A stretch of DNA of 64,000 nucleotides from Candidatus Latescibacterota bacterium (GCA_965200315.1 OZ241362.1:5088001-5152000), one strand, 5' to 3'; shown: positions 1-64,000, counted from the first letter of the stretch. Made by a program: numbers and translations. Notes: a model not told the origin generated them from the letters alone.

Positions 1-435
1 GGCGAGCTTGGCGCGTACGCCAGTGGCGCGATCTCTCTCGAACAGCACTTTGAGGACCCGGGCACCCTGATGCACGTGGGCACCTTTTGCGCGGGCGTTG
101 TCGAGGAGCATCGCGTCGAATGGGCCGCGCAAGACCTGCCATGTTATGGCGCTTTCGTGGGGGTTGGTGTCGGAAAAGTAAAAGGGCGTTGAGCCGCGAC
201 CCGACTTGCCGAAAAACTGCACGCTGTGCTTGCGGGGAAAGGCGCTGTCTTTGAGCCGGTCGAGCACGCCGAGCCGTTTGAACGTCCAGTAGGTCTCCGG
301 CATCAGGGACTCGCCGATTGCGAAGCGGGGAAACTGCTCGCGCTCGAAGAGCTGGACTTGGCGGCCGGTTGCAGCGACGAGGGCGGCTACGGTGCTGCCG
401 GCCGGGCCACCGCCGATGACGATGACGTCGCTCAC
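1..435 (-). CDS. FAD-dependent oxidoreductase, flavin halogenase-like (CmlS/PltA-like); partial, runs off window edge
   Basis: Not in the ORF track; manual translation from GTG at 435 (GTGA overlap with upstream stop): MSDVIVIGGGPAGSTVAALVAATGRQVQLFEREQFPRFAIGESLMPETYW...WQVLRGPFDAMLLDNARAKGA. GxGxxG FAD motif plus FPRFxIGESL signature. Confidence 0.8.
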   Translation of the reverse strand, partial: MSDVIVIGGGPAGSTVAALVAATGRQVQLFEREQFPRFAIGESLMPETYWTFKRLGVLDRLKDSAFPRKHSVQFFGKSGRGSTPFYFSDTNPHESAITWQVLRGPFDAMLLDNARAKGAHVHQGARVLKVLFERDRATGVRAKLA

Positions 436-1709
436 GGGTAGGTCCGGTGATCGGTGACGCGCCGGGCTTTGAGTTCAAAGCGCGGCAGGGTGTTCGGCGC
501 GGCGATTTGGATGGCGGTGCGCAGGCCCAGCCGGTGGGCGAGGGCACGTGCTACTTGGTCGGCCGTGTCGTCGGCATGGCCGTTGAGCTCTAGGCGCACC
601 TCCAACTCGTCGAGTGCGTTGCGCCGGTGGATGTCAACGGCGAATTCGGTCACTGTAGGGAACTGGCGCACTACGTTTTCGATGGCACTGGGATAGACGA
701 CCACGCCGCGGATGAGCAACGCGTCGTCGAGGCGGCCGATGACGCCACCTTGGAGCCGCTGGAAGGTGCGCCCGCAAGCACAGGGCGCGCGATTGAGGGC
801 GACGCGGTCGCCGGTGCGGTAGCGGATAACCGGCATCCCGGTGCGGCCGAGATTGGTGATGACCAGCTCGCCCGCGTCGGCGGGTGCGCCGCTTTGCGGA
901 TCGACGATCTCGCAGATGAACTCGCCCTCGTTGAGGTGCAAGCCGGCCTGTTTGTCGCAGTCAAAACCCCAAGCGCCGACCTCGGTGGCCCCGGCGTGGT
1001 CAAAGCAGCGGGCACCCCAAGTGCGTTCGAGTTGGGAGCGGGTAGCGGGGAGGTTTGCGCCCGGCTCGCCCGCGTGGATGGTGGTGTGTACGCTGCTGGC
1101 GGCGAGGTCGATGCCGCGTTCGCGGGCGACTTCGCCTAGGTGCAAGGCATACGTTGGTGTACAGACGAGGACGGTGATTTCGTTCTCGACGATGGCGTCT
1201 AGGCGCTGCGCCGAAGACATGCCACCGCCGGGGACTATTAGTGCGCCGATGTGGCTAGCGCCTTGGTGCCCGCTCCAGAAGCCGATGAAGGGGCCAAAGG
1301 AGAAGGCGAAAAAGATGCGGTCGCGGTCGCCGACGCCAGCGGCGCGATAGACTTGGGCCCAGCAGCAGCCCCACCAGCCCCAGCTCTCGGCTGTGTCGAG
1401 CCAGCGCAGACGCTGGCCGGTGGTGCCGGAGGTCTGGTGGATGCGGGTGTAGCATTCGGGCGGATAGGTGAGGTTGGTGCCATAGGGAGGATGGGCTATT
1501 TGGTCGGCAGAGAGTTCGGCGCGCGTGGTAAAGGGGAGGCGGGCCAAGTCGCTGAGCGCGGCGATGTCTTCGGCCTGCGTGATCCCGACCGCGTTGAGCT
1601 TCTGGCGGTAAAATGCGTTGGTCGCCAGCACTTGGCCCAGCAGGATGTGCAAGCGTTGGAGTTGGTGCTCGGCCAGCGCGTCGCGGCTGAGATGTTCGCC
1701 GGCACTCAC
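432..1709 (-). CDS. Phenylacetate-CoA ligase (PaaK)-like AMP-forming acyl-CoA ligase
   Basis: Motifs LPFTTRAEL, QTSGTTG, HAGEPG, DHAGATE, GELVITNL, IRYRTGD, GRLDD..IRGVVVYPSAIE, C-terminal KARRVTD. Confidence 0.85.
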   Translation of the reverse strand: MSAGEHLSRDALAEHQLQRLHILLGQVLATNAFYRQKLNAVGITQAEDIAALSDLARLPFTTRAELSADQIAHPPYGTNLTYPPECYTRIHQTSGTTGQRLRWLDTAESWGWWGCCWAQVYRAAGVGDRDRIFFAFSFGPFIGFWSGHQGASHIGALIVPGGGMSSAQRLDAIVENEITVLVCTPTYALHLGEVARERGIDLAASSVHTTIHAGEPGANLPATRSQLERTWGARCFDHAGATEVGAWGFDCDKQAGLHLNEGEFICEIVDPQSGAPADAGELVITNLGRTGMPVIRYRTGDRVALNRAPCACGRTFQRLQGGVIGRLDDALLIRGVVVYPSAIENVVRQFPTVTEFAVDIHRRNALDELEVRLELNGHADDTADQVARALAHRLGLRTAIQIAAPNTLPRFELKARRVTDHRTYP

Positions 1710-3841
1710 AGCGAATAACCCAAGGTTGCCTTAAAGGAGAACGGGGCCGCCGGGATGACCGAGGCGGCGCCAAACCCTCGGGTCTCGTATTCGCTGCTGG
1801 TCGCGTTCTTGAGGTTTATCCGCAGCAGCCCCGGCCCCTGCCGGTAAGTCAGCCCGCAGTCGAGCGTCAGGGCACCGTCGATCTCATAGACATTGTCCTC
1901 GGCCACGAACTGATTGCCTACGTAACGGATGCCGGTGGCCAAGGTGAGGTTTTCGCCCAAATCGCGGGCGGCCCACAGCGTCAGGAGGTGTGCGGGCGCG
2001 AAGGCTGGCACATTGCCCGTGCGGTCGAAGATTTGGGGGACGAAGCCAGTGGTGGTGGGGATCAGCACGGATTCGCTGAAGCGCGTCAGCTCGGCGTCTA
2101 AAAAGGCATAGGTGCCTTGGGCGTACCAGCCGTGGGCCAGACGCGCTGCCAATTCCAACTCCAAACCCCGGGTGCGCTGGTCGCCGAGTTGCTGGGTGAT
2201 GCCGTTGTCGTCGGGGATGGCGATGTGCTCTTTGTCGAGGTTAAAGACGGCGAGGTTGGCGCTGAGGTTGCCGTTGAGCAGCGCGGCTTTGGCACCGATT
2301 TCGTACTGGGTGCTTTCTTCGGGGTCGCGGTCGCCGACGACTTGAGCAGAAGGCGGGGCAAAGGCGCGGCCCGTATTGGCGTAGAGCGAGAGGGTCTGAG
2401 TGGGAGCGAAGACTGCGCCGAGCATCGGGCTTAGCTGCCGGTACTCGCGCTTAGTGGCAGTGAGCGCGTCCTCGTAGTCGATCCGGTCGAAGCGGCCCCC
2501 GAACAAAAGCTCAAAGTGAGGGCTGAAAATTATGCGATCGACAAAGTAGGGGGCGAGGGATTGGGCGGCGGTTTGGCCGGCCGTCGCTTGGTCGGGGAGG
2601 GGGACCACGAGAGAGTCGGTCCCGGCTTCTGCTGGCATGGAGGGGGCCAAACTCGGCGGCAACGTCGAGTCGAGCGTGAACAGATCGACGAACGAAAGCA
2701 ACGCCACGTCGAGAGTAAAGTCATCCGCGTGGCGGGCGATTTCCAAGCCAAAGAGCAGTTGATGCTCGATACCGCCGGTTTGCAATTTTAGCAGCCCTTC
2801 GAGTTGGTTGCCGACGATCCACTGCTGGTCGTCTAGGTTGAGCAACGTGCGGGCGAGATTAAGCGAACCGGCCGCGTTGGGAAAGGCCCCGTTGAAGAGG
2901 GTCCCCTGCGAGGGCCAGTCGAGGCTGGTGTAGTAGAGTTTGTCGCGCAAGGTGAAATTAGGCGCTAGATGCCATTCGTAATCAGCGCGAAAGCGCCGGA
3001 TGGTCTGTTCGGAAAGATCGAAGGGCGACTGGTATGAGCGGGTGCGTGGCACATCGGGCAGTGTGCCGCCGACGATGGGCAGCCCCGAGTCAGAGCGATG
3101 TTCGCTCGCCAAGTACTCGAAGTCGAGGTGTAGTGTCGAGCGCTCGCCGAGGGCCAACCGCAGCGTTGGGTTTACGGCGACGATCGAGCTGTTTTTGTCG
3201 TCTCGGTAGCTTTCCGCATCTTGCCACAGGGCGTTGAGACGAAAAGCGAGACCTTGGTCTGGCAGGGCGCGGGCGGCATCGAGGGTGGCGCGGTAAGTGG
3301 AGAAGCTCCCTAAGGAAGCGTTGACGCGGGCGAAATCGCTTGCCGGGTCTGGCCGTTTGCGGACCAGGCTGATGGTGCCCGACAGCGGGTTGCCGCCGTA
3401 GAGGAAGGCACCGGGGCCTTTGAGGGCTTCGACGCGAGCAACATTGTAGAGCTGGTAGAAGGTCGCTTCGGGTTCGGGCACTCCGTCGGAGAGGACCAAG
3501 CCGTTGGCGAGCGAGTCGAAGCCACGCAAATAGAACAGGTCGTGGACGCCAAAGTTGGTGTGGACGCCGACGCCGCTGACATTGGCTAGCGCGTCGCTGA
3601 GGGTTGCGCCGTCTTGAGTTTCGATAAGGGCTTGGGGGACGATCCCGACGCTCAAGGGGGTCTTGTGCAGGGGCAGCGGCATTTTGGTGGCGATGGCGTT
3701 GGCGCGGGGGATGGCCAGTCGCGAGCCGGTGACAATGGTCTCGCCGACGACGTGGAGTGAGTCGTCGGCGCTCTGAGCATGGGCGAAGGTTGCCGTCAGC
3801 GATAAGGCAAAAATTAGCAGCGCACCGGACAGATTTCTCAT
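1706..3841 (-). CDS. TonB-dependent outer membrane receptor (siderophore receptor-like)
   Basis: Signal peptide, TonB-box-like ETIVTG, plug motifs TPLSVGIV, ALANVSGV, LRGF, RVEALKGPGAFLYG, barrel ending GYSL. Confidence 0.9.
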   Translation of the reverse strand: MRNLSGALLIFALSLTATFAHAQSADDSLHVVGETIVTGSRLAIPRANAIATKMPLPLHKTPLSVGIVPQALIETQDGATLSDALANVSGVGVHTNFGVHDLFYLRGFDSLANGLVLSDGVPEPEATFYQLYNVARVEALKGPGAFLYGGNPLSGTISLVRKRPDPASDFARVNASLGSFSTYRATLDAARALPDQGLAFRLNALWQDAESYRDDKNSSIVAVNPTLRLALGERSTLHLDFEYLASEHRSDSGLPIVGGTLPDVPRTRSYQSPFDLSEQTIRRFRADYEWHLAPNFTLRDKLYYTSLDWPSQGTLFNGAFPNAAGSLNLARTLLNLDDQQWIVGNQLEGLLKLQTGGIEHQLLFGLEIARHADDFTLDVALLSFVDLFTLDSTLPPSLAPSMPAEAGTDSLVVPLPDQATAGQTAAQSLAPYFVDRIIFSPHFELLFGGRFDRIDYEDALTATKREYRQLSPMLGAVFAPTQTLSLYANTGRAFAPPSAQVVGDRDPEESTQYEIGAKAALLNGNLSANLAVFNLDKEHIAIPDDNGITQQLGDQRTRGLELELAARLAHGWYAQGTYAFLDAELTRFSESVLIPTTTGFVPQIFDRTGNVPAFAPAHLLTLWAARDLGENLTLATGIRYVGNQFVAEDNVYEIDGALTLDCGLTYRQGPGLLRINLKNATSSEYETRGFGAASVIPAAPFSFKATLGYSL

Positions 3842-5082
3842 TGGGCCACTCCCACTATGTTTATGCGGACGATTTCCTTATCGTCGCGGAGGTAAATCCC
3901 ACCGTCGGCGAGCGAGGGGACGGTCCCACATCTGCTGCGGCGGAAGATTGGGATATTGGCCTTTTCGACGAAGCCTGCGGGTGTGGCTTTAGCTATGCCG
4001 AGAAGACAGCGTTCACCCAAGATGACGAGGTGGCCGTCGGCGATGATCAAGGTGCCCTTGCCGTAGCCGCGGGTCTTCCACTTTTCCTCGCCGGTCTCGG
4101 CGTCGAGGCATTTGAGGGTCGAGCCGTCAAAACCGTAGAGGTATCCCTGGTAGTAGATGGAGGTGGCGGAGTGGTTTTGCATGTTATGATTGCGCCAGAC
4201 CTCGGCCACTTCATAGCCCTTGTCTGTGGCTGTGACTTCTACCACAGTGCCGCCCAGACCCTCGCTGGAGGAGATAAAGAAGCGATTAGGCGAGATAAAA
4301 ACCGGGGTGGCAAGGCTGATGTGTTGGGGAGTTATATAGGGATATTTCCACAGCACTCGGCCATTTTGCGGCGCGACCGCGATCAGCCCGTAGCCGGTGA
4401 AAAATACCGCCTGGCGCGTTTGGCCGATGGTGGCGATGATGGGAGAGGAATTTCCTCTCTCATCGCTGCCGGTTTTCCAGGCGACCTCGCCACTGGTTTT
4501 GTCAAAGGCTATCAGCGCATGGCCACTCTTACTGCCCGCTTCGATTAAGACGCGGTCTCCTTCGACTAGCGGCGACGATCCAAAGCCCCGACCGGCCCTG
4601 ATGCCGTCGAACTCGAGCACTATATTGCGGCTCCAGCGTTGAGTGCCGAACTGGCTGTCGAATGCGTGGAGCTTGCCATGGGAGCTGAAGACATAGACCA
4701 TCTTGCCGTCAACCGTGGGGGTGGCACGCGGATTGCCGCCGCGCGATTCCGAGGGATCGTTGCCGGTGGTGCGAGTGCGCCACATCAATTCGCCATTGCG
4801 GGCGTCGAGACAGACTGCGTATTCGTCCCCACTGTAGATGTACATTGTATAGAGGCGATTGCCGACTACGGACAGACCCGAAAAGCCCAGCCCGGCATGG
4901 ACGCGCCAAGACTCTTTAAAAGATGGTGCTTTGCCGAACAGACCCGTCTCTGACGATATGCCATTGCGGTGGGGGCCGAGCCATTGCGGCCAGCCCGTCC
5001 ATTGCCAGTGCGACCAATTTTGGGCCAAGGCCGGCAGGGTGCCTAAGACGAGGGCGAACAGGGCGGTGCCTAAGGTGCTCAC
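3838..5082 (-). CDS. Secreted PQQ-binding-like (BamB-family) beta-propeller protein, paralog A
   Basis: Signal peptide, WPQWLGP motif, repeated xxDxxTGxxxW blades; GTGA/ATGA overlaps with neighbours. Confidence 0.85.
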   Translation of the reverse strand: MSTLGTALFALVLGTLPALAQNWSHWQWTGWPQWLGPHRNGISSETGLFGKAPSFKESWRVHAGLGFSGLSVVGNRLYTMYIYSGDEYAVCLDARNGELMWRTRTTGNDPSESRGGNPRATPTVDGKMVYVFSSHGKLHAFDSQFGTQRWSRNIVLEFDGIRAGRGFGSSPLVEGDRVLIEAGSKSGHALIAFDKTSGEVAWKTGSDERGNSSPIIATIGQTRQAVFFTGYGLIAVAPQNGRVLWKYPYITPQHISLATPVFISPNRFFISSSEGLGGTVVEVTATDKGYEVAEVWRNHNMQNHSATSIYYQGYLYGFDGSTLKCLDAETGEEKWKTRGYGKGTLIIADGHLVILGERCLLGIAKATPAGFVEKANIPIFRRSRCGTVPSLADGGIYLRDDKEIVRINIVGVAQ

Positions 5083-6320
5083 TGGGCCGTTCCTTGTATA
5101 GTGAGGCAGACGATTTCCTTATCATCTCGGAGGTACAGCCGGCCATCGGCGAGTGAGGGGGCCGTCCAGCATTTGCTGTGGAGGATTTGGGTGTTCGCCT
5201 TTTCGACGAAGCCTGCGGGCGTAGCTTCGGCTAGGCCGAGATTGCCGCGTTCGCCCAAGATGACGAGGTGGTCGTCGGCCGCGAGCAAGGTGCCCTTGCC
5301 GTAGCCCCGAGCCTTCCACTTTTCCGCGCCGGTCTCGGCGTCGAGGCACTTGAGGATCGAGCCGTCAAAACCGTAGAGATGCCCCTCATAGTAGATGGAG
5401 GTGGCGAAGTGATTTTCCATCTCTTTGTTGCGCCAGACCTCTGCCACCGCATAGCGCCCATCTGTGGCGGAGACCTCCACCACACTGGCACCCGTGCCGT
5501 AGCCGGAGGATATAAAGAAGCGGTTGGGCGGGATGAAGACCGGGGTGGCGGCGTTGACTTCGTGCCTAGTCGTCCAAGGGTGTTTCCACAGCACTTGGCC
5601 GTGTTGCGGCGCGACCGAGATTAGCCCGTTGCCGGTGAAAAACACCGCTTGGCGCGTTTGGCCGATGGTGGTGGTGATGGGAGAGGAATAGCCCAGTTTG
5701 TCGCTGCCGGTTTTCCAGGCGACGTCGCCACTTTTTTTGTCAAAGGCTATCAGCGAATGACCGCCCCTACCGCCGGCTTCGATTAGGACTAGGTCTCCTG
5801 CGACTAGGGGCGACGGGCAAAAGCCCCAGCGGGCCTTCTTGCTGCCGAATTCGCTTACTAGGTCGTGGCTCCATTGTTGCGCTCCGGTTTGGCTGTCGAG
5901 TGCGTAGAGTTTGCCATAGGCGCTAGAGACATAGACCATCCCGTCGTCCACAGTGGGGGTGGCACGCGGGCCGTCGCCGCCTTGCCGTTCCATTAACATA
6001 CCGTCAGTGCGGGTGCGCCACAGCACTTGGCCATTGCTGGCGTCGAGGCAGACTGCGTATTCATCCCCGCTGTGGATGTACATCGTATAGATGCGATTGC
6101 CGACGATGGACAGGCCGGAAAAGCCCTTGCCGCCTTGGATGCGCCAAGATTCTTCAAATGACGGCTCGTCGCCGAATAGGCCGGTTTCTGGCGAGATGCC
6201 GTTGCGGTCGGGGCCGAGCCATTGCGGCCAGCCCGCCCCTTGCCAGCGCGACCAGTCTTGGGCCAAGGTTGGCAAGGCGGATAAGGCGAGGGCTAACAGG
6301 GCGCTGCGTGTGATGCTCAT
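5079..6320 (-). CDS. Secreted PQQ-binding-like beta-propeller protein, paralog B
   Basis: WPQWLGPDRNG, PRATPTV, YSSP, CLDAETGAEKWK, WTAPSLA. Confidence 0.85.
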   Translation of the reverse strand: MSITRSALLALALSALPTLAQDWSRWQGAGWPQWLGPDRNGISPETGLFGDEPSFEESWRIQGGKGFSGLSIVGNRIYTMYIHSGDEYAVCLDASNGQVLWRTRTDGMLMERQGGDGPRATPTVDDGMVYVSSAYGKLYALDSQTGAQQWSHDLVSEFGSKKARWGFCPSPLVAGDLVLIEAGGRGGHSLIAFDKKSGDVAWKTGSDKLGYSSPITTTIGQTRQAVFFTGNGLISVAPQHGQVLWKHPWTTRHEVNAATPVFIPPNRFFISSGYGTGASVVEVSATDGRYAVAEVWRNKEMENHFATSIYYEGHLYGFDGSILKCLDAETGAEKWKARGYGKGTLLAADDHLVILGERGNLGLAEATPAGFVEKANTQILHSKCWTAPSLADGRLYLRDDKEIVCLTIQGTAQ

Positions 6321-7564
6321 TGGGCTATTCCTTGCACTTTGAGACAGATGATCTCGCTTTCGTCGCGCATGTAGAGGCGGCCATTGGCCAGCGAAGGGGC
6401 CGTCCAGCAGCGGCTGTTGAAGGCTGGGTAGCTGGCCTTTTCGACAAAGCCTTCCGGCGTGGCTTCGGCTAGGCCGAGATTGCCTTGTTCACCCAACAGG
6501 ATGAGGTGGCTGTCGGCGACGATCAGGGAGCCTTTGCCGTAGCCTCGGGTCTTCCACTTTTCCGCGCCGGTCTCGGCATCGAGGCACTTGAGGATCGAGT
6601 TGTCAAAGCCGTAGAGATGATTCTCGTAGAGGATCGAGGTGCCAAAGTGGTTTTTCATCTTTTTGTTTTGCCAGACCTGCTCGACGGCGAGGCTGTCGCC
6701 GTCGCTCTTGATTTGCAAGACTGCGCCGCCGTTGCCGTCGCCGGTGGAGATGAAAAGTCGGTCGGGCGCGATGAAAACTGGGGTCGCCGCGCTGACGTCG
6801 TAGCGGGTCTTCCAGGGGTAGCGCCAGTAAATGCGGCCGTCTTCCGGCGCTAGGCCGGTAAGCGAATAAGCCGTGAAGTAGGCGAGTTGGCGGGTGCCGG
6901 CTGCGGTGAAGGCGATGGGCGATGAATAGCTCATCTTTTCGTTGAGGGCGGTCCAAGCGGTTGCGCCGGTGTTCTTGTCGAGGGCTACGGCGGTGACCTC
7001 GGTTGTGCGGTCGATGGCCATATCGACGACGAAGTTGCCGTTGTGGCCGCCTGCTTCGACTAGGAGTAGGTCGCCCTCTACAAGCGGGGAGGTACTAAAC
7101 CCCCACCTAGGCACTTGGCTGCTGAACTCGGCGACCAAATCCTTTTCCCAGATCGGCTCACCACTCGCGGCTGCGAGTGCGAACAGCTTGCCGGTGGCAC
7201 CGAGTACATAGACGACTTCGCTCTCGACGGTGGGCGTGGAGCGCGGACCGTCGCCGCCTTGGGTTTCCTTGTAGTAAGGGCCGGTGCGGTGACGCCAGAG
7301 TTCTGCGCCGGTTTGGTCATCGAGGCAGATGACGAACTCGTCGTCGCCTTGGGCGAACATGGTGAAGAGCCGGCCGTCGGCAACGGCGATGCCGGAGAAG
7401 CCATTGCCAAGCGGGACGCGCCACGCTTCTGCAAAAGGCTGCTCGGTGGTGAAGAGGTCGGTTTCGCTGGAGATGCCGTCGCGCTGGGGGCCGCGCCACT
7501 GAGGCCAGTCGGCCGCCTGTGCAACAGCGGTCAGGAACAGCAAAAGTGAGATCGCGCTTTTCAA
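6317..7564 (-). CDS. Secreted PQQ-binding-like beta-propeller protein, paralog C
   Basis: ADWPQWRGPQRDG after signal peptide; TTG start with AGGAG Shine-Dalgarno; same blade motifs. Confidence 0.85.
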   Translation of the reverse strand: MKSAISLLLFLTAVAQAADWPQWRGPQRDGISSETDLFTTEQPFAEAWRVPLGNGFSGIAVADGRLFTMFAQGDDEFVICLDDQTGAELWRHRTGPYYKETQGGDGPRSTPTVESEVVYVLGATGKLFALAAASGEPIWEKDLVAEFSSQVPRWGFSTSPLVEGDLLLVEAGGHNGNFVVDMAIDRTTEVTAVALDKNTGATAWTALNEKMSYSSPIAFTAAGTRQLAYFTAYSLTGLAPEDGRIYWRYPWKTRYDVSAATPVFIAPDRLFISTGDGNGGAVLQIKSDGDSLAVEQVWQNKKMKNHFGTSILYENHLYGFDNSILKCLDAETGAEKWKTRGYGKGSLIVADSHLILLGEQGNLGLAEATPEGFVEKASYPAFNSRCWTAPSLANGRLYMRDESEIICLKVQGIAQ

Positions 7565-7577
7565 TGGTACCTCCTAC

Positions 7578-8951
7578 TCAGGTATAGCGCACGTTGCGGT
7601 ATTGGGCTTGGTAAAAATCGGGCAGAAGTTGATCGACGCGCATGAGGCCTTCGTCAGTTAAGGCGACCGAGTTCGCGTCGAATTGGAGCATGCCCTCGTC
7701 GCGCAGGCCGCTGAGTGCTGTGGCGAAGTGGGCGACGATATCGACTCCGAATTTGGTGCGAAAATACGCGGAATCCAGCGCACCCAATTTGAGTTGCAGG
7801 ATCACTTCGCGGATAAGTTGCTCTTCGCGGTTGGTGGCGAAGGCGCGGTGGATGGGGAGGTCGCCGCGGTGGATGGCATCGAGATAATCATCCCATTGGG
7901 GCGCGTTCTGGTAGTGGACGCCGCTCAGGTGCGAGAAGGAGGCGACGCCGGCGCCGATCATGTCTTGGCCGGTCCACACGGCGTCGCGGTACGCGAAGCG
8001 GGCGTCGGGCCCTTTCTGCATGGTATAGGCGCTCGAACGCACGTATCCGGCGGCGGATAGTTGCTCGAAGGCGTAGGCGTGCCAAGCGCGCTTGGTCTTC
8101 CAGTCGGCCAAGGCCAGCGACTCGCCGTCGCCAGCGAGTAGGTCTTTGGAATAGACCGTATTGTAGGGCAGCTCCATCTGATAGACGGTGACGCTGTCGG
8201 GATCGAGTTCGATGGTCTGCTGCACGGTCTGACGCCAGCTCGGCCACGCCTCGCCGACCATACCGGCAATCAGATCGACGTTGACCTGATCGAAGTCGAG
8301 CGCCGCGATCCAAGGCACTACTTGGTAGATTTCCTTGCTGACGTGGGCGCGGCCATTGTGGCGCAGAATCTCGTCGTCGAGGTTTTCGATTCCGAGGCTA
8401 AGGCGGGTGACGCCGATGTCGCGGATGGCTTCCAATTTGGCTTGGGTTAGGGTGCCAGGCTCGCACTCAAAGGCGATTTCGTCGGCGTGATCTGAGGGCA
8501 TGGCGTCTTTGAGGCGCGATACCAGGGCCCGGAGATGCCGCGAACTGATGTAAGAAGGGGTGCCGCCGCCAAAGTAGATAAAGTGCAGGGGCCGGTCTTT
8601 GACTGCTGGCTGTTGGGCGTAGTGTTCCACCTCGCGGGCGAGGGCGTCGAGGTAGATCTGGATTTGCTGGCTGTTTTTGTCCGTGTAAACTCGGAAGTAG
8701 CAAAACTTGCAGCGCCTGCGGCAGAAGGGGATGTGAAGGTAAAGGCCGAGTTGGGTGTTGGGTCGCGGCGAGTCAGCGAGTGCGCGGTGTGCTTGTGGCA
8801 CGTCCTCCTCGCCCCAAAACGAATAGGCTGGGTAGTTGGAGACGAAGACGCTGCCGACCTCGGTTTCGGTGCGGTCGGCGCGGGTAGTAGCGGGGTCGCT
8901 GCCGGGTTGGGACTTTTGGATCGAAATGTTAGGTACAGTTTCATCACTCAT
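7578..8951 (-). CDS. HemN-like (class C) radical SAM enzyme
   Basis: LYLHIPFCRRRCKFCYF (CxxxCxxC), IYFGGGTPS, RLSLGIE, NVDLIAG, HemN C-terminal LTDEGLMRVD; probable ATG at 8951 by ATGA overlap. Confidence 0.85.
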   Translation of the reverse strand: MSDETVPNISIQKSQPGSDPATTRADRTETEVGSVFVSNYPAYSFWGEEDVPQAHRALADSPRPNTQLGLYLHIPFCRRRCKFCYFRVYTDKNSQQIQIYLDALAREVEHYAQQPAVKDRPLHFIYFGGGTPSYISSRHLRALVSRLKDAMPSDHADEIAFECEPGTLTQAKLEAIRDIGVTRLSLGIENLDDEILRHNGRAHVSKEIYQVVPWIAALDFDQVNVDLIAGMVGEAWPSWRQTVQQTIELDPDSVTVYQMELPYNTVYSKDLLAGDGESLALADWKTKRAWHAYAFEQLSAAGYVRSSAYTMQKGPDARFAYRDAVWTGQDMIGAGVASFSHLSGVHYQNAPQWDDYLDAIHRGDLPIHRAFATNREEQLIREVILQLKLGALDSAYFRTKFGVDIVAHFATALSGLRDEGMLQFDANSVALTDEGLMRVDQLLPDFYQAQYRNVRYT

Positions 8952-10033
8952 GGTTTGACTTCTTTTGCAAAACAATACAGTACGCCGTCGGTAGCTCCGA
9001 TGACGAGATGGTCGGCGGCGATGGCCGGCGAAGCGGCAAGGGCCGCGCCCGTTTCAAAGCGCCAGGCTTCCGCGCCCGATGCGAGCGCGAGGGCGATGAG
9101 CGCATGGGTACCTATGTAAATATAATCACCGGCGATGACCGGCGAAGAATCCACCCGCGCTCCCGCGGCAAAAGTCCACAAGGGTTGGCCTGTTTGCGGG
9201 TCGAGAGCGTGTACTAGCTTGTCTCGGCCGCCGATGACGACTGCTTGGTCGGCAACAGCCGGCGACGAGTAAAACGGGAATTTCCGCACTGCGTGAGCAT
9301 AGCGCCAGCGGATTTCTCCTGAGTCCAAAGAGATGCTTAGTACTTCGTTACCAAAGGTGCCTAGATAGGCGCGTCCCGCGTGGATGGCGGTGCTAGATGC
9401 TACGTACCCGCCTAGCTCAAGTGGCTGGTGCTGCGTGCCGTCGGCGACATTCAAAAGACGCAGGTATCCGTCGCAACCAGCTACGGCGACGCGATTTTCA
9501 TACAGCGCCGGCGTACTGTGAATATACCCCTCTGTAGCGATTTTCCAAATCAGGGTCCCGGTGCTTGCGTCGAGGCAGTACAGGTGCTGGTCGTAGCTGC
9601 CGAAGTAGAGACGGCCGCCTGTGTAGTTGGCCGAGGAGATGATGCCAGCGTCGGCGGCGAAGGTCCAGCGGCACTGACCGCTTTGGATAGCGACGGCGTG
9701 CAAGGTGCCGGCTTCGTCACCGAAGTACACGGTGCTGTCGGCAACGGTGGGGGAGGACTTGATCTCGCCGTCGGCTTGGTACTGCCATACTAGCGTGCCG
9801 GTGTGCAAGTTGAGTGCGTAGAGTTGGCCGTCGAGCGAGCCGACGTACACCGTGCTCTCGTGGATGGCAGCGGTGGATTCGATGGCGTCTTGGGTGGGGT
9901 AGGCCCACAGTCGCGTTAGGGGCGGGGCGAGATTGGCAGTGGCGACGCCGGTGAGTTGGGGATTTCCGCGGAAGGTGTTCCAGTCGGCGGCGGCCGCGGT
10001 GACTAGGAGTAAGAATAAGAAGTAGAGTGGCAT
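8948..10033 (-). CDS. Secreted BamB/PQQ-like beta-propeller protein
   Basis: MPLYFLFLLLVTAAAADWNTFRGN; regular SSP(A/T)V..VY(F/V)G..DG.L(Y/H)A repeats. Confidence 0.85.
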   Translation of the reverse strand: MPLYFLFLLLVTAAAADWNTFRGNPQLTGVATANLAPPLTRLWAYPTQDAIESTAAIHESTVYVGSLDGQLYALNLHTGTLVWQYQADGEIKSSPTVADSTVYFGDEAGTLHAVAIQSGQCRWTFAADAGIISSANYTGGRLYFGSYDQHLYCLDASTGTLIWKIATEGYIHSTPALYENRVAVAGCDGYLRLLNVADGTQHQPLELGGYVASSTAIHAGRAYLGTFGNEVLSISLDSGEIRWRYAHAVRKFPFYSSPAVADQAVVIGGRDKLVHALDPQTGQPLWTFAAGARVDSSPVIAGDYIYIGTHALIALALASGAEAWRFETGAALAASPAIAADHLVIGATDGVLYCFAKEVKP

Positions 10034-10122
10034 AGCCTTTCCATCGCTTGACAGAGCTAGCTCCAAAGGCCCTTTTTAATTTTTTTAACGAGGCATTCGG
10101 CCTGTAACAGGGAGCAAGTTGG

Positions 10123-10473
10123 TTGGGAATTACATATATAGAAGGCACGGTCCGAAACGACGGGACAGAAGAGTCGGTCAGCTTCTTGGTTGATAGCGGG
10201 GCCACTTACACGCTGCTTCCTCAGCAGGTGTGGCAGTCGCTGAGGCTACAGCCTACTAGAGAGATGGACTTCATCTTGGCCGACGGCACAAGGGTCAGCC
10301 GTGGCATATCCGAGTGTTGGATCGAGCTTCCGCAGGGTAAGGGGCACACCCCGGTCATCCTGGGCGAGGCGCGCGACGATGCTCTGCTCGGGGTGGTGAC
10401 GCTGGAGGAGTTGGGGCTGGTTCTCAATCCCTTCGAGAGAAGCCTCCAGCCGATGCGCGCCCGCCTGACCTGA
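10123..10473 (+). CDS. Clan AA (retropepsin-like) aspartyl protease
   Basis: FLVDSGATYTLLP catalytic motif, LADG, LLGVVTLEELGLVLNP. Confidence 0.8.
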   Translation: MGITYIEGTVRNDGTEESVSFLVDSGATYTLLPQQVWQSLRLQPTREMDFILADGTRVSRGISECWIELPQGKGHTPVILGEARDDALLGVVTLEELGLVLNPFERSLQPMRARLT

Positions 10474-10539
10474 TACCCCTGCCCCGCGAGAAGGCTCAAT
10501 AGCTCTAGCAGTCGTCTCACATTCATCCTTTTCCTCCCA

Positions 10540-11646
10540 TCAAAACGCCGTCTCGTATAGCCGCAGGAAGTCCGCTTCTTGCAAAGGAAGCGGGTTGAAG
10601 GTGCCGGTCCACTGCCCGGCCGCTTCTCGGGCCATGATGGGTAAATCGCTTGCGGCGACCTGACAAGCGGCGAGTCGGCGCGGTAGCCCGGCTACAGCAC
10701 ACAGTTCTTCGAGATGGGCGGCGAGTGCGCGGGCACTGCCCTTGAGCTGGATGTCCGCGCACAGTTCGCCGTATAGACCGTCCACCACTTGGCCATTCAA
10801 GCGAATTACGTGCGGCAGCATCAGGGCCACGGCGCGACCGTGGGTGAGCGGGTAGCGGGCGGTGAGCGGGTTGGCGGTGGCGTGGGCGGCACCGAGCATG
10901 GAGTTTTCGATGGCCGTGCCGGCTAGGTGAGCACCTAAAAGCATGGCGTCGTCGTCTTTCCCGTAGTGGGGTGCTAACAGCCGCCAAGCTTGGCGGGCGA
11001 ACATTTGCGACAGCGGCGTCCGGCGGGTGGAGACGTAGCTTTCGACGGCGTGGGCGAGGGCGTCGATACCGGCGTCGGTGCGGACGCGCTGGGGGACGCT
11101 GGCCAGTACATCTGGGTCGAGGATGGCGATGTGGAAACGCGCTTTGCGGTCGCCGCAGGCCATTTTGGCCCCTGTGTCGCCGCAGGTAATTAGGGCGTAG
11201 GATTGGGCCTCGCTGCCCGTTCCGGCTGTGGTCGGAACGCCGATGGAGGGGAGCATGGGCAGGGGGGCTTTGCTGTAGCCTTGGTAATCCTGCATTTGGC
11301 CGCCGTTGGTCAGCAGGAAATTGATGCCCTTGGCGCAGTCCATCGCGCTGCCGCCGCCCAAGGCGACGATTAGATCAATGGGGCCGTGGGCGCGGGCGTG
11401 GCGGACGCCAGCGGCTACGTGTTTGGTGGTGGGGTTTTCTCCTACGGCGGAGAAAATAGTCGTCGTTAAGCCGGCATTTTGTAGCGCGTGGTGGGCCTGT
11501 TCGGCGAGGCCGGCTTGGACGAGGCCGGGGTCGGTTACGAGCAGGGCGTGGGGGCCGGCCAATGCCTTGGCCAAGTCGCCTAGCTGATCGAGGGTTCCGG
11601 CGCCAAAGACTACGCGGATAGACGGATCAAAGTCGAAGGGAGTCAT
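10540..11646 (-). CDS. Iron-containing alcohol dehydrogenase
   Basis: VFGAG, LLVTDPG, ENPT, GGGSAMDCAK, PTTAGTGSE, DALAHAVESY, LGAAH, HGRAVA. Confidence 0.92.
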   Translation of the reverse strand: MTPFDFDPSIRVVFGAGTLDQLGDLAKALAGPHALLVTDPGLVQAGLAEQAHHALQNAGLTTTIFSAVGENPTTKHVAAGVRHARAHGPIDLIVALGGGSAMDCAKGINFLLTNGGQMQDYQGYSKAPLPMLPSIGVPTTAGTGSEAQSYALITCGDTGAKMACGDRKARFHIAILDPDVLASVPQRVRTDAGIDALAHAVESYVSTRRTPLSQMFARQAWRLLAPHYGKDDDAMLLGAHLAGTAIENSMLGAAHATANPLTARYPLTHGRAVALMLPHVIRLNGQVVDGLYGELCADIQLKGSARALAAHLEELCAVAGLPRRLAACQVAASDLPIMAREAAGQWTGTFNPLPLQEADFLRLYETAF

Positions 11647-13037
11647 CCGGCCCGGCGCTGCAAGGCGCGCTGCTGGTAGAGGAAGTCGAAGAGATTGCCC
11701 TCGTGCGGCTGGTCCCAGGCTATTTGGTGGGTGGGGATCGGGCCGAGGTTGAGGCGTTCAATGTGGGGCGCGGCGAGCAGTTGGCGCGTTAGGTGCTCGT
11801 CCGCGGTGAGGGCGGTGGCTACCAGCGTCGGGCCGATTTGCGCGACTACTTCTTCTGGCGGGATTTCGACGACCGCGGCGAAGGGGAAGAGGTATTCGGT
11901 GTTGGCGAGTGGGTGTTGCCAGTCGGGGGCGTGGATTAAGGTTGGGTTGAGGAAGGTGCAGCCGCCGGTCTCGGCGATGCGTTCGCCTTGGTCTCTGGCC
12001 GTGTCTGTCGCGGCACCGAGTTGGGAGTCGATTAGGGATGAGACCTGGTGTGCTACTGAGGGGTTGGAGAAGGCGGCGATTTGGGCTTGGGGGTCGTCGA
12101 GGGGGCGGGCTTGGATTTGGCTCAGGCGTTCGCCGAGGGCGGCGGCGATGGCACCACCGTGGGCGGGCACCCAGATGCCAGAAGCATTGAGGCAGGAGCG
12201 GCCCCCATTGGAAGCGATTGAGGCGACCATGAGGTCGAGGTAGTGCTCCCACTGGTCGATTTTGTCTGCGCCGATGATGATCTTGCTGCGCCCTGGTCCG
12301 TGTAGTTGGACGCGAGGGTCGTCGCGCCAAGGGGCGACGGTAGGACCGCCGCCGAATAGTAGCGAGCGATCGCAGCGGAGCAGGATTTCGGTGCTGCCGC
12401 CGTGGTCGGTCGGGTAGTAGCTCAGGGCTTGGGGTGGACAGCCGGCTGCGATCAGGGATTGGGCGATGCGGTAGGGCGTCCACGGCTCTTCGCGGCCTGG
12501 CTTGAGCACTAGCGGGATTTTGAGTGGGATGGCTGGCAGCCACAGCGCGTGGACGCCGGGTGAGTTGCTGGGCAGGATGCAGCCGAGGGCTTGGGCGTGG
12601 GACGCGAAGTGGAGCGGACTTGGGCCGTCGTCGAGAATGGTCAAGTCCAAACCTCGGGTCAGGCCGCTGAGCACGGCGGGCATTTCGCGGCCGACGCGGT
12701 GGATTTTGTCCATGTTGGCGCGGGCAAGCGACTGCGGCAGGCCGGTGGTGGCCGAGACTTGCGCGACGTAGTCGTCCGGGGTTTGGCTGTCGTCGCCTAA
12801 AGGCAGTTCGGCGCGCAAGAAGAGGTCCGCGGCCCGTTGGCAGATGGCGACCAACTCGGCGACGGTGAGGGCTTGCAGTGCTTGGCGGTTGCGCTCTTGG
12901 GCAGCCAAGTCGCGGGCGATCAGGCCGCGGTTGGCTTGGCTGACTTGCGCGAGAGGTTGGCCGGTGGCGATGTGGGCGACAGCGAGGCGGTCGAGGCTGG
13001 TGTAGGGCTGGCCGGCGCGGAGGATGGGTAGGTGCAT
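11643..13037 (-). CDS. Aldehyde dehydrogenase superfamily protein (EhpG/LuxC-like acyl reductase)
   Basis: PSNSPGVH, LKPGREEPWTP, FGGG, HGPGRSK, GGRSCLNAS (catalytic Cys), EYLFPF; probable start MHLPILRAG at 13037. Confidence 0.8.
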   Translation of the reverse strand: MHLPILRAGQPYTSLDRLAVAHIATGQPLAQVSQANRGLIARDLAAQERNRQALQALTVAELVAICQRAADLFLRAELPLGDDSQTPDDYVAQVSATTGLPQSLARANMDKIHRVGREMPAVLSGLTRGLDLTILDDGPSPLHFASHAQALGCILPSNSPGVHALWLPAIPLKIPLVLKPGREEPWTPYRIAQSLIAAGCPPQALSYYPTDHGGSTEILLRCDRSLLFGGGPTVAPWRDDPRVQLHGPGRSKIIIGADKIDQWEHYLDLMVASIASNGGRSCLNASGIWVPAHGGAIAAALGERLSQIQARPLDDPQAQIAAFSNPSVAHQVSSLIDSQLGAATDTARDQGERIAETGGCTFLNPTLIHAPDWQHPLANTEYLFPFAAVVEIPPEEVVAQIGPTLVATALTADEHLTRQLLAAPHIERLNLGPIPTHQIAWDQPHEGNLFDFLYQQRALQRRAG

Positions 13038-13259
13038 GAGTTTGGATTTGGGGTTAGAGTTGGAGTGAGTCTTTGCGATCTGCAATCTATAATCTGCAAG
13101 AGTTTGGGGTAGCGGAAAAGGTGTCGTTTTCAGATCGAATTATACTGGGAACGGGGCGACGCTCTGCCAGAGGGTTCGCATTTATGTTTACTATGCGTTT
13201 CAGGTTAGTCGTCTTAGCTGCCATCTCGCGAATCAATTCCTAGACCGCGCGGCTGCACA

Positions 13260-13560
13260 AGACGATTCTGACAGGATTCATCAACGCGAAGAAACTGTTG
13301 TTACTGCGGAGCGGATGGAAAACTCGCTTTTTGCATCTACTGCTGAGGTGTCGGTGCGTACCGGTGCTGAACTGGAGTTTCTGCCACTAAAAAACCTCGC
13401 CGCTGCACTGGAGACGTTGCCGGGAATTTCGTTTTTGCACCGCGATGGGCTGGGGCGCGACCCGTTGGCAACACTGCGCGGTTTTTACGGTGGTGGCGCA
13501 GCAGAGTATCGGCTGGTTATGATCGATGGAAGGCCGATCAATGCGCTCGAGAAAGCTACA
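13260..13560 (+). pseudogene. TonB-dependent receptor plug-domain fragment
   Basis: EETVVTAER...SVRTGAEL...LAAALETLPG...LRGFYGGGAAEY..MIDGRPIN; homology then stops and no barrel follows. Confidence 0.65.
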
Positions 13561-13580
13561 GTACAACGGGATATCCCAAC

Positions 13581-13856
13581 TCATCGGGAGGATGCGTCTC
13601 GTTTGCGCGATTCGCCGATGACGGCCAAGTGCTCTTGCCAATCCGGTTCTCGCTTTGGGCCTTCCAATGCGTCGCAGGCGCTGAAGAACTCTTCAAGGTC
13701 GGTTGGGAATTCAAAGGGGTGGGATTGCTGCTGTTCTTCGAGCTGTCGGCGGGCGGCGGCCCTGAGCCACGCGCTCAAGGTCATGCCCTCGCTCCGCGCC
13801 TGATGAACGAAGCGAGCACGGTCTTCGTCGGGGATCACTAACTGAACTCTGGCCAC
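13581..13856 (-). CDS. Ribbon-helix-helix (CopG/VapB-like) antitoxin-like protein, orphan
   Basis: MARVQLVIPDEDRARFVHQARSEGMTLSAWLRAAA RHH pattern; AAAGGAG Shine-Dalgarno upstream of GTG; no toxin gene follows. Confidence 0.65.
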   Translation of the reverse strand: MARVQLVIPDEDRARFVHQARSEGMTLSAWLRAAARRQLEEQQQSHPFEFPTDLEEFFSACDALEGPKREPDWQEHLAVIGESRKRDASSR

Positions 13857-14375
13857 TTTTACCTACTCCTTTCTTGTAACCTTCTGCTGCTTTATTCTGT
13901 CCAATGGCTTCAGGTGAAATTCGGCCGCTCTCCACAAGAAGAGTGAAGTGAGCCAGAACGTCTAAAGCCTGCCAGAGAATTTTAGTAAACACATCACGCA
14001 AACTCTGACTCTCAATGCCAAAATCCTTAGCAATTTTTCGATAGTTACTGCCATCCCAACATCTTGGCTTGCGACAGCCTTTCTTGATCCAATTCAATAC
14101 TCATAACTATCTCTCTTCAAGAAGAATTTCTAACCCCAGTGATATATCCAATGTTTCTTATCACTTACACCCGGTCAGGAATGGCTACAGTGGCAGGTGG
14201 GATTGGCTATTTACCTGCTCAGCTACTGGTGTCGTGTTGTTGTAGTGGTATAGTTTGAAATTTAAGAATGGTGCAGACAAAAGCCCGATATCGACGAGTA
14301 TTAGAGCTTTCACAAAAACTCTTGATAATCCATTGCGCATCCCTCTCGATATGACTTCATCATAGAGTACACGCC

Positions 14376-15446
14376 TCAGTACACCCCCACCACCACAGAC
14401 TCCTGCAACTCAGTCAGCAAGCGCAAATTTTTAACCCCATCCCAAGGATACACGTCGATCGGCGCGGTGCGTTCGGCCTCGTCGCGTTCGAGGAAGCGGG
14501 GCATGAAAAACTCCTTGGTCAGGGTCGTGAGCATGACTTGGCCGGTCTCGCCGTAGCCGACCTTGCGCGCGGGGGCTTGGGGATCAACTAGTTCGATGAC
14601 GGCGCGCGGCTGCGGCGGGTAGTAAGTGATGGCGTACTCGTCGGCCGGGTCAAAGGGCTTGGGGCAGGCCAGGCCCATCAAGGTGTTGCCGTAGGTGGGC
14701 ACAAAGGCGAGGCCGGGCACCAACTCCTCGCGGGCGAAGCGGTGGAACTGGGCGTTCATTTCCGTGCCGCCGCAGAAGATGCCCTTAATGCCGAGCTTGA
14801 GCAGGGAGACTTTTTCGCAGAGCGCTTCGAGGAGCCGGGGGGTGGTGAAGACGCACTGTACGTTGTCGTGGGCCTTGAGAATTTTGAGTGCCTGATCGAC
14901 GACATGGGCTTTGTAGTCTTCCAACTCGCGCATCTGGCCGGCGCGGATGAGTTCGTTGACCCAGCGCGGGTCGAGATCCACCATAAAGCACAAGCCACCG
15001 CGTAGCTGGGCGAGGTACTCGATGGCGAGGCGCAAGCGGCGCGGCCCCGAAGGCCCCAGCATCAGCCAGTCGGCCCCTTTGGGAAAACCCTCTTCGGACA
15101 AACTTTCGCTGTAGAGCGCGTAGTCGGTGTGGAAGTCGCGGATGTTGATGCGGTATTTGGGCAAGCCGGTCGAGCCGCCGGTCTCGAAGACGTAGATCGG
15201 CTCGTCGGCGTAGGCTTTGGGCACCCACTGGCGCACCGGGCCGCCGCGCAGCCACTCGTCCTCAAAGTGGCCGAGCAGGGCCAAGTCGGCGTAGGAGCGG
15301 ATTTGCTCGCGTGGGTCGAAGTCGAGCCGCTGTGCGTAGGAAAGCCAAAACGGGCAGCCAGTCTCGGGGCTGAAGTGCCACTCGACGATGGCGCGGACGT
15401 GAGCGTCGAGGTCGTCGCGGGCAGCGGCGATTTTGTCCGCGCTCAT
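14376..15446 (-). CDS. EhpF-like atypical adenylating enzyme (ANL superfamily)
   Basis: Real start MSADKI at 15446 (ATGA overlap); WHFSPETGCPFWL, FETGGSTGLPK, DLDPRWV, GGTEM, YGNTLMG, YYPPQP, GQVMLTTL..EFFMPRFLERD resemble the EhpF/EsmD2 family. Confidence 0.75.
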   Translation of the reverse strand: MSADKIAAARDDLDAHVRAIVEWHFSPETGCPFWLSYAQRLDFDPREQIRSYADLALLGHFEDEWLRGGPVRQWVPKAYADEPIYVFETGGSTGLPKYRINIRDFHTDYALYSESLSEEGFPKGADWLMLGPSGPRRLRLAIEYLAQLRGGLCFMVDLDPRWVNELIRAGQMRELEDYKAHVVDQALKILKAHDNVQCVFTTPRLLEALCEKVSLLKLGIKGIFCGGTEMNAQFHRFAREELVPGLAFVPTYGNTLMGLACPKPFDPADEYAITYYPPQPRAVIELVDPQAPARKVGYGETGQVMLTTLTKEFFMPRFLERDEAERTAPIDVYPWDGVKNLRLLTELQESVVVGVY

Positions 15447-16864
15447 TGGCTTTCTTCCGCGATGGCGAAGAGGGTGTTGCGCGAGGCGATGTAGAGGACG
15501 CCGTCGCGGGCGACCGGAGTGGTGTACACGGCGCTGCCCAGATTGGTTTCGTGGAGTAATTCGAGCGTTGTGCCGGCCTTGAGTATATCGACGTCGCCGT
15601 CCTCGTCGCCGATATAGACCTTGCCGTCGGCGACAAAGGGCGAGCCCCAGATCGCGGCGAACGTGTCGTGGGTCCAGTGGTGGGTGCCGGTTTGGGCGTC
15701 GAGGCAATAGACGAAGCCGCTCAGGTCGGCGGCGTAGAGCAGGCCATCGGCGATGGCGACTGTGGAGATGGTGCGGTTGTAGTTTTTGTCGCCGAAGTGC
15801 CAGATTGCGCCCGTCGCGGTGATGTCGCCGCTGCCGCTGGCGTCGATGGCCCACAGGTGGCCCTCGCCTTCGCCGTGCTCGGGGTCTTGGCCAACGCCGA
15901 TATAGACTATGCCGTCGTGGAAGACGGGCGTGGAGACGAGGTTGTTGCGGGTGCCGCGGCCACCTAATTCCCAGACCGAACCCTTGGGGTTGCAGTCGAA
16001 TTTCCACAGTAGTGCGCCGGTGTCGGGCGCGAAGGCATAGACCCAGCCGTCGCCGCCGGGGAAAATTACCTGCTTGCGGCCACCGGCCTCGCCGTAGGCG
16101 GGGTTGGACCACTGGCCGTGCAGAATCTGGTCACCGGGCAGGGCGCTGTCCCAGAGGAGGCTGCCGGTCTGCATGTCGAGGGCGATGAAGCTGGGGGCAA
16201 AGGGGGCCGGGATGTGGACGTGGCCCTCGTCCACGCCGTTGCTGGTTAGGGCGAAGAGCCGGCCATCGACGCCCAGCGGCGAGCTGGTGGCGAGGTTGTG
16301 GGGGAAGACGTCCAGCTCGGCGATCATGTCGAATTTCCAGATGAGATCCGCGTTGGTGGGCGCGGTGGCGGCTTCGTCGGCGATGGGGCCGTCGTTCTCG
16401 CCATCGCGGAAGCCTTCGGTGTCGAGACAGACGACTTCGGCGCGGTTGGAGACATAGTAGAGGCGGTCGCCTTCGATATAAGGGGTGGAACAGACGCCCT
16501 GTTGCGGCCAGTCGTTGACGCGGCCAGCCGGCAGCTTGGGATGGGCGATTTGCCACAGGAAAGCACCGTCCTCTAAGGAAAAGGCCATCACCACGCCGCG
16601 GTCGCCCTTGTGGTTGGGGTCGCGCTCGGCTTGGTTGTTGGTGCCGACGAAAATTTTGTCGCCGGCGATCAGGGGGCCGGCGTAAGTCTGCGAGCCGAGC
16701 GTGGCGCGCCACTTGACGTTTGTGCCGCTGGCGGTGTCCCAAGTGGTGGGTAGGTTTTGCTCGTCCGAGACTTGGTTGCGCCCGGGCGAGCCGCCCCACA
16801 TGGCGGTTTGGGCACTGACGGAGGCGGTTAGGGCGAGGATGAGGCAAATAGCGATAGTCATCAC
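15443..16864 (-). CDS. Secreted PQQ-like beta-propeller protein
   Basis: Signal peptide, MWGGSPGRN, LPTTWD..NVKW, CSTP, blade repeats ending in W; acidic loop GFRDGENDGP. Confidence 0.85.
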   Translation of the reverse strand: MMTIAICLILALTASVSAQTAMWGGSPGRNQVSDEQNLPTTWDTASGTNVKWRATLGSQTYAGPLIAGDKIFVGTNNQAERDPNHKGDRGVVMAFSLEDGAFLWQIAHPKLPAGRVNDWPQQGVCSTPYIEGDRLYYVSNRAEVVCLDTEGFRDGENDGPIADEAATAPTNADLIWKFDMIAELDVFPHNLATSSPLGVDGRLFALTSNGVDEGHVHIPAPFAPSFIALDMQTGSLLWDSALPGDQILHGQWSNPAYGEAGGRKQVIFPGGDGWVYAFAPDTGALLWKFDCNPKGSVWELGGRGTRNNLVSTPVFHDGIVYIGVGQDPEHGEGEGHLWAIDASGSGDITATGAIWHFGDKNYNRTISTVAIADGLLYAADLSGFVYCLDAQTGTHHWTHDTFAAIWGSPFVADGKVYIGDEDGDVDILKAGTTLELLHETNLGSAVYTTPVARDGVLYIASRNTLFAIAEESQ

Positions 16865-19023
16865 CAAACTTTCAGGTTGTCGTAGTAGATTTCAGCGGGA
16901 GAATAGCCGTAGAGTCCGGGGCTGCCGCTGCGGTTGGGCAGGGGATCGACCGCTTGGATGCTCCACGCGGCTGGCTCTGGCTCGTCGCGGGGCCAGACCT
17001 TGCCGCGGATGTAGGCCATATCGCCTTTGAGTTCCACCTGGATCTTCACGGTGTACCAGACGCCGGTTTCCCAAGCAAAGGGCACGGTTTTGGCCATCCG
17101 CAGCTCGGCGGCCCAAGTGCGAATCTGCAACTGCTGATGGTAGCCCATCAGGTCAAGGGTGTAGCGATTGGCGATCAGGCCCATGTCGGGGACGGCGCGG
17201 CGCTTCTTGGTGCCGAGCAGGTCGGCTTGGATGGTGTAGCCGGTCATGGTGGGCGCACCGAGGTAGGTGTTGGCGCGGTGCAGGCCGCGGGCGGCGGGTG
17301 GCTTGACCAACACCTTGTTGCCTTCCATTTCGCGCACCTTGAATTTGGTGCCTGTGCCGATCCAAGCTGGCGAGGCGTCAACGGTGAAACCCTCGAAGTC
17401 TTCGCTGTAGGTTGGCGGCGGCAGCACGGCGATGCGCGCCTCGGCAGTCAATTCGCCGGCGCTGGCGACGATTTTGCCACCGCTCGGTGCGTCTGCGAGG
17501 ACAAGCGTATTGCCGTCGAGTTGGCCAACTGGACCGGCGAGTGTCCATTCGGCTGAGGCCGGGCCAATTAGGCGGCCGTCTGCGTCGAAGGTTCGGGCGC
17601 GGAACAGCACGCGGGCCCCGGGCTGAGCTACGACTTCGGCGGGAATGATTTGCAGGTGCGCCGGTGTTGCGCTTGGGGCAGCTTGCGCGCGTGGGTAGCT
17701 CGCTGCGGTCGCGGCGACCTCGAACCTCGCCGCTGGATCGCCGAGGCAGTAAACGCCCGCTTCGGTGGCAAGGTAGATGTGGCCGTAGGCTACGGCAGGC
17801 GAGCCGAACAGTTCGGCCGGGCGTCCGTCGGGCATGGCAATCTCGGCGAGGTCGAGGGTCTCGGCGGCGGTGCTGTCAGGGGCGACGATGACAAAGCGGC
17901 CGTTGACCTCTGGCGCGTAGAGCCGGCCGTCGGCCAGCACAGGCGATCCCTTGCCGACGGTGCCGATGTTGTGGACCCAGTGGACTTGGCCGGTCTCGGC
18001 GTCGAGTGCGTGGATGTTGGCCGAGTTGTCGATGAGGTACAAGCGGCCGTCGTGGACGACCGGGCTACTGTAACCGGCGAAGACGCCATCGTAGCGCCAG
18101 ACCTCGTGGGTGTTCGCAACGTCGCCTTGGCCCGTGGCGTCGATGCACACGACGCGGCCGAGGGCGGTGTTGTCGAGGTTTTCCTCGCTGTGGGCTGCGT
18201 ACACCTTGTCGCCCGCGACGACGACCGAAGAGTTGATGCCGCGCCGACTCAGCTTGAAGCCCCACACCGTCTCGCCGGTGCGGATTTTCATGGCATAGAT
18301 GGCGCCGTCGGCGTTGCCGCCGATGAGCAGGCGGACGCCGTTGATGGTGGCGACGACGGGGACTGAGTACGTGGTGTCGAGCGGCCGGCCCCCCGGGGTG
18401 GCGATCCAGACGACTGCGCCGCTGCGCTTGTCAAAGGCGAAGTAGCGATGGCGGCCCGGCGTGTGCTGGCCCCAATTGGAGCTGAGATAGCTGATGATGA
18501 CGAGGTCTTCATCGACGACGGGCGTGTGGACGCGGCCGCCGTAGCCGGAGATGCGCCCGAATTCCTCGGTCAGCGAGCGCGACCATATTACCTTGCCGTC
18601 GCGGTCAAAGCAAAAGAACAGTCCGCTGACCGTGTGGGCATAGACATAGCCGGTCTCTGGGTCGCCGGCGAGGCTGGCCCAGCCGACGCGATTGAAGGGG
18701 ATGGTGGTGTGGAAGATGTTGTAGGCGTGTTCCCAGAGCAGGGTGCCGTCTTGGGCGTCAAAGGCGGCCACAACGCCCTCTTCCGCGATGTCCTCGCCGC
18801 GGCGACCGATGACGAATACTCGTCCGTCGAGGACGATGGGGGTCGAGCGGCTGGTGAATTCGGCGTGCCAGACCGGCGACCAGGATGCGACGAGGCCGGT
18901 CTCTTCGGAGACGCCGTTTTGCGCTGGGCCGCGCCAAGAGGGCCAGTCGGCTGGGTAGGCGCTGGAAACGGCGAACAGGAGGCCAAGAAAGGCATGGGGA
19001 AGTTGCAGGCGGAGATTGGGCAC
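16861..19023 (-). CDS. Secreted PQQ-like beta-propeller with C-terminal Ig-like and beta-sandwich domains
   Basis: GTG at 19023 with AAGGA Shine-Dalgarno; ADWPSWRGP; blades; then LQIIPAEV..FRARTFDADG (Ig-like) and YSEDFE...WYTVK..RGKVWPRDEPEPAAW..GSPGLYG..YYDNLKV (concanavalin/LamG-like). Confidence 0.8.
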   Translation of the reverse strand: MPNLRLQLPHAFLGLLFAVSSAYPADWPSWRGPAQNGVSEETGLVASWSPVWHAEFTSRSTPIVLDGRVFVIGRRGEDIAEEGVVAAFDAQDGTLLWEHAYNIFHTTIPFNRVGWASLAGDPETGYVYAHTVSGLFFCFDRDGKVIWSRSLTEEFGRISGYGGRVHTPVVDEDLVIISYLSSNWGQHTPGRHRYFAFDKRSGAVVWIATPGGRPLDTTYSVPVVATINGVRLLIGGNADGAIYAMKIRTGETVWGFKLSRRGINSSVVVAGDKVYAAHSEENLDNTALGRVVCIDATGQGDVANTHEVWRYDGVFAGYSSPVVHDGRLYLIDNSANIHALDAETGQVHWVHNIGTVGKGSPVLADGRLYAPEVNGRFVIVAPDSTAAETLDLAEIAMPDGRPAELFGSPAVAYGHIYLATEAGVYCLGDPAARFEVAATAASYPRAQAAPSATPAHLQIIPAEVVAQPGARVLFRARTFDADGRLIGPASAEWTLAGPVGQLDGNTLVLADAPSGGKIVASAGELTAEARIAVLPPPTYSEDFEGFTVDASPAWIGTGTKFKVREMEGNKVLVKPPAARGLHRANTYLGAPTMTGYTIQADLLGTKKRRAVPDMGLIANRYTLDLMGYHQQLQIRTWAAELRMAKTVPFAWETGVWYTVKIQVELKGDMAYIRGKVWPRDEPEPAAWSIQAVDPLPNRSGSPGLYGYSPAEIYYDNLKVW

Positions 19024-19068
19024 GGCTAGTCCTTGGTAGAGCAAGAGCGGAGGTTGAACTTTAGTAAG

Positions 19069-19098
19069 TACATAAAGAGTGTCGCCAATTCTTGTCAA
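19069..19098 (-). promoter_or_regulatory. Possible sigma70-type promoter for the propeller cluster
   Basis: Perfect TTGACA on the minus strand at 19098-19093 in the divergent intergenic region; -10 box is weak (TTATGT/TATGTA). Confidence 0.3.
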
Positions 19099-19150
19099 TC
19101 GGCGGCTTGATGTGCAATTTGTCCAAGTCCATTCACAAGCGGGAGGAGCC

Positions 19151-20362
19151 ATGAGCAATCAGAAAGACTACACAGTCCGTGCGACCCACTGTAGCCACCA
19201 AGCGTCGCCGGATGAAATCTACGACCAGCTAGCGGAAATCACTGCGCCGTTGCAGCGGTCGTGGGCCAAGATCGAAAAGGCGCGGCGGATCGGCATCAAG
19301 ATCAACATGCAGATGCGGACCAATAGTATCCGCCGGATCGGCGGGCGGCGGCAGGAATTGGTAGATGACGACGTGATGCGGGCGGTGCTGCGGCTGTTGC
19401 GGGAGCGCAGCGACGCGGAGATTTTCGCGCTCGACACCAGTGCTGCGCCGCCGGGCGAGCGCCCAGGTGACGATTTCAACGCCGGGCATATCTTGGAGGA
19501 ATTTGGCGTCGAATACGTCGAGGCTGGCGATCCGCCCTTTGAGCGCTACAAGGTGCCTAACGGTGGGATCATGTTTTCCGAGTACCAGCTTTCCGCCGCT
19601 TTGGGCGAGGCCGACGCCTTCGTCTCGCTGGCCAAGATGAAAAACCACGGTTTTATGGGCATTACCCTGTGCCTGAAAAACCTCTTCGGCCTGCCGCCAA
19701 TCCCGCCGCATGGCCGCTTGCGCACGTACTTCCATCACGTCATCCGTCTCTCGTATGTCCTGCCCGATTTAGGACTGATTGCCCAACCTTGTCTCAACAT
19801 TATCGACGGACTGACCGGTCAGGCTCGCAGGGAGTGGGGTGGCGAGGGGCGGATCGCCGACTGCTTGGTCGCGGGTGATCACGTCATCGCCACTGACGCT
19901 TGTGGGTCGTACCTGATGGGCACGGACCCCCGGCTCGATTGGCCGACGCCGCCCTTCCGCCGCGACCGCAGCCCGGTGGCGGTGGCGGCCGAGCACGGCT
20001 TCGGCACGGTAGATTTGGACGAAATCGACTTTGCTGCGGAGGGCCTGACGCCGCCGGTAGCTGAATTTGACTCGGCGGAAGCTGAGCCGCCGGAGCAGAT
20101 CGCACGGCTGCGACAGACGGCCAGCGAGCAGGCGCTTTTTTACCGCGACCACTGCGAGCGGATTTGGGACGCCCACGCTGGCCAGTACGTCTTTTTGCAG
20201 GACGGCGAGGTGATTTGGAGCGGACTCAAGCCCGAAGAAGCGGGAGCCGTACAGCACGTTGCCGCCGGCAAAAAGGATCAGGCGGTCTGGCTCAAGTTAG
20301 CCGATCCTGAAGAGTGCGAAGGTGAGCGGATGGAGGTGTACGAGAAGATTCTGGCGGCTTGA
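19151..20362 (+). CDS. DUF362 domain protein with DUF5678-like C-terminal domain
   Basis: GGAGG Shine-Dalgarno then ATG 19151; IKIN, SLAKMKNH..ITLCLKNLFG, LNIIDG, GDHVIATD; tail HAGQYVFLQDGEVIWSG. Confidence 0.75.
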   Translation: MSNQKDYTVRATHCSHQASPDEIYDQLAEITAPLQRSWAKIEKARRIGIKINMQMRTNSIRRIGGRRQELVDDDVMRAVLRLLRERSDAEIFALDTSAAPPGERPGDDFNAGHILEEFGVEYVEAGDPPFERYKVPNGGIMFSEYQLSAALGEADAFVSLAKMKNHGFMGITLCLKNLFGLPPIPPHGRLRTYFHHVIRLSYVLPDLGLIAQPCLNIIDGLTGQARREWGGEGRIADCLVAGDHVIATDACGSYLMGTDPRLDWPTPPFRRDRSPVAVAAEHGFGTVDLDEIDFAAEGLTPPVAEFDSAEAEPPEQIARLRQTASEQALFYRDHCERIWDAHAGQYVFLQDGEVIWSGLKPEEAGAVQHVAAGKKDQAVWLKLADPEECEGERMEVYEKILAA

Positions 20363-20363
20363 A

Positions 20364-23300
20364 ATGAATTATCAAAGCGGATTGCGCGATAACTACTCCA
20401 GAGGCAGTGCCGGAGACTATCTCGCCGGCCTGCTCAGACAAGATACAGAGCTATCTGTTGTTTCTGCATACTTTTCGATGCAGGCGTACCGTGCATTGCA
20501 GAAAAAGCTGGATCAGATCGACCACCTGCGTTTTCTCTTTGGGGAGCCGAAGTTTTTAGGTCGCCTCGACAAGGACCTGAAAGCGACGAGGGAATACAGC
20601 CTCAGTGAGCAGGGGCTCAAGCTAGAAAATCAACTGTCGCAGCGAAAACTCGCTAAAGAGTGTGCTGATTGGATAAACGAAAAGGTCGATATCCGATCCG
20701 TGCGGCAAGCGGGTCTGTTGCACGGGAAGATGTATCACGTCCAGAATGGCGAGGTAGCCCATGCTCTTCTTGGAAGCTCGAATTTTACTGTTCCGGGCCT
20801 TGGCCTTGGTGAACGCGGCAACAACATTGAGCTCAACCTCGTCGTTGATAGCGACCGCGATCGCCAAGACCTGCTAGCGTGGTTCAATGATTGGTGGTCC
20901 TGTGATAAGCGTACCGAAGATGTTAGAGCACAAGTGCTCCGCGAATTGGCCCGTCTCTACGACAATCAAGCGCCCGAATTTATCTACTACCTGACGCTCT
21001 TCCACCTTTTTCGAGACTTCGTAGATGGCGAAAGAGACGCCGAAACCGAATTGGACCGCTTGGCGCTACCGGACATGAACATCTGGAAAGCACTTTACTC
21101 CTTCCAGAAGGATGGTGCCAAGGCAGCGATCAACAAAATTCGGGAGTTTAACGGTTGTGTTCTTGCCGATAGTGTGGGCCTTGGCAAAACCTTCACAGCC
21201 CTCGCGGTGATCAAGTATTTTGAACTCAAGAACGAGCGGGTGTTAGTACTTTGTCCCAAGAAATTGCGCCTGAACTGGATCCTCTACCGCAACAACAGCA
21301 ACCTGAATCCTTTTGTCGAGGATAGATTCCGCTACGACGTGCTGTCCCACACCGATCTCTCCCGGGAACGAGGGGATGTAGATGGCATTGACCTCGCTAC
21401 GATGAACTGGGGCAACTACGACCTCTTGGTCATCGACGAATCGCACAACTTCCGCAACAACAACCGAGCGCGGCAAACGCCGGGGGATAAACCCAAGCAG
21501 ACGCGATACGAGAAACTCGTTGAAGAAATTGTCAACAAGGGGATTAGAACAAAGGTTCTGCTGATTTCGGCGACCCCGGTGAATAACGAGCTTTCCGACC
21601 TGCGCAATCAAATCTCCTTCATTGCGGGCGGCGATGTATCGCGGGATCCAGTAGCCGATGCCGCCTTCCACCGCAACCTAGAAATTCAATCCGTCAAGGA
21701 GACGAATCGCAAAGCTCAGGCGCATTTTACGGCGTGGGCAAATCAACCGCCCGCGAAACGCCGTAATCACGATCTACTGCAAGCGATTGGCGGAGACTTT
21801 TTTAAACTATTGGACGGCCTAAGTATCGCCCGGTCCCGCAAACAGATTCAGCGGTATTACGAGAAGGAAATGGCCGCGCTCGGTGGATTCCCGGACCGGC
21901 CTCCCCCGCGCTCAATCCATCCGCCGATTGACCGCGAGGAGGGGTATTTGTCTTTTGAGCAGTTGGACGATGAAATCAATAAGCTAACGCTGGCCCTCTA
22001 CCATCCAACGCATCACCTGAGTTCAGACCTTCCTGACGCTATCAAGAAAAGCTACCAAGACGAAATCATGGGGGGATTTACTCAGGAAGGCCGCGAGAAA
22101 ATTCTCATTAGCATGATGAAGGTCAATCTGCTCAAGCGGCTAGAAAGTTCGGTGGATTCATTCCGCCTGACGCTATCGAGAACAATAGAGAAGATCGACG
22201 AACTAGAGAAAAGAATCCAAAGCTTTGAACGACATATAGAAGAGAATCCAGAAGTCGATTACGACACTGTGATGCCGGGCGACCTCGACGATCCCGACCT
22301 CGAAGACAGCGACTTTACGGTGGGAGGAAAGCGCAGGTTCCACTTGGGGCACATTGACCTTGCCCAATGGTGCGCAGCGATTCGCCGCGACCGGGAACAG
22401 CTTCAATTCCTGCTGAAAGGGGCAACCGCCATATCCGTAGAACGAGATGCAAAACTGGCGGAACTGCGGGCTGTCATTGACGACAAGTTTAGGGAGCCGA
22501 CCACGACCAAGGATGGACGGAAAAATCGCAAGGTGCTCATCTTCACGGCATTCGCGGATACTGCGCGCTACCTACACGCCAACCTCGTTCAACACATACG
22601 AAAACAGGGTGCGCACATGGCGCTGGTCTGCGGCGACGGCGGCAATAAGACCTCGCTGGGTAATGCAGACTACGATGACATTCTCACCAACTTCAGTCCG
22701 ATCTCCAAGCAGCGAGCTGAACGTCCCGGCTTCTCGCAGGACGAGGAAATTGACGTTCTGATTGCTACGGACTGTATCTCCGAAGGCCAGAACCTCCAAG
22801 ACTGCGACCTGCTGATTAACTACGACATCCACTGGAATCCAGTGCGCATCATACAGCGTTTCGGGCGCATCGACCGCATCGGTACGCACAACAAAGCCGT
22901 TCACTTAACCAACTTCTGGCCGGTGCAGGACTTGGATCATTATCTAAACGTGAAGCACCGCGTTGAAGCGCGCATGGCGTTGGTTGACCTGTCCGCAACT
23001 CAGACCGATAATCTGCTCGAAGACGGGCAACTTGAAGAGCTGATTGCGAAAGATCTTCTGTTCCGCAACCAGCAGTTGAAGCGCTTACAAAAAGAAATCC
23101 TCGACTTGGAGGATTTTGACGACCATATCACGCTGTCCGACTTCTCGCTGGATGAGTTCCGGCTCGATCTGTTGCAGTTTCTCGAGTTGCGCCGCGCTGA
23201 ATTAGAAGCCGCACATCCCGGTCTCTATGCCGCGGTGCCGCCCAAAGCCGATAATCCGCTGGCGCAACCGGGCGTCATTTTTTGTTTGCAACACTGTCCT

Positions 23301-23714
23301 GCCGACGAGTCTGAGGTTCTTCCGCAAAAAGGCGGAGTGCCCGAGATCAATCCACTTGGCCGTTACTACCTGATCTACGTTTTGGACGACGGCACTGTGC
23401 GCCTGACTTTTGCCCAACCCAAGCAGGCCCTCAACCTCCTGCGCGATTTGGCCACTGGGCACTCCTCGGCACTTGAGGAACTGTGCGACCTATTCGACGT
23501 GCGGACACAGGATGGGGCCGATATGAGCCGCTATGATCGGCTCGTCAAAAAGGCCCTTGAATCGATCAAGCGCACGTTCAGTAAGCGCGCTATGGAAATG
23601 CTGGTTGCCGGGCGCAGCGGTCGGTTGCCGGCGGCCGGCGAAGTTCCCTCTGATCACGAAGAAGAGTACAAGCTGTTGACTTGGCTGGTCATCTTGGATA
23701 CATATAGCGAGTAA
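20364..23714 (+). CDS. PLD nuclease-SNF2-type helicase fusion (defence-associated)
   Basis: LHGKMY...LLGSSNFT (PLD motif); LADSVGLGKT, DESHNFRN, SATPVNN, ATDCISEGQNLQ, NYDIHWNP..IQRFGRIDRIG. Confidence 0.88.
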   Translation: MNYQSGLRDNYSRGSAGDYLAGLLRQDTELSVVSAYFSMQAYRALQKKLDQIDHLRFLFGEPKFLGRLDKDLKATREYSLSEQGLKLENQLSQRKLAKECADWINEKVDIRSVRQAGLLHGKMYHVQNGEVAHALLGSSNFTVPGLGLGERGNNIELNLVVDSDRDRQDLLAWFNDWWSCDKRTEDVRAQVLRELARLYDNQAPEFIYYLTLFHLFRDFVDGERDAETELDRLALPDMNIWKALYSFQKDGAKAAINKIREFNGCVLADSVGLGKTFTALAVIKYFELKNERVLVLCPKKLRLNWILYRNNSNLNPFVEDRFRYDVLSHTDLSRERGDVDGIDLATMNWGNYDLLVIDESHNFRNNNRARQTPGDKPKQTRYEKLVEEIVNKGIRTKVLLISATPVNNELSDLRNQISFIAGGDVSRDPVADAAFHRNLEIQSVKETNRKAQAHFTAWANQPPAKRRNHDLLQAIGGDFFKLLDGLSIARSRKQIQRYYEKEMAALGGFPDRPPPRSIHPPIDREEGYLSFEQLDDEINKLTLALYHPTHHLSSDLPDAIKKSYQDEIMGGFTQEGREKILISMMKVNLLKRLESSVDSFRLTLSRTIEKIDELEKRIQSFERHIEENPEVDYDTVMPGDLDDPDLEDSDFTVGGKRRFHLGHIDLAQWCAAIRRDREQLQFLLKGATAISVERDAKLAELRAVIDDKFREPTTTKDGRKNRKVLIFTAFADTARYLHANLVQHIRKQGAHMALVCGDGGNKTSLGNADYDDILTNFSPISKQRAERPGFSQDEEIDVLIATDCISEGQNLQDCDLLINYDIHWNPVRIIQRFGRIDRIGTHNKAVHLTNFWPVQDLDHYLNVKHRVEARMALVDLSATQTDNLLEDGQLEELIAKDLLFRNQQLKRLQKEILDLEDFDDHITLSDFSLDEFRLDLLQFLELRRAELEAAHPGLYAAVPPKADNPLAQPGVIFCLQHCPADESEVLPQKGGVPEINPLGRYYLIYVLDDGTVRLTFAQPKQALNLLRDLATGHSSALEELCDLFDVRTQDGADMSRYDRLVKKALESIKRTFSKRAMEMLVAGRSGRLPAAGEVPSDHEEEYKLLTWLVILDTYSE

Positions 23715-23720
23715 CAGACT

Positions 23721-26700
23721 ATGAAAGACTCGAACAGAAACCAAATTGCGGGTGCGCTGGCGGCGATGCCAGCGGACGACTTTATGGCTGCGGCACAGGA
23801 GCTATTGAATGTCTTGCGCTATGAGAGCACGAAGAGGATTCCGCTTTCCGGCGATGTGGACGCTTTTTTAGCGGCACTGCCGCCGAGTCCCAAGACGCAG
23901 GCGACCGAGCGGTTTCGCAGCAACGCGGCATCCGCGCATATCGTCTTTCAGCTAACGGACGAGGAAATCGCGGTTGGGGCGAAGGGGCAACAAAGGCTGC
24001 TCACGACCAATGGCTTTGATACAGGCAACAACAAGAGTTTTCTCTTTGTGGCGGTGGAGTTGACCGGGACCAGTTACTCTCGCAGCGAGTACTCCTTGTT
24101 CACCCGCGAGATCAACAAGCGGTTTCCCATCCCCACCGTCGTCCTATTCAAGACCGCCAACGATCTGCTTACGCTCGCTTTTGTCCATCGCCGCGAAAAC
24201 AAGCGCAACCCGGAGCGCGATGTGCTCGGCAGCGTTGCGCTCGTGCGGCAGATAGACTTGAGCGATCCCCATCGCGCTCATCTAGACATTCTCGGCGACC
24301 TTGCGTTGGAAGAGCGACTGCGCTGGATGGATACCAAAGACCATCCAACGAATTTTGACGGCTTGCTAGCTGCTTGGCTGGACGCACTGGACACCGAGGA
24401 ACTGAACCGCCGGTTCTACCGAGACCTGTTCGGCTGGTTCGAGCGCACTATCCGCGAGGCGACTTTTCCGAGCAAGCAGAAACGAACGCTCCCGCCGGAG
24501 GAACACGTCATCCGCCTCATTACTCGCCTGTTGTTTATTTGGTTCATCAAAGAGAAAAGGCTGGTCGCCGAAGAGCTATTCATTGAGGAGCAGGTCAGCC
24601 GACTGCTGAAAAATTACGACCGCGACGCGGGAGATTCCTATTACCGAGCCGTGTTGCAAAACCTGTTTTTCGCTACGCTAAACACGGAAATAGGCAAGCG
24701 CGGTTTTAGCAAGGTAAGCAATACCACACACCGCAATTTTTCTCGCTATCGCCATAAAAAAGAAATCAGCGATCCCGACGCGCTATTGGATTTGTTAGCT
24801 CAGACCCCTTTCATCAACGGAGGCTTATTTGACTGTCTCGATAGTGAAGAGGCAACCGGCGACGGCGGCTATCGCATCGACTGCTTTTCCGACAACCCGA
24901 GTCATCGCAACCTACTGTCCATTCCCAATCGCCTGTTCTTTGACGATAAAGGGCTAATTCGCCTGTTTGAACACTACAAGTTCACAGTGGAGGAGAACAC
25001 GCCAGCGGAGCGGGAAGTTGCGCTGGACCCGGAATTGTTGGGCAAGGTCTTTGAAAACCTGCTGGCCGCTGTCAATCCAGAAACCCGCGAGACGGCCCGC
25101 AAGCAGACGGGGTCTTACTATACGCCGCGGCCGGTAGTGGATTATATGGTGGATGAGGCGTTGGTGGAGACGTTGGCGGCCAAAATCCAACCGGCGGATG
25201 GCGATAGCAAGTTTTGGCGAGAGCGACTCCATTATCTGCTGGACTACAACGACGCTAGCGAACTTTTTGACGCGGATGAAACTGAGGGTCTCGTTCGCGC
25301 CATCGCCGGGATCAAGATTCTCGATCCGGCCGTGGGTTCGGGTGCTTTTCCTATGGGGGTACTGCACAAGCTGACGCTGGCTCTGCGTCGCCTTGACCCG
25401 GAGAACAAGCAGTGGGAAACGCTGCAAAAGGAAATGGCTGGACGGCGTGCGACCGATGCTTTTGATACCCATAATCGCCGGGAACGCCCGGCCGAATTGA
25501 AGGAAATAAGCGATACTTTTGAGCGTTACCGCGACTCGGACTTCGGGCGTAAGCTGTATCTCATTCAGAACAGCATTTTTGGTGTGGACATTCAGCCCAT
25601 CGCCTGCCAGATCGCCAAGCTGCGGTTCTTCATTTCTCTTGCTATTGAGCAGGAACCTAACAGCGACCAAGATGACAACTTTGGCATTCAGCCGTTGCCC
25701 AATTTGGAGACGCGGTTTGTGGCGGCGAATACGCTGTTGGGATTAGGTAAACGAGTCTTGGCTAGCGACGAAGCACACCGTTTAGAGCGAGAATTACACG
25801 CCAATCGCGAGCGGCATTTCCACGCTACTAATCGTCGGGTAAAACTGAGATGCCGTAAGGTTGATGAGAAACTACGGGAAGCTTTGGCAGGGAAATTAAG
25901 GCAGATTGGGATGCCCACTGCCGCTGCGGACAAAATCGCGCAGTGGAACCCTTATGACCAGAACGCGAAAGCGGATTGGTTCGACGCCGAATATATGTTC
26001 GGTGTGCCCAAGGGATTTGACGCGGTGATTGGGAATCCGCCATACATTCAGTTACAGAAAGACGGCGGCAAACTGGGCAAGCTCTACAAGGATATCGGCT
26101 ATGAAACGTTCGCCCGCACTGGCGACATCTATCAGCTTTTCTATGAGTGTGGCTGTCAGTTGCTCAGACCGACTCAAGGCTTGCTGGTCTATATCACTTC
26201 CAATAGCTGGCTCAAGGCGGAATACGGCAAAGCCCTGCGACGCTACTTCTCCGAGAGGCACACGTCGCTACGCCTGCTGGAAACGGGTAAGGATGTTTTT
26301 GAGAACGCCATTGTTGACACCAGCATCCTGATCGTGCGCGAGGGCAGAGGCAATACCACATGCGATGCCGTTGATATGGACAAGCTGGACGCTAAAGACT
26401 TCCCACCTGATGAAAGTCTTTGGGGACAGATGCACCCGGATGGCGAAAAGCCTTGGAGTATTCTGTCTCAAGCCGAACACAGCGTTATGAATAAGATGAA
26501 GGCTAAAGGGATTCCATTGAAAGATTGGGAGATAAAGATAAATCGTGGAATCACTACTGGCTGCAATGATGCTTTCATAATTGATGATGAGACCAAAAAG
26601 GGACTCGTTAGAGAAGACTCTAATTCTGCGGATCTCATCAAGCCGGTACTACGTGGCCGGGACATTCAGCGTTATCAAGCAAAGTGGGCTGGCTTTTGGC

Positions 26701-27527
26701 TGATTAATATCCCTTGGCATTTTCCATTGCATTTGGATTCAGCTATCAAGAGAAGTAGTAGCCAAGCAGAGGATTTGTTCAAGGAACAATATCCGGTGAT
26801 TTATCAGTATTTACTTTCACATAAGTCTGCCTTGAGTTCCCGAAATAGGTCAGAGACTGGAATTCGATACGAATGGTATGCGCTACAGCGGTGGGGGGCT
26901 AATTACTACGAGGACTTCGCAAAAGAAAAGCTACTTTGGATTGAACTAGTTGAAAACGGTAGATTCGCCTATGATGACAGTGGAATATATGGCGAAGCGA
27001 CATCGTTTATAATGACTGGCGAATCTATAAAATATCTATGCGCTGTGCTGAATGGAAATTTAGTCCGCTGGTTTCTCCAGCAGATAGCACCTACATCTGG
27101 TACGGGAACGTTACGCTGGAAAAAAGTCTATGTTGAGGTTGTTCCCATACCCAAAATATCCGCCGCCGATCAGCGTCCATTCATCCGCTTAGTGGATTAC
27201 ATCATATACCTCAAGCAGCAGTCATGTACAGACGGTAAAAACCTATCCCATTCCCGAGACTACCTCATGGTCAAATACTTTGAGCAGATCATTGACGGAC
27301 TAGTTTATGAACTCTACCTAACGGATGAACTCCATAGCGCAGGTAAGTATTTCTCTAAACCGTTATTGGACGAAAAACTTCCTTCAATTGAGGACGTGAC
27401 TGATAGTAAAATGTCCTCGATTCGCGGTATTTTTGAACGGCTATTTGACAAAAATCATCCCGTGCGGAAGAACCTTTTCTTTCTCGATAGTTTAGAAACT
27501 ATTCGCATCATTGAGGGTAAAACATGA
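23721..27527 (+). CDS. Eco57I/type IIG-like N6-adenine DNA methyltransferase with TaqI-like target recognition domain
   Basis: PFINGGLF, LGKVFENLL, TGSYYTPR, ILDPAVGSGAFP (motif I), IGNPPY (motif IV), RGITTGCNDAF, LRGRDI, EWYALQ. Confidence 0.9.
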   Translation: MKDSNRNQIAGALAAMPADDFMAAAQELLNVLRYESTKRIPLSGDVDAFLAALPPSPKTQATERFRSNAASAHIVFQLTDEEIAVGAKGQQRLLTTNGFDTGNNKSFLFVAVELTGTSYSRSEYSLFTREINKRFPIPTVVLFKTANDLLTLAFVHRRENKRNPERDVLGSVALVRQIDLSDPHRAHLDILGDLALEERLRWMDTKDHPTNFDGLLAAWLDALDTEELNRRFYRDLFGWFERTIREATFPSKQKRTLPPEEHVIRLITRLLFIWFIKEKRLVAEELFIEEQVSRLLKNYDRDAGDSYYRAVLQNLFFATLNTEIGKRGFSKVSNTTHRNFSRYRHKKEISDPDALLDLLAQTPFINGGLFDCLDSEEATGDGGYRIDCFSDNPSHRNLLSIPNRLFFDDKGLIRLFEHYKFTVEENTPAEREVALDPELLGKVFENLLAAVNPETRETARKQTGSYYTPRPVVDYMVDEALVETLAAKIQPADGDSKFWRERLHYLLDYNDASELFDADETEGLVRAIAGIKILDPAVGSGAFPMGVLHKLTLALRRLDPENKQWETLQKEMAGRRATDAFDTHNRRERPAELKEISDTFERYRDSDFGRKLYLIQNSIFGVDIQPIACQIAKLRFFISLAIEQEPNSDQDDNFGIQPLPNLETRFVAANTLLGLGKRVLASDEAHRLERELHANRERHFHATNRRVKLRCRKVDEKLREALAGKLRQIGMPTAAADKIAQWNPYDQNAKADWFDAEYMFGVPKGFDAVIGNPPYIQLQKDGGKLGKLYKDIGYETFARTGDIYQLFYECGCQLLRPTQGLLVYITSNSWLKAEYGKALRRYFSERHTSLRLLETGKDVFENAIVDTSILIVREGRGNTTCDAVDMDKLDAKDFPPDESLWGQMHPDGEKPWSILSQAEHSVMNKMKAKGIPLKDWEIKINRGITTGCNDAFIIDDETKKGLVREDSNSADLIKPVLRGRDIQRYQAKWAGFWLINIPWHFPLHLDSAIKRSSSQAEDLFKEQYPVIYQYLLSHKSALSSRNRSETGIRYEWYALQRWGANYYEDFAKEKLLWIELVENGRFAYDDSGIYGEATSFIMTGESIKYLCAVLNGNLVRWFLQQIAPTSGTGTLRWKKVYVEVVPIPKISAADQRPFIRLVDYIIYLKQQSCTDGKNLSHSRDYLMVKYFEQIIDGLVYELYLTDELHSAGKYFSKPLLDEKLPSIEDVTDSKMSSIRGIFERLFDKNHPVRKNLFFLDSLETIRIIEGKT

Positions 27528-28934
27528 GAATTACAGAGATTGAAATTAAAAACTTTAGAGCCTTCTACGGATCGTACCAAATTAATCTACACAAGGCTGG
27601 GAAAAATCTGCTCATTTACGGCGAAAACGGAAGTGGGAAGTCATCGCTGTATCTGGCGTTGAAGCTGTTCTTGGAATCTGCCGTGAAATCTCACCAATTT
27701 GAAGACTATCAGAACATCTTCGTCAAAGACGACAGTGGATACATTAAATTATATCTCCGTTCTGACTCGCATTCAAAGCGGCTTATCTACGAATGGTCGA
27801 AAAACGCTGTGGAAACGAATGATTCCTTGATTATTGATGCGTCAAAGGTCAAAGGTTTTCTCGATTATAAGACTCTTTTGGCGACGCACTATATTCAACA
27901 CGAAGAAAGAGACGTGAATATCTTTGATTTGCTGATCAACAACCTCCTTGCCACTACTATTAACGATGTGACAGAGCAAACTTTTGCCGACGATTGGACA
28001 AGTATAGAACAAGCTATTCCTCGCCGAAATACCAGCAATCAAATTAAGACCATAGAAGACAGGATACATGATTTCAATAATGGATTATCTAGTAAATTAA
28101 ATGAACTAAAGGAGAAAGCCTATGAAATACTTGATAAATTCGATTACAATATCGCTCTCGACTTTGGGTTTCAGGGCATCAAGTACAACCGCGATAATAA
28201 GAAGATAGGCAATAAACAGATATTTTTGATGGTCAATTTCTTTGATAGAAATATACCTTCGCACCATCATTTTCTGAATGAAGCAAAGCTTTCGGCAATT
28301 GCTATATCCATATCCTTTTCATCTTTTTTGCTTCAACCAAAAAGCGAGTTGAAAATTATCGCACTAGATGACGTATTGATTGGCTTAGACATGTCAAATC
28401 GCCTGCCCGTACTTGACATCCTAAGAGAAAACTTCTCAGATTACCAGATATTCTTTATGACGTATGATCGCATTTGGTATGAAATTGTCAGGCAACAGAC
28501 ACCAGATAATGAGTGGAAATATGCTGAGTTTTACTTCTCTAAAACCGATGAATACGAAATTCCCATATACGTGGAGGGACGATCCTAATATTAAAAAGGC
28601 GAAAGAATATTTTGGCGGCAACGACTACAAAGCCTGTGTGATTTATCTTCGTACAGCTTTTGAAGTCGCAATTAAGAGATTCTGCGACAAGAAGGAACTC
28701 CAAGTCAGGTATCGAGAAAATCCGAAACGTCTGACTAGCGAAGACTTTTGGCATCCGATAAAAAATAAAAATGCAAATTTTATTGCAACGGAACTCATTG
28801 AAGAAATCGAACTGTACCGAAGTATTATCCTAAATCCGCTCAGTCATGCTAATACTGTCAATACTTCCAAGAAAGAGATTTCAGCGGCAATAGAAGCAGT
28901 GGAGAAACTTGAGCAATCTCTAAACAGCAACTGA
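27524..28934 (+). pseudogene. ABC/SMC-type ATPase fused to HEPN domain (RloC-like), split by a frameshift at ~28587
   Basis: IEIKNFRAF, GENGSGKSS, FLNEAKLSA, LDDVLIGLD; stop TAA at 28586-28588; the other frame continues KKAKEYF..ACVIYLRTAFE..RSIILNPLSH (HEPN-like). Confidence 0.75.
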
Positions 28935-28941
28935 CTGAATT

Positions 28942-30036
28942 ATGGAACAGCATTTTTACGAGCAGCTAAAAATTGAGAATTTCCGCGGTATCAAGTCGCT
29001 GGAAATCGACGATCTCGCCCAAGTCAATCTGTTTGTGGGAAGAAATAACTGCGGCAAAACCTCGGTGTTGGAATCGATTTTTTTGCTAACCGGGATGTCA
29101 GACCCTGCCGTGCTTGTCTATATAGAAAATAGGAGAGGATTAAACCTCAAAGAAAATTCTCAGCTAAGGGATTTCTTTTACCGTCAAGAATACGATGAAA
29201 GACTTAGGCTGTTAGGTAGGCAAGGAACAGAAAATAGAGAACTCAATATTGTACCAATACATGGAACCTTCAATGTTGAGCAGCCAGTACCTGATTCTTT
29301 AAAAAGTTCAAATACCATTAAAGAAAGAGATACTCTCCAAGTCGGTATGTCAGGTTATACAACGGAGCAATCGCTGAACGGTCTAAAGTTTAAATTTACT
29401 CATTCAGCCAAAGGAAATTGTCAACACGAGGCTACAATAAGCCTAGTGGGATCGGGAGATTATCCATTTAATTTTCGATTAGACGAAGATTATAAGGAAA
29501 CTACGCATATTTGGTTTTTAGGCTCATCCTACGGTCCGAATATGGTCGACAAGATGCTTAATGAAAAACGCAAGGATATTCTAGTGAGCAGCCTTCAAAC
29601 TATAGAGCCGAAGGTAAAAGATATAAGGATAGGGTTGAACGGCATTGTGATGATTGACATTGGAACGGATAACTTCCTGCCTATTAACCATCTTGGAGGT
29701 GGGACGGTACATGTTCTGAATATACTTTCCACTATCTATACGGCTAGGAATGAGATTTTGCTTATCGACGAGATTGAAAATGGCCTTCATGTTTCTTCTA
29801 TAAAATATATGTGGGACATGGTGCTGGAGGCTGCTAAACAAAATCATACCCAGATATTCATGGCGACTCACAGCAGCGACGTCATAGAAGGTTTGAGTAT
29901 GGCCTTGCAGGACAAATCAGATTCAGTCGCTTGTTTCTGGCTGCATAAATTTGACGATGACCGGATCAAGGCTTACAGATATTCGCCTGACGGGCTGAAA
30001 AATGCCTTAGACGTAGGTATAGATATTCGCCATTAG
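28942..30036 (+). CDS. AAA_15/AAA_21 ABC-type ATPase (AriA-like)
   Basis: IENFRGIK, GRNNCGKTS, LGGGT, LLIDEIENGLH, ATHS. Confidence 0.85.
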   Translation: MEQHFYEQLKIENFRGIKSLEIDDLAQVNLFVGRNNCGKTSVLESIFLLTGMSDPAVLVYIENRRGLNLKENSQLRDFFYRQEYDERLRLLGRQGTENRELNIVPIHGTFNVEQPVPDSLKSSNTIKERDTLQVGMSGYTTEQSLNGLKFKFTHSAKGNCQHEATISLVGSGDYPFNFRLDEDYKETTHIWFLGSSYGPNMVDKMLNEKRKDILVSSLQTIEPKVKDIRIGLNGIVMIDIGTDNFLPINHLGGGTVHVLNILSTIYTARNEILLIDEIENGLHVSSIKYMWDMVLEAAKQNHTQIFMATHSSDVIEGLSMALQDKSDSVACFWLHKFDDDRIKAYRYSPDGLKNALDVGIDIRH

Positions 30037-30038
30037 CT

Positions 30039-30608
30039 ATGACTGATAAAACCTTGATTATTGTCGAAGGAAAAGAGGATAAAAATTTCCTAGAATCCTA
30101 TATTAAAAACTTGGGCTATTCCGATGAAGTTTTTAATATCCAGCAAGCAAAAGGAAAGGATAATCTGAAAGAAGACAGTATTAGAAACGAAATTGAAAAT
30201 GCTTTGGACAGAGGTTCACAGGTCTTAATTATCTTTGACGCAAACTCGGATCATGAAAGCACTAAAACCGGTATTGAGCACACTATAGAACGATTGGAAG
30301 GATTTAATATATTTCTTTTTCCTGATGACAATAGCGGTGGAACCGTGGAAAATTTGCTAGAAAAAATAGTAAAGTCAGAATACGAAAGAATTTTTGAGTG
30401 CTTTGAAGAATACAAGCAGTGCATAAGCGAGGGGATGAGCGAATATGAGTTGCCCGATATAAAAGCAAAGATATATGCTTACAAGCAAGTGCTTGGCATT
30501 CTTGAAACCCCTTTCGATCCTCAGTACTGGGATTTTGAAAACTCTGCACTGGATCCCCTGAGAAATTTTCTGACGCAGAACTTGTCAAACGATTTTGCCG
30601 TGTCTTAA
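30039..30608 (+). CDS. DUF3226-like TOPRIM-fold protein
   Basis: IIVEGKED, IIFDAN, FLFPDDNSGGTVENL, KAKIYAY, WDFENSALDPLRNFL; 2 nt after the ATPase. Confidence 0.75.
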   Translation: MTDKTLIIVEGKEDKNFLESYIKNLGYSDEVFNIQQAKGKDNLKEDSIRNEIENALDRGSQVLIIFDANSDHESTKTGIEHTIERLEGFNIFLFPDDNSGGTVENLLEKIVKSEYERIFECFEEYKQCISEGMSEYELPDIKAKIYAYKQVLGILETPFDPQYWDFENSALDPLRNFLTQNLSNDFAVS

Positions 30609-30778
30609 GAAGCTCTCTGAAAACCCCTGTCAGGCTACTTCGCGAGGAGGTCAAACGACTCGGGTGTCCGGCGTTTTTCGAGGTCGAGACGCCCCGATCC
30701 CAGCGGCTTGGAGTCAATACGAATCCGAGCCGAAGCCAAGTAGATGCAGATGAGTAACATCAGTTAGGAGGATAAATT

Positions 30779-32152
30779 ATGAGACTCGCAGCCTCAATTG
30801 AAAAGAATGGATACTTTTGGCTACCTAGCGAGGAAGAAGATGCACTCTCTGGAATACTTAAAATTTCCCAAAAAGGACAGGTAACGTTGGAATTAATGGT
30901 TCCTGTGGAATTCCCTAAAGCTACTGTCCAGACACCTTGGGCTTTTAGCTCAGACGACGACAACATTTCGTTAGATAAAATTATTGGTAAGGTCGAAGGA
31001 GACGAGTTCGTCACGTTGTGTCAATGTGAGTTCCTAACCCCTTTTAGTGGGCTAAACACTCTTCAAGCTGCTGCCAATGGCCCTGTTTCTTTGCAGCCAT
31101 CAAAATTCACCGTACAATATGCAATTATCGGTCGAAACTATTTCAAAAAAGAAGAGGAGATTTGTTTTTCTCGTTGCAAAGTTTTTTTCAAGGGACTCGA
31201 AGAATTGCTGAATACAGGGAGTATCAATGTAAAATACCCCTCCTTAAACAGAGTTACAATGGAGTATAATCGCCCTGATCCTGTATCCTTCAAGATACCC
31301 TACGAATCTAACAAAATTGAACTGACCCTGAATTTTCATCCGTCCAATTTTTCCTTTATTCCAGGAAATGAATTCGCCATCAAACAGAGCATTTATATAT
31401 CATTGTTATCTAACGAGTACTTATCATTTGATCGTTGTAGAGATATAATATGGAGAATTAATCAGTTTCTTTGTTTGGCGATTGATAAGCCTGTATCTTT
31501 TGAATCGGCCACTATATTTTCAAGAGAAAAATTAGAACGCATCGGAGATGAAGAACAAGAGATTCCGATGAAATTGTACTTCGACGGAAATTCTCGTCCT
31601 GAAATCGAGACTGAGATTTCACGGACAACTTGCCTTTTCTTTTATAAAGCTAACGAGATAAAAGAATTTGTATGTAATTTGATCTGTTGGATGCAGAATT
31701 ATGAAAAATATGATATTCCAATAAATCTATATTTTGCTTCTATTCATGGAAGATGGAATATAGAGCCGAGATTCTTGTCTCTCGTTCAGGGAATTGAGGT
31801 ATTTCATAGACAATTGAAAAACAGAGAAAAGCGCTTAGACGAGCGGATAAGGGAAATGACAGAAGAGTTCAAGGATAATTTTTTTGCAGATAACACCAAA
31901 CGAGAAATTTTTGCTCAAAACGTTAGAGAAGAAAGGAATTGGCTAACCCACTATGATAAGGCTAAATCTCCTTTTATGAAAGAGGGCAATATAAAAGGTT
32001 TTGTTGAACTTAACTGGAAGCTCGAAGCCCTTTTTCAACTGCATTTGATGAAACTTGCTGGAATGAAGATGGAAAGAATCAAGGAGATTGTTAAGAGAAA
32101 CTATCGTCTCCGCAACAAACTGGGATTGCTATCCGATAAGGAGACGGCATAG
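30779..32152 (+). CDS. apeA: ApeA-like protein (ApeA N-terminal domain plus HEPN RNase)
   Basis: N-terminal GYFWLP...SGILK..G.VTLEL; FLSLVQGIEVFHR; HEPN RNWLTH motif; AGGAGG Shine-Dalgarno. Confidence 0.75.
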   Translation: MRLAASIEKNGYFWLPSEEEDALSGILKISQKGQVTLELMVPVEFPKATVQTPWAFSSDDDNISLDKIIGKVEGDEFVTLCQCEFLTPFSGLNTLQAAANGPVSLQPSKFTVQYAIIGRNYFKKEEEICFSRCKVFFKGLEELLNTGSINVKYPSLNRVTMEYNRPDPVSFKIPYESNKIELTLNFHPSNFSFIPGNEFAIKQSIYISLLSNEYLSFDRCRDIIWRINQFLCLAIDKPVSFESATIFSREKLERIGDEEQEIPMKLYFDGNSRPEIETEISRTTCLFFYKANEIKEFVCNLICWMQNYEKYDIPINLYFASIHGRWNIEPRFLSLVQGIEVFHRQLKNREKRLDERIREMTEEFKDNFFADNTKREIFAQNVREERNWLTHYDKAKSPFMKEGNIKGFVELNWKLEALFQLHLMKLAGMKMERIKEIVKRNYRLRNKLGLLSDKETA

Positions 32153-32256
32153 CCACTAAACCGAGCTCGCTTAAACTAGAATCTCTCCCCTAAAAGATCC
32201 TTCATAATCGCACGAATGCGCCCCGCTTAATGACACCCAACTAGGAGCCACTATCC

Positions 32257-33012
32257 ATGACCGAAGTAGAGCGATATTTGTTTGACCTACAGGGTTATCT
32301 GATCATCGAAGACGTGTTGGATGTGCAAGCTGTCGCCGAGTTGAACCGGCTGATTGATGCTCAAGAGATGGGCTCAGACGTCGAGCAGGCGCAAGGGCGG
32401 CTACACACCGGCGGGTTTTTGACGTGGGGCCAGCCCTTTGTCGATTTGCTCGACCACGAGCGCATTATGCCACGGCTCAAGGTGATCTTAGGCGACGGTT
32501 TTCGGCTCGACCACTACTATGCGATCTATCTGGAGGCCGGTGCCGAGCGGCTCGGGTTGCACGGCGGCAACACGCCCTACGACCCGCCGGAGTACTACCA
32601 CTTCCGCAATGGACAGATGTACAATGGGCTGACGGTGGTCTCTTGGAATTTGGCCGACACCGGGCCGGCGCACGGCGGTTTTTGCTGCATTCCGGGCAGC
32701 CACAAGGTCAACTACCCCTGTCCGCAGGAAATCCGCGAAGCCCACGTCGAGGCCGGGTGCGTAGTGGTGCCGCAGGCAAAGGCCGGGTCAGTGGTGATTT
32801 TTACCGAGGCACTTACGCACGGCACCGCGCCGTGGCAGGCCGCGCACCAGCGGCGCTCGCTGTTGTTCAAATACAGTCCAGGGCAGCAGTCGTGGTCCAA
32901 AAGCCACATTGAGCCGCCGCAGGACGTGGCCTTGACCGAGCGACAGGCACTGCTTTTTGAGCCGCCGTATTTCCATGCGCGGGCCTCGCTTTTTGCCGCG
33001 GGGCAAGCATAA
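32257..33012 (+). CDS. Phytanoyl-CoA dioxygenase (PhyH) family Fe/2OG enzyme
   Basis: YLFDLQGYLIIEDVL, LHGG, GGFCCIPGSHK, AGSVVIFTEALTHGT, RRSLLFKY. Confidence 0.85.
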   Translation: MTEVERYLFDLQGYLIIEDVLDVQAVAELNRLIDAQEMGSDVEQAQGRLHTGGFLTWGQPFVDLLDHERIMPRLKVILGDGFRLDHYYAIYLEAGAERLGLHGGNTPYDPPEYYHFRNGQMYNGLTVVSWNLADTGPAHGGFCCIPGSHKVNYPCPQEIREAHVEAGCVVVPQAKAGSVVIFTEALTHGTAPWQAAHQRRSLLFKYSPGQQSWSKSHIEPPQDVALTERQALLFEPPYFHARASLFAAGQA

Positions 33013-33013
33013 C

Positions 33014-33763
33014 ATGGAAGCGCTGTTTCGCCCCTTTGTATTCGGAGCCGACGAACGGGCTGTGCTCGACCGCGACGGGCACTTCGCGCTGCCGGGCGTC
33101 CTGACTGACGCGGCTTGCGCCGAGTTGACCGCAGCGCTGGCGCGCATCCAAACCCTGCCAAGCGATGACGAGGAATATCGCCCCTCGCGTTTTGCCGCTG
33201 AATTCGACGCCTATTTGGAGGGCCTGATCGGGCATCCGCAACTGCTAAACTTGGTGCGCCGAGTGCTGGGGCCAGAAGTCCGCTACGACCACTGCGTGGC
33301 GTTGAACCGCGAAGGGGGCAATCCGGGGAGCCATTGGCACAGCCACGAGTACGCCGACGACGATCCGGCTCTGGGTTTTGTGCGGGTGTTTTTTTACGTC
33401 AATGGCTTCGCGGCCGACGATGGCGGGTTGAAGGTGGTGCCGGGGAGCCATCTGTATCGGGATCCGGGCATTAACGCAGAATCGGATGCTGCGTTGGCTC
33501 AGGCGTGGATGGCGGGGAAGGCGCATCCGGTTAGCGGTCAACCGCTCGCGATTGAGGAGTTGTCGGTGCCAAAGGGGACGGTGGTGTTGATGTGGACGCA
33601 CGCGGCGCATGGGGTCAATCCGCGCAAAGAAGCCAGCGACACTCGGTGGTGCGTGGTGTATGCGTATCGCAATCCGGGGCGGGAGTCGCACGCGCGGTGG
33701 CTTAGTCCGAGCTTTGCAAACAAGCAGATCAAAGGCGCAGAAGGATTGATGAGTTTGTACTAG
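33014..33763 (+). CDS. PhyH family Fe/2OG enzyme
   Basis: Start ATG 33014; RDGHFALPGVL, WHSH, GGLKVVPGSHL, KGTVVLMWTHAAHG, RW. Confidence 0.82.
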   Translation: MEALFRPFVFGADERAVLDRDGHFALPGVLTDAACAELTAALARIQTLPSDDEEYRPSRFAAEFDAYLEGLIGHPQLLNLVRRVLGPEVRYDHCVALNREGGNPGSHWHSHEYADDDPALGFVRVFFYVNGFAADDGGLKVVPGSHLYRDPGINAESDAALAQAWMAGKAHPVSGQPLAIEELSVPKGTVVLMWTHAAHGVNPRKEASDTRWCVVYAYRNPGRESHARWLSPSFANKQIKGAEGLMSLY

Positions 33764-33769
33764 AGAGGA

Positions 33770-34897
33770 ATGAAAATGAAAATGAAAATCACCGAGATTC
33801 GGACGTTTTTAGTGGGCAGGTTTTTGTTGGTCCGGGTCTATACCGATGAGGGCATCGTCGGCAATGGGGAGGCCGGGTTGTGGGCGCATCACGGGGTGGT
33901 GAAAGAGGCGCTGAGGGAGTTGAGTGATTACTACGTGGGCAAGGACCCGCTGCGCATTGAGCATCACTATCAGGTGGTGTCGCGGTCGGCCCATTTCATG
34001 GGCGCGGCGATGGGCGCGGCGATGAGCGCGATCGACATGGCACTGTGGGACCTATTCGGCAAGGCTGTGGGTTTGCCCGTGTACCAGTTGTTGGGCGGCA
34101 AGTGCCGCGACAAGGTAAAGGTGTACGAAAACGTCGGCGGACAGACGCCGGCGGCAGTGCGGGAGAGTGTGCAGGCGCGGGTGGAGGAGGGGTTTACGTC
34201 GTTTCGGATGGGGCCGTTTGTCAGCGGGTTTGAGCAGCGCACCAGCACGGCCAACATCTCGACGGCCGTGGAATTGGTGGCCGCGGCGCGGGAGGCGCTA
34301 GGGGACGAGATGGATTTGGGGTTGGAGATCCACCGGAACTTGCGGCCGGAGGAGGCGATTGCACTGGCCACGGAGTTGACGCCTTTTAAAATACTGTACT
34401 ACGAAGACCCGCTGCCGCCTCAGAGCTTTGAGGCCCTTGAGTACGTCGCCCAGAACATCAACATCCCAATCGCCACGGGCGAGCGGTGCTACAATCCCTT
34501 CCAGTTTAAGGATTTGATCGATCGCCAGATCGTCAGTTTTATTCGGCCGGACGTGTCGTTGGCCGGCGGATTTACGCAGGTGAAGAAAATTGCCGCGCTG
34601 GCGGAGACGGCTTTCGTCGGGGTGTTCCCCCATCTGATGGGCAGCCCCATCAACAACGCTGCTTTCGCGCAGCTAGGCGCGGCCATTCCCAACTACACGC
34701 ACACCGAGCACAATGCCCTCAACGGGCCGATGATCGAGATCGTCGATGAGCAGCTACAAGTCGAAGGCGGCTATCGGCTGCTGACCGATCGGCCGGGTAT
34801 TGGGATTGAGATCGTCGAAGACGCGCTGGCAAAATATCCGTACGAGCGCTGGGCGATTAAGGGGAGTTTCCACGCCGACGGCTCGGTCGCGCATTAA
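33770..34897 (+). CDS. Mandelate racemase/muconate lactonizing enzyme family (galactonate dehydratase-like)
   Basis: MKITEI, VRVYTDEGIVGNGE, SAIDMALWDLFGK..PVYQLLGG, YEDP, IATGER, RPD, PGIGIEI. Confidence 0.9.
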   Translation: MKMKMKITEIRTFLVGRFLLVRVYTDEGIVGNGEAGLWAHHGVVKEALRELSDYYVGKDPLRIEHHYQVVSRSAHFMGAAMGAAMSAIDMALWDLFGKAVGLPVYQLLGGKCRDKVKVYENVGGQTPAAVRESVQARVEEGFTSFRMGPFVSGFEQRTSTANISTAVELVAAAREALGDEMDLGLEIHRNLRPEEAIALATELTPFKILYYEDPLPPQSFEALEYVAQNINIPIATGERCYNPFQFKDLIDRQIVSFIRPDVSLAGGFTQVKKIAALAETAFVGVFPHLMGSPINNAAFAQLGAAIPNYTHTEHNALNGPMIEIVDEQLQVEGGYRLLTDRPGIGIEIVEDALAKYPYERWAIKGSFHADGSVAH

Positions 34898-34918
34898 TTC
34901 ACTACGAAGCGGGAGAAT

Positions 34919-35833
34919 GTGATGATTGACCCTGCCTTGCGGGATCAGCTAAAGGATGTCCACGCCTATGCGCTGACTATTTATCAGCGCGATGATCTCT
35001 ACGCACTCGATTTGGACGGGTTTGCGCGCAATATCGCGTGGGCTGCTGACCGGGGGGTGCGGGTTTTTGTGGTGGCCGGCGGGACCGGCGAAAACGACGC
35101 GTTGGCTCCGCCCGAGCGCGTGGCGCTGGCCGAGTGTGCGCTGGCGACGGTGGGTGAACAGGCGCTGGTGGTGCCGACTTTGCCCGGCAATTTGGGCGAG
35201 GCCGCGGACTTAGCTCCGCGCTACGAGGCGTTGGGATTGCGCGTGGTGCTGGCCATGGCACCCTACACGCGCCACCAAGTGCCCGAAGACCCCGCAGGCG
35301 TGTACCAGTACTACGAGGCGCTGGGTGCGCGGTCGGGGCTGGCGTTGATGCCCTACAATACGCAGGGCTGGTCGGCCGAACTTTTCGAGCGGCTGGCCGA
35401 GGTGCCGCAGATCGCTGCGATCAAGGACCCCTGCGTTGAGCCGCATCACCTCTTCCGCGCCATCAAGCGGCTCGGCGATCGCTTCGTCTGGATCGGCAAC
35501 AAGCGCCACGATCCGGGCGTGTTGCACTTTCGCTTCCAAGCCGGGATCGAGGGCTTTACCGCTGGTTTTGTCAACTTCGCTCCGCAGCTCGAACTGGCGC
35601 TTTTCTCGGCCGCGCAACAACAGGATTGGCCGCAGATGATCGAGTCGCAGGAGCAGTTGGCTCCCTTGGAGCGATTGCGCTCGCGCTTTGACGACGCCGG
35701 TATGCTCAAGACGACGATGGAGCTGATGGGGCTGGCTGGGGGTGCGGTGCGCCCGCCCCGCATCAACGTGCCGCCAGCCGGGCGCGAGGCGATCAAACAG
35801 GAGCTGCAACGCCTAGGGGTCTTAAGCGCGTAG
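34919..35833 (+). CDS. Dihydrodipicolinate synthase family aldolase/dehydratase
   Basis: GGTGE, MPYN, IAAIKD (Schiff-base Lys), LKTTMELMG..GAVRPP. Confidence 0.8.
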   Translation: MMIDPALRDQLKDVHAYALTIYQRDDLYALDLDGFARNIAWAADRGVRVFVVAGGTGENDALAPPERVALAECALATVGEQALVVPTLPGNLGEAADLAPRYEALGLRVVLAMAPYTRHQVPEDPAGVYQYYEALGARSGLALMPYNTQGWSAELFERLAEVPQIAAIKDPCVEPHHLFRAIKRLGDRFVWIGNKRHDPGVLHFRFQAGIEGFTAGFVNFAPQLELALFSAAQQQDWPQMIESQEQLAPLERLRSRFDDAGMLKTTMELMGLAGGAVRPPRINVPPAGREAIKQELQRLGVLSA

Positions 35834-35867
35834 GTAATGGAGTTCAGCGGGCATTCGCTAGGTTCTG

Positions 35868-37745
35868 ATGGACGATTCCGCCGTGCGAAAGCAAATGTTG
35901 CCCTTATTCCCCATCACCTTGCTCGGAGTGGCCGTTGATCTGTGGCTGCGGCCAGCGCTCGACTTGCGCCCGACGCAGTGGGCGTGGTGGTGGCTGTCGG
36001 TGGCGTTTTCGTTGGTGATGTGGCAGGGCCTTTTTGCGCTCAGCAGCCGGTTGCGCCCGCGCGGGCAAGCCGCGTTTGTCCTCGTCGTCGGCGCGGTGAC
36101 GGCTGGGCTGGCGATGGTGTGGCTTGACTTCCACGCGATATTTTACTGCTGGCCGACGGCCTACGCGCTCGTGCATTCGGCGGGTCATCCGCGCGAGGCT
36201 TGGGAGTATATCCGCAATGAAGCCGATTGGGGGGACGCGGTCGTCTTTGTGGCGGTGGTCGTCTTTGTGGTGGGCTGGTGGCGGTACAAGCTGCGTCCGG
36301 GCCGCCAGTTAGCGCACGGCAGAGTTTTACGACCTCAGTATTGGGGCCGCATTTTGGCCGCGCTGTGCTTGGCCGGAGCGGTGGCTTTTGGCGCAGTGCA
36401 TCGCCACGCGAGCATCATGGTGCCGGATGCCGCGGCTGCGAAGCTGGCCATTGACTTTGCCATCCACTCGCTCGTCGGCGGAGTACACGGGCGCTTGTTG
36501 CAAGCGAGCCGTCCGGCGGCGGCGGCCATGTACAGCGGCCCGCTCGTGGATGCCAGTGCTCCCAACCTCATCGTGGTGATCGGGGAAAGCGTCGCGCTCA
36601 GCCGCATGGATATCTACGGGTACAAGCGACAAACCACGCCTCGGCTGGCGGCGTTGCGCAAGGTGCGGCCAGCCGATTGGGTGCAGATGGAAAAGGCCGT
36701 GTCCAATGCCACGGCGACCAAGGTGGCGCTGCCGGCCATGCTGACCGGATTGTTCCCATCGCGGACGCCTGTGGAGCAGCATACCTTCCCGTTGCTGTGG
36801 CACTACGCCCACGCTGCTGGCTACCAGACCGCGCTGATCTCGGCGCAGAGCTACGCATGGAACAATCTCGAAGGTTTTTTCGTCGATGATGCGCTGGATT
36901 ATGTGTTTACGCTCGAGCGCTCGGACGCTGAGATCGTCAATTCCGAAGGCATGGACGACCGCCGGATGATGGCGGAGGCCCTTGCAACTATCGACCGCTT
37001 TGCCGCACGCGGCCCGTTTTTGGTGGCCCTGCAATTCAATTGCACACATTATCCGGGGTACTCACCGCCGGATTGGCAGCCGTGGCCGGACGCGAGCTAC
37101 GATAATGCGGTGGCCTATATGGACCACTTGCTCGGACGGCTGTTCGACCACCTCGCCGCACAGGGGCTAGCGGAGAATACAATTGTGCTATTTGTGGCCG
37201 ACCACGGCGAAGACCTCGACAGCGTCCACAAACTCCATCGCACGGATTCTTATTACCAGACTGCGATTGCCGTCCCGTTTTTTGCCGTCGTGCCCGAGCG
37301 GCAGCGGCAGCGGTTGGGAACGGGTTGGGGGCAATGGCACCAGAATGCGCAGATGCGCGTCGCGCTGACGGACTTGGTGCCGACCGCGTTGGACCTCCTC
37401 GGGTTGTCCGCCGATTCCACGGTCGCGGCGTGGCAGGAGCAGCTAGACGGCCGCTCGCTCCTGAGTCCGCTTTCTCCCGAGCGCCTGCTCGTGGTGGTCA
37501 ACACGGACGAACACGTACAGTGGTCGCGCAAAGGCTATGCGGTCGTGGCCGACGATTGGAAGTACATCAATTATAGTTGGCGCGGCTCCATGTTGTTCGA
37601 CTTGGCGGCCGACGCGCTGGAGCAGCGCGATTTGCTGGCGGGGGGCGAGTCTGCGCTGGGCCGGGCTGCAAAGCGGCATCTGCGCCGCGTGCGTGCTTTG
37701 GTCGCCAAAACGCCCGTGCTGGCCGACATCCACGTGGAGTATTGA
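35868..37745 (+). CDS. Membrane-bound phosphoethanolamine transferase-like / sulfatase-fold transferase
   Basis: N-terminal TM helices; PNLIVVIGES..YGYKRQTTP, ATATKVALP (catalytic Thr), YDNAV, ADHGE. Confidence 0.75.
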   Translation: MDDSAVRKQMLPLFPITLLGVAVDLWLRPALDLRPTQWAWWWLSVAFSLVMWQGLFALSSRLRPRGQAAFVLVVGAVTAGLAMVWLDFHAIFYCWPTAYALVHSAGHPREAWEYIRNEADWGDAVVFVAVVVFVVGWWRYKLRPGRQLAHGRVLRPQYWGRILAALCLAGAVAFGAVHRHASIMVPDAAAAKLAIDFAIHSLVGGVHGRLLQASRPAAAAMYSGPLVDASAPNLIVVIGESVALSRMDIYGYKRQTTPRLAALRKVRPADWVQMEKAVSNATATKVALPAMLTGLFPSRTPVEQHTFPLLWHYAHAAGYQTALISAQSYAWNNLEGFFVDDALDYVFTLERSDAEIVNSEGMDDRRMMAEALATIDRFAARGPFLVALQFNCTHYPGYSPPDWQPWPDASYDNAVAYMDHLLGRLFDHLAAQGLAENTIVLFVADHGEDLDSVHKLHRTDSYYQTAIAVPFFAVVPERQRQRLGTGWGQWHQNAQMRVALTDLVPTALDLLGLSADSTVAAWQEQLDGRSLLSPLSPERLLVVVNTDEHVQWSRKGYAVVADDWKYINYSWRGSMLFDLAADALEQRDLLAGGESALGRAAKRHLRRVRALVAKTPVLADIHVEY

Positions 37746-37748
37746 AGT

Positions 37749-39875
37749 TTGCAGCGGTCCATTCCCTCCACTTTTGCCGCTTCCCCTGAGCTCCGCCCGG
37801 CGGCCGCAGTCGGCATAACTTGGCGCGGCTTTTGGACGGGAACCTTCCTCAGCTTCTTCCTCGCCATTGGCGCACCATACGCCAACATGGCCATGCACGC
37901 GACCTTTATGGCGTGGGATTTCAATACTCCAGGCGCGATTTTCCTGTTCCTCGTACTCATTGGCTTGCTCAACGTTCTGTTCAAGGTGGTGGCACGGAAC
38001 GGGCTCTGGGCGCTAGGAGCGGCTGTGATAGTGCTGGGCCTCTATCTGGCGTATTACCTACCCCAGCCGCAGATCGACCTGTTCAAGCCGGGCCTGTGGT
38101 TGGCCTCCTTTTTGGTGGCCTCGGCCCTGCTCAACGCGGCCTTGGTCTGGCGCGGCCGATCGTTGGCTCTTGCCAGTGCCGACTTGGTCTTGGTGTACAT
38201 CATGCTCTTGATGGTCTCGGCCCTGTGTACTATGGGCATGAGCCAGCAGTTGCTGCCCATTCTCGCGGCCTTTGCGTACTACGGTACGCCGCAAAACGAG
38301 TGGCAGGAAAAGCTCGGCCCGCTGTTGCCTGAACGCGCGATTTTGGTTGACGACGGCGAGGACAACCGCGCCTTCTTCGAGGGCGGAGAAATCCCTTATG
38401 GGGCTTGGGCCGAGCCGCTGTTGTGGTGGGCGGTGTTTCTCATTGCACTCTACGCGACGATGGTGGCCGCGGCCGTGATCTTGCGGCGGCAGTGGATGGA
38501 CCGCGAGCGGCTGGCGTACCCGGTGGCGCAGGTGGGGGCGGCCATGGTGCAGGGCGAGGGCCGGGGTTTGGTCAACCGCTTTTTTAAGAGCCGGGCCATG
38601 TGGTATGGCTGTGCCATTCCAGTGCTGTGGGGGTCGCTTGAGGCCCTGCACCAGTACGAGCCGTCTATGCCCAACGTAAACTTGCAGTGGAGCATGCCCT
38701 ATTTCGGCCAGCGCCTGCAACTGCGAGTTATCTTCGCGATGGTGGGCTTTTCTTATTTGATCAACACGAGCATCTCGGCTGGCCTGTGGATTTTCCAGCT
38801 CTTGGTGCGGGCTGAGTCCGAGGTCCTGCTGCTGCTGGGCCTGACGTCCAAGCAGAAGTTCGTCTATGGCATTGCCTCCCAACCCTATCTGGCCTATCAG
38901 GGCGGTGGCGCGTTACTGGTGCTGGTGCTGGCTGGTCTATGGGTGGGCCGCGAACACCTGAAGCGGGTGTTCCGCAAGGCGTTGTGGGGCGCGCGCGACA
39001 TCGACGATGGCGCTGAGATCGTCCCGTATCGCGGCGCGGTTTGCGCTTTGATAGCTGGCGTGGCGACGATGGTGGGGTGGTTGTGGCTGATGGGGGTACA
39101 GTTGTGGGTGGCGGCGATGTTTATTGGATTGGCGCTGTTGATTTTTATTGGGATTAGCCGGATCGTGGCCGAGGCTGGGTTGGCGGCTGTGCGCTCGCCG
39201 ATGATCGCGCCAGACCTGATGATACACGGCTTGGGCGTCAACGCGATTGGCACCAGCGGGGTGTTCAATTTGTCGCTGGCCTATATCTGGTGTGCCGACA
39301 TCCGCATCTTTATAATGGCGCTCTTGGCCAACGGGCTGAAGCTGGTCGAGGACATGACGCGGCCGAGTCGGCGGGTGGTGATGTGGGGGGTGTGCTTGGC
39401 GATATTGATTGGCGCGGTTGGCTCGTGCTGGATGGTGCTGCACATGGCGTACCGGCACGGGGGGATCAATTTGGTGGAGTGGTTTTTTAAGGGTGGGCCA
39501 TCCACCGTGTACAACTATGCAGTGCGCGGGCTGGAGCCAGCGGGTGTGGCGTGGGATGGACTTGCTTTTTGCGCTGGTGGCGGCGCAGTCATGCTCTTGT
39601 TGATGTGGGCGCGCCATCACGTGCTTTGGTGGCCGTTGCATCCGCTGGGCTTTGCGGTGGCGGCCAATCACCTGATGGACAAGATATGGTTCAGCATCTT
39701 CATTGCTTGGGCGGTAAAGCGGCTCGTGCTGCGCTTTGGCGGGCCGGCGATTTACGCGGCGAGTGTGCGCTTCTTCTTGGGGCTGATTATGGGCGAGAGC
39801 CTGTGCAACGGCCTGTGGATCGTTATCGACTACTTTACAGGCAAGACTGGCAACAAGGTCTTTATCATCGGTTAA
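37749..39875 (+). CDS. DUF6785/DUF6784-like polytopic membrane protein
   Basis: Many TM segments; W..PLLWW, RRQWMDRERLAYP, RIVAEAG, WWPLHPLGF, FFLGLIMGE. Confidence 0.7.
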   Translation: MQRSIPSTFAASPELRPAAAVGITWRGFWTGTFLSFFLAIGAPYANMAMHATFMAWDFNTPGAIFLFLVLIGLLNVLFKVVARNGLWALGAAVIVLGLYLAYYLPQPQIDLFKPGLWLASFLVASALLNAALVWRGRSLALASADLVLVYIMLLMVSALCTMGMSQQLLPILAAFAYYGTPQNEWQEKLGPLLPERAILVDDGEDNRAFFEGGEIPYGAWAEPLLWWAVFLIALYATMVAAAVILRRQWMDRERLAYPVAQVGAAMVQGEGRGLVNRFFKSRAMWYGCAIPVLWGSLEALHQYEPSMPNVNLQWSMPYFGQRLQLRVIFAMVGFSYLINTSISAGLWIFQLLVRAESEVLLLLGLTSKQKFVYGIASQPYLAYQGGGALLVLVLAGLWVGREHLKRVFRKALWGARDIDDGAEIVPYRGAVCALIAGVATMVGWLWLMGVQLWVAAMFIGLALLIFIGISRIVAEAGLAAVRSPMIAPDLMIHGLGVNAIGTSGVFNLSLAYIWCADIRIFIMALLANGLKLVEDMTRPSRRVVMWGVCLAILIGAVGSCWMVLHMAYRHGGINLVEWFFKGGPSTVYNYAVRGLEPAGVAWDGLAFCAGGGAVMLLLMWARHHVLWWPLHPLGFAVAANHLMDKIWFSIFIAWAVKRLVLRFGGPAIYAASVRFFLGLIMGESLCNGLWIVIDYFTGKTGNKVFIIG

Positions 39876-39908
39876 TAGCAACGTATGTACATGTGCATAT
39901 ATTCAATC

Positions 39909-40168
39909 GTGGACATCAGATGGGAGCCGCCTAAAGCAAGCGCAAATTTTGCCAAGCATGGCGTTGCTTTTCGGATGCAGAACCTGTGTTATTCGATCCT
40001 ATGGCGTGACGATTGAAGATGATCGGATCGATGAAGAGCAGAGGTTCGCAACGATAAGCTTAGATGCTTTAGGGCGTATCCTCGCCGTAGTGTATGCAAA
40101 CTATTAGGCTTATATCAGCTCGGAGAGCCACTCAAGCGGAGCAGCGAAATTATGGAGAAGGAATATGA
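39909..40168 (+). pseudogene. brnT: Degraded BrnT toxin
   Basis: IRWEPPKASANFAKHGVAF, then frameshifted DAEPVLFDP..EDDRIDEEQRF..LGRILAVVY..ISARRATQAEQ. Confidence 0.65.
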
Positions 40169-40391
40169 TTTCAGTCAGGGGAAGCGGGGGCCGGTCGCAG
40201 CCGAGAGCGGCAAAACCCGCGTTACCATTTATCTCGATAACGAGGTGCTGAATAGCTTTAGCACTCGGTCGGGAAGCGAAGGCATGGGCTGCCAAACCAT
40301 GGTTAAAGTACCTCAAGCGCAGAGTGACGCCCTTGACGAAACCACGCTGCGCCGGGTCAGACGCGAAGAATTGCAAAGCGTTGGTCGGTAG
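40152..40391 (+). CDS. brnA: BrnA-like antitoxin (probably degenerate)
   Basis: MEKEYDFSQGKRG..KTRVTIYLDNEVL..GCQTM..LDETTLRRV.REEL. Confidence 0.65.
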   Translation: MEKEYDFSQGKRGPVAAESGKTRVTIYLDNEVLNSFSTRSGSEGMGCQTMVKVPQAQSDALDETTLRRVRREELQSVGR

Positions 40392-40405
40392 TCAGGAGAG
40401 ATACT

Positions 40406-41131
40406 GTGATTGACCAAGCGCTTATTTTGGCCGCTGGGCACGGCTCTCGCTTGCGAGGCCACGTTCCGGTAGCGCACAAATCTCTAGTGGAAATAGAAGG
40501 CGAGCCGCTGTTGGTGCGCACCTGCCGGATGCTAGAGAGAAGCGGCTTGCAGGAGATCGTCGTGGTCACGGGCCATTGCGGCGCCGATGTGTGTGCGGCC
40601 TTGAACGCGGCGAGCGGTCTGGGGATCGGGCTACGGTTTGTCGAGAATGTGCAATGGAAGCTAGCCAATGGGATTTCGGTGTTGGCGGCCACCGAGATGC
40701 TCGCGGAGAGATTCCTCCTCCTGATGGCCGATCATCTCTTCGACCCGGCGATTATTGCCGCGATGCGCGGCGTCAGCCTGAGCCCCGGTGAGGTGGTGCT
40801 GGCGGTGGATCGCAAACTGGACGCGATTTACGACATGGACGACGCGACAAAGGTGCGGCTAGAAGGCGAGCGCATTGCGGCGATTGGCAAGGAACTGATG
40901 GGTTTCAACGCCGTTGATACTGGCCTGTTTGCTTGTAGCGACACATTGGTGGCGCACCTCAGCGAGTTGGTCGCGCGCCGGGGCGATTGCAGTTTGACCG
41001 ATGGGATGAGGGCCCTGATAGAGCAGGGTCGGTTGCGCGCTTGGGATATTGGCGCGGCTTGGTGGCAGGATGTGGATACGCCGGGGGCGTTGGCGCACGG
41101 GATGCAGCTATTGAGAGAGCACGGGCGCTAG
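40406..41131 (+). CDS. Nucleotidyltransferase (inositol-1-phosphate/phosphocholine cytidylyltransferase-like)
   Basis: ALILAAGHGSRL, LLMADH, DDATKV, AVDTGLF, WQDVDTP. Confidence 0.8.
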   Translation: MIDQALILAAGHGSRLRGHVPVAHKSLVEIEGEPLLVRTCRMLERSGLQEIVVVTGHCGADVCAALNAASGLGIGLRFVENVQWKLANGISVLAATEMLAERFLLLMADHLFDPAIIAAMRGVSLSPGEVVLAVDRKLDAIYDMDDATKVRLEGERIAAIGKELMGFNAVDTGLFACSDTLVAHLSELVARRGDCSLTDGMRALIEQGRLRAWDIGAAWWQDVDTPGALAHGMQLLREHGR

Positions 41132-41355
41132 GGTAACTCTTCCTTGCTTTGTTTGCGTTTGTTTTTGCGGCGGTACAGCACGTAAAAGGGATACGAGGCC
41201 ACGAGCGCGGCGGCCAGGACCACGGCGGCGACCCAACCGAACATGCTGCCGATGGCGCCGATGATGATGATGGGGCCGATGTAGGCGTGCGCAGTGCTGC
41301 TACACAGGAGCAGAAGGGCGCAAACGAGGCTAATTTTCGAGAAATGACAGGGCAT
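41128..41355 (-). CDS. Small signal-peptide/membrane protein with AHAYIGP motif
   Basis: Signal peptide ending AHA, YIGP, one TM helix, basic tail RRKNKRK; overlaps the arylsulfotransferase 3' end. Confidence 0.6.
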   Translation of the reverse strand: MPCHFSKISLVCALLLLCSSTAHAYIGPIIIIGAIGSMFGWVAAVVLAAALVASYPFYVLYRRKNKRKQSKEELP

Positions 41356-42655
41356 CTTGGGGTATCCTTTGGGCTTGGGTCATCATGCCGCGCAGGGGTT
41401 TGCCTTGGTATTCGGCGCGGTCTGGGTTGTAGTATTCCCACGCGATTTCGCCGGCGGGCGAGACTTCGAGCAGGCGGCCGCGTTGCGATTCTGTGATGAG
41501 GGTGTTGCCGTTGGGCAGCCGCTGTTGGGCGCCGCGAATCCAACTGTCGAAAATCTGCTCGGCGCTGGTGCCTTTGTATTCCCAGTAAATTTCGTGCGTA
41601 AATAGATCGATTTCCAGTATGCGGCTTGGGCCGAAGGGGCTACCGCGCAGACCCTGATTGTCGAAGAGTAGCACGCGGCCGTTGGGCAAGAGGTCGGGGT
41701 CGTGCTGCTGTTTCCAGATTCCTTCTCCATACCAGATCACTTGTTGCTCGGTGGGATTGACGATGATGAGGGCGTTGGGATTGCGCAGGGAGATGAGCAG
41801 ATCGCCGGCTTTGGCGCGTGGGATGTGAGCGGCCGCGGCCCAATTCGGCGGGATGAGGCGAATGGCGTTGGTGTGGGTGATTTCGCTGTGGCGGGTGGTT
41901 TGCCAGCGGTCGAATACGCTGCGATACGGCGAGTTTTGCAGGGCGCGGAAGATGGAAAAGCGCCGCTTCTCTTGGCCGGTTACTCCGTCGATGACCACGG
42001 CAAAATCTTCAATGTACGGGGGCTGGATGTTGCCGATGGGTGTGGTGCCGATTTCTTGGACGAGGGTGTAGATGTTGCCTTGGTCGTCCAAGTCGAAGTC
42101 GTGGTGGGCGGTGCCGGTGTATTTCCAGATGACCTGTGAGTTTTTGTCGAGTTTGACGAGGCCGTATCCATAGGGGTAGTGGTTGACGTAGTCGTGGTTG
42201 GCGAGCAGGTCGCCGTTGGGGTAGAGGTGGGTGCGATGCCAGTGCAACATGTCGGGCTGCTGCGGGAAGGCGGCGAAGTCGTCTTCGTCAAAGGCGGCCG
42301 CAAAGTCGCATTGCCACTGGTGGACGATGTTGCCGAGCGAGTCCATGAGCACGGCGGCGGTGGCGTTTTTGGACACGAGCGTTAGGCCGGGCTGCATGGC
42401 GGCGGCGTTGTGGATGATCGCCCCGGACGGTGTGCTGGCGTCTTCAAACCACATGGTGCTGGTGAATTGGTTTTTGCTGTCGGTGAGGCTTTCGTAGAAA
42501 TAGGCGAGGTGGCCGTAGGCGTTGATGGCGTGGATGCGGATGTCGGGCGCGGGGGCGAGGTGGAAGATCGCCGATACTACGCCGTAGATGAAGGCGAGGA
42601 ATAGGAGGCAACAGATAAGGGTGGCGATGTAGGCTTTGTGGAGGAAGGACGCCAT
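41330..42655 (-). CDS. Arylsulfotransferase (ASST) family protein
   Basis: N-terminal TM; HLYPNGDLL, AHHDFD, HTNAI, LISLRN, QQHDPD, LLFDN, QRLPNGNTLITES. Confidence 0.8.
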   Translation of the reverse strand: MASFLHKAYIATLICCLLFLAFIYGVVSAIFHLAPAPDIRIHAINAYGHLAYFYESLTDSKNQFTSTMWFEDASTPSGAIIHNAAAMQPGLTLVSKNATAAVLMDSLGNIVHQWQCDFAAAFDEDDFAAFPQQPDMLHWHRTHLYPNGDLLANHDYVNHYPYGYGLVKLDKNSQVIWKYTGTAHHDFDLDDQGNIYTLVQEIGTTPIGNIQPPYIEDFAVVIDGVTGQEKRRFSIFRALQNSPYRSVFDRWQTTRHSEITHTNAIRLIPPNWAAAAHIPRAKAGDLLISLRNPNALIIVNPTEQQVIWYGEGIWKQQHDPDLLPNGRVLLFDNQGLRGSPFGPSRILEIDLFTHEIYWEYKGTSAEQIFDSWIRGAQQRLPNGNTLITESQRGRLLEVSPAGEIAWEYYNPDRAEYQGKPLRGMMTQAQRIPQDALSFLEN

Positions 42656-42658
42656 GGG

Positions 42659-43720
42659 CTAGCTCTGGTTGGTGCTGACGAGGACGGTGGAGGGGTCTAT
42701 GCCGAACTCATTGAGGAGCCAGCAGGCGTGGTTGTGGGTGTTCATTGAGTTGAAATTGGTGGTCAACCATAGCTTCCCGATTGGCCGCTTGCCCACAAAC
42801 TCCTTGCCGTTCGAGTGAGTCGGTTCAGTGTGTACAAGGTATAGTTTTGACTTCTCCTTACGTACTGGACAATCCCGCGCTGACAGTTTACCTGTTTCAA
42901 CCAAGTGCTTGGCAACATTTTCCAACAGATTGGCCCAATACTTGAGCTGTTTTTCATTTGCATTCGGAAATTTGATGTATGCCGGAGGTTTCTGACCTCT
43001 TTCTATCTTCAATGACGTAAGCGGCACCCAATCGCCGTTATTGGACAGTTCAACGGTCTCCTGTTCGCTGCTTGGTACTGTTGACGATGGCAGAGGCGTC
43101 GCAGGCTCTGATTGATTCGTCAATGATCCGGCGCGTGTGGCTTTTTCTGTCAGTACGGGCGTCGCCGCTTCCTGTGGTTTGCCACTCGCCAAATTTGGCC
43201 GCCATAGCCTCAAAGCCTGTAACGCGCAAGCGTAAGGCTCGTGTTGCGTCAATTGGAAACTCATCAGGATTCGATCGTCGAGTCGCCCTCTCTCAAACAC
43301 GTCGAACATCTCCCAATGGTCTCCGTTCGTGACGGCCATGTAGTCAATGCCAGCCGTGTTGGCGTAGTTGAGGACCTGCATTTTCTCGTCGTCTTTCAGT
43401 GCTTTCCCTAGGGTCTTGGCTTCGATCACGGCTATCGGTCGTCCACTTTCCATCAGCGCGTAGTCAGCCCACTTTCGCTCGATCTCGTATTCGAGTCCGA
43501 CGGAATTGGGGTCTTCAACCTCCCAGCCTAGGGCGCGAAGCATGGGATCGATGAGTGCCTGCCGCGTCCGCGTCTCATTACCTTCCAAATAGGCGCGATG
43601 CGCCTGAATGCGCTCTCGTAGCCAATCAGTGCGCCAATCGTGGCATTCGTCTCGGCAATTTTCATGATCCCCTCGTCGAAAGTTACGAGCTATCTTTATA
43701 TATTGTGAATACTTTTCCAC
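42659..43720 (-). CDS. HsdR N-terminal (PD-(D/E)XK) restriction endonuclease-like protein; 5' end possibly frameshifted
   Basis: NETRTRQALIDPMLRALGW, ADYAL, IEAK, QVLNYA, TNGDHW. Confidence 0.75.
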   Translation of the reverse strand: MEKYSQYIKIARNFRRGDHENCRDECHDWRTDWLRERIQAHRAYLEGNETRTRQALIDPMLRALGWEVEDPNSVGLEYEIERKWADYALMESGRPIAVIEAKTLGKALKDDEKMQVLNYANTAGIDYMAVTNGDHWEMFDVFERGRLDDRILMSFQLTQHEPYACALQALRLWRPNLASGKPQEAATPVLTEKATRAGSLTNQSEPATPLPSSTVPSSEQETVELSNNGDWVPLTSLKIERGQKPPAYIKFPNANEKQLKYWANLLENVAKHLVETGKLSARDCPVRKEKSKLYLVHTEPTHSNGKEFVGKRPIGKLWLTTNFNSMNTHNHACWLLNEFGIDPSTVLVSTNQS

Positions 43721-43737
43721 CGACTTTTCAATAAGCT

Positions 43738-44823
43738 ATGGAAACGGATTTTAATCAAACGCGGCTGATGCGCTTTTGCGGCTGGCTGATACATGCGCAT
43801 CCGAACTTTTGGATTGACGTGGGCAAGCTGGAGACGCGGTTGTTGCAGAGCCGATTCAAGGCAGTCGAAGCGCCCATTTACATCACGGGACTGGCGCGCG
43901 CCGGCACGACTCTGCTGCTGAACATACTGGCGTCTCACCCGCGCCTCACCTCGTTCAAATACTGCGATTACTACGGAGCGTTTACGCCCTTTTGGGCCGA
44001 CCACATCTTCCGCGCCGCTGGATTGGGCGCGGTGCGCAAACAAGAGCGGGCACATGCCGACGGCGTGATGGTCAACGCATACAGTCCAGAGGCCATGGAA
44101 GAAATCCTGTGGATGCAGTTTTTCGCGTACCTACACAATCCCGCCGAGAACAATGTGGTCGAACGGCAGACCAACCACCCGGAATTTGAGGCGGTTTACG
44201 CGGCGACCTTGGCGAAGCTGTTGCTGTGCCGCGACGCGGAGCGCATTGTCTCCAAAAACAACTACAATATCACGCGGATCGCGTATCTGGCCAAGCTGTA
44301 CGAGGACGCGCGTTTTGTCATTGCCGTGCGCCATCCAATCGCGCACATCGCGTCCATGGCGCGTCAGCACCAGCGCAACTTGGCCCATTTCTCATCCCCG
44401 ATTCACCGCCAGTACCTGCGCAACGCCGGCCACTTCGAGTTCGGCCACGAGCGCATTCCCATTACCATCGACGCGGAGAAAACGCGGCACATCCAAACGC
44501 TGTGGGGCGCAGGGCGCGATGCCGAAGGGTGGGCTGAATACTGGAATGCGATATACGCTTGGACCTACGAGGAGGTGCTGCAGCACGAGGCGCTCAAGAC
44601 GCGCTGTTTGGTGGTGCCGTTTGAGCAGTTGTGCGCGGCAGCCGAGCAAAAAATTGCGGACATTCTGGCATTTTGCAACTTGGATGCCGACGAAGCGTGG
44701 GTGAAGGGCTGGGGCGAACAGGTCGCGTATCAGCCCCAATACGAAGCGGCGTTTAGTACCGCCGAGCGCGACGCCATCATGCAGATATGCGGCGCGACCG
44801 CGAAGAATTATGGGCTGTACTAG
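43738..44823 (+). CDS. PAPS-dependent sulfotransferase
   Basis: 5'-PSB loop IYITGLARAGTTLL, SKNN, VRHP...S 3'-PB motif, FEQL. Confidence 0.85.
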   Translation: METDFNQTRLMRFCGWLIHAHPNFWIDVGKLETRLLQSRFKAVEAPIYITGLARAGTTLLLNILASHPRLTSFKYCDYYGAFTPFWADHIFRAAGLGAVRKQERAHADGVMVNAYSPEAMEEILWMQFFAYLHNPAENNVVERQTNHPEFEAVYAATLAKLLLCRDAERIVSKNNYNITRIAYLAKLYEDARFVIAVRHPIAHIASMARQHQRNLAHFSSPIHRQYLRNAGHFEFGHERIPITIDAEKTRHIQTLWGAGRDAEGWAEYWNAIYAWTYEEVLQHEALKTRCLVVPFEQLCAAAEQKIADILAFCNLDADEAWVKGWGEQVAYQPQYEAAFSTAERDAIMQICGATAKNYGLY

Positions 44824-44888
44824 CGAGAATTTAGCTGCGGGTTTATAACAAAGACGATGTTGTGAGATTCTTCTTGAGAAGTGTTCTT

Positions 44889-45005
44889 AGAAGCCCTAAC
44901 GCTTGCTGGGAGCGCGGGCGTCTCGCCCGCCCGTTGTCATTCCCGCAAAAGAACGTCACCCCGTGCCCCGACACGGGGCGGGAATCCAGTTTGGTTAGGG
45001 CCTCT
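44889..45005. mobile_element. MITE-like element containing nested REP-like palindromes
   Basis: Terminal inverted repeats AGAAGCCCTAAC (44889-44900) and GTTAGGGCCTCT (44994-45005), 11/12 match; internal hairpins GCGGGCG-TCT-CGCCCGC and ATTCCCGC...GCGGGAAT. Confidence 0.55.
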
Positions 45006-45091
45006 TAAAACCTCCGTTGGGTTGCTTGGCTGAGGCGGGCCAGCGGAACCGAAAAATCCCAAGTCGCCCCAAACCGATATGAGGTCATCCA

Positions 45092-45904
45092 ATGAATCAG
45101 CTTGAAGGACAAATCGCCGTCGTCACGGGCGGTGCCCAAGGCTTAGGACTAGGAATTGCCCGGCAATTGGCCAGCGACGGGGCCAGCGTGGTCATCGCCG
45201 ACCGGCAGGAGGACAAGGCGTGCGAGGAGGCCGCGAAGCTCCAAGAAGAGGACCTAACCGTACGGGCCGTGGCGCTCGATATAACCGACAGCACTGCGGT
45301 GACTTCCTTTTTCGCCGAGCTAGCTGCCGAAGAGGAGCGGGTGGACATCCTGATCAACAACGCTGGCACGGGTCAGCAGGTCGCCCCGATAGTCGAGCTA
45401 GAGGACGCCGAATGGCACCGGGTGATGGACGTGACTCTGACTGGAGCCTTTTACTGCTGCCGCGCTGCTGGACGCATCATGGAAGAACAGGAGTCCGGTT
45501 GCATCGTCAACATCTCCTCGATCAACGGCCAGAATCCGGCGGCGCTCGTGGCCGCGTATAACATCGCCAAGGCCGGTATCATCAGCCTCACCCGAACCTT
45601 GGCGCTGGAATTGGCCGCGTACGGTGTGCGGGTCAATGCCGTGTGTCCGGGGCCGGTGTACACGGAATTCAACCAGCGCAACATGGCCCAACGCCGCGTC
45701 ACGTTAGGGATAACCGAAGAAGAAATGATTGAGCGCATTCGCACGGCCATTCCCTTGGGACGCTGGGGCGAGCCAGAAGATATTGCCCAAGGCGTGGCCT
45801 TCTTGTGCAGCCCGGCGGCCGCGTGGATCACCGGCGAAGTGCTCCGCGTCAGCGGCGGCATGGAAGGCGTGTCGGCCACACCGCCGAAAAGGCCGCGCCA
45901 ATAG
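45092..45904 (+). CDS. Short-chain dehydrogenase/reductase (FabG-like)
   Basis: TGGAQGLG, NNAG, YNIAK (YxxxK), VNAVCPG. Confidence 0.92.
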   Translation: MNQLEGQIAVVTGGAQGLGLGIARQLASDGASVVIADRQEDKACEEAAKLQEEDLTVRAVALDITDSTAVTSFFAELAAEEERVDILINNAGTGQQVAPIVELEDAEWHRVMDVTLTGAFYCCRAAGRIMEEQESGCIVNISSINGQNPAALVAAYNIAKAGIISLTRTLALELAAYGVRVNAVCPGPVYTEFNQRNMAQRRVTLGITEEEMIERIRTAIPLGRWGEPEDIAQGVAFLCSPAAAWITGEVLRVSGGMEGVSATPPKRPRQ

Positions 45905-45914
45905 GGGATATCGC

Positions 45915-47876
45915 ATGACTACGACTAATCAGGCGCAATGGACGTCCTATCTGCTGCCCCTGCCGCACGAGATTAGCATTGCCGACAGCGTTCGCTGTAA
46001 GTCGGGCGAAGTGGGCATCGCGCTGCGGGATCAAGCCGGGCCAATCGAGAAGCAGGGGGCCACCGAACTGGAGGCACTGTTCATTGAAAAGGGAAAAGTA
46101 CAGCCAAATGGTGGGGCCTTCACCATCGACATTGGCGTAGCCGCGGCAAACAGCGCGGCGATTGAACGGCTCCAGAGCTTGCAAAATAAGGCCCAAGCGT
46201 ACCTCATTAAGCCACGGGGGCGAGACGGTCTGGTGCTGACGGGTTTAGACGAGCGCGGCGTGTACTATGCCTGCCAGACCCTGATCCAATTGCTCGAACC
46301 CGAAATGAGTCCAGAGCAGGTGCATATCCCCTTGGCCGAGGTGATCGACTGGCCCGACATGGACGAGCGGGGCTTGTGGAATTTTCCCGAGCCTGCGACT
46401 TGGATCCCGTGGCTGGCCGCGCTCAAATTGAACTACGGCAAGATGGCCTCGACGCAATTGCATCCCATTGAACGCGGTCAGCGCAACCGGGCTACCATCG
46501 ACCGAGAACAGTTCAAAGCGGCGCGGCAACGGGCTTTCAATTATCTGCCCTATATCCTGCACCTCAACTTCCTGCACGAGTGCGGCCTTTTCAGGGCTTA
46601 TCCCGAACTAGCTGGCAAGGGAGACAGTGCTCTGACTGGGCGCTATTTCGCCCACAAGACAGGCAATCAGCATCGGGCTCCCTGCGCTTCGCAGCCGCTG
46701 TTGGTGCAAATCATACAAGAGTGGATGGAGGATATCGCTGAGCAGGGGGCCGCGGAAATAAGCTGTTGGTTGAGCGAACGGCCGGGGCAGTGCGGCTGTC
46801 TGGAATGCACGGCTGTAGGGCAGTTTGTGCTGGAATCGCGGGCTTTTGTCGCGGCTTGGCGGCAGGCCCAAAAGCACTATCCCAATTTGCAGATTCGCAT
46901 CTTTTTATCCACCACCACCACCGTGCGCAACTATCGGGTGCTGGACGAATTGCCCCCAGAGGTGAAGATCGAGCGGGCCTGTGCCACCGAACTGGAGCGC
47001 GTGTTGCACAGGCCGCGCGATTTAATGGCCAATCCGCTGCTAGATCACTATGCCGCCGAGGGGCGCTGGATCGCCAGTTACGACGTGCCCATTGCAGCCA
47101 ACGGCCGGGTCGATACACCCGAGTTTAAGGTGCCGCAGCGCTCGGCGCACCGCATGAGGGATTACGTCGGCCAATTGGTGCGGCGGGGCTATAGCGGAGC
47201 GTACGCCATGATGGCTTGGGGCGGTCCAGAGCGCCAGATTTGCAGTTTCAATATCCACGCCTTGGCCGAGTGGGCTTGGCATATGCAGGGCCGCGACGAG
47301 AAGGAATTCGCCTTGGCTTGGGCCCGGCGGGAAGGCTATGCCCAGCCAGAAGCTGTGGCCGAGTGGGCTGTCTTGATAGGGCCGGTGGAATTCGACGTGT
47401 ACGATTCCGATTTCCCAATATGCTATTCTTGGGGCAAGGCCGCGGAGATGGTGCGGCAACGGCAGCGGCCCTATTTGGGCGAGGGGATGTTCCGCTATTA
47501 TCTCAGCGTCGAGGACTTCGATGCCAAAGTCGCGATTTGCGACCGGGCCTTGGAAATTGTCGAGGGCCTTGGGGAAGCGGAGCTGGCCCACGAGACGCGG
47601 GTGGTGCGGTCCTATGTGGAATTGGCGCACGGCGTCTATTGGGTAGCCGAGCAGATGGCCACACTCGACCTAGCGGATATGGAAAACCAAGCACTGGTGT
47701 GTGCCAGTCTTGATCAGTTGCAAAAGGCGGGGCAGGACAATGCTCAGGCCATTGGGGATTGGCGCGCTGGCTTGGGCAGTGAGCCGTGGCACTACCGGGT
47801 ACACGATGCCATTAAGGGCACGGAGACGACCGTGGCGGAGATCGTCCAATGCGTCGCTGATAGTTATTTGTATTGA
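45915..47876 (+). CDS. Hypothetical protein with GH20 zincin-like N-terminal domain
   Basis: Start ATG 45915; LLPLPHEI, QAYLI, LTGLDERGVYYACQTLIQL, IDWPDMDERG. Confidence 0.65.
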   Translation: MTTTNQAQWTSYLLPLPHEISIADSVRCKSGEVGIALRDQAGPIEKQGATELEALFIEKGKVQPNGGAFTIDIGVAAANSAAIERLQSLQNKAQAYLIKPRGRDGLVLTGLDERGVYYACQTLIQLLEPEMSPEQVHIPLAEVIDWPDMDERGLWNFPEPATWIPWLAALKLNYGKMASTQLHPIERGQRNRATIDREQFKAARQRAFNYLPYILHLNFLHECGLFRAYPELAGKGDSALTGRYFAHKTGNQHRAPCASQPLLVQIIQEWMEDIAEQGAAEISCWLSERPGQCGCLECTAVGQFVLESRAFVAAWRQAQKHYPNLQIRIFLSTTTTVRNYRVLDELPPEVKIERACATELERVLHRPRDLMANPLLDHYAAEGRWIASYDVPIAANGRVDTPEFKVPQRSAHRMRDYVGQLVRRGYSGAYAMMAWGGPERQICSFNIHALAEWAWHMQGRDEKEFALAWARREGYAQPEAVAEWAVLIGPVEFDVYDSDFPICYSWGKAAEMVRQRQRPYLGEGMFRYYLSVEDFDAKVAICDRALEIVEGLGEAELAHETRVVRSYVELAHGVYWVAEQMATLDLADMENQALVCASLDQLQKAGQDNAQAIGDWRAGLGSEPWHYRVHDAIKGTETTVAEIVQCVADSYLY

Positions 47877-47895
47877 TAGAGATTAGGCATAATAC

Positions 47896-48110
47896 TTGTT
47901 AGATCAGTATCGCCGATTGTGGAGAGTACAACATGCTGATGACCGCAACCATTGGCTGCGCCTAGGTCGGACCGATTTGCTTTATGGTGTATTGTCTGTT
48001 GCCGGCACTCTGACAATTTGGTGTTACGCAATTTTCCGTGGTCTCATGGGCATGATCACCATCGGCGATGTTAGCTTGGCCTTCCAAGCTGCCGAGCAAG
48101 GACGTTCCCG
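47896..48110 (+). pseudogene. ABC exporter transmembrane-domain fragment
   Basis: LDQYRRLW...YAIFRGLMGMITIGDVSL.FQA resembles an internal ABC-B exporter segment; no ATPase domain. Confidence 0.4.
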
Positions 48111-48200
48111 TTATGGTTGGTTTTTCTGTTCGTATCATGGTAGCGATCTGTCAAGAAGACCGCGGCAAGATGTGCGGCATTCCACGCGCCCTGAACCTCC

Positions 48201-50441
48201 TCACCTCTGCCAATAGTACGACACTTTGAGTTGCAATGAGCGGCTGGCTTGTTGCAGCCCTCCCTCCGCATCCCAGACCTGATTGTACACAATGAACAGA
48301 TCGCTGCCGGGCAGGTAGCGGTAGTTGAATAGGAAATTGCCACCCACTAGCTCTTGGGCGCTGTTCCACTGCAAGAAGCCGCGCCCGAACATATGGGGCG
48401 AGAAGGAATAGAGGAAGCGGTGCCCGAACAAGTGGGTGTTGAAGGCACCGTTGGGCAGGTTGATGTGGTTGAACTCGTAGGTGCCTTCCAGTGCTAGGCG
48501 GGCATTGTAGCGCCAGACGGCCTCGGTGGAGACGCGCTGGCGGGTGCCGTTGAAGAAATCGCCGTATTCGTACGAAGCGCGGCCCGAGAGGCGGCGGCTC
48601 GAATTGGCGAAGAAATTGAACTGGTAGCTGCCAAATTCGTACGGGCCCGGAGGGATTTCTTGGTCGTCGCGTATCTCAAAAGACTCGTCCAAAAACTCGT
48701 AGCGCTGCTGGTAGCGCACCCCTAACCAGTCGCCTATTGCCAAATTGACAAAAGCGGAGAATTGAAAGTCGCGGCTTTGTAAGGTGTTGCCCCGATCCAT
48801 CAGGTAGGTAAAGCGCGGCCCGAGCGAGAACATGCGGATCCAGCCGATGTCTGGACGGGGCCGGTAGCGCCCGCTGCCTTTGAAGCGACGGATGTCAGTG
48901 CGCGGTACAAAGCCCACTTCGGGCACAAAGTCCTCTTCCACATCCAGATAGCTCAGGCGGGTCTCAAAGCGGCCTTGGCGGTAGTCCAGTTCCAGCAGGC
49001 CGGCCCGGTCGCGGCCCTCCACTTGGGGAGTCCAAGTCTTGGCGGCAAAGCCGCGCAGGTTGAAGGCGGCTTGCCACAGCGACACAGTGAAATCCACGCC
49101 GCCGGTGCGGTTGTAGTCGGCTTCGGAGCCGGGTTGCTTGTCAATGGCTATAAAGCCGAGGTTGGAACGGCCCAGTATGTCGCGCTTGATACGCAGGACT
49201 GTAAAGTCGGTCTGGGCTACGTGCAGGGTGTCGACGATGGTGTCCCCACTTAGATCGACTTGGGCCTCGTGCTCTTCCTCTTCATCGACAAAGGTCATGG
49301 CTTGGGTGGTCATGCGCAGGGCACCAATTTGGTAGGGGCCAGCTCGTCCGGTGAGTTTGCCTCCGGCCAATACGGGCAGATTGTGGCCATCTTCAATGCC
49401 AATGCGACGGCTGTAGAACAGCAGGGTGGGTGGCCGGCCGCCGAAGCCCTGCCTTTCGACTCGTTCGCCAAATTCAAAAATGCCGGCTCCTTCGAGGAAG
49501 AAGTCGCGTTTTTCGGGGAAGAACAGGCTGAAGCGGGTGAGGTTTATTTGCTCTTGGTCGGCTTCTACTTGGGCGAAGTCGGTTTTGTAGGACAGGTCTA
49601 AAGTCAGCGAAGGCGTGAGGCCGTATTTGAAATCTAGGCCCGGGTCTAGGTCGCGTTCCGCAGAGCTGTCGGCGTTAAAATCGCGCCGGGAGCCGCTTAG
49701 CAAGAAGGGGACGACCGCTAGGGGTGGGCGGCTCTGCAACCGACCCAAACCTGTCAGGACGGCCAGACGCGAGGTGCGGTAGCGGCCTCTAAAGCCATAG
49801 GATTGGGGCGGGGGAACGAGGAAGACTTCCTCGTTTTTGCGGCGAATGGCGCGGCCAATGTTAATGCCCCACACGGCTTGGTCACTGTCGGGATAGCGCA
49901 CTTGATCGAAGGGAATGACCACTTCGGCGCTCCAACCCAAACTGTCGATACGGGTGCGGCTCTGCCAGACGCTGTCCCAGGCTTGATTGCGGGTGCGGCC
50001 CTCGTCAGTAAGCAGCAGGTCTTGGCGTGCGCCCAAGGGATTGGTGCTAAAGTAAAAGCCGCCGCGGCGGTCGTTATAGGGATCGAGGATAATCTGGATA
50101 TTGTCGTTTTCGTCCAACTCGGCATCGCGCCGCATTTGGTTGGCCACTAGGCGATCTGCCTCGCTGTCGAAACAGCGCAGGGCAAAGTACAGGTGATCGT
50201 CGTCAAAGAGGATGCGGACTTGGGTCTGCTCGGTGGGCGGGGCACCTTCGACGGGCTCGCGCTGGAAAAAGTCGGCTATGGTCGGGGCTTGGTGCCAGAC
50301 TGGATCGTCGAGGCGACCGTCGATGTTAGGGGGCGTGGGGGTGCGGGTGGCTTGGACGACGGGGGTTTCCCGGGCTTGGCTTGGTGCGGCGAGTAGCGCT
50401 AGGACGGCGGCACTTTTGGCAATGGACGGTAGAAGGTTCAA
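48201..50441 (-). CDS. CBM9-like plus DUF5916 outer membrane protein
   Basis: Signal peptide, IDGRLDDPVW, T.VRILFD, WSAEVVIPF, TDFAQVEAD..NLTRFSLFFPEKRDFFLEG, FYSRRIG, C-terminal KVSYYW. Confidence 0.85.
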   Translation of the reverse strand: MNLLPSIAKSAAVLALLAAPSQARETPVVQATRTPTPPNIDGRLDDPVWHQAPTIADFFQREPVEGAPPTEQTQVRILFDDDHLYFALRCFDSEADRLVANQMRRDAELDENDNIQIILDPYNDRRGGFYFSTNPLGARQDLLLTDEGRTRNQAWDSVWQSRTRIDSLGWSAEVVIPFDQVRYPDSDQAVWGINIGRAIRRKNEEVFLVPPPQSYGFRGRYRTSRLAVLTGLGRLQSRPPLAVVPFLLSGSRRDFNADSSAERDLDPGLDFKYGLTPSLTLDLSYKTDFAQVEADQEQINLTRFSLFFPEKRDFFLEGAGIFEFGERVERQGFGGRPPTLLFYSRRIGIEDGHNLPVLAGGKLTGRAGPYQIGALRMTTQAMTFVDEEEEHEAQVDLSGDTIVDTLHVAQTDFTVLRIKRDILGRSNLGFIAIDKQPGSEADYNRTGGVDFTVSLWQAAFNLRGFAAKTWTPQVEGRDRAGLLELDYRQGRFETRLSYLDVEEDFVPEVGFVPRTDIRRFKGSGRYRPRPDIGWIRMFSLGPRFTYLMDRGNTLQSRDFQFSAFVNLAIGDWLGVRYQQRYEFLDESFEIRDDQEIPPGPYEFGSYQFNFFANSSRRLSGRASYEYGDFFNGTRQRVSTEAVWRYNARLALEGTYEFNHINLPNGAFNTHLFGHRFLYSFSPHMFGRGFLQWNSAQELVGGNFLFNYRYLPGSDLFIVYNQVWDAEGGLQQASRSLQLKVSYYWQR

Positions 50442-50460
50442 GATACAGGCTCAGGGTTTC

Positions 50461-50574
50461 TCACTTGAGCGAGTGAAGCACTTTTGCCTGTACAGATTCT
50501 ACAATCGAATCCCGCATAAAGTCCCTGGCCTTGAGGATTTCAATGCCGATGAGTTCACCTTTGTCGTTGTATTC
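50461..50574 (-). pseudogene. DUF2283 (antitoxin-associated) C-terminal fragment
   Basis: Manual translation EYNDKGELIGIEILKARDFMRDSIVESVQAKVLHSLK*; the 5' half is missing. Confidence 0.55.
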
Positions 50575-50911
50575 TGCTGTGCCGCCTCGAACAGCTCTAT
50601 AACTGCATGGACGCGGTTATTGCCGACGGCCGCATCCTCGGCACGGAACTGCGCTTGCATCTCACTGATTATGAAGGCTGCATGGACCGCATTTTCTGCC
50701 GGGTCAACGATAGCGCTGTCTCACGCGCCGATGCCGCCAAGCTGGAAAACCAACTCGGCACTTGGCTCGTGGTGAAAAATCCCCCCATCCAGCGCGGCGA
50801 AAACCTCGTGCTCCTAGGACTTGACGGTTTGCAAACACCCGATCCGTGGCCGGTGCTGCACCAGTGCGAGGTGATGGTGCTGGGGTGCGATAGCGCCTAG
50901 GAACGCTACAG

Positions 50912-50962
50912 TAGGCGAATTGTCATTCTGAGCGGAGCGCAGCAGAGTCGAAGAATCGCCTA
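50912..50962. repeat. REP-like palindrome (GTCATTCTGAGC type)
   Basis: GTCATTCTGAGCGGAGCGCAGCAGAGTCGAAGAATC at 50922-50957, with near-inverted TAGGCGAAT / AATCGCCTA ends. Confidence 0.55.
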
Positions 50963-51056
50963 GGGCCATGACTAGGGGACAGTGCTCGTTCGGTTCGTAG
51001 CGGATGTTTGCGTTGGCGCGGGCTGATGACAAAAGAGACTCAGCTTTCCGTCGGGA

Positions 51057-52316
51057 TCACGGCGCGAATTGGTACACCACCGGCACCAGCGCAGGATCCG
51101 TAATGCTCGAGTCTGTGTGGTGATAGATATTGACGCGCCCGGTGCCGCAGTCGCCAAAGTCGTCGCAGGAGAGTACGCCGGCAAGCCCCTGAAAGCCGGC
51201 CGTCGCCCCAAGCCCCTCGCGCAGCGCGGCGCGATCCAAGTGCAACTTTCCGCCCTCCGCCACCGCAGTGGACTTGATGGCACTAAGCAGCACTGTCGTG
51301 GCGTCGTAGGCAAACGCCCAGAACACGGAGATAGGCGGTCCACCGTAGGTGGCTTCATACGCGGCGAGCACTTCGTCAGCACTCTTGCCGGTCGCCATAT
51401 TGACGTTTGAGCCGTGGCCCGACGCTACTGCGGCAAAATACATGTCCTCGGACTGTGGCTTACCGAGGAACCCGGACACGAAGCTAGCCGAGCCCGCAAT
51501 GAGCGTGGCATCTGCTAGACCGTCGAATGCCCGCGCCTGCTCGGCGAAAAGCGAGCCTTCCACTTCAAAGAGCGGAAAGAAGATGCCGTCCGGCCCCGCT
51601 TCCGCAAATTCTGTGAGGACGGACGTCATGTCCGCCTCGCCCTTCTCAATCGCAGCGGCGACTGCGACCTCACCGCCGAGGTCGCGGAACGCATTGCTAA
51701 ACGCGCCCACGAGGGCTGTGGTGTACGGGTCGCCGTCGTCGAGGACCGCCATGCGCCGCAGGTCCAATTCGCCGTAGGCGAAGTCGGCGAGCGCGTTCGC
51801 CTGATAGAGGTCGTTGTTATTGGTGCGGAAATAGCCGGGGTGATAGTGGGCATTGGCGTTGCCGGCGAGGTCGGATGTGAGCAAAGGCGATGAGTTGGAT
51901 GGCGAGATCATGGTCAGACCCGCCTCGCTGATGACCGGTGAGGCCGCTACGGCTGAAGCCGAGCACGCCGTGCCGACGACGCCAATCACCTGCGGGTTGG
52001 TGCTGATTTGCTCGGCCCCGGTGCGCCCGCCCTCTGGCGAACACATGGCGTCGATAGATGCTCCAAGGTTGATCTCGTGCCCGTGGATGTCGCCGAAGTC
52101 GCGGACGGCCAACTCGACGCCACGCCGCGTTACCTCGCCCAGCGACGCCGCGCCGGTGATTGAGAGCAACGAACGGATCTGCACGGCTTCACCCGCGCCA
52201 ACCTCGACTGCGCCGAGCGGTCCGGCCTCAAAGCCGAGCGGTTCATCGTCGCCGCCGCACGCTGCGACGAAAGCGGCCAGTAGCGCAATGTAGAATTTCC
52301 CAAGTGTATTACTCAT
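51057..52316 (-). CDS. Branched-chain amino acid ABC transporter substrate-binding lipoprotein (LivJ-like)
   Basis: Lipobox VAAC, VVGTACS, ISPSNSSP.LT, YFRT, AYDA; AGGAGG Shine-Dalgarno. Confidence 0.88.
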   Translation of the reverse strand: MSNTLGKFYIALLAAFVAACGGDDEPLGFEAGPLGAVEVGAGEAVQIRSLLSITGAASLGEVTRRGVELAVRDFGDIHGHEINLGASIDAMCSPEGGRTGAEQISTNPQVIGVVGTACSASAVAASPVISEAGLTMISPSNSSPLLTSDLAGNANAHYHPGYFRTNNNDLYQANALADFAYGELDLRRMAVLDDGDPYTTALVGAFSNAFRDLGGEVAVAAAIEKGEADMTSVLTEFAEAGPDGIFFPLFEVEGSLFAEQARAFDGLADATLIAGSASFVSGFLGKPQSEDMYFAAVASGHGSNVNMATGKSADEVLAAYEATYGGPPISVFWAFAYDATTVLLSAIKSTAVAEGGKLHLDRAALREGLGATAGFQGLAGVLSCDDFGDCGTGRVNIYHHTDSSITDPALVPVVYQFAP

Positions 52317-53679
52317 AGTCGTTCACCTCCTGATTAGGTGCTGGATAGATGCCCAAAAATTCGCGTGCTGGGTGGTGCGGCTCCGAGGGCGAGCGAGCGT
52401 CGGGATCGTTGACTACCGAGGTAGCGGGCGGCACTACGGGTTGCCCGTGGGCTAGGGGGTCGTCGGTGTTTTGCATCCACTGGTCGAGGCGCTGGCGCAG
52501 CTCCGCTAGGTGATCTTGGCAATTGGGGTCTGCGGCCAAGTTGTGGGTTTCGTGCGGATCGAAGACCAAGTCGTAGAGCCGTTCTCTCTCTAGAGGGCGT
52601 TGCTGCCAACCTTGATCGATAAAATAGTCTTTGGTTAGGCTGTCGTCGCAATTGGGCAGGACTGGATATTGGCGCTGGTCAAAGCGACGGATGTACTTGA
52701 AGCGCGGCGTGCGGATGCAGCGCTGGGGTTCGTAGTAGGTGTGGTAGTTTACTTCGGCGAAAATTTCGCCGCGGATTTCTTGCGCTTGGCCGTTTACCAG
52801 CGGCAGGAGCGAGGTGCCTTGCACGTGCCCGGGCAATGCGATCCCGGCGAGGGCGCAGATCGTCGGATAGATATCAACTTGGCTGACCAAGGCATCAACC
52901 ACTTGGCCGCCGCTGAAGCCGCCCGGGCCGCGCAGCACTAGCATGACGCCAATACCGTGGTCGGTGAGGTTGCACTTCATGGTGGGGAAGGCAAGGCCGT
53001 GGTCCGTGGTGCATAAGACGAGGGTATTGTCGGCCAAGCCGTTGTCTTGCAGGGCGGCGAAGACGCGGCCCATTTTGGCGTCGAGGGTGCGGGCCGCGTC
53101 GATGTAGGCGGCCAAGTCGCGGCGCGTCGCGGGTGTATCGGGGAAGGGCGCGGGCGGTCGCACATAGCGCGAATCGGTGGGGTCCTCGCCTTGGGGCTGG
53201 GGCGCAAAACCGCGTCCTTGGCGGTGGGTTTCGCCAAAGCCCACGTCCAAATAGAAGGGCGTGCGATGAGCTTCGGCCAAAAAAGCGGCGGCCCGCTCCT
53301 CGGTTTGGGTGTCGGGTGCCTCTTGGGGCAACAGGCGGGTGAAGCCGCCGTCGTTGACGTCCGCTACCACGTGCTGGAAGCCGGCCATGGCCGTGGTGTA
53401 GCCGGCCTTTTGCAGAGTGTGGGCCAGCAGCCGTTCGGGGTGGGGCAAAGTCCAGCCGCGATTGACCAAGCCGGTCATGCCACAGGAATGGGCCCACTGG
53501 CCGGTGAGCAGGCAGGCGCGGCTGGGCGAGCAGGTGGGGTTGGCGCAAAAGGCTTGGCGGAAGAGGACGCCTTCCTCGGCTAACTGCTGGATGTGCGGCG
53601 TGGGTATGGCGTAGCCGTAGGGTTGGACGTAGCGGCCAGTGTCGTGTGAGTGGATATAGACGATATTGGGGGCTGGCAT
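52309..53679 (-). CDS. Formylglycine-dependent sulfatase (sulfamidase-like)
   Basis: PNIVYIHSHD, CSPSRACLLTG, TDHG, LYDLVFDPHETHNLA. Confidence 0.9.
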   Translation of the reverse strand: MPAPNIVYIHSHDTGRYVQPYGYAIPTPHIQQLAEEGVLFRQAFCANPTCSPSRACLLTGQWAHSCGMTGLVNRGWTLPHPERLLAHTLQKAGYTTAMAGFQHVVADVNDGGFTRLLPQEAPDTQTEERAAAFLAEAHRTPFYLDVGFGETHRQGRGFAPQPQGEDPTDSRYVRPPAPFPDTPATRRDLAAYIDAARTLDAKMGRVFAALQDNGLADNTLVLCTTDHGLAFPTMKCNLTDHGIGVMLVLRGPGGFSGGQVVDALVSQVDIYPTICALAGIALPGHVQGTSLLPLVNGQAQEIRGEIFAEVNYHTYYEPQRCIRTPRFKYIRRFDQRQYPVLPNCDDSLTKDYFIDQGWQQRPLERERLYDLVFDPHETHNLAADPNCQDHLAELRQRLDQWMQNTDDPLAHGQPVVPPATSVVNDPDARSPSEPHHPAREFLGIYPAPNQEVNDYE

Positions 53680-53829
53680 GGGAACCTGTCGTTGGTCAAT
53701 GGTGAGAAGAGAAATGGGCACCCGTCTGTGGGTAGCACCTCATTTTTTGATGAAAAAAATAAATCCCATCATCAACTGCAATTCCCCAGACAATACCCAA
53801 TGCGGCTACCCGCTGATGTGCATCTTCGA

Positions 53830-54355
53830 CTGTTTGCTTTTCGACGATGGCACCTTCCCAGACTATGCGGCTGACCACTCCCTCGACATCAAAGACATGG
53901 TCAACGCGGCCGTCTGGACCTACCAAAAAATAGGAGGGTATGCCACGGACTTGGTACAAAGGACTCCAATTCCGAACGCCTCTGATCTATTATTTTGCGC
54001 AAGGCATCGACGGCCAAGTCTTTGTAGTCAATGTGCAGGTAATCGGGGAAGTGGGACCGCAAGGCATCGAGGAACTGATTGTTGGCCGCGCCTTGGCCGG
54101 AAAAGCGGAGGGACTGAGGCTGGTGAGGGTAAGTCTGCGTTGATGTGCAATTGGTCTCCCGGTTCCAGAAACAGCTTGACCTTCTCGCCGGCCATCTGCG
54201 CTTCCGTAAAACGACAGTTCTACCGAGAGGCAGCCCTTTTCGTAGTGGGACTTCGACGGTGACGGGCATATGGTAGATGGGCGTTTGCTGATACTCGAAG
54301 GCAATGCTGAGACGCTCCGCAGCATTGGTTAGCGCGGCGGTGACGCGATGCCGTG
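53830..54355 (-). pseudogene. Degraded TlpA/redoxin-like gene, copy 1
   Basis: Frameshifted pieces AFEYQQTP, LRFSGQGAANNQFL and thioredoxin-like C-terminus YQVRGIPSYFLVGPDGRV. Confidence 0.5.
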
Positions 54356-54517
54356 GGAAATTTCCTCTCTTGGGAATGCGGCTTGTGGACAGGAGCCAAA
54401 TTTCGTATTTCGCTTCCGAGCCTCGAATGGGTGCTCTAGGTGAATAGGAGATGGAATTTTTCGGGACTCTATCAATGCTCCTCAGGCATTGATCACACGC
54501 TAATAAGGAGGTCCACT

Positions 54518-55246
54518 GTGACTGAGAACAGAGAAGTTATGCTACAGAATTACACCCGGCGCGAATTTCGCCAAGGTCTTGAGGCCGGGAGATTCAAGGC
54601 CGCTGTCATCCCCACCGGCAGCATTGAGCAGCACCTCGAACACCTGCCCTTTGAACACGATATCGCCTCGTCAACTTGGGTGGCGCGCCAAGCGGCTCTG
54701 AACATGTACCCAAAAGTGATCGTGGCCGTGCCCATGGCCGTGGGTATTTCCGAGCACCACATGAAGCACAAGGGCAGCCTCACGGCCAAGCCGGGCTCGT
54801 GGCTGTCAGTACTCTTCGATGCGGTGGAGTGTTTTGCCCGCCACGGCATTGAGAACATCCTAATCCTCAATGGTCACGGCGGCAATGTGCAACCCGTAAA
54901 TAGCATACTCCGTCAGTGGCGTCTCTTTTTTGAATCCACAGCTCCGGGGGTGAATCTGCACTTCCACCCTTATTGGAACTTAATTCCGCGGGCGCTCATC
55001 GACGAGCACATGGTCACCAAAAGCGCGCCGGGACACGCCACGGAATTCGAAACCTCGTTGGCGATGCACATGTTCCCGGAGAAAGTCCGGCGGGACGCCA
55101 TGCAGGATCAGGAAGACCAGACACCCTTGGAGGCTAGTGCGGAAAAGGGAAGGATTTTGTCCGAAGAAGCAGTCAAGCGGACCGTGGAATACCTCGAGGC
55201 GATGATGGAGGGGAAAACCCTATTGGAAGTGGGGGAGCGATACTAG
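54518..55246 (+). CDS. Creatininase family amidohydrolase
   Basis: AAGGAGG Shine-Dalgarno and GTG 54518; PTGSIEQH..HLP...D, GISEHH, NGHGGN, GHATEFETS, ASAEKG. Confidence 0.88.
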   Translation: MTENREVMLQNYTRREFRQGLEAGRFKAAVIPTGSIEQHLEHLPFEHDIASSTWVARQAALNMYPKVIVAVPMAVGISEHHMKHKGSLTAKPGSWLSVLFDAVECFARHGIENILILNGHGGNVQPVNSILRQWRLFFESTAPGVNLHFHPYWNLIPRALIDEHMVTKSAPGHATEFETSLAMHMFPEKVRRDAMQDQEDQTPLEASAEKGRILSEEAVKRTVEYLEAMMEGKTLLEVGERY

Positions 55247-55258
55247 CAGAACTACCTA

Positions 55259-55298
55259 GGGGCATCCGCAGGCCATTGCAAGCCGCATCGGATGCCCC
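55259..55298. terminator. Hairpin between convergent genes
   Basis: GGGGCATCCG (55259-55268) / CGGATGCCCC (55289-55298), perfect 10-bp inverted repeat; no clear U-tract. Confidence 0.5.
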
Positions 55299-55334
55299 CA
55301 GTCAGTTGCTTATCGCTTGTTCAAGTGCGTTTGG

Positions 55335-55892
55335 CTAGAAGCGACTTTTGAGCTGTCCCCAAGATTGGTCTTCAACTGCCGTAGAAGCGGAGCCCGGATA
55401 ATAGCCAGCGCCTAAAACAAAATCTTGGCCGAGGGCGGAATAGGGGATGGCGTAGCTCACTTTAGGGGAACCAGGGTCTCCTTCTACTGACGGATCGGGC
55501 CAAATATACTCGACGTAGCCGCCTCCATCAGCCGCCACTGCGATGAGCTCTTGGACAATTTTGACTCCGTTGGTGTCTTCGAGGTCAATCAAGTTTTGGC
55601 CCTCGAAGTCTGGATTAGCTCCGTGCAGGATGAAGAGACCTTCAGTAGAAAAAACAAAGAGGTAGATGGCCCCTTGGTTCCAAGGTCCTTCGGTTCTGAA
55701 TTCCTGCAAGACACCCAGGTACTCGGGAAGGCTTGTGGCGTTATCCGCGTACGCCTTAGCGGTGTATACAAAGGCCTTCAGGGTTTCCCGGTCCACTACC
55801 TCACTGGCCGTTATCTCCTCGTCTTGGGCGATGGCGGGATGCGCGACGGGCAAGACGCTGGCCAGCATGAGTACTGCTGTCAGACGCTTCAT
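55335..55892 (-). CDS. Secreted stand-alone Cache domain protein with STAVE..SWGQLK tail
   Basis: AAAGGAG Shine-Dalgarno and ATG 55892; signal peptide; YLFV, GQNLIDLEDTNGVKIVQEL, GGGYVEYIW, KVSYA, GAGYY. Confidence 0.8.
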   Translation of the reverse strand: MKRLTAVLMLASVLPVAHPAIAQDEEITASEVVDRETLKAFVYTAKAYADNATSLPEYLGVLQEFRTEGPWNQGAIYLFVFSTEGLFILHGANPDFEGQNLIDLEDTNGVKIVQELIAVAADGGGYVEYIWPDPSVEGDPGSPKVSYAIPYSALGQDFVLGAGYYPGSASTAVEDQSWGQLKSRF

Positions 55893-56044
55893 GATGATCT
55901 CCTTTATTTGGATTTGGCCAATTATGGCACATAATATACGCCATATACGCCCGATTCCAAAAAAATCCATCAAATAAGCCCACCTGTAAAAGACGTGTTC
56001 CCCAGACGGCTCAATGCGGTTATCTCTTGATAATTACCCGATTG

Positions 56045-56360
56045 TCCGCTTTGCGACGATGGCACCTTCCCAGACGCTACCTCCTCGACGTCAGATACAT
56101 CGTCAACGCGGCCATCTATCCGGCCGTCTGTTCCTACTATAATAGTCTGCGGGGAGGTCTGGACGATTCCGTTCGTTTTGCATCTCGTAATTGATCGGAT
56201 AAGAGACTATCGAGTTGGCCCATTCATAGGTGAGCAGCCCTTTTCGTCGAGTGGGACTTCGTTGGTGACGGGCGTTTGCTGGTACTCGAAGGTGATGTTG
56301 CGATGCTCTGCAGCATTCGCTAGTGTGGAGGTGACGCGGGTGGGGAGTGGTGCCATGAGA
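56045..56360 (-). pseudogene. Degraded TlpA/redoxin-like gene, copy 2
   Basis: DNA similarity to 53830-54355 (exact 22-mer cgacgatggcaccttcccagac; gcagcccttttcgt); ITFEYQQTP. Confidence 0.5.
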
Positions 56361-56381
56361 TGGAGCTTCCGGTTAAAATTA

Positions 56382-56411
56382 TTGACAAGCTGATGAGGCC
56401 AAACGTAGCTT
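56382..56411 (+). promoter_or_regulatory. Putative sigma70 promoter
   Basis: TTGACA-18 nt-TAGCTT with AT-rich upstream tract, about 50 nt before the ATG at 56463. Confidence 0.45.
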
Positions 56412-56462
56412 AACCCCGACAACAGGGCCAACCTTCCCATCCGCCGAAAGAGGGGGTGCAAA

Positions 56463-57641
56463 ATGACTACCGAGCAATCTCCGGTGAAGGAGACCTACCG
56501 AGCCACAGCTTTTGCCGACTCCAAACCCGAACTCGCTGCTCCCGGAGCCACGCCCGAGCGGTTGGAACACTTGCGGGAGCATGGTTTCGTCATCATCACC
56601 GACTTTGTCGATAACCCGTGGATTCCCGTGCTCCGCGAGGCTGGTCGCCGCGTCACCGAAGCGTGTGCGCCCGAGCATGGTTACAGTAAGATCGACTGCT
56701 CAAAGGGCTACGTACATCGCGCCGGCGGCAATGAGCCGTGGGCGATTCGGGGGCTCATCCATCCCGCCTTTGAGGAGCCTTGCTTTGCCGAGTTCCACGG
56801 CTCGGACGATTTCCTCAATTTCGTCGCCTCTTGGTGCGATGGGCTTGGGCCCGAAGATATGACGCTGAGTGGTCTGCTGCTGTGGTGCAATCCCCGACGG
56901 CACGAGAATGGGCCGAGTTGGCACCGCGACGTGACGTGGTGGGGCGAGGGCAAGCCCTATTTTTCTCAGCGAGACAACCGAGGGGAAAGCCCGGAGGATT
57001 ATTCCGCAGAAGTCGAAAAAGTCCGCTGGGCAGAAATCCGCGCCAATAATGCCAAGTCGCTCGCGGAGCGAAACGGCGTGAGCATGTTCTTGGCACTGGT
57101 GGACGACGAGTGCCACGAACTCATCCCCGGCAGCCACGAGCGCTGGCGTACGCCGTTTGAGCACGACGTGCTCTTGCCGCAATCCATGAAGGACCAAGGG
57201 GTGCCACACACGCCTAGCTGGAATAGGAAGGACCCGTTGCCGGGCCAAGTGGCGATCCGGCTCAAGCCCGGGGAAGCCCTCATCCGCAATGGGGTCACGA
57301 TCCACACCGGGCACACCGTCCCCGAGCGCGAGCGCAACACCTTGTCCATCGGCTGGTCGAAGTGGTCGGGTCCGTTTGCCGGGGAGCCGGCGGTGGCGGA
57401 CGCGCGCAGTGCGTGGCAACTCGATCCTGCGGTGCGAGAAGCATTGCCGCACGAGTGGATGAAGACGGCGTGGGACCGTTGGGCTGAAACCCAGCAGTTA
57501 GGGGATACGCTCGAAGATCGGTACGCGGGGTTTGATATCCAGCGCATCAAAGCGGGGGAGGTCGTGGGTTGGCGCAGCGAGTTGGAACGCGAGGCGGCTG
57601 CCGCTGGCGAGGCGTGGGAGCGGTTTCAGACGGTGGTGTGA
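56463..57641 (+). CDS. PhyH family Fe/2OG dioxygenase (canonical HxD)
   Basis: LREHGFVII, WHRD, IPGSH, LKPGEALI..TIHTG, ERNTL. Confidence 0.78.
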   Translation: MTTEQSPVKETYRATAFADSKPELAAPGATPERLEHLREHGFVIITDFVDNPWIPVLREAGRRVTEACAPEHGYSKIDCSKGYVHRAGGNEPWAIRGLIHPAFEEPCFAEFHGSDDFLNFVASWCDGLGPEDMTLSGLLLWCNPRRHENGPSWHRDVTWWGEGKPYFSQRDNRGESPEDYSAEVEKVRWAEIRANNAKSLAERNGVSMFLALVDDECHELIPGSHERWRTPFEHDVLLPQSMKDQGVPHTPSWNRKDPLPGQVAIRLKPGEALIRNGVTIHTGHTVPERERNTLSIGWSKWSGPFAGEPAVADARSAWQLDPAVREALPHEWMKTAWDRWAETQQLGDTLEDRYAGFDIQRIKAGEVVGWRSELEREAAAAGEAWERFQTVV

Positions 57642-57717
57642 GGTGCGATAGGACTTGTCTTTTTATACATTTTTTCGTCCATAAGGATCAATCCCAATAA
57701 GTGGAGGAGAATATATA

Positions 57718-59640
57718 GTGGAACTTATTCTTGTTTTATGTGCCGTAGCAACTGTTGGCGGTTCCGTTGCCATAGTAGGACGGAAATATGGCCTAAAAAG
57801 AGAGGTAGACGGCCAAGCCCGAGCTGTGCGTACACCACGGGACTTGGGGGCCTTGGTACTGGCTGAGCGGTTTGGCCAGCCCGACCCTCAATCTGAAGAC
57901 CGAGCCGATAATAACGGTGTACAGGGTGCGGATTCTGTCGTTGATGAATCAGATGATTCAACTTCTGCCTTTTCTTCGTATGCCGCTCCTCCACCATCCG
58001 TACCCTCCTTCGCCGTTAAACGACCCCAAGATCCTTATGCTGCGCTTACTGCTGCTGCACAGGGTGCTTGGTTCGGTAAGGACGCTCTCCAGAACTTGAT
58101 GAGCATAGACGAACATGTGTACACGGCTATGAGCCAGCTTGCCGGAAGACAGCTTGAATCGGTAGGGGACCTACATAACGAACTTTCAGGTTGGCCCTCG
58201 GCAGAGATAGGGGAAGCACTTCCTGAAGGGGCTTTGAACAAGCTAATGGGCCATTTAGCTGAACCCATTGTTGGCCAGCATATAGAAGATTTAGGCATCC
58301 CGGTAAAGATGCCAGACCTATCTAACCAATCGGGATATGACCTAATACTGAATGGAGAACATGCGGTTAATGTTAAAACCGTTGCCGACGTCAGTTCGCT
58401 CTCTGATCATTTTGAACGGTACCCCGATATTCCTGTTGTCGTGCCCGGAGATATGGCAGGCATACCTGAAAATGCCATCCATCTTGATGCGGCCGGTTCT
58501 CTCGACCAACTCGACGCAAGGGTGAATTTAGGCGAAGAGAATATCGTCCTAGTGGATGACGCCCTGTCCCACGCTGAGATGATGGAACATACCGAAAGTG
58601 TAAGCGATGCGCTTTTGGATAATATAGATGTGGGTGGCCTCCCATTTATTACATTAGCCCTCTCCAGTTACCGAGAGGTCAAACTGTTAAAAAATAGCGA
58701 CACCGATACAACTAATGCCGTGAAGAATATCGGGCTGGACCTCGCTGGGACAGGCGGCGGAGCCGCTGCTGGAGCCGCTGTTGGAGCCGCTGCTGGCTCT
58801 ATAGTTCCAGTCATTGGCACGACCATTGGGGCTATCGTTGGTGGCATTGCAGGTGCCATAGGGGGCCGCAAAGCCACCAACGCTATCAAAGAGCAACCTT
58901 TTCAAGATGCCCACCAAGCCTACCAGAATACGATGAGTGAAGCGAAGGAGAAAATTGCTACAGTACAGGCGGAAGCTAAAGAGCAGTACACTCAGACGGT
59001 AGAAAGCGAAGAAAAAAGCCTCGCCCAAACTGTGGCGAGTAGCAAACGCAAGGTCCAGCAGTGGCAAAATGCTTTAGTCAAGGAGCGAAAAGATGGCTAT
59101 GAGCTTGAATCGGCAGAGGCACGACAGCTCTTAAAGACTGCTCTCGACGACCTGTCATCGCACACCACTAGCGTCCGAGCCCAGCTAGCCAATATACCCT
59201 CTTGGAAACAGACGTTCTGGCCCGACGGATACACTGTTTTGCTCCAGCAGTCTGTCCAACATCTCGAAAAACTGACCGATATCCTTACAGAAAAGGCGCG
59301 ATTGATCTTGTATGATAAACCATCGCCGAAGCTGACGGGAGACCATGCCGAATCTTTCCTACAGCTCCTATTGGCCGTCGATGGTGCAACGCCTAATATC
59401 CGTGAGTTAATCGTCGCTCACGAAGAACGTCGCCAAGATCGAGAAGCCCGATGGCGTGCCAATATAGAGCAGATTCGGCTCGAGGTCGCAGATCGCAGAT
59501 ATCAATGTTTCCAAAAACTCGCCGAAACCGTTGAAGAGTTGCAAAAAAGGACAGAAGCAACGATAAAACCTCTCGTTAAAAAAGTAGAAAATGCCTCGAA
59601 ATCTGTACGCACTGAGGCCGCTCGGCTAGGCAAAACGTAG
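57718..59640 (+). CDS. Hypothetical membrane-anchored protein with nuclease-like motif, glycine zipper and coiled coil
   Basis: GGAGGA Shine-Dalgarno; N-terminal TM; GHLAE...NQSGYDL..VNVK; Gly/Ala-rich hydrophobic hairpin; helical C-terminus; lower GC than flanks. Confidence 0.7.
   Translation: MELILVLCAVATVGGSVAIVGRKYGLKREVDGQARAVRTPRDLGALVLAERFGQPDPQSEDRADNNGVQGADSVVDESDDSTSAFSSYAAPPPSVPSFAVKRPQDPYAALTAAAQGAWFGKDALQNLMSIDEHVYTAMSQLAGRQLESVGDLHNELSGWPSAEIGEALPEGALNKLMGHLAEPIVGQHIEDLGIPVKMPDLSNQSGYDLILNGEHAVNVKTVADVSSLSDHFERYPDIPVVVPGDMAGIPENAIHLDAAGSLDQLDARVNLGEENIVLVDDALSHAEMMEHTESVSDALLDNIDVGGLPFITLALSSYREVKLLKNSDTDTTNAVKNIGLDLAGTGGGAAAGAAVGAAAGSIVPVIGTTIGAIVGGIAGAIGGRKATNAIKEQPFQDAHQAYQNTMSEAKEKIATVQAEAKEQYTQTVESEEKSLAQTVASSKRKVQQWQNALVKERKDGYELESAEARQLLKTALDDLSSHTTSVRAQLANIPSWKQTFWPDGYTVLLQQSVQHLEKLTDILTEKARLILYDKPSPKLTGDHAESFLQLLLAVDGATPNIRELIVAHEERRQDREARWRANIEQIRLEVADRRYQCFQKLAETVEELQKRTEATIKPLVKKVENASKSVRTEAARLGKT
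58759..58794 (+). repeat. 3 x 12-bp tandem repeat (GGAGCCGCTG(C/T)T)
   Basis: Encodes GAAA-GAAV-GAAA in the glycine zipper. Confidence 0.8.
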
Positions 59641-59793
59641 TATTGAGATGCGGAAGAAGCTCAAATACACTACCCGGATGAAGCCGCTGAACTCGAAGTC
59701 ATCGCCTATGCAGCTTAGAAAGCTGAAGTGTATCGTTGATCTTGCTGACGCCTTGAGGATGTTATGAAATGGATCCCCAATCTGCGTTACCCG

Positions 59794-60642
59794 CTAAGTG
59801 GGGTATGCTGATTTCTTTTTGGCTAGCCCGGCCTTGCGCTCGACAAATGCTTGGGGTGGGGGCGTCAGAATCGCACGTTTGCGCTCGTCGATTCCTTCCC
59901 ATTGGTCGGCGTCCGTTGGGCTGAAAAAATTATCCGGGCCCGAATAGGCCTCCCCGCGCTCTGTGTATTTGTAAAAGAGCGTGGTCCGCGTGCTCGGTGC
60001 CGTCCACGGCAGAGTGACGTGAAAAAGAGCCTCGGTGAAGATAATGGCGGTGCCAGCGCGGGCCGGTACGCGCGTGACCATCGGATGTACGCCCTTGGAC
60101 AAATCGATCCACGCTTCCGGGACGGGATAATGTCCCTTGTGCGAGCCCGCCAAACAGCCGAATCCACCCCCGTTACAAATAGTATCCTCTAGTTCGTACG
60201 CCACGGTGACCAGACCGTTGGAGAACGTCCCGCTTGCGGGATCGCGCGCGAAGTAATGCGTGACTAGCTCGTGCGGCCGATTGGGATGTAGCAAGCGGCC
60301 GTTGCCGCCGTGGATGATGCCTCCGGCGAGATTTTTGTTGAAGGTGCCGTGCGTGTGGACGTTGATGTGGTCGATGCGGAAGGGCGGGAGCACTCCGGCA
60401 CGTTGATCGCCGTAAATCTCGGCTAGAATTTTTGAAATCACCGGAACGTCCAGTAAATCGACGAAAGCCTGCGACCAGAAGCCGCCGCGGTCCGCGTGCT
60501 GCGAGTGGAGTTCCGGGCCTTTTGCAGCGACCGTGGTCTTGAGGTCGGCAACCTGCTCGGGGGTAATCGCGTCCGCCACTGTGAGGAAGCCCCACGTATC
60601 AAAAGCAAAGCGCTGTTCCTCATTCATATTCAAAAAGTCCAC
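59794..60642 (-). CDS. PhyH family Fe/2OG enzyme
   Basis: FDTWGFLTV, IHGG, GGFGCLAGSHK, AGTAIIFTEALFH, RTTLFYKY; start may be the ATG at 60627. Confidence 0.82.
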   Translation of the reverse strand: MDFLNMNEEQRFAFDTWGFLTVADAITPEQVADLKTTVAAKGPELHSQHADRGGFWSQAFVDLLDVPVISKILAEIYGDQRAGVLPPFRIDHINVHTHGTFNKNLAGGIIHGGNGRLLHPNRPHELVTHYFARDPASGTFSNGLVTVAYELEDTICNGGGFGCLAGSHKGHYPVPEAWIDLSKGVHPMVTRVPARAGTAIIFTEALFHVTLPWTAPSTRTTLFYKYTERGEAYSGPDNFFSPTDADQWEGIDERKRAILTPPPQAFVERKAGLAKKKSAYPT

Positions 60643-60820
60643 TTATTGGTTGGAATTCGGCTGGCGAGGTGTGATTTAGCTGCGGCTACATTGTAGTACA
60701 CTCGCTGGAGACCTTGGCGACTAGAAAGCAGAATAAAGGAGCTTTGTTGATAATCAGTCAAGTTTTTGGCAGCTTTTTGCCGGGCGATCCATCTCACCCG
60801 CCACAATCACAGGAGTCTCT

Positions 60821-62827
60821 ATGCAAGCTCTCACTTCTCGCGCTCCCACCCTCCCGCCGACCCCGCACCCGCGCGTGGCCTATTACGATTTGGGCATCCC
60901 CTTTGTCGGTGCTGTGTGGAGCGGCTTCTCAATCACCTACGACCCGGCCACTGGGCACACCTTGGCTTGGGGGGCCGAGTTTTCCCAAGATGGGGCCTAC
61001 TACTTTTGCAACGACCTCGACACCGGCCGCTTGGAAGTCTTTCCCATGCCTTGCCGCGAGCACGGCCCGGTCTTTCAGGCCGAAGACGGCACCATTTACG
61101 CCCGGATCATGTCCGGCCTGTCGGCCGACCACGGCCACCATCTCATGGTATTTGACGCTCAGGCCCGCACCTTCAGCAATCTGGGGCGTCCCGCCCCCGG
61201 CGATCAGCGCCTCCTGTGCATGGAGGAGCGCGACGGCCTGTTGTACATGGGCGGCCACGAACTGGCTGAACTGTTCTGCTACGACCCGCAAAAGCGGTGC
61301 TTTGACAAGCTCTGCCGCCCATTTGCCCCACCCACCGACCGCCTAGTGAACATCCAATTGCTGCCCGACGGTCGGCTGCTGCTCAGCGGCTACCCGGCTG
61401 TCCCGGCCAAGCTCTACGATGTGGAAAGCGGTCAGTTGAGCGATGTGCCGACCGCAGCCAAGGGGATTGCAAGCGCGGTATCCGAAGGGGATCGCCTGTT
61501 TTTGACCGCTGGCGAGCAAATGCGTGTCCTCAACGCCGATTTTACCGAAGTGGCCCGCCTCGACAGTCCCGTTGCTGGCGCGGTGCTCGTGCCCTTGGCC
61601 TTGGGCCGCAATAGCCGCGCCAGTGATCGCGAGGTGGTGTACGCTTGGGCTGGGGATCAATTGGTGGCTATCGACGCCCAGACCTTGGACCTCCGCTTCA
61701 TTTGCCAAGGTCCTTTCACCGGCATATCGGGGCTGAGCAAAGACGGCCATTTGGTCTTTGCCCAAGTTGAGGAAGGCTGCGCCACTATCGTCAATTCCGA
61801 TACCGGCGACCGGGAAGAGCGCAGTTTTGAGGTCTATCGAGGCCGCCGCGGCGGCGCGGTATGCGCCTTAGGTAGAGGGCCGGAGGGCAAAATTTACGGC
61901 ACCAACATCTACGGCATGCACCTGTGCGCCATAGACCCCGAGACCGATGCCATAGAGGATTTGGGGTACACTTGGTCCGGCGGCGAACTCTACCACGTTC
62001 ACGCCCACAAAGACAAGCTCTACGTCGGCAGCTACGGCGGCTCCAACATCGGCGTGTACGACCCGAATAGGCCGTGGAACCCCGGCTCGGAGCGCGACAG
62101 CAATCCGCGCAACTGGGGTCCGTTGGGCCAAAACCAGAACCGCCCCTTTGAGGCGGTGACCGGCCCCGACGGCCGCATTTATGTGGCCAACCGCAGCAAT
62201 TATGGCGTTCCCGGCGGCTCGTTGGCTTCGTACGATCCCGATACTGGTCTCGAGCACCGGGAAATCTACCGCGACCCCGAGCAAAGTGTGCAATGCGTGG
62301 CCGCGGATCAGCACTATGTGTACGGAGGCACCAGCATTTACGGGGGACGCGGCTCGCAGATCACCACCCGCGACGGCTTGTTATTCGTCTTTGACCCCCA
62401 GACGAAACAGCGCATTTGCCAACTCCGCCCGGTCGAAGGGGCCAATACGGTCACCAGTTTGGCCGTCCATCCCTCGGGACTGGTTTTTGGCACTACGGAC
62501 AATCGCCGCTTGTTCGCGTTTGACCCGGAGCGGTTTGTGGTAGAAGACGTGCTGGGTCCCCTGCGCTCGGAGGGGACCAGATTGATGGGTGTGCCCGAAG
62601 GGGTGGAGATGTTCCCGCTGATCTGCGCCGCCGACGGCTTTATCTACGGCCTGACGCGCTTTGACCTGTTCCGCCTAGACGGCTCGTCCCGCGTCCTGAC
62701 CTATCTCAACGATCCGCCCCTGCCCGAACTTTACGCTCTGACCGAAGGGAATCCCGGGGTGCTCTACATGAGCGCCGGCACCCACGTCATTAAGTGCCTG
62801 CTGAGGCCGCCGCCCTTTTACCGCTAA
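60821..62827 (+). CDS. Hypothetical beta-propeller repeat protein
   Basis: AGGAG Shine-Dalgarno; repeats such as GPEGKIYG, YDP..PW..SNP, GPDGRIY, YGGTS; no signal peptide. Confidence 0.7.
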   Translation: MQALTSRAPTLPPTPHPRVAYYDLGIPFVGAVWSGFSITYDPATGHTLAWGAEFSQDGAYYFCNDLDTGRLEVFPMPCREHGPVFQAEDGTIYARIMSGLSADHGHHLMVFDAQARTFSNLGRPAPGDQRLLCMEERDGLLYMGGHELAELFCYDPQKRCFDKLCRPFAPPTDRLVNIQLLPDGRLLLSGYPAVPAKLYDVESGQLSDVPTAAKGIASAVSEGDRLFLTAGEQMRVLNADFTEVARLDSPVAGAVLVPLALGRNSRASDREVVYAWAGDQLVAIDAQTLDLRFICQGPFTGISGLSKDGHLVFAQVEEGCATIVNSDTGDREERSFEVYRGRRGGAVCALGRGPEGKIYGTNIYGMHLCAIDPETDAIEDLGYTWSGGELYHVHAHKDKLYVGSYGGSNIGVYDPNRPWNPGSERDSNPRNWGPLGQNQNRPFEAVTGPDGRIYVANRSNYGVPGGSLASYDPDTGLEHREIYRDPEQSVQCVAADQHYVYGGTSIYGGRGSQITTRDGLLFVFDPQTKQRICQLRPVEGANTVTSLAVHPSGLVFGTTDNRRLFAFDPERFVVEDVLGPLRSEGTRLMGVPEGVEMFPLICAADGFIYGLTRFDLFRLDGSSRVLTYLNDPPLPELYALTEGNPGVLYMSAGTHVIKCLLRPPPFYR

Positions 62828-63606
62828 AGCTCAATGGCTTCCCGCACCACTTGTCCGGCCCAATCCGGTGCTGGTGCCACGTTTAGTAAAGCGGCAATGG
62901 TCGTCGGGTTGTCGATGATGCTCACCGGCTCCTGTAGGCGTCGCCCGGCGGCCACCGACGGACCGGCGATTAGCCACGGAATGGTCATGTCCTCGTCCAT
63001 TTCCGTGCCGTGGGTGCGCTCGTGCCCTCCGTGGTCGCTGGTGACGATGGCCACGGTTTCTTCTTGGACTGCCTCCAGCACCGCGCCAATGGCTGTATCG
63101 GCCCGCCCAATAGTGGCCAGATATTCGGCCGACATCCAGCCGTGGTCGTGGCCGGCTATATCGGTGCAGCCTAGATAGACAAAGGCGAAATCGGGCGTCC
63201 ATTCCCGCAGCGTCGCCGCGGCCAAGCTGGCCAATTCCCAATCGCCGTCCGGCTCGTGGCAGTTGTTCATATAGTAAGAGCGGTCCAGCGAGCCTGGGTC
63301 GGCCAGATCGCGGAGTTGTTCCCAGTTGTAGAAGAAGGCCGTGCGCTTGCCAGCTCGATGCAGCACGTCAACTAGGCTGGGCACGGGTCTGACTTGGGGC
63401 ACCCAAGTGTTGGTGGTAATGCCGTGCCGTTGTGGGGTTACGCCGCGAAACATGGAGGTGTGGCAGGGCAAGGTGGACGAGGGCATCACGGTGCGAGCTG
63501 CATAGGTAGTGGCACCCCGGCTGATCAAGCGATCGACGTGGGGGGTGGCGGCCTGTTGCAAGCCGTCGGGCCGCAGTCCGTCGAGGACAAAGAGAATGAC
63601 GCGCAT
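62824..63606 (-). CDS. Alkaline phosphatase superfamily / nucleotide pyrophosphatase-like protein
   Basis: VLDGLRPD, PSSTLPCHTSMFRG, D..GH..GW, TSDHGG, HG. Confidence 0.85.
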   Translation of the reverse strand: MRVILFVLDGLRPDGLQQAATPHVDRLISRGATTYAARTVMPSSTLPCHTSMFRGVTPQRHGITTNTWVPQVRPVPSLVDVLHRAGKRTAFFYNWEQLRDLADPGSLDRSYYMNNCHEPDGDWELASLAAATLREWTPDFAFVYLGCTDIAGHDHGWMSAEYLATIGRADTAIGAVLEAVQEETVAIVTSDHGGHERTHGTEMDEDMTIPWLIAGPSVAAGRRLQEPVSIIDNPTTIAALLNVAPAPDWAGQVVREAIEL

Positions 63607-63641
63607 GGGATTCCTTTCTTTGGGGGGCGATAGCTACTTTT

Positions 63642-64000
63642 TTACGCGCTGGCGCACAGCGTTGCGTCGTGCGGTTGCAGTGGATATCTCGGTACTACAC
63701 CTTGGTTGACGATGTTTTCCGGCGCTGGCCAGTGGCCCTTGAGGACGGAGGCCAGATTGCAGACGCCCGTGCGCGCCACATCTTCGCTAGACTGCACCGA
63801 GTGGGCGGAGACGTGGGACGTCATCAGGACGTTGTCCAGCGCCATGAGGGGATGCTGCAAGGTCTGATCCTCGTCCGTGAACACGTTGAGCCACTCGTAG
63901 GTGTCCAGCGCCGCGCCGGCCAGTGGCCCATCCCGCAGGACTCTCACCAGCGCATCTTCATCCACCAAGGCACCGCGGGACGTGTTGATTAGGTAGGACC
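63642..64000 (-). CDS. D-isomer-specific 2-hydroxyacid dehydrogenase, C-terminal part (starts beyond window)
   Basis: YLINTSRGALVDEDAL..LAGAALD..HPL..NVLMTSHVSAHS. Confidence 0.85.
   Translation of the reverse strand, partial: SYLINTSRGALVDEDALVRVLRDGPLAGAALDTYEWLNVFTDEDQTLQHPLMALDNVLMTSHVSAHSVQSSEDVARTGVCNLASVLKGHWPAPENIVNQGVVPRYPLQPHDATLCASA

What the first reader, a model, noticed from the sequence alone, without database searches (positions are those of the whole stretch)
1..19023. Uncharacterised cluster coupling six secreted PQQ-like propellers to a small-molecule biosynthetic toolkit and a TonB receptor
Seen: thirteen co-oriented genes, most joined by ATGA/GTGA overlaps (432-435, 1706-1709, 3838-3841, 5079-5082, 6317-6320, 8948-8951, 11643-11646, 15443-15446, 16861-16864). 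They mix six signal-peptide propellers with two adenylating enzymes, an ALDH-fold enzyme, an Fe-ADH, a class C radical SAM enzyme, a flavin halogenase-like enzyme and an outer membrane receptor. Known: WPQWRGP-type propellers are heavily expanded and functionally unassigned in Planctomycetes, Acidobacteria and related lineages. Inference: the cytoplasmic enzymes build or remodel an aromatic cofactor or ligand (activate, reduce, methylate, flavin-modify). The propellers would be its periplasmic carriers or client enzymes, and the TonB receptor would import it or a precursor. This would be a PQQ-analogous cofactor system; I know of no described pathway with this composition.
Basis: partly seen in the sequence, partly recalled or inferred. 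Interest (0 to 1): 0.85.

Follow-up and report, generated by a model that had tools for sequence, protein, structure and literature searches.

The report
Conserved propeller, halogenase and reductase gene system
This is the larger part of a roughly twenty-gene system, inherited as a set in several bacterial phyla, that probably tailors a small aromatic acid in the cytoplasm and passes it to a fixed set of secreted propeller proteins; its product and purpose are unknown.

Summary
Thirteen co-oriented minus-strand genes, nine 4-nt start/stop overlaps and every family call were confirmed.

The genes are a real unit:
- G03-G04-G05-G07 keep one order in 23 of 23 loci that hold all four, across Latescibacterota, Poribacteria, Calditrichia and Acidobacteriota.
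- The EhpF-like gene and the radical SAM gene co-occur in 81 of 84 carriers among 151 genomes of the window's phylum. In 121 Acidobacteriota the figure is 25 of 29, often megabases apart.

The system runs about 15 kb beyond the window's left edge. That part holds an SSF permease, a GT4 glycosyltransferase, a small membrane protein, a type VII ABC pair and a seventh propeller.

New points:
- G03 and G04 match the phenazine EhpF/EhpG pair and are predicted to bind (0.79 against 0.00).
- G13 has all halogenase motifs.
- The propellers are fixed orthologues, not a variable client set.

Best reading: an aryl acid is tailored, reduced and glycosylated, then handed to dedicated periplasmic propellers. 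The cofactor idea survives only as a minority reading. One 2026 preprint noticed such clusters but assigned no product.

The parts
16861..19023 (-). G01: secreted 8-bladed PQQ_2 propeller with a C-terminal Ig-like plus concanavalin-A-like lectin/glucanase-fold domain (720 aa)
   Evidence: Pfam PQQ_2 148.9 bits. C-terminal 253 aa modelled at pLDDT 93.5. Best folds are lectin domains of galactocerebrosidase and sialidases, GH16 and CBM66, at TM 0.45-0.55. Orthologue upstream of G03 in 57 of 71 loci with at least 5 kb upstream.
15443..16864 (-). G02: secreted propeller, the most conserved one, with His/Asp/Glu-rich invariant loops
   Evidence: PQQ_2 94.9 bits. 61-94% identical to 24 orthologues with over 130 invariant columns, among them the stretches 210-216, 325-337 and 421-425. 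Model pLDDT 82.9; best folds BamB, tetrathionate hydrolase and PQQ-ADH. GTGA overlap with G01 and ATGA overlap with G03.
14376..15446 (-). G03: EhpF-like single-domain adenylating enzyme (356 aa)
   Evidence: PDB EhpF 3l2k E 2.8e-45 over residues 7-356. 67-94% identical across 24 orthologues from several phyla. At least 591 genome loci. Predicted complex with G04.
11643..13037 (-). G04: divergent ALDH-fold protein, the EhpG counterpart; likely the reductase partner of G03
   Evidence: Pfam Aldedh 51.7 bits. The catalytic Cys column is invariant, and His stands where the aligned ALDH 5iuu has the Glu of LEAGGKS. Found within 10 kb downstream of G03 in 52 of 59 loci with enough flank.
10540..11646 (-). 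G05: iron-containing alcohol dehydrogenase
   Evidence: Pfam Fe-ADH 156.2 and ADH_Fe_C 107.2 bits. Below every NCBIfam equivalog cut-off; the best is ErcA at 244.7 against 550.
8948..10033 (-). G06: secreted BamB-like compact propeller
   Evidence: Beta-prop_ACSF4 220.6 bits (cut-off 133) and PQQ_2 149.1. Orthologues sit directly after G05 in other phyla.
7578..8951 (-). G07: HemN-like (class C) radical SAM enzyme
   Evidence: Radical_SAM 75 bits and HemN_C 33.3 bits. CxxxCxxC and GGGTP are invariant in 21 orthologues. Below the cut-offs of HemN, HutW, HemW and STM4012. PDB hits are HemN 1olt and the methyltransferase NocN.
6317..7564 (-). G08: secreted propeller of the DWPQWRGP type
   Evidence: PQQ_2 110.1 bits. 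55% identical to G09. Copy number of this type varies from 0 to 3 between loci.
5079..6320 (-). G09: tandem paralogue of G08 and G10
   Evidence: PQQ_2 161 bits. 69% identical to G10.
3838..5082 (-). G10: tandem paralogue of G09
   Evidence: PQQ_2 135.3 bits.
1706..3841 (-). G11: TonB-dependent receptor, siderophore-receptor subfamily
   Evidence: Plug and barrel domains. TIGR01783 252.2 bits against a cut-off of 223.5. 41-73% identical orthologues at the same place in the operon in other phyla.
432..1709 (-). G12: PaaK-family aryl-acid CoA ligase
   Evidence: AMP-binding_C_2. PaaK models score 262 and 232 bits, below their cut-offs of 700 and 646. PDB phenylacetate-CoA ligases E 1e-56 to 1e-51.
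1..435 (-). G13: first 145 codons of a 418-aa flavin-dependent halogenase-family enzyme; the rest lies left of the window
   Evidence: Trp_halogenase 105.8 bits. The ten best PDB hits are halogenases or halogenase-like flavoproteins, E 7e-65 to 2e-34. GxGxxG, Lys68, WxWxIP and FxxPxxSxG are conserved in the window protein and 5 orthologues.

Best explanation
The thirteen genes are about two thirds of one co-inherited system of roughly twenty genes. It makes or remodels a small aromatic carboxylic acid in the cytoplasm and hands it to a dedicated set of periplasmic propeller proteins.

Proposed course (inferred unless marked shown):
1. An aryl-acetate-type acid is available in the cell. It may be taken up through the TonB-dependent receptor G11 and the SSF permease left of the window.
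2. The PaaK-like ligase G12 makes its CoA thioester.
3. The short halogenase G13, of the kind that acts on tethered substrates, halogenates it.
4. The HemN-like radical SAM enzyme G07 adds a methyl group or does related radical chemistry.
5. G03 adenylates a carboxylate and passes it to the Cys of G04, within a G03-G04 complex. The complex is predicted, not shown. G04 reduces it to the aldehyde and the Fe-ADH G05 reduces that to the alcohol.
6. The GT4 transferase glycosylates it.
7. A small 4-5-helix membrane protein and an adaptor-less type VII ABC pair (LolD/YbbA-like ATPase plus a duplicated FtsX permease) bring it to the outer face of the inner membrane.
8. There at least four distinct, fixed orthologous propellers receive, process or pass it on. 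G01 carries a lectin-like domain. G02 has enzyme-like invariant acidic and histidine loops. G06 and the propeller next to FtsX are the others. The G08-G10 type varies in copy number.

Shown here: gene content, order, co-inheritance, motif conservation and a passing complex prediction.
For: Unit.
- G03<G04<G05<G07 are co-directional in 23 of 23 loci that hold all four, across four phylum labels.
- Window's phylum, 151 genomes: G03 in 83, G07 in 82, both in 81. The three discordant genomes are 81-86% complete.
- GT4 orthologues at 46% identity or more occur in 79 genomes, all G03-positive.
- Acidobacteriota, 121 genomes: 27 and 27, both in 25, in several cases over 100 kb apart.
- In 5 of 5 genomes with split clusters, radical SAM and halogenase orthologues exist elsewhere. 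In four of the five regions fetched there they sit beside other members of the set (halogenase, PaaK, propellers, receptor, SSF or GT4); in L085 no other member was found beside the radical SAM gene.

Reduction module.
- G03 matches EhpF over its full length.
- ehpG, beside ehpF, is an ALDH-family gene (table in PMC11278526).
- G04 keeps the Cys and lacks the Glu.
- Complex score 0.79 against a best control of 0.00. The runs agree in at least 59% of their contacts and the partner's pLDDT is at least 88. The mark was reached by 58 of 80 solved complexes and 2 of 110 mismatched pairs; own alignments were used, so these counts hold only roughly. Many interface residues are invariant columns.

Thioester and halogenase module.
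- G12 and G13 overlap by GTGA.
- All halogenase motifs are present.
- In one Calditrichia genome a 4HBT thioesterase sits between the halogenase and the PaaK gene.

Envelope hand-over.
- SSF 59-81%, GT4 44-55%, ABC 52-59% and FtsX 37-40% identical orthologues lie beside system genes in other phyla.
- An MFS transporter replaces SSF in L083.
- No adaptor gene was seen next to the ABC pair.
- Type VII ABC systems work with periplasmic partner proteins (PMC12646458, abstract from the search listing).

Propellers as components.
- 7 of 14 ORFs with PQQ_2 matches in this genome lie in the system.
- Carriers have a median of 8 matches against 1 in non-carriers.
- G01 has a lectin-like fold.
Against: - No scaffold-forming enzyme (PKS, NRPS, chorismate enzyme) and no precursor peptide was found, so the substrate is a guess.
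- Two carboxylate-activating enzymes for one small molecule is awkward.
- The order of steps is inferred from family names only.
- The thioesterase was seen in one lineage only.
- The receptor belongs to the siderophore subfamily, which points to import of a secreted product rather than of a precursor.
- Within 10-kb flanks only 22 of 59 loci hold G07 and 7 of 59 hold G13. Linkage of the two halves rests mainly on genome-level co-occurrence among related genomes, and these are not independent samples.
- Propeller folds match the scaffold BamB best. Nothing shows catalysis or ligand binding.
- The lectin-fold matches are weak (TM 0.45-0.55).
- Expression is not shown. RNA-library contigs cover the region, intergenic gaps included, so DNA carry-over is not excluded.
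Confidence: 0.42

Rival explanations
1. Secreted metallophore or other diffusible halogenated metabolite. The cytoplasmic enzymes make it and the type VII ABC pair helps to expel it. The receptor G11 and the SSF or MFS permease bring it, or its metal complex, back in. The propellers are periplasmic maturation enzymes or the metalloproteins it serves. This is the logic of the pyoverdine pathway (recalled, not tested here).
For: - G11 passes the TonB-dependent siderophore receptor cut-off, 252.2 against 223.5.
- A receptor plus a single-component inner-membrane permease is kept in several phyla, with the permease type swapped from SSF to MFS in L083.
- G02 has invariant His/Asp/Glu loops that could bind a metal.
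- The preprint 10.64898/2026.08.03.742642 treats such clusters as natural-product clusters.
Against: - No enzyme that makes a usual chelating group was found.
- No adaptor or outer-membrane duct gene lies next to the ABC pair.
- G03 shows 58-95% identity across phyla and a fixed gene set. That is unusual for specialised-metabolite clusters, which vary a lot.
- The system occurs in sponge symbionts and in MAGs of soil-associated acidobacterial groups alike (habitats are inferred from record titles only).
Confidence: 0.2
2. The enzymes build a new PQQ-like redox cofactor, and the propellers are the enzymes that use it or the proteins that carry it.
For: - The propellers belong to the quinoprotein-related PQQ_2 superfamily.
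- No PqqC and no PqqE above cut-off in the window's genome, which is 94.7% complete.
- Enzymes and propellers are strictly co-inherited.
- The slow evolution of G03 resembles that of cofactor genes.
- The low-confidence, invariant loops of G02 may need a ligand to fold.
Against: - The propellers form a fixed orthologous set inside the cluster. They are not a variable client repertoire.
- Their compact, BamB-sized architecture scores far below quinoprotein dehydrogenase models: 33-72 bits against a cut-off of 480.
- No cytochrome or other electron acceptor gene was seen in the cluster.
- GT4, a lectin-like domain and a type VII ABC pair have no counterpart in any known cofactor pathway.
- The PqqC control search rang in no genome, so that negative is weak.
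Confidence: 0.15
3. Uptake and catabolism, or salvage, of an external aromatic compound. The propellers attack a polymer or conjugate outside the cytoplasm. The receptor and permease import the product. The ADH, ALDH and ligases oxidise and activate it.
For: - Receptor, permease, ADH, ALDH and CoA ligase together are a common catabolic set.
- A PaaK-family ligase beside a sodium:solute symporter recalls phenylacetate uptake and activation in pseudomonads (recalled).
- Neighbouring window genes include a sulfatase and an arylsulfotransferase.
Against: - G04 lacks the Glu that hydrolytic ALDHs use.
- G03 is the EhpF type. As recalled, EhpF serves reduction, not CoA ligation.
- A halogenase with intact motifs, a GT4 transferase and an exporter-type ABC pair are anabolic.
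- No ring-cleavage or beta-oxidation genes were seen in any of the loci examined.
Confidence: 0.08
4. No functional unit: unrelated genes that happen to be neighbours.
For: - Two intergenic gaps hold foreign insertions.
- In many loci the set is interrupted or split.
Against: - Order is kept in 23 of 23 loci with all four marker genes.
- Genome-level co-occurrence was seen in two phyla.
- There are nine translational overlaps.
Confidence: 0.02

Closest known systems
EhpF/EhpG of the D-alanylgriseoluteic acid (phenazine) cluster of Pantoea agglomerans Eh1087
   Same: - G03 aligns with EhpF end to end: E 2.8e-45, no C-terminal ANL domain.
- An ALDH-family gene lies beside ehpF, as G04 lies near G03 (PMC11278526 table).
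- The product griseoluteic acid carries a 6-hydroxymethyl group (PMC12380601, passage). That fits acid-to-alcohol reduction. The assignment of that step to EhpF/EhpG is recalled, because the EhpF paper is not held.
   Different: - No phenazine core genes: PhzA/B was not found in the genome, though the control search was silent.
- Here the pair is tied to propellers, a receptor and a type VII ABC pair.
- It is conserved at 58-95% identity across phyla rather than confined to an antibiotic cluster.
'Halo_AMP' orphan gene-cluster pseudoclass of sponge microbiomes (Loureiro et al., bioRxiv 2026, 10.64898/2026.08.03.742642)
   Same: - Defined by a flavin-dependent halogenase plus an AMP-binding enzyme.
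- Reported from Acidobacteriota, Latescibacterota and Poribacteria.
- The text notes frequent PQQ-like domains, radical SAM enzymes, TonB-dependent transporters, glycosyltransferases and toxin-antitoxin genes.
   Different: - The preprint names no product.
- It does not describe this architecture in the text I read. Its detailed case, CC A, has P450s, which are absent here.
- Figures and supplementary tables that might show this very cluster could not be seen.
- It does not report the cross-phylum co-inheritance, the EhpF/EhpG module or the type VII ABC part.
PQQ system (pqqABCDE, PQQ-dependent dehydrogenases, receptor PqqU)
   Same: - Eight-bladed propellers of the same superfamily.
- A radical SAM enzyme.
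- A TonB-dependent receptor near cofactor-related genes.
   Different: - The radical SAM enzyme is HemN-like, not the PqqE type.
- No PqqC, no PqqE above cut-off and no precursor peptide.
- The propellers score far below quinoprotein models.
- G11 scores 51 bits against a cut-off of 1200 for PqqU.
Type VII ABC systems with periplasmic partners (LolCDE-LolA, YbbAP-TesA, MacAB-TolC)
   Same: - ATPase closest to LolD (243.8 bits) and YbbA (222.7 bits).
- A duplicated FtsX permease, with MacB periplasmic core domains in the orthologues L079 and L083.
- No adaptor gene nearby, as in LolCDE and YbbAP.
- A periplasmic protein gene (a propeller) directly beside it.
   Different: - All scores are below the curated cut-offs.
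- The permease has 1064-1165 residues.
- The partner would be a propeller, for which there is no precedent.
- Nothing was tested beyond sequence.
Pyoverdine pathway logic (recalled, not tested)
   Same: - Cytoplasmic synthesis.
- Dedicated periplasmic maturation proteins.
- A MacB-type ABC component.
- A TonB-dependent receptor for the product.
   Different: - No NRPS here.
- No homology between the periplasmic proteins.
- No chelating group is predictable.

Membership tests
PQQ biosynthesis / quinoprotein system | PqqC present in the genome | tested here: not met
   No match to TIGR02111 in the window's genome (94.7% complete). The control search rang in none of 14 genomes, so the negative is weak.
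PQQ biosynthesis / quinoprotein system | PqqE-type radical SAM enzyme | tested here: not met
   The best TIGR02109 match in the genome is 60.3 bits against a cut-off of 381, and lies elsewhere. The cluster's radical SAM enzyme is HemN-like.
PQQ biosynthesis / quinoprotein system | Small precursor peptide gene in the cluster | tested here: not met
   No small ORF of 20-120 aa is conserved across phyla in 85 loci and the window. The only families found were shadows of Poribacteria genes. Shorter or fast-evolving peptides would be missed.
PQQ biosynthesis / quinoprotein system | Propellers reach the models of PQQ-dependent dehydrogenases | tested here: not met
   TIGR03075 scores 33-72 bits against a cut-off of 480. 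TIGR03074 scores 19-37 against 833.
EhpF/EhpG-type two-protein carboxylate reductase | Single-domain ANL enzyme like EhpF over its whole length | tested here: met
   3l2k and 3hgu, E 2.8e-45; query residues 7-356 align with chain residues 14-366 of 366.
EhpF/EhpG-type two-protein carboxylate reductase | ALDH-fold partner nearby with the catalytic Cys | tested here: met
   G04 matches Pfam Aldedh. Cys298 is invariant in 25 sequences and His262 stands in place of the Glu. Found within 10 kb downstream of G03 in 52 of 59 loci.
EhpF/EhpG-type two-protein carboxylate reductase | The two proteins bind each other | tested here: inconclusive
   Prediction only: score 0.79, best of 3 controls 0.00; the runs agree in at least 59% of contacts and the partner's pLDDT is at least 88. 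Own alignments were used, so the calibration holds only roughly.
EhpF/EhpG-type two-protein carboxylate reductase | ATP- and NAD(P)H-dependent reduction of a carboxylic acid | not testable with these tools
   Needs an enzyme assay.
Phenazine biosynthesis cluster | Core gene phzA/B | tested here: not met
   No PF03284 match in the genome. The control search was silent in all 14 genomes, so the negative is weak. No phz-like genes were seen in the cluster.
Flavin-dependent halogenases | GxGxxG, catalytic Lys, WxWxIP and FxxPxxSxG motifs | tested here: met
   All four are present in G13 and conserved in the window protein and 5 orthologues. The ten best PDB matches are halogenases or halogenase-like flavoproteins. 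The motif definitions are recalled.
Flavin-dependent halogenases | Halogenating activity | not testable with these tools
   Related flavoproteins that hydroxylate peptidyl-Trp also match, more weakly: QhpG 145.8 bits against a cut-off of 240, LodB 106.6.
HemN-like (class C) radical SAM enzymes | CxxxCxxC cluster motif plus the HemN C-terminal domain | tested here: met
   Radical_SAM 75 bits and HemN_C 33.3 bits. The motif is invariant in 21 sequences.
HemN / HemW / ChuW-HutW / STM4012 equivalogs | Score above the curated cut-off | tested here: not met
   196.8 against 325, 155.8 against 205, 195.9 against 400 and 188.1 against 380.
Phenylacetate-CoA ligase PaaK (equivalog) | Score above the curated cut-off | tested here: not met
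   261.9 against 700 and 232.4 against 646. G12 is a family member but not an equivalog.
TonB-dependent siderophore receptor subfamily (TIGR01783) | Score above the curated cut-off; plug and barrel domains | tested here: met
   252.2 against 223.5. Plug 62 bits, barrel 158.5 bits.
Type VII (MacB/LolCDE/YbbAP-like) ABC systems | FtsX permease with a MacB-type periplasmic domain plus a LolD/MacB-like ATPase | tested here: inconclusive
   Own permease: FtsX matched twice, no MacB_PCD hit. Orthologues L079 and L083 have MacB_PCD. The ATPase scores 243.8 for LolD against a cut-off of 307.75.
Halo_AMP cluster pseudoclass (preprint 10.64898/2026.08.03.742642) | [quoted passage not shown] | tested here: met
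   G13 with G12 and G03. The class definition comes from the abstract and Results.

The most novel reading that the evidence does not exclude
A so far unrecognised envelope system, present in at least four phylum-level groups. A two-protein carboxylate reductase, a halogenase, a class C radical SAM enzyme and a glycosyltransferase build a halogenated aryl glycoside. That compound serves as the obligatory ligand of a dedicated family of periplasmic propeller proteins: a new prosthetic group, or a metal-delivering ligand. It would be delivered by an adaptor-less type VII ABC machine and recovered through a TonB-dependent receptor. If so, it would give the first function to the large 'PQQ-like' propeller families of Acidobacteriota, Latescibacterota, Poribacteria and their relatives.
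Probability: 0.2. Interest if true: 0.88.

Novelty: new variant of a known kind. Interest (0 to 1): 0.7.

Why it matters
Secreted PQQ-like propellers are among the commonest unexplained protein families in Acidobacteriota, Latescibacterota, Poribacteria and related groups. Here a fixed set of them is tied by synteny and co-inheritance to a defined set of enzymes and transporters. That turns an open question into testable experiments:
- one enzyme pair to assay (G03 and G04);
- one halogenase;
- a halogen isotope signature to look for in metabolomes;
- ligand or metal analysis of a few propellers.

The same cluster type has just been flagged as an orphan natural-product class in sponge symbionts. 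The cross-phylum conservation shown here argues that its role is physiological rather than niche-specific.

Tried and rejected
Steps that led nowhere
- Precursor peptide: no small ORF conserved across phyla.
- PQQ or phenazine pathway membership: rejected.
- Heme uptake and degradation (ChuW/HutW-like enzyme plus receptor): G07 is below the HutW cut-off, and no other heme gene was seen.
- Fold search of G02 gave only generic 8-bladed propellers and no functional lead.
- The ESM Atlas gave only 'AMP-binding enzyme' clusters for G03.
- Poribacteria-specific neighbours are lineage insertions, not core: sulfatase, M19 peptidase and a 233-aa Vgb_lyase-like protein.
- The DUF362 gene at 19079-20362 is kept only in the closest relatives, 7 loci.
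- The AdSS-like gene, LysR, AAA/PDDEXK_9 and DUF4143 genes left of the window had no orthologues beside system genes in other phyla. The one exception is weak DUF4143 matches of 22-25%.
- Expression: contigs of two RNA libraries from one study cover all 30 bins of window 1-20000, intergenic gaps included. This shows presence in the libraries only.
- Literature: 'EhpF', 'EhpG/griseoluteic', four PQQ-propeller phrases, 'halogenase + Poribacteria', and a five-term search (halogenase, PQQ, radical SAM, TonB-dependent, phenylacetate-CoA ligase, at least 4 of 5) found only the one preprint.
- The preprint's figures and supplementary tables could not be seen. They may show this very architecture.

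Full report
**1. What is in the window**

ORF listing and translation show thirteen minus-strand genes between positions 1 and 19023. Pfam, NCBIfam and PDB sequence searches give the following, in order of transcription:
- G01: PQQ_2 propeller with a 250-aa C-terminal extension.
- G02: propeller.
- G03: EhpF-like adenylating enzyme.
- G04: divergent ALDH fold.
- G05: Fe-ADH.
- G06: compact BamB-like propeller.
- G07: HemN-like radical SAM enzyme.
- G08, G09, G10: three tandem propellers.
- G11: TonB-dependent receptor, above the cut-off of the siderophore-receptor subfamily.
- G12: PaaK-family ligase.
- G13: halogenase-fold flavoprotein, cut by the window edge.

Two details differ:
- G04 and G06 most likely start at internal ATGs (13037 and 10033).
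- The two long gaps hold foreign material. One is a retropepsin-like ORF on the other strand at 10123-10473. The other, at about 13204-13566, is a 120-codon remnant of a second TonB-dependent receptor that is intact (712 aa) in sister genomes.

**2. The cluster goes on to the left**

The window is G000:C1:5088001-5152000. The 20 kb to its left hold, in this order:
- the rest of G13 (418 aa in all);
- an AAA/PDDEXK_9 gene;
- a sodium:solute symporter;
- a GT4 glycosyltransferase;
- a DUF4143 ATPase;
- a LysR regulator;
- a short adenylosuccinate-synthetase-like gene;
- a small 4-5-helix membrane protein;
- a LolD/YbbA-like ABC ATPase;
- a 1085-aa duplicated FtsX permease;
- a seventh propeller.

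Orthologues of the symporter, GT4, the small membrane protein, the ATPase, the permease and this propeller lie beside system genes in other phyla. The other genes do not. The system therefore has about twenty genes, and here they are interrupted by insertions.

**3. Are the genes a unit?**

G03 relatives (68-95% identical among the 80 loci kept) were found at 591 of 600 candidate places in one-genome-per-species contigs. The 80 best loci carry Latescibacterota, Gemmatimonadota, Poribacteria, Calditrichia and Acidobacteriota labels, among others.

Synteny within those loci:
- Among 59 loci with at least 9.9 kb downstream, G04 is present in 52, G05 in 29, G06 in 23, G07 in 22, the receptor in 13, G13 in 7 and G12 in 3.
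- Among 71 loci with at least 5 kb upstream, G01 is present in 57 and G02 in 56.
- Wherever G03, G04, G05 and G07 are all present (23 loci), their order and strand are the same.

The low counts for distal genes have two causes, both seen. Lineage-specific insertions push them beyond the 10-kb flank. In many Acidobacteriota the set is split.

The split case is informative. In 5 of 5 such genomes, radical SAM and halogenase orthologues (52-59% and 43-53% identical) exist elsewhere. In four of the five regions fetched there they are flanked by other members of the set: halogenase, PaaK, propellers, receptor, SSF or GT4. In L085 no other member was found beside the radical SAM gene.

Genome-level co-occurrence:
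- In a 151-genome sample of the window's phylum, G03 occurs in 83 genomes, G07 in 82 and both in 81. The three discordant genomes are 81-86% complete.
- GT4 orthologues at 46% identity or more occur in 79 genomes, all of them G03-positive. Five non-carriers have only 33-37% identical relatives.
- In 121 Acidobacteriota genomes the counts are 27 and 27, with 25 sharing both. Several pairs lie 0.1-2.7 Mb apart on one contig. One of these genomes, G204, is unpublished.

Related genomes are not independent samples. Even so, the same pattern in two phyla, with and without physical linkage, is strong evidence for one function.

**4. Propellers and the cluster**

In the window's genome PQQ_2 matches fall in 14 ORFs, and 7 of these lie in the system. 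In the phylum sample, carriers have a median of 8 strong matches (minimum 4) and non-carriers a median of 1. The non-carrier with 10 is the incomplete genome that has G07.

The reason is that the cluster itself brings the propellers.

G01, G02, G06 and the left-hand propeller are only 23-27% identical to each other, or to G08 in the pairs compared. Each has orthologues across phyla. G08-G10 are recent tandem copies, 49-69% identical, whose number varies between loci. A fixed set of ancient orthologues is what one expects of pathway or transport components, not of a client repertoire.

**5. Individual proteins**

G03 aligns with EhpF over its whole length and, like it, has no C-terminal ANL domain.

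In a phenazine operon ehpG, beside ehpF, is an ALDH-family gene (table in PMC11278526). Griseoluteic acid carries a 6-hydroxymethyl group (PMC12380601). That EhpF/EhpG perform this reduction is recalled, because the EhpF paper is not held.

G04 keeps the nucleophilic Cys in all 25 sequences. It has His where the aligned ALDH 5iuu has the Glu of LEAGGKS. From general ALDH knowledge, this suits a thioester-reducing enzyme rather than a hydrolytic one.

A complex prediction for G03 with G04 scored 0.79, 0.77 and 0.80 in three runs, against 0.00 for all three controls. The runs agree in at least 59% of their contacts and the partner's pLDDT is at least 88. The mark was reached by 58 of 80 solved complexes and 2 of 110 mismatched pairs. 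My own alignments were used, so these counts hold only roughly. Many interface residues are invariant columns. I know of no solved complex of this kind, so the pass is unlikely to come from memory. It still shows confidence, not binding.

G13 has GxGxxG, Lys68, WxWxIP and FxxPxxSxG, all conserved in the window protein and 5 orthologues. Its ten best PDB matches are halogenases or halogenase-like flavoproteins, mostly of the short type. As recalled, that type acts on carrier- or CoA-tethered substrates: PltA, Bmp2-like, CndH, CmlS.

G13 overlaps the PaaK-like gene. In one Calditrichia genome a hotdog thioesterase lies between the two. This suggests activation, halogenation of the thioester, then release.

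G07 is a class C radical SAM enzyme, below every equivalog cut-off. Its PDB relatives are HemN and the methyltransferase NocN.

G02 is 61-94% identical to its orthologues. It has over 130 invariant columns, many of them His, Asp or Glu in loops between the second and third strands of blades. By the usual propeller topology these loops lie on the face that carries active sites. This is an inference; I could not inspect coordinates. Its fold matches BamB, tetrathionate hydrolase and PQQ dehydrogenases without distinction.

The G01 C-terminal part models with high confidence as an Ig-like sandwich plus a concanavalin-A-like jelly roll. It matches lectin and glucanase domains weakly. That is compatible with a glycosylated ligand.

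**6. What it is not**
- No PqqC, no PqqE above cut-off and no PhzA/B in the genome. The controls were silent for two of these searches, so those negatives are weak.
- No conserved small ORF.
- No PKS, NRPS or ring-cleavage genes in the loci examined.

**7. Most likely mechanism and rivals**

I commit, at 0.42, to a tailoring-and-delivery system:
- an aryl acid is activated and halogenated (G12, G13);
- it is modified by G07;
- a carboxylate is reduced to the alcohol by the G03-G04 complex and G05;
- it is glycosylated by GT4;
- it is brought to the periplasmic face by the small membrane protein and the adaptor-less type VII ABC pair;
- there it is handed to dedicated propellers.

Type VII ABC systems characteristically act with a periplasmic partner (PMC12646458, abstract). 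Here a propeller gene sits next to the permease in this genome and in Acidobacteriota.

The receptor plus SSF would import either a precursor or the product. In one lineage an MFS transporter takes the place of SSF.

Rivals:
- a secreted metallophore or diffusible metabolite with re-uptake (0.20);
- catabolism or salvage (0.08);
- no functional unit (0.02).

What remains is 'something else'.

Shown: content, order, co-inheritance and motifs. Predicted: the G03-G04 complex and the folds. Inferred: substrate, order of steps, destination and the role of the propellers.

**8. Prior knowledge and novelty**

Five literature searches found one relevant text, the preprint 10.64898/2026.08.03.742642. 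I read its abstract, Results part 1 and keyword passages.
- It mines sponge metagenomes for clusters holding a halogenase and an AMP-binding enzyme.
- It finds them in Acidobacteriota, Latescibacterota and Poribacteria.
- It remarks on frequent PQQ-like domains, radical SAM enzymes, TonB receptors, glycosyltransferases and toxin-antitoxin genes.
- It assigns no product.

The cluster type has thus been noticed. New here are the extent of the cluster, its cross-phylum co-inheritance, the EhpF/EhpG-like reductase complex, the type VII ABC link and the fixed propeller set.

All parts belong to known families. The general logic (cytoplasmic synthesis, periplasmic partners, a receptor) has analogues. 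I therefore rate it a new variant of a known kind, with a 0.2 chance that it is something categorically new: a propeller ligand or cofactor system.

No earlier findings were used, and cultured carriers could not be named.

Noticed in passing
window 13204-13566 (+), inside ORF 13315-13803: A 120-codon remnant, 79% identical to residues 9-129 of a 712-aa TonB-dependent receptor. That receptor is intact, on the opposite strand, between G03 and G04 in sister genomes L004 and L006. The G03-G04 spacer is 1.3 kb here and 4-6 kb there, so it is a hot spot for insertion and decay.
   Followed up: partly
window 10123-10473 (+): A 116-aa ORF with a DSGA motif, which looks like a retropepsin-type aspartic protease by eye. 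It is inserted on the opposite strand between G05 and G06, which abut in other phyla.
   Followed up: no
window 13581-13856 (-): A 91-aa ORF that looks like a ribbon-helix-helix antitoxin by eye, in the same spacer. The preprint also notes toxin-antitoxin genes in such clusters.
   Followed up: no
window 20322-32152: A low-GC stretch (0.39-0.55 against about 0.61 for the cluster) with defence-type genes: an SNF2/PLD helicase of 1130 aa, an Eco57I-type methylase of 1268 aa, two AAA_15/AAA_21 ATPases and an ApeA HEPN protein.
   Followed up: partly
window 19079-20362 (+): A DUF362 gene transcribed divergently from G01. It is 86-95% identical in seven close relatives and was not found beside the cluster in other phyla.
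   Followed up: partly
L002 10869-11888 (-), left of the window: A short (339 aa) adenylosuccinate-synthetase-like gene between system genes. It is below the cut-offs of PurA models and also hits PurZ (126 bits against a cut-off of 300). No orthologue lies beside the system elsewhere.
   Followed up: no
window 33770-42655: Enolase-superfamily enzyme, sulfatase, DUF6785/DUF6784 membrane protein and arylsulfotransferase genes to the right of the defence island.
   Followed up: no
L012-L031, L060 (Poribacteria loci), directly upstream of G04: A 231-234-aa protein with a weak Vgb_lyase (propeller-like) match is inserted before G04 in 18 loci. Sulfatase and M19 peptidase genes often follow G04.
   Followed up: partly
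G170:C24:116675-117976: In one Acidobacteriota genome the radical SAM orthologue carries two in-frame stops (TGA, TAA). It may be a decaying copy.
   Followed up: no
window 1-20000: Contigs from two metatranscriptome libraries of one study cover the whole stretch, in pieces up to 5.3 kb (13709-18974) and 4.2 kb (3902-8102). Sponge-metagenome DNA runs hold it too. This shows presence only.
   Followed up: partly
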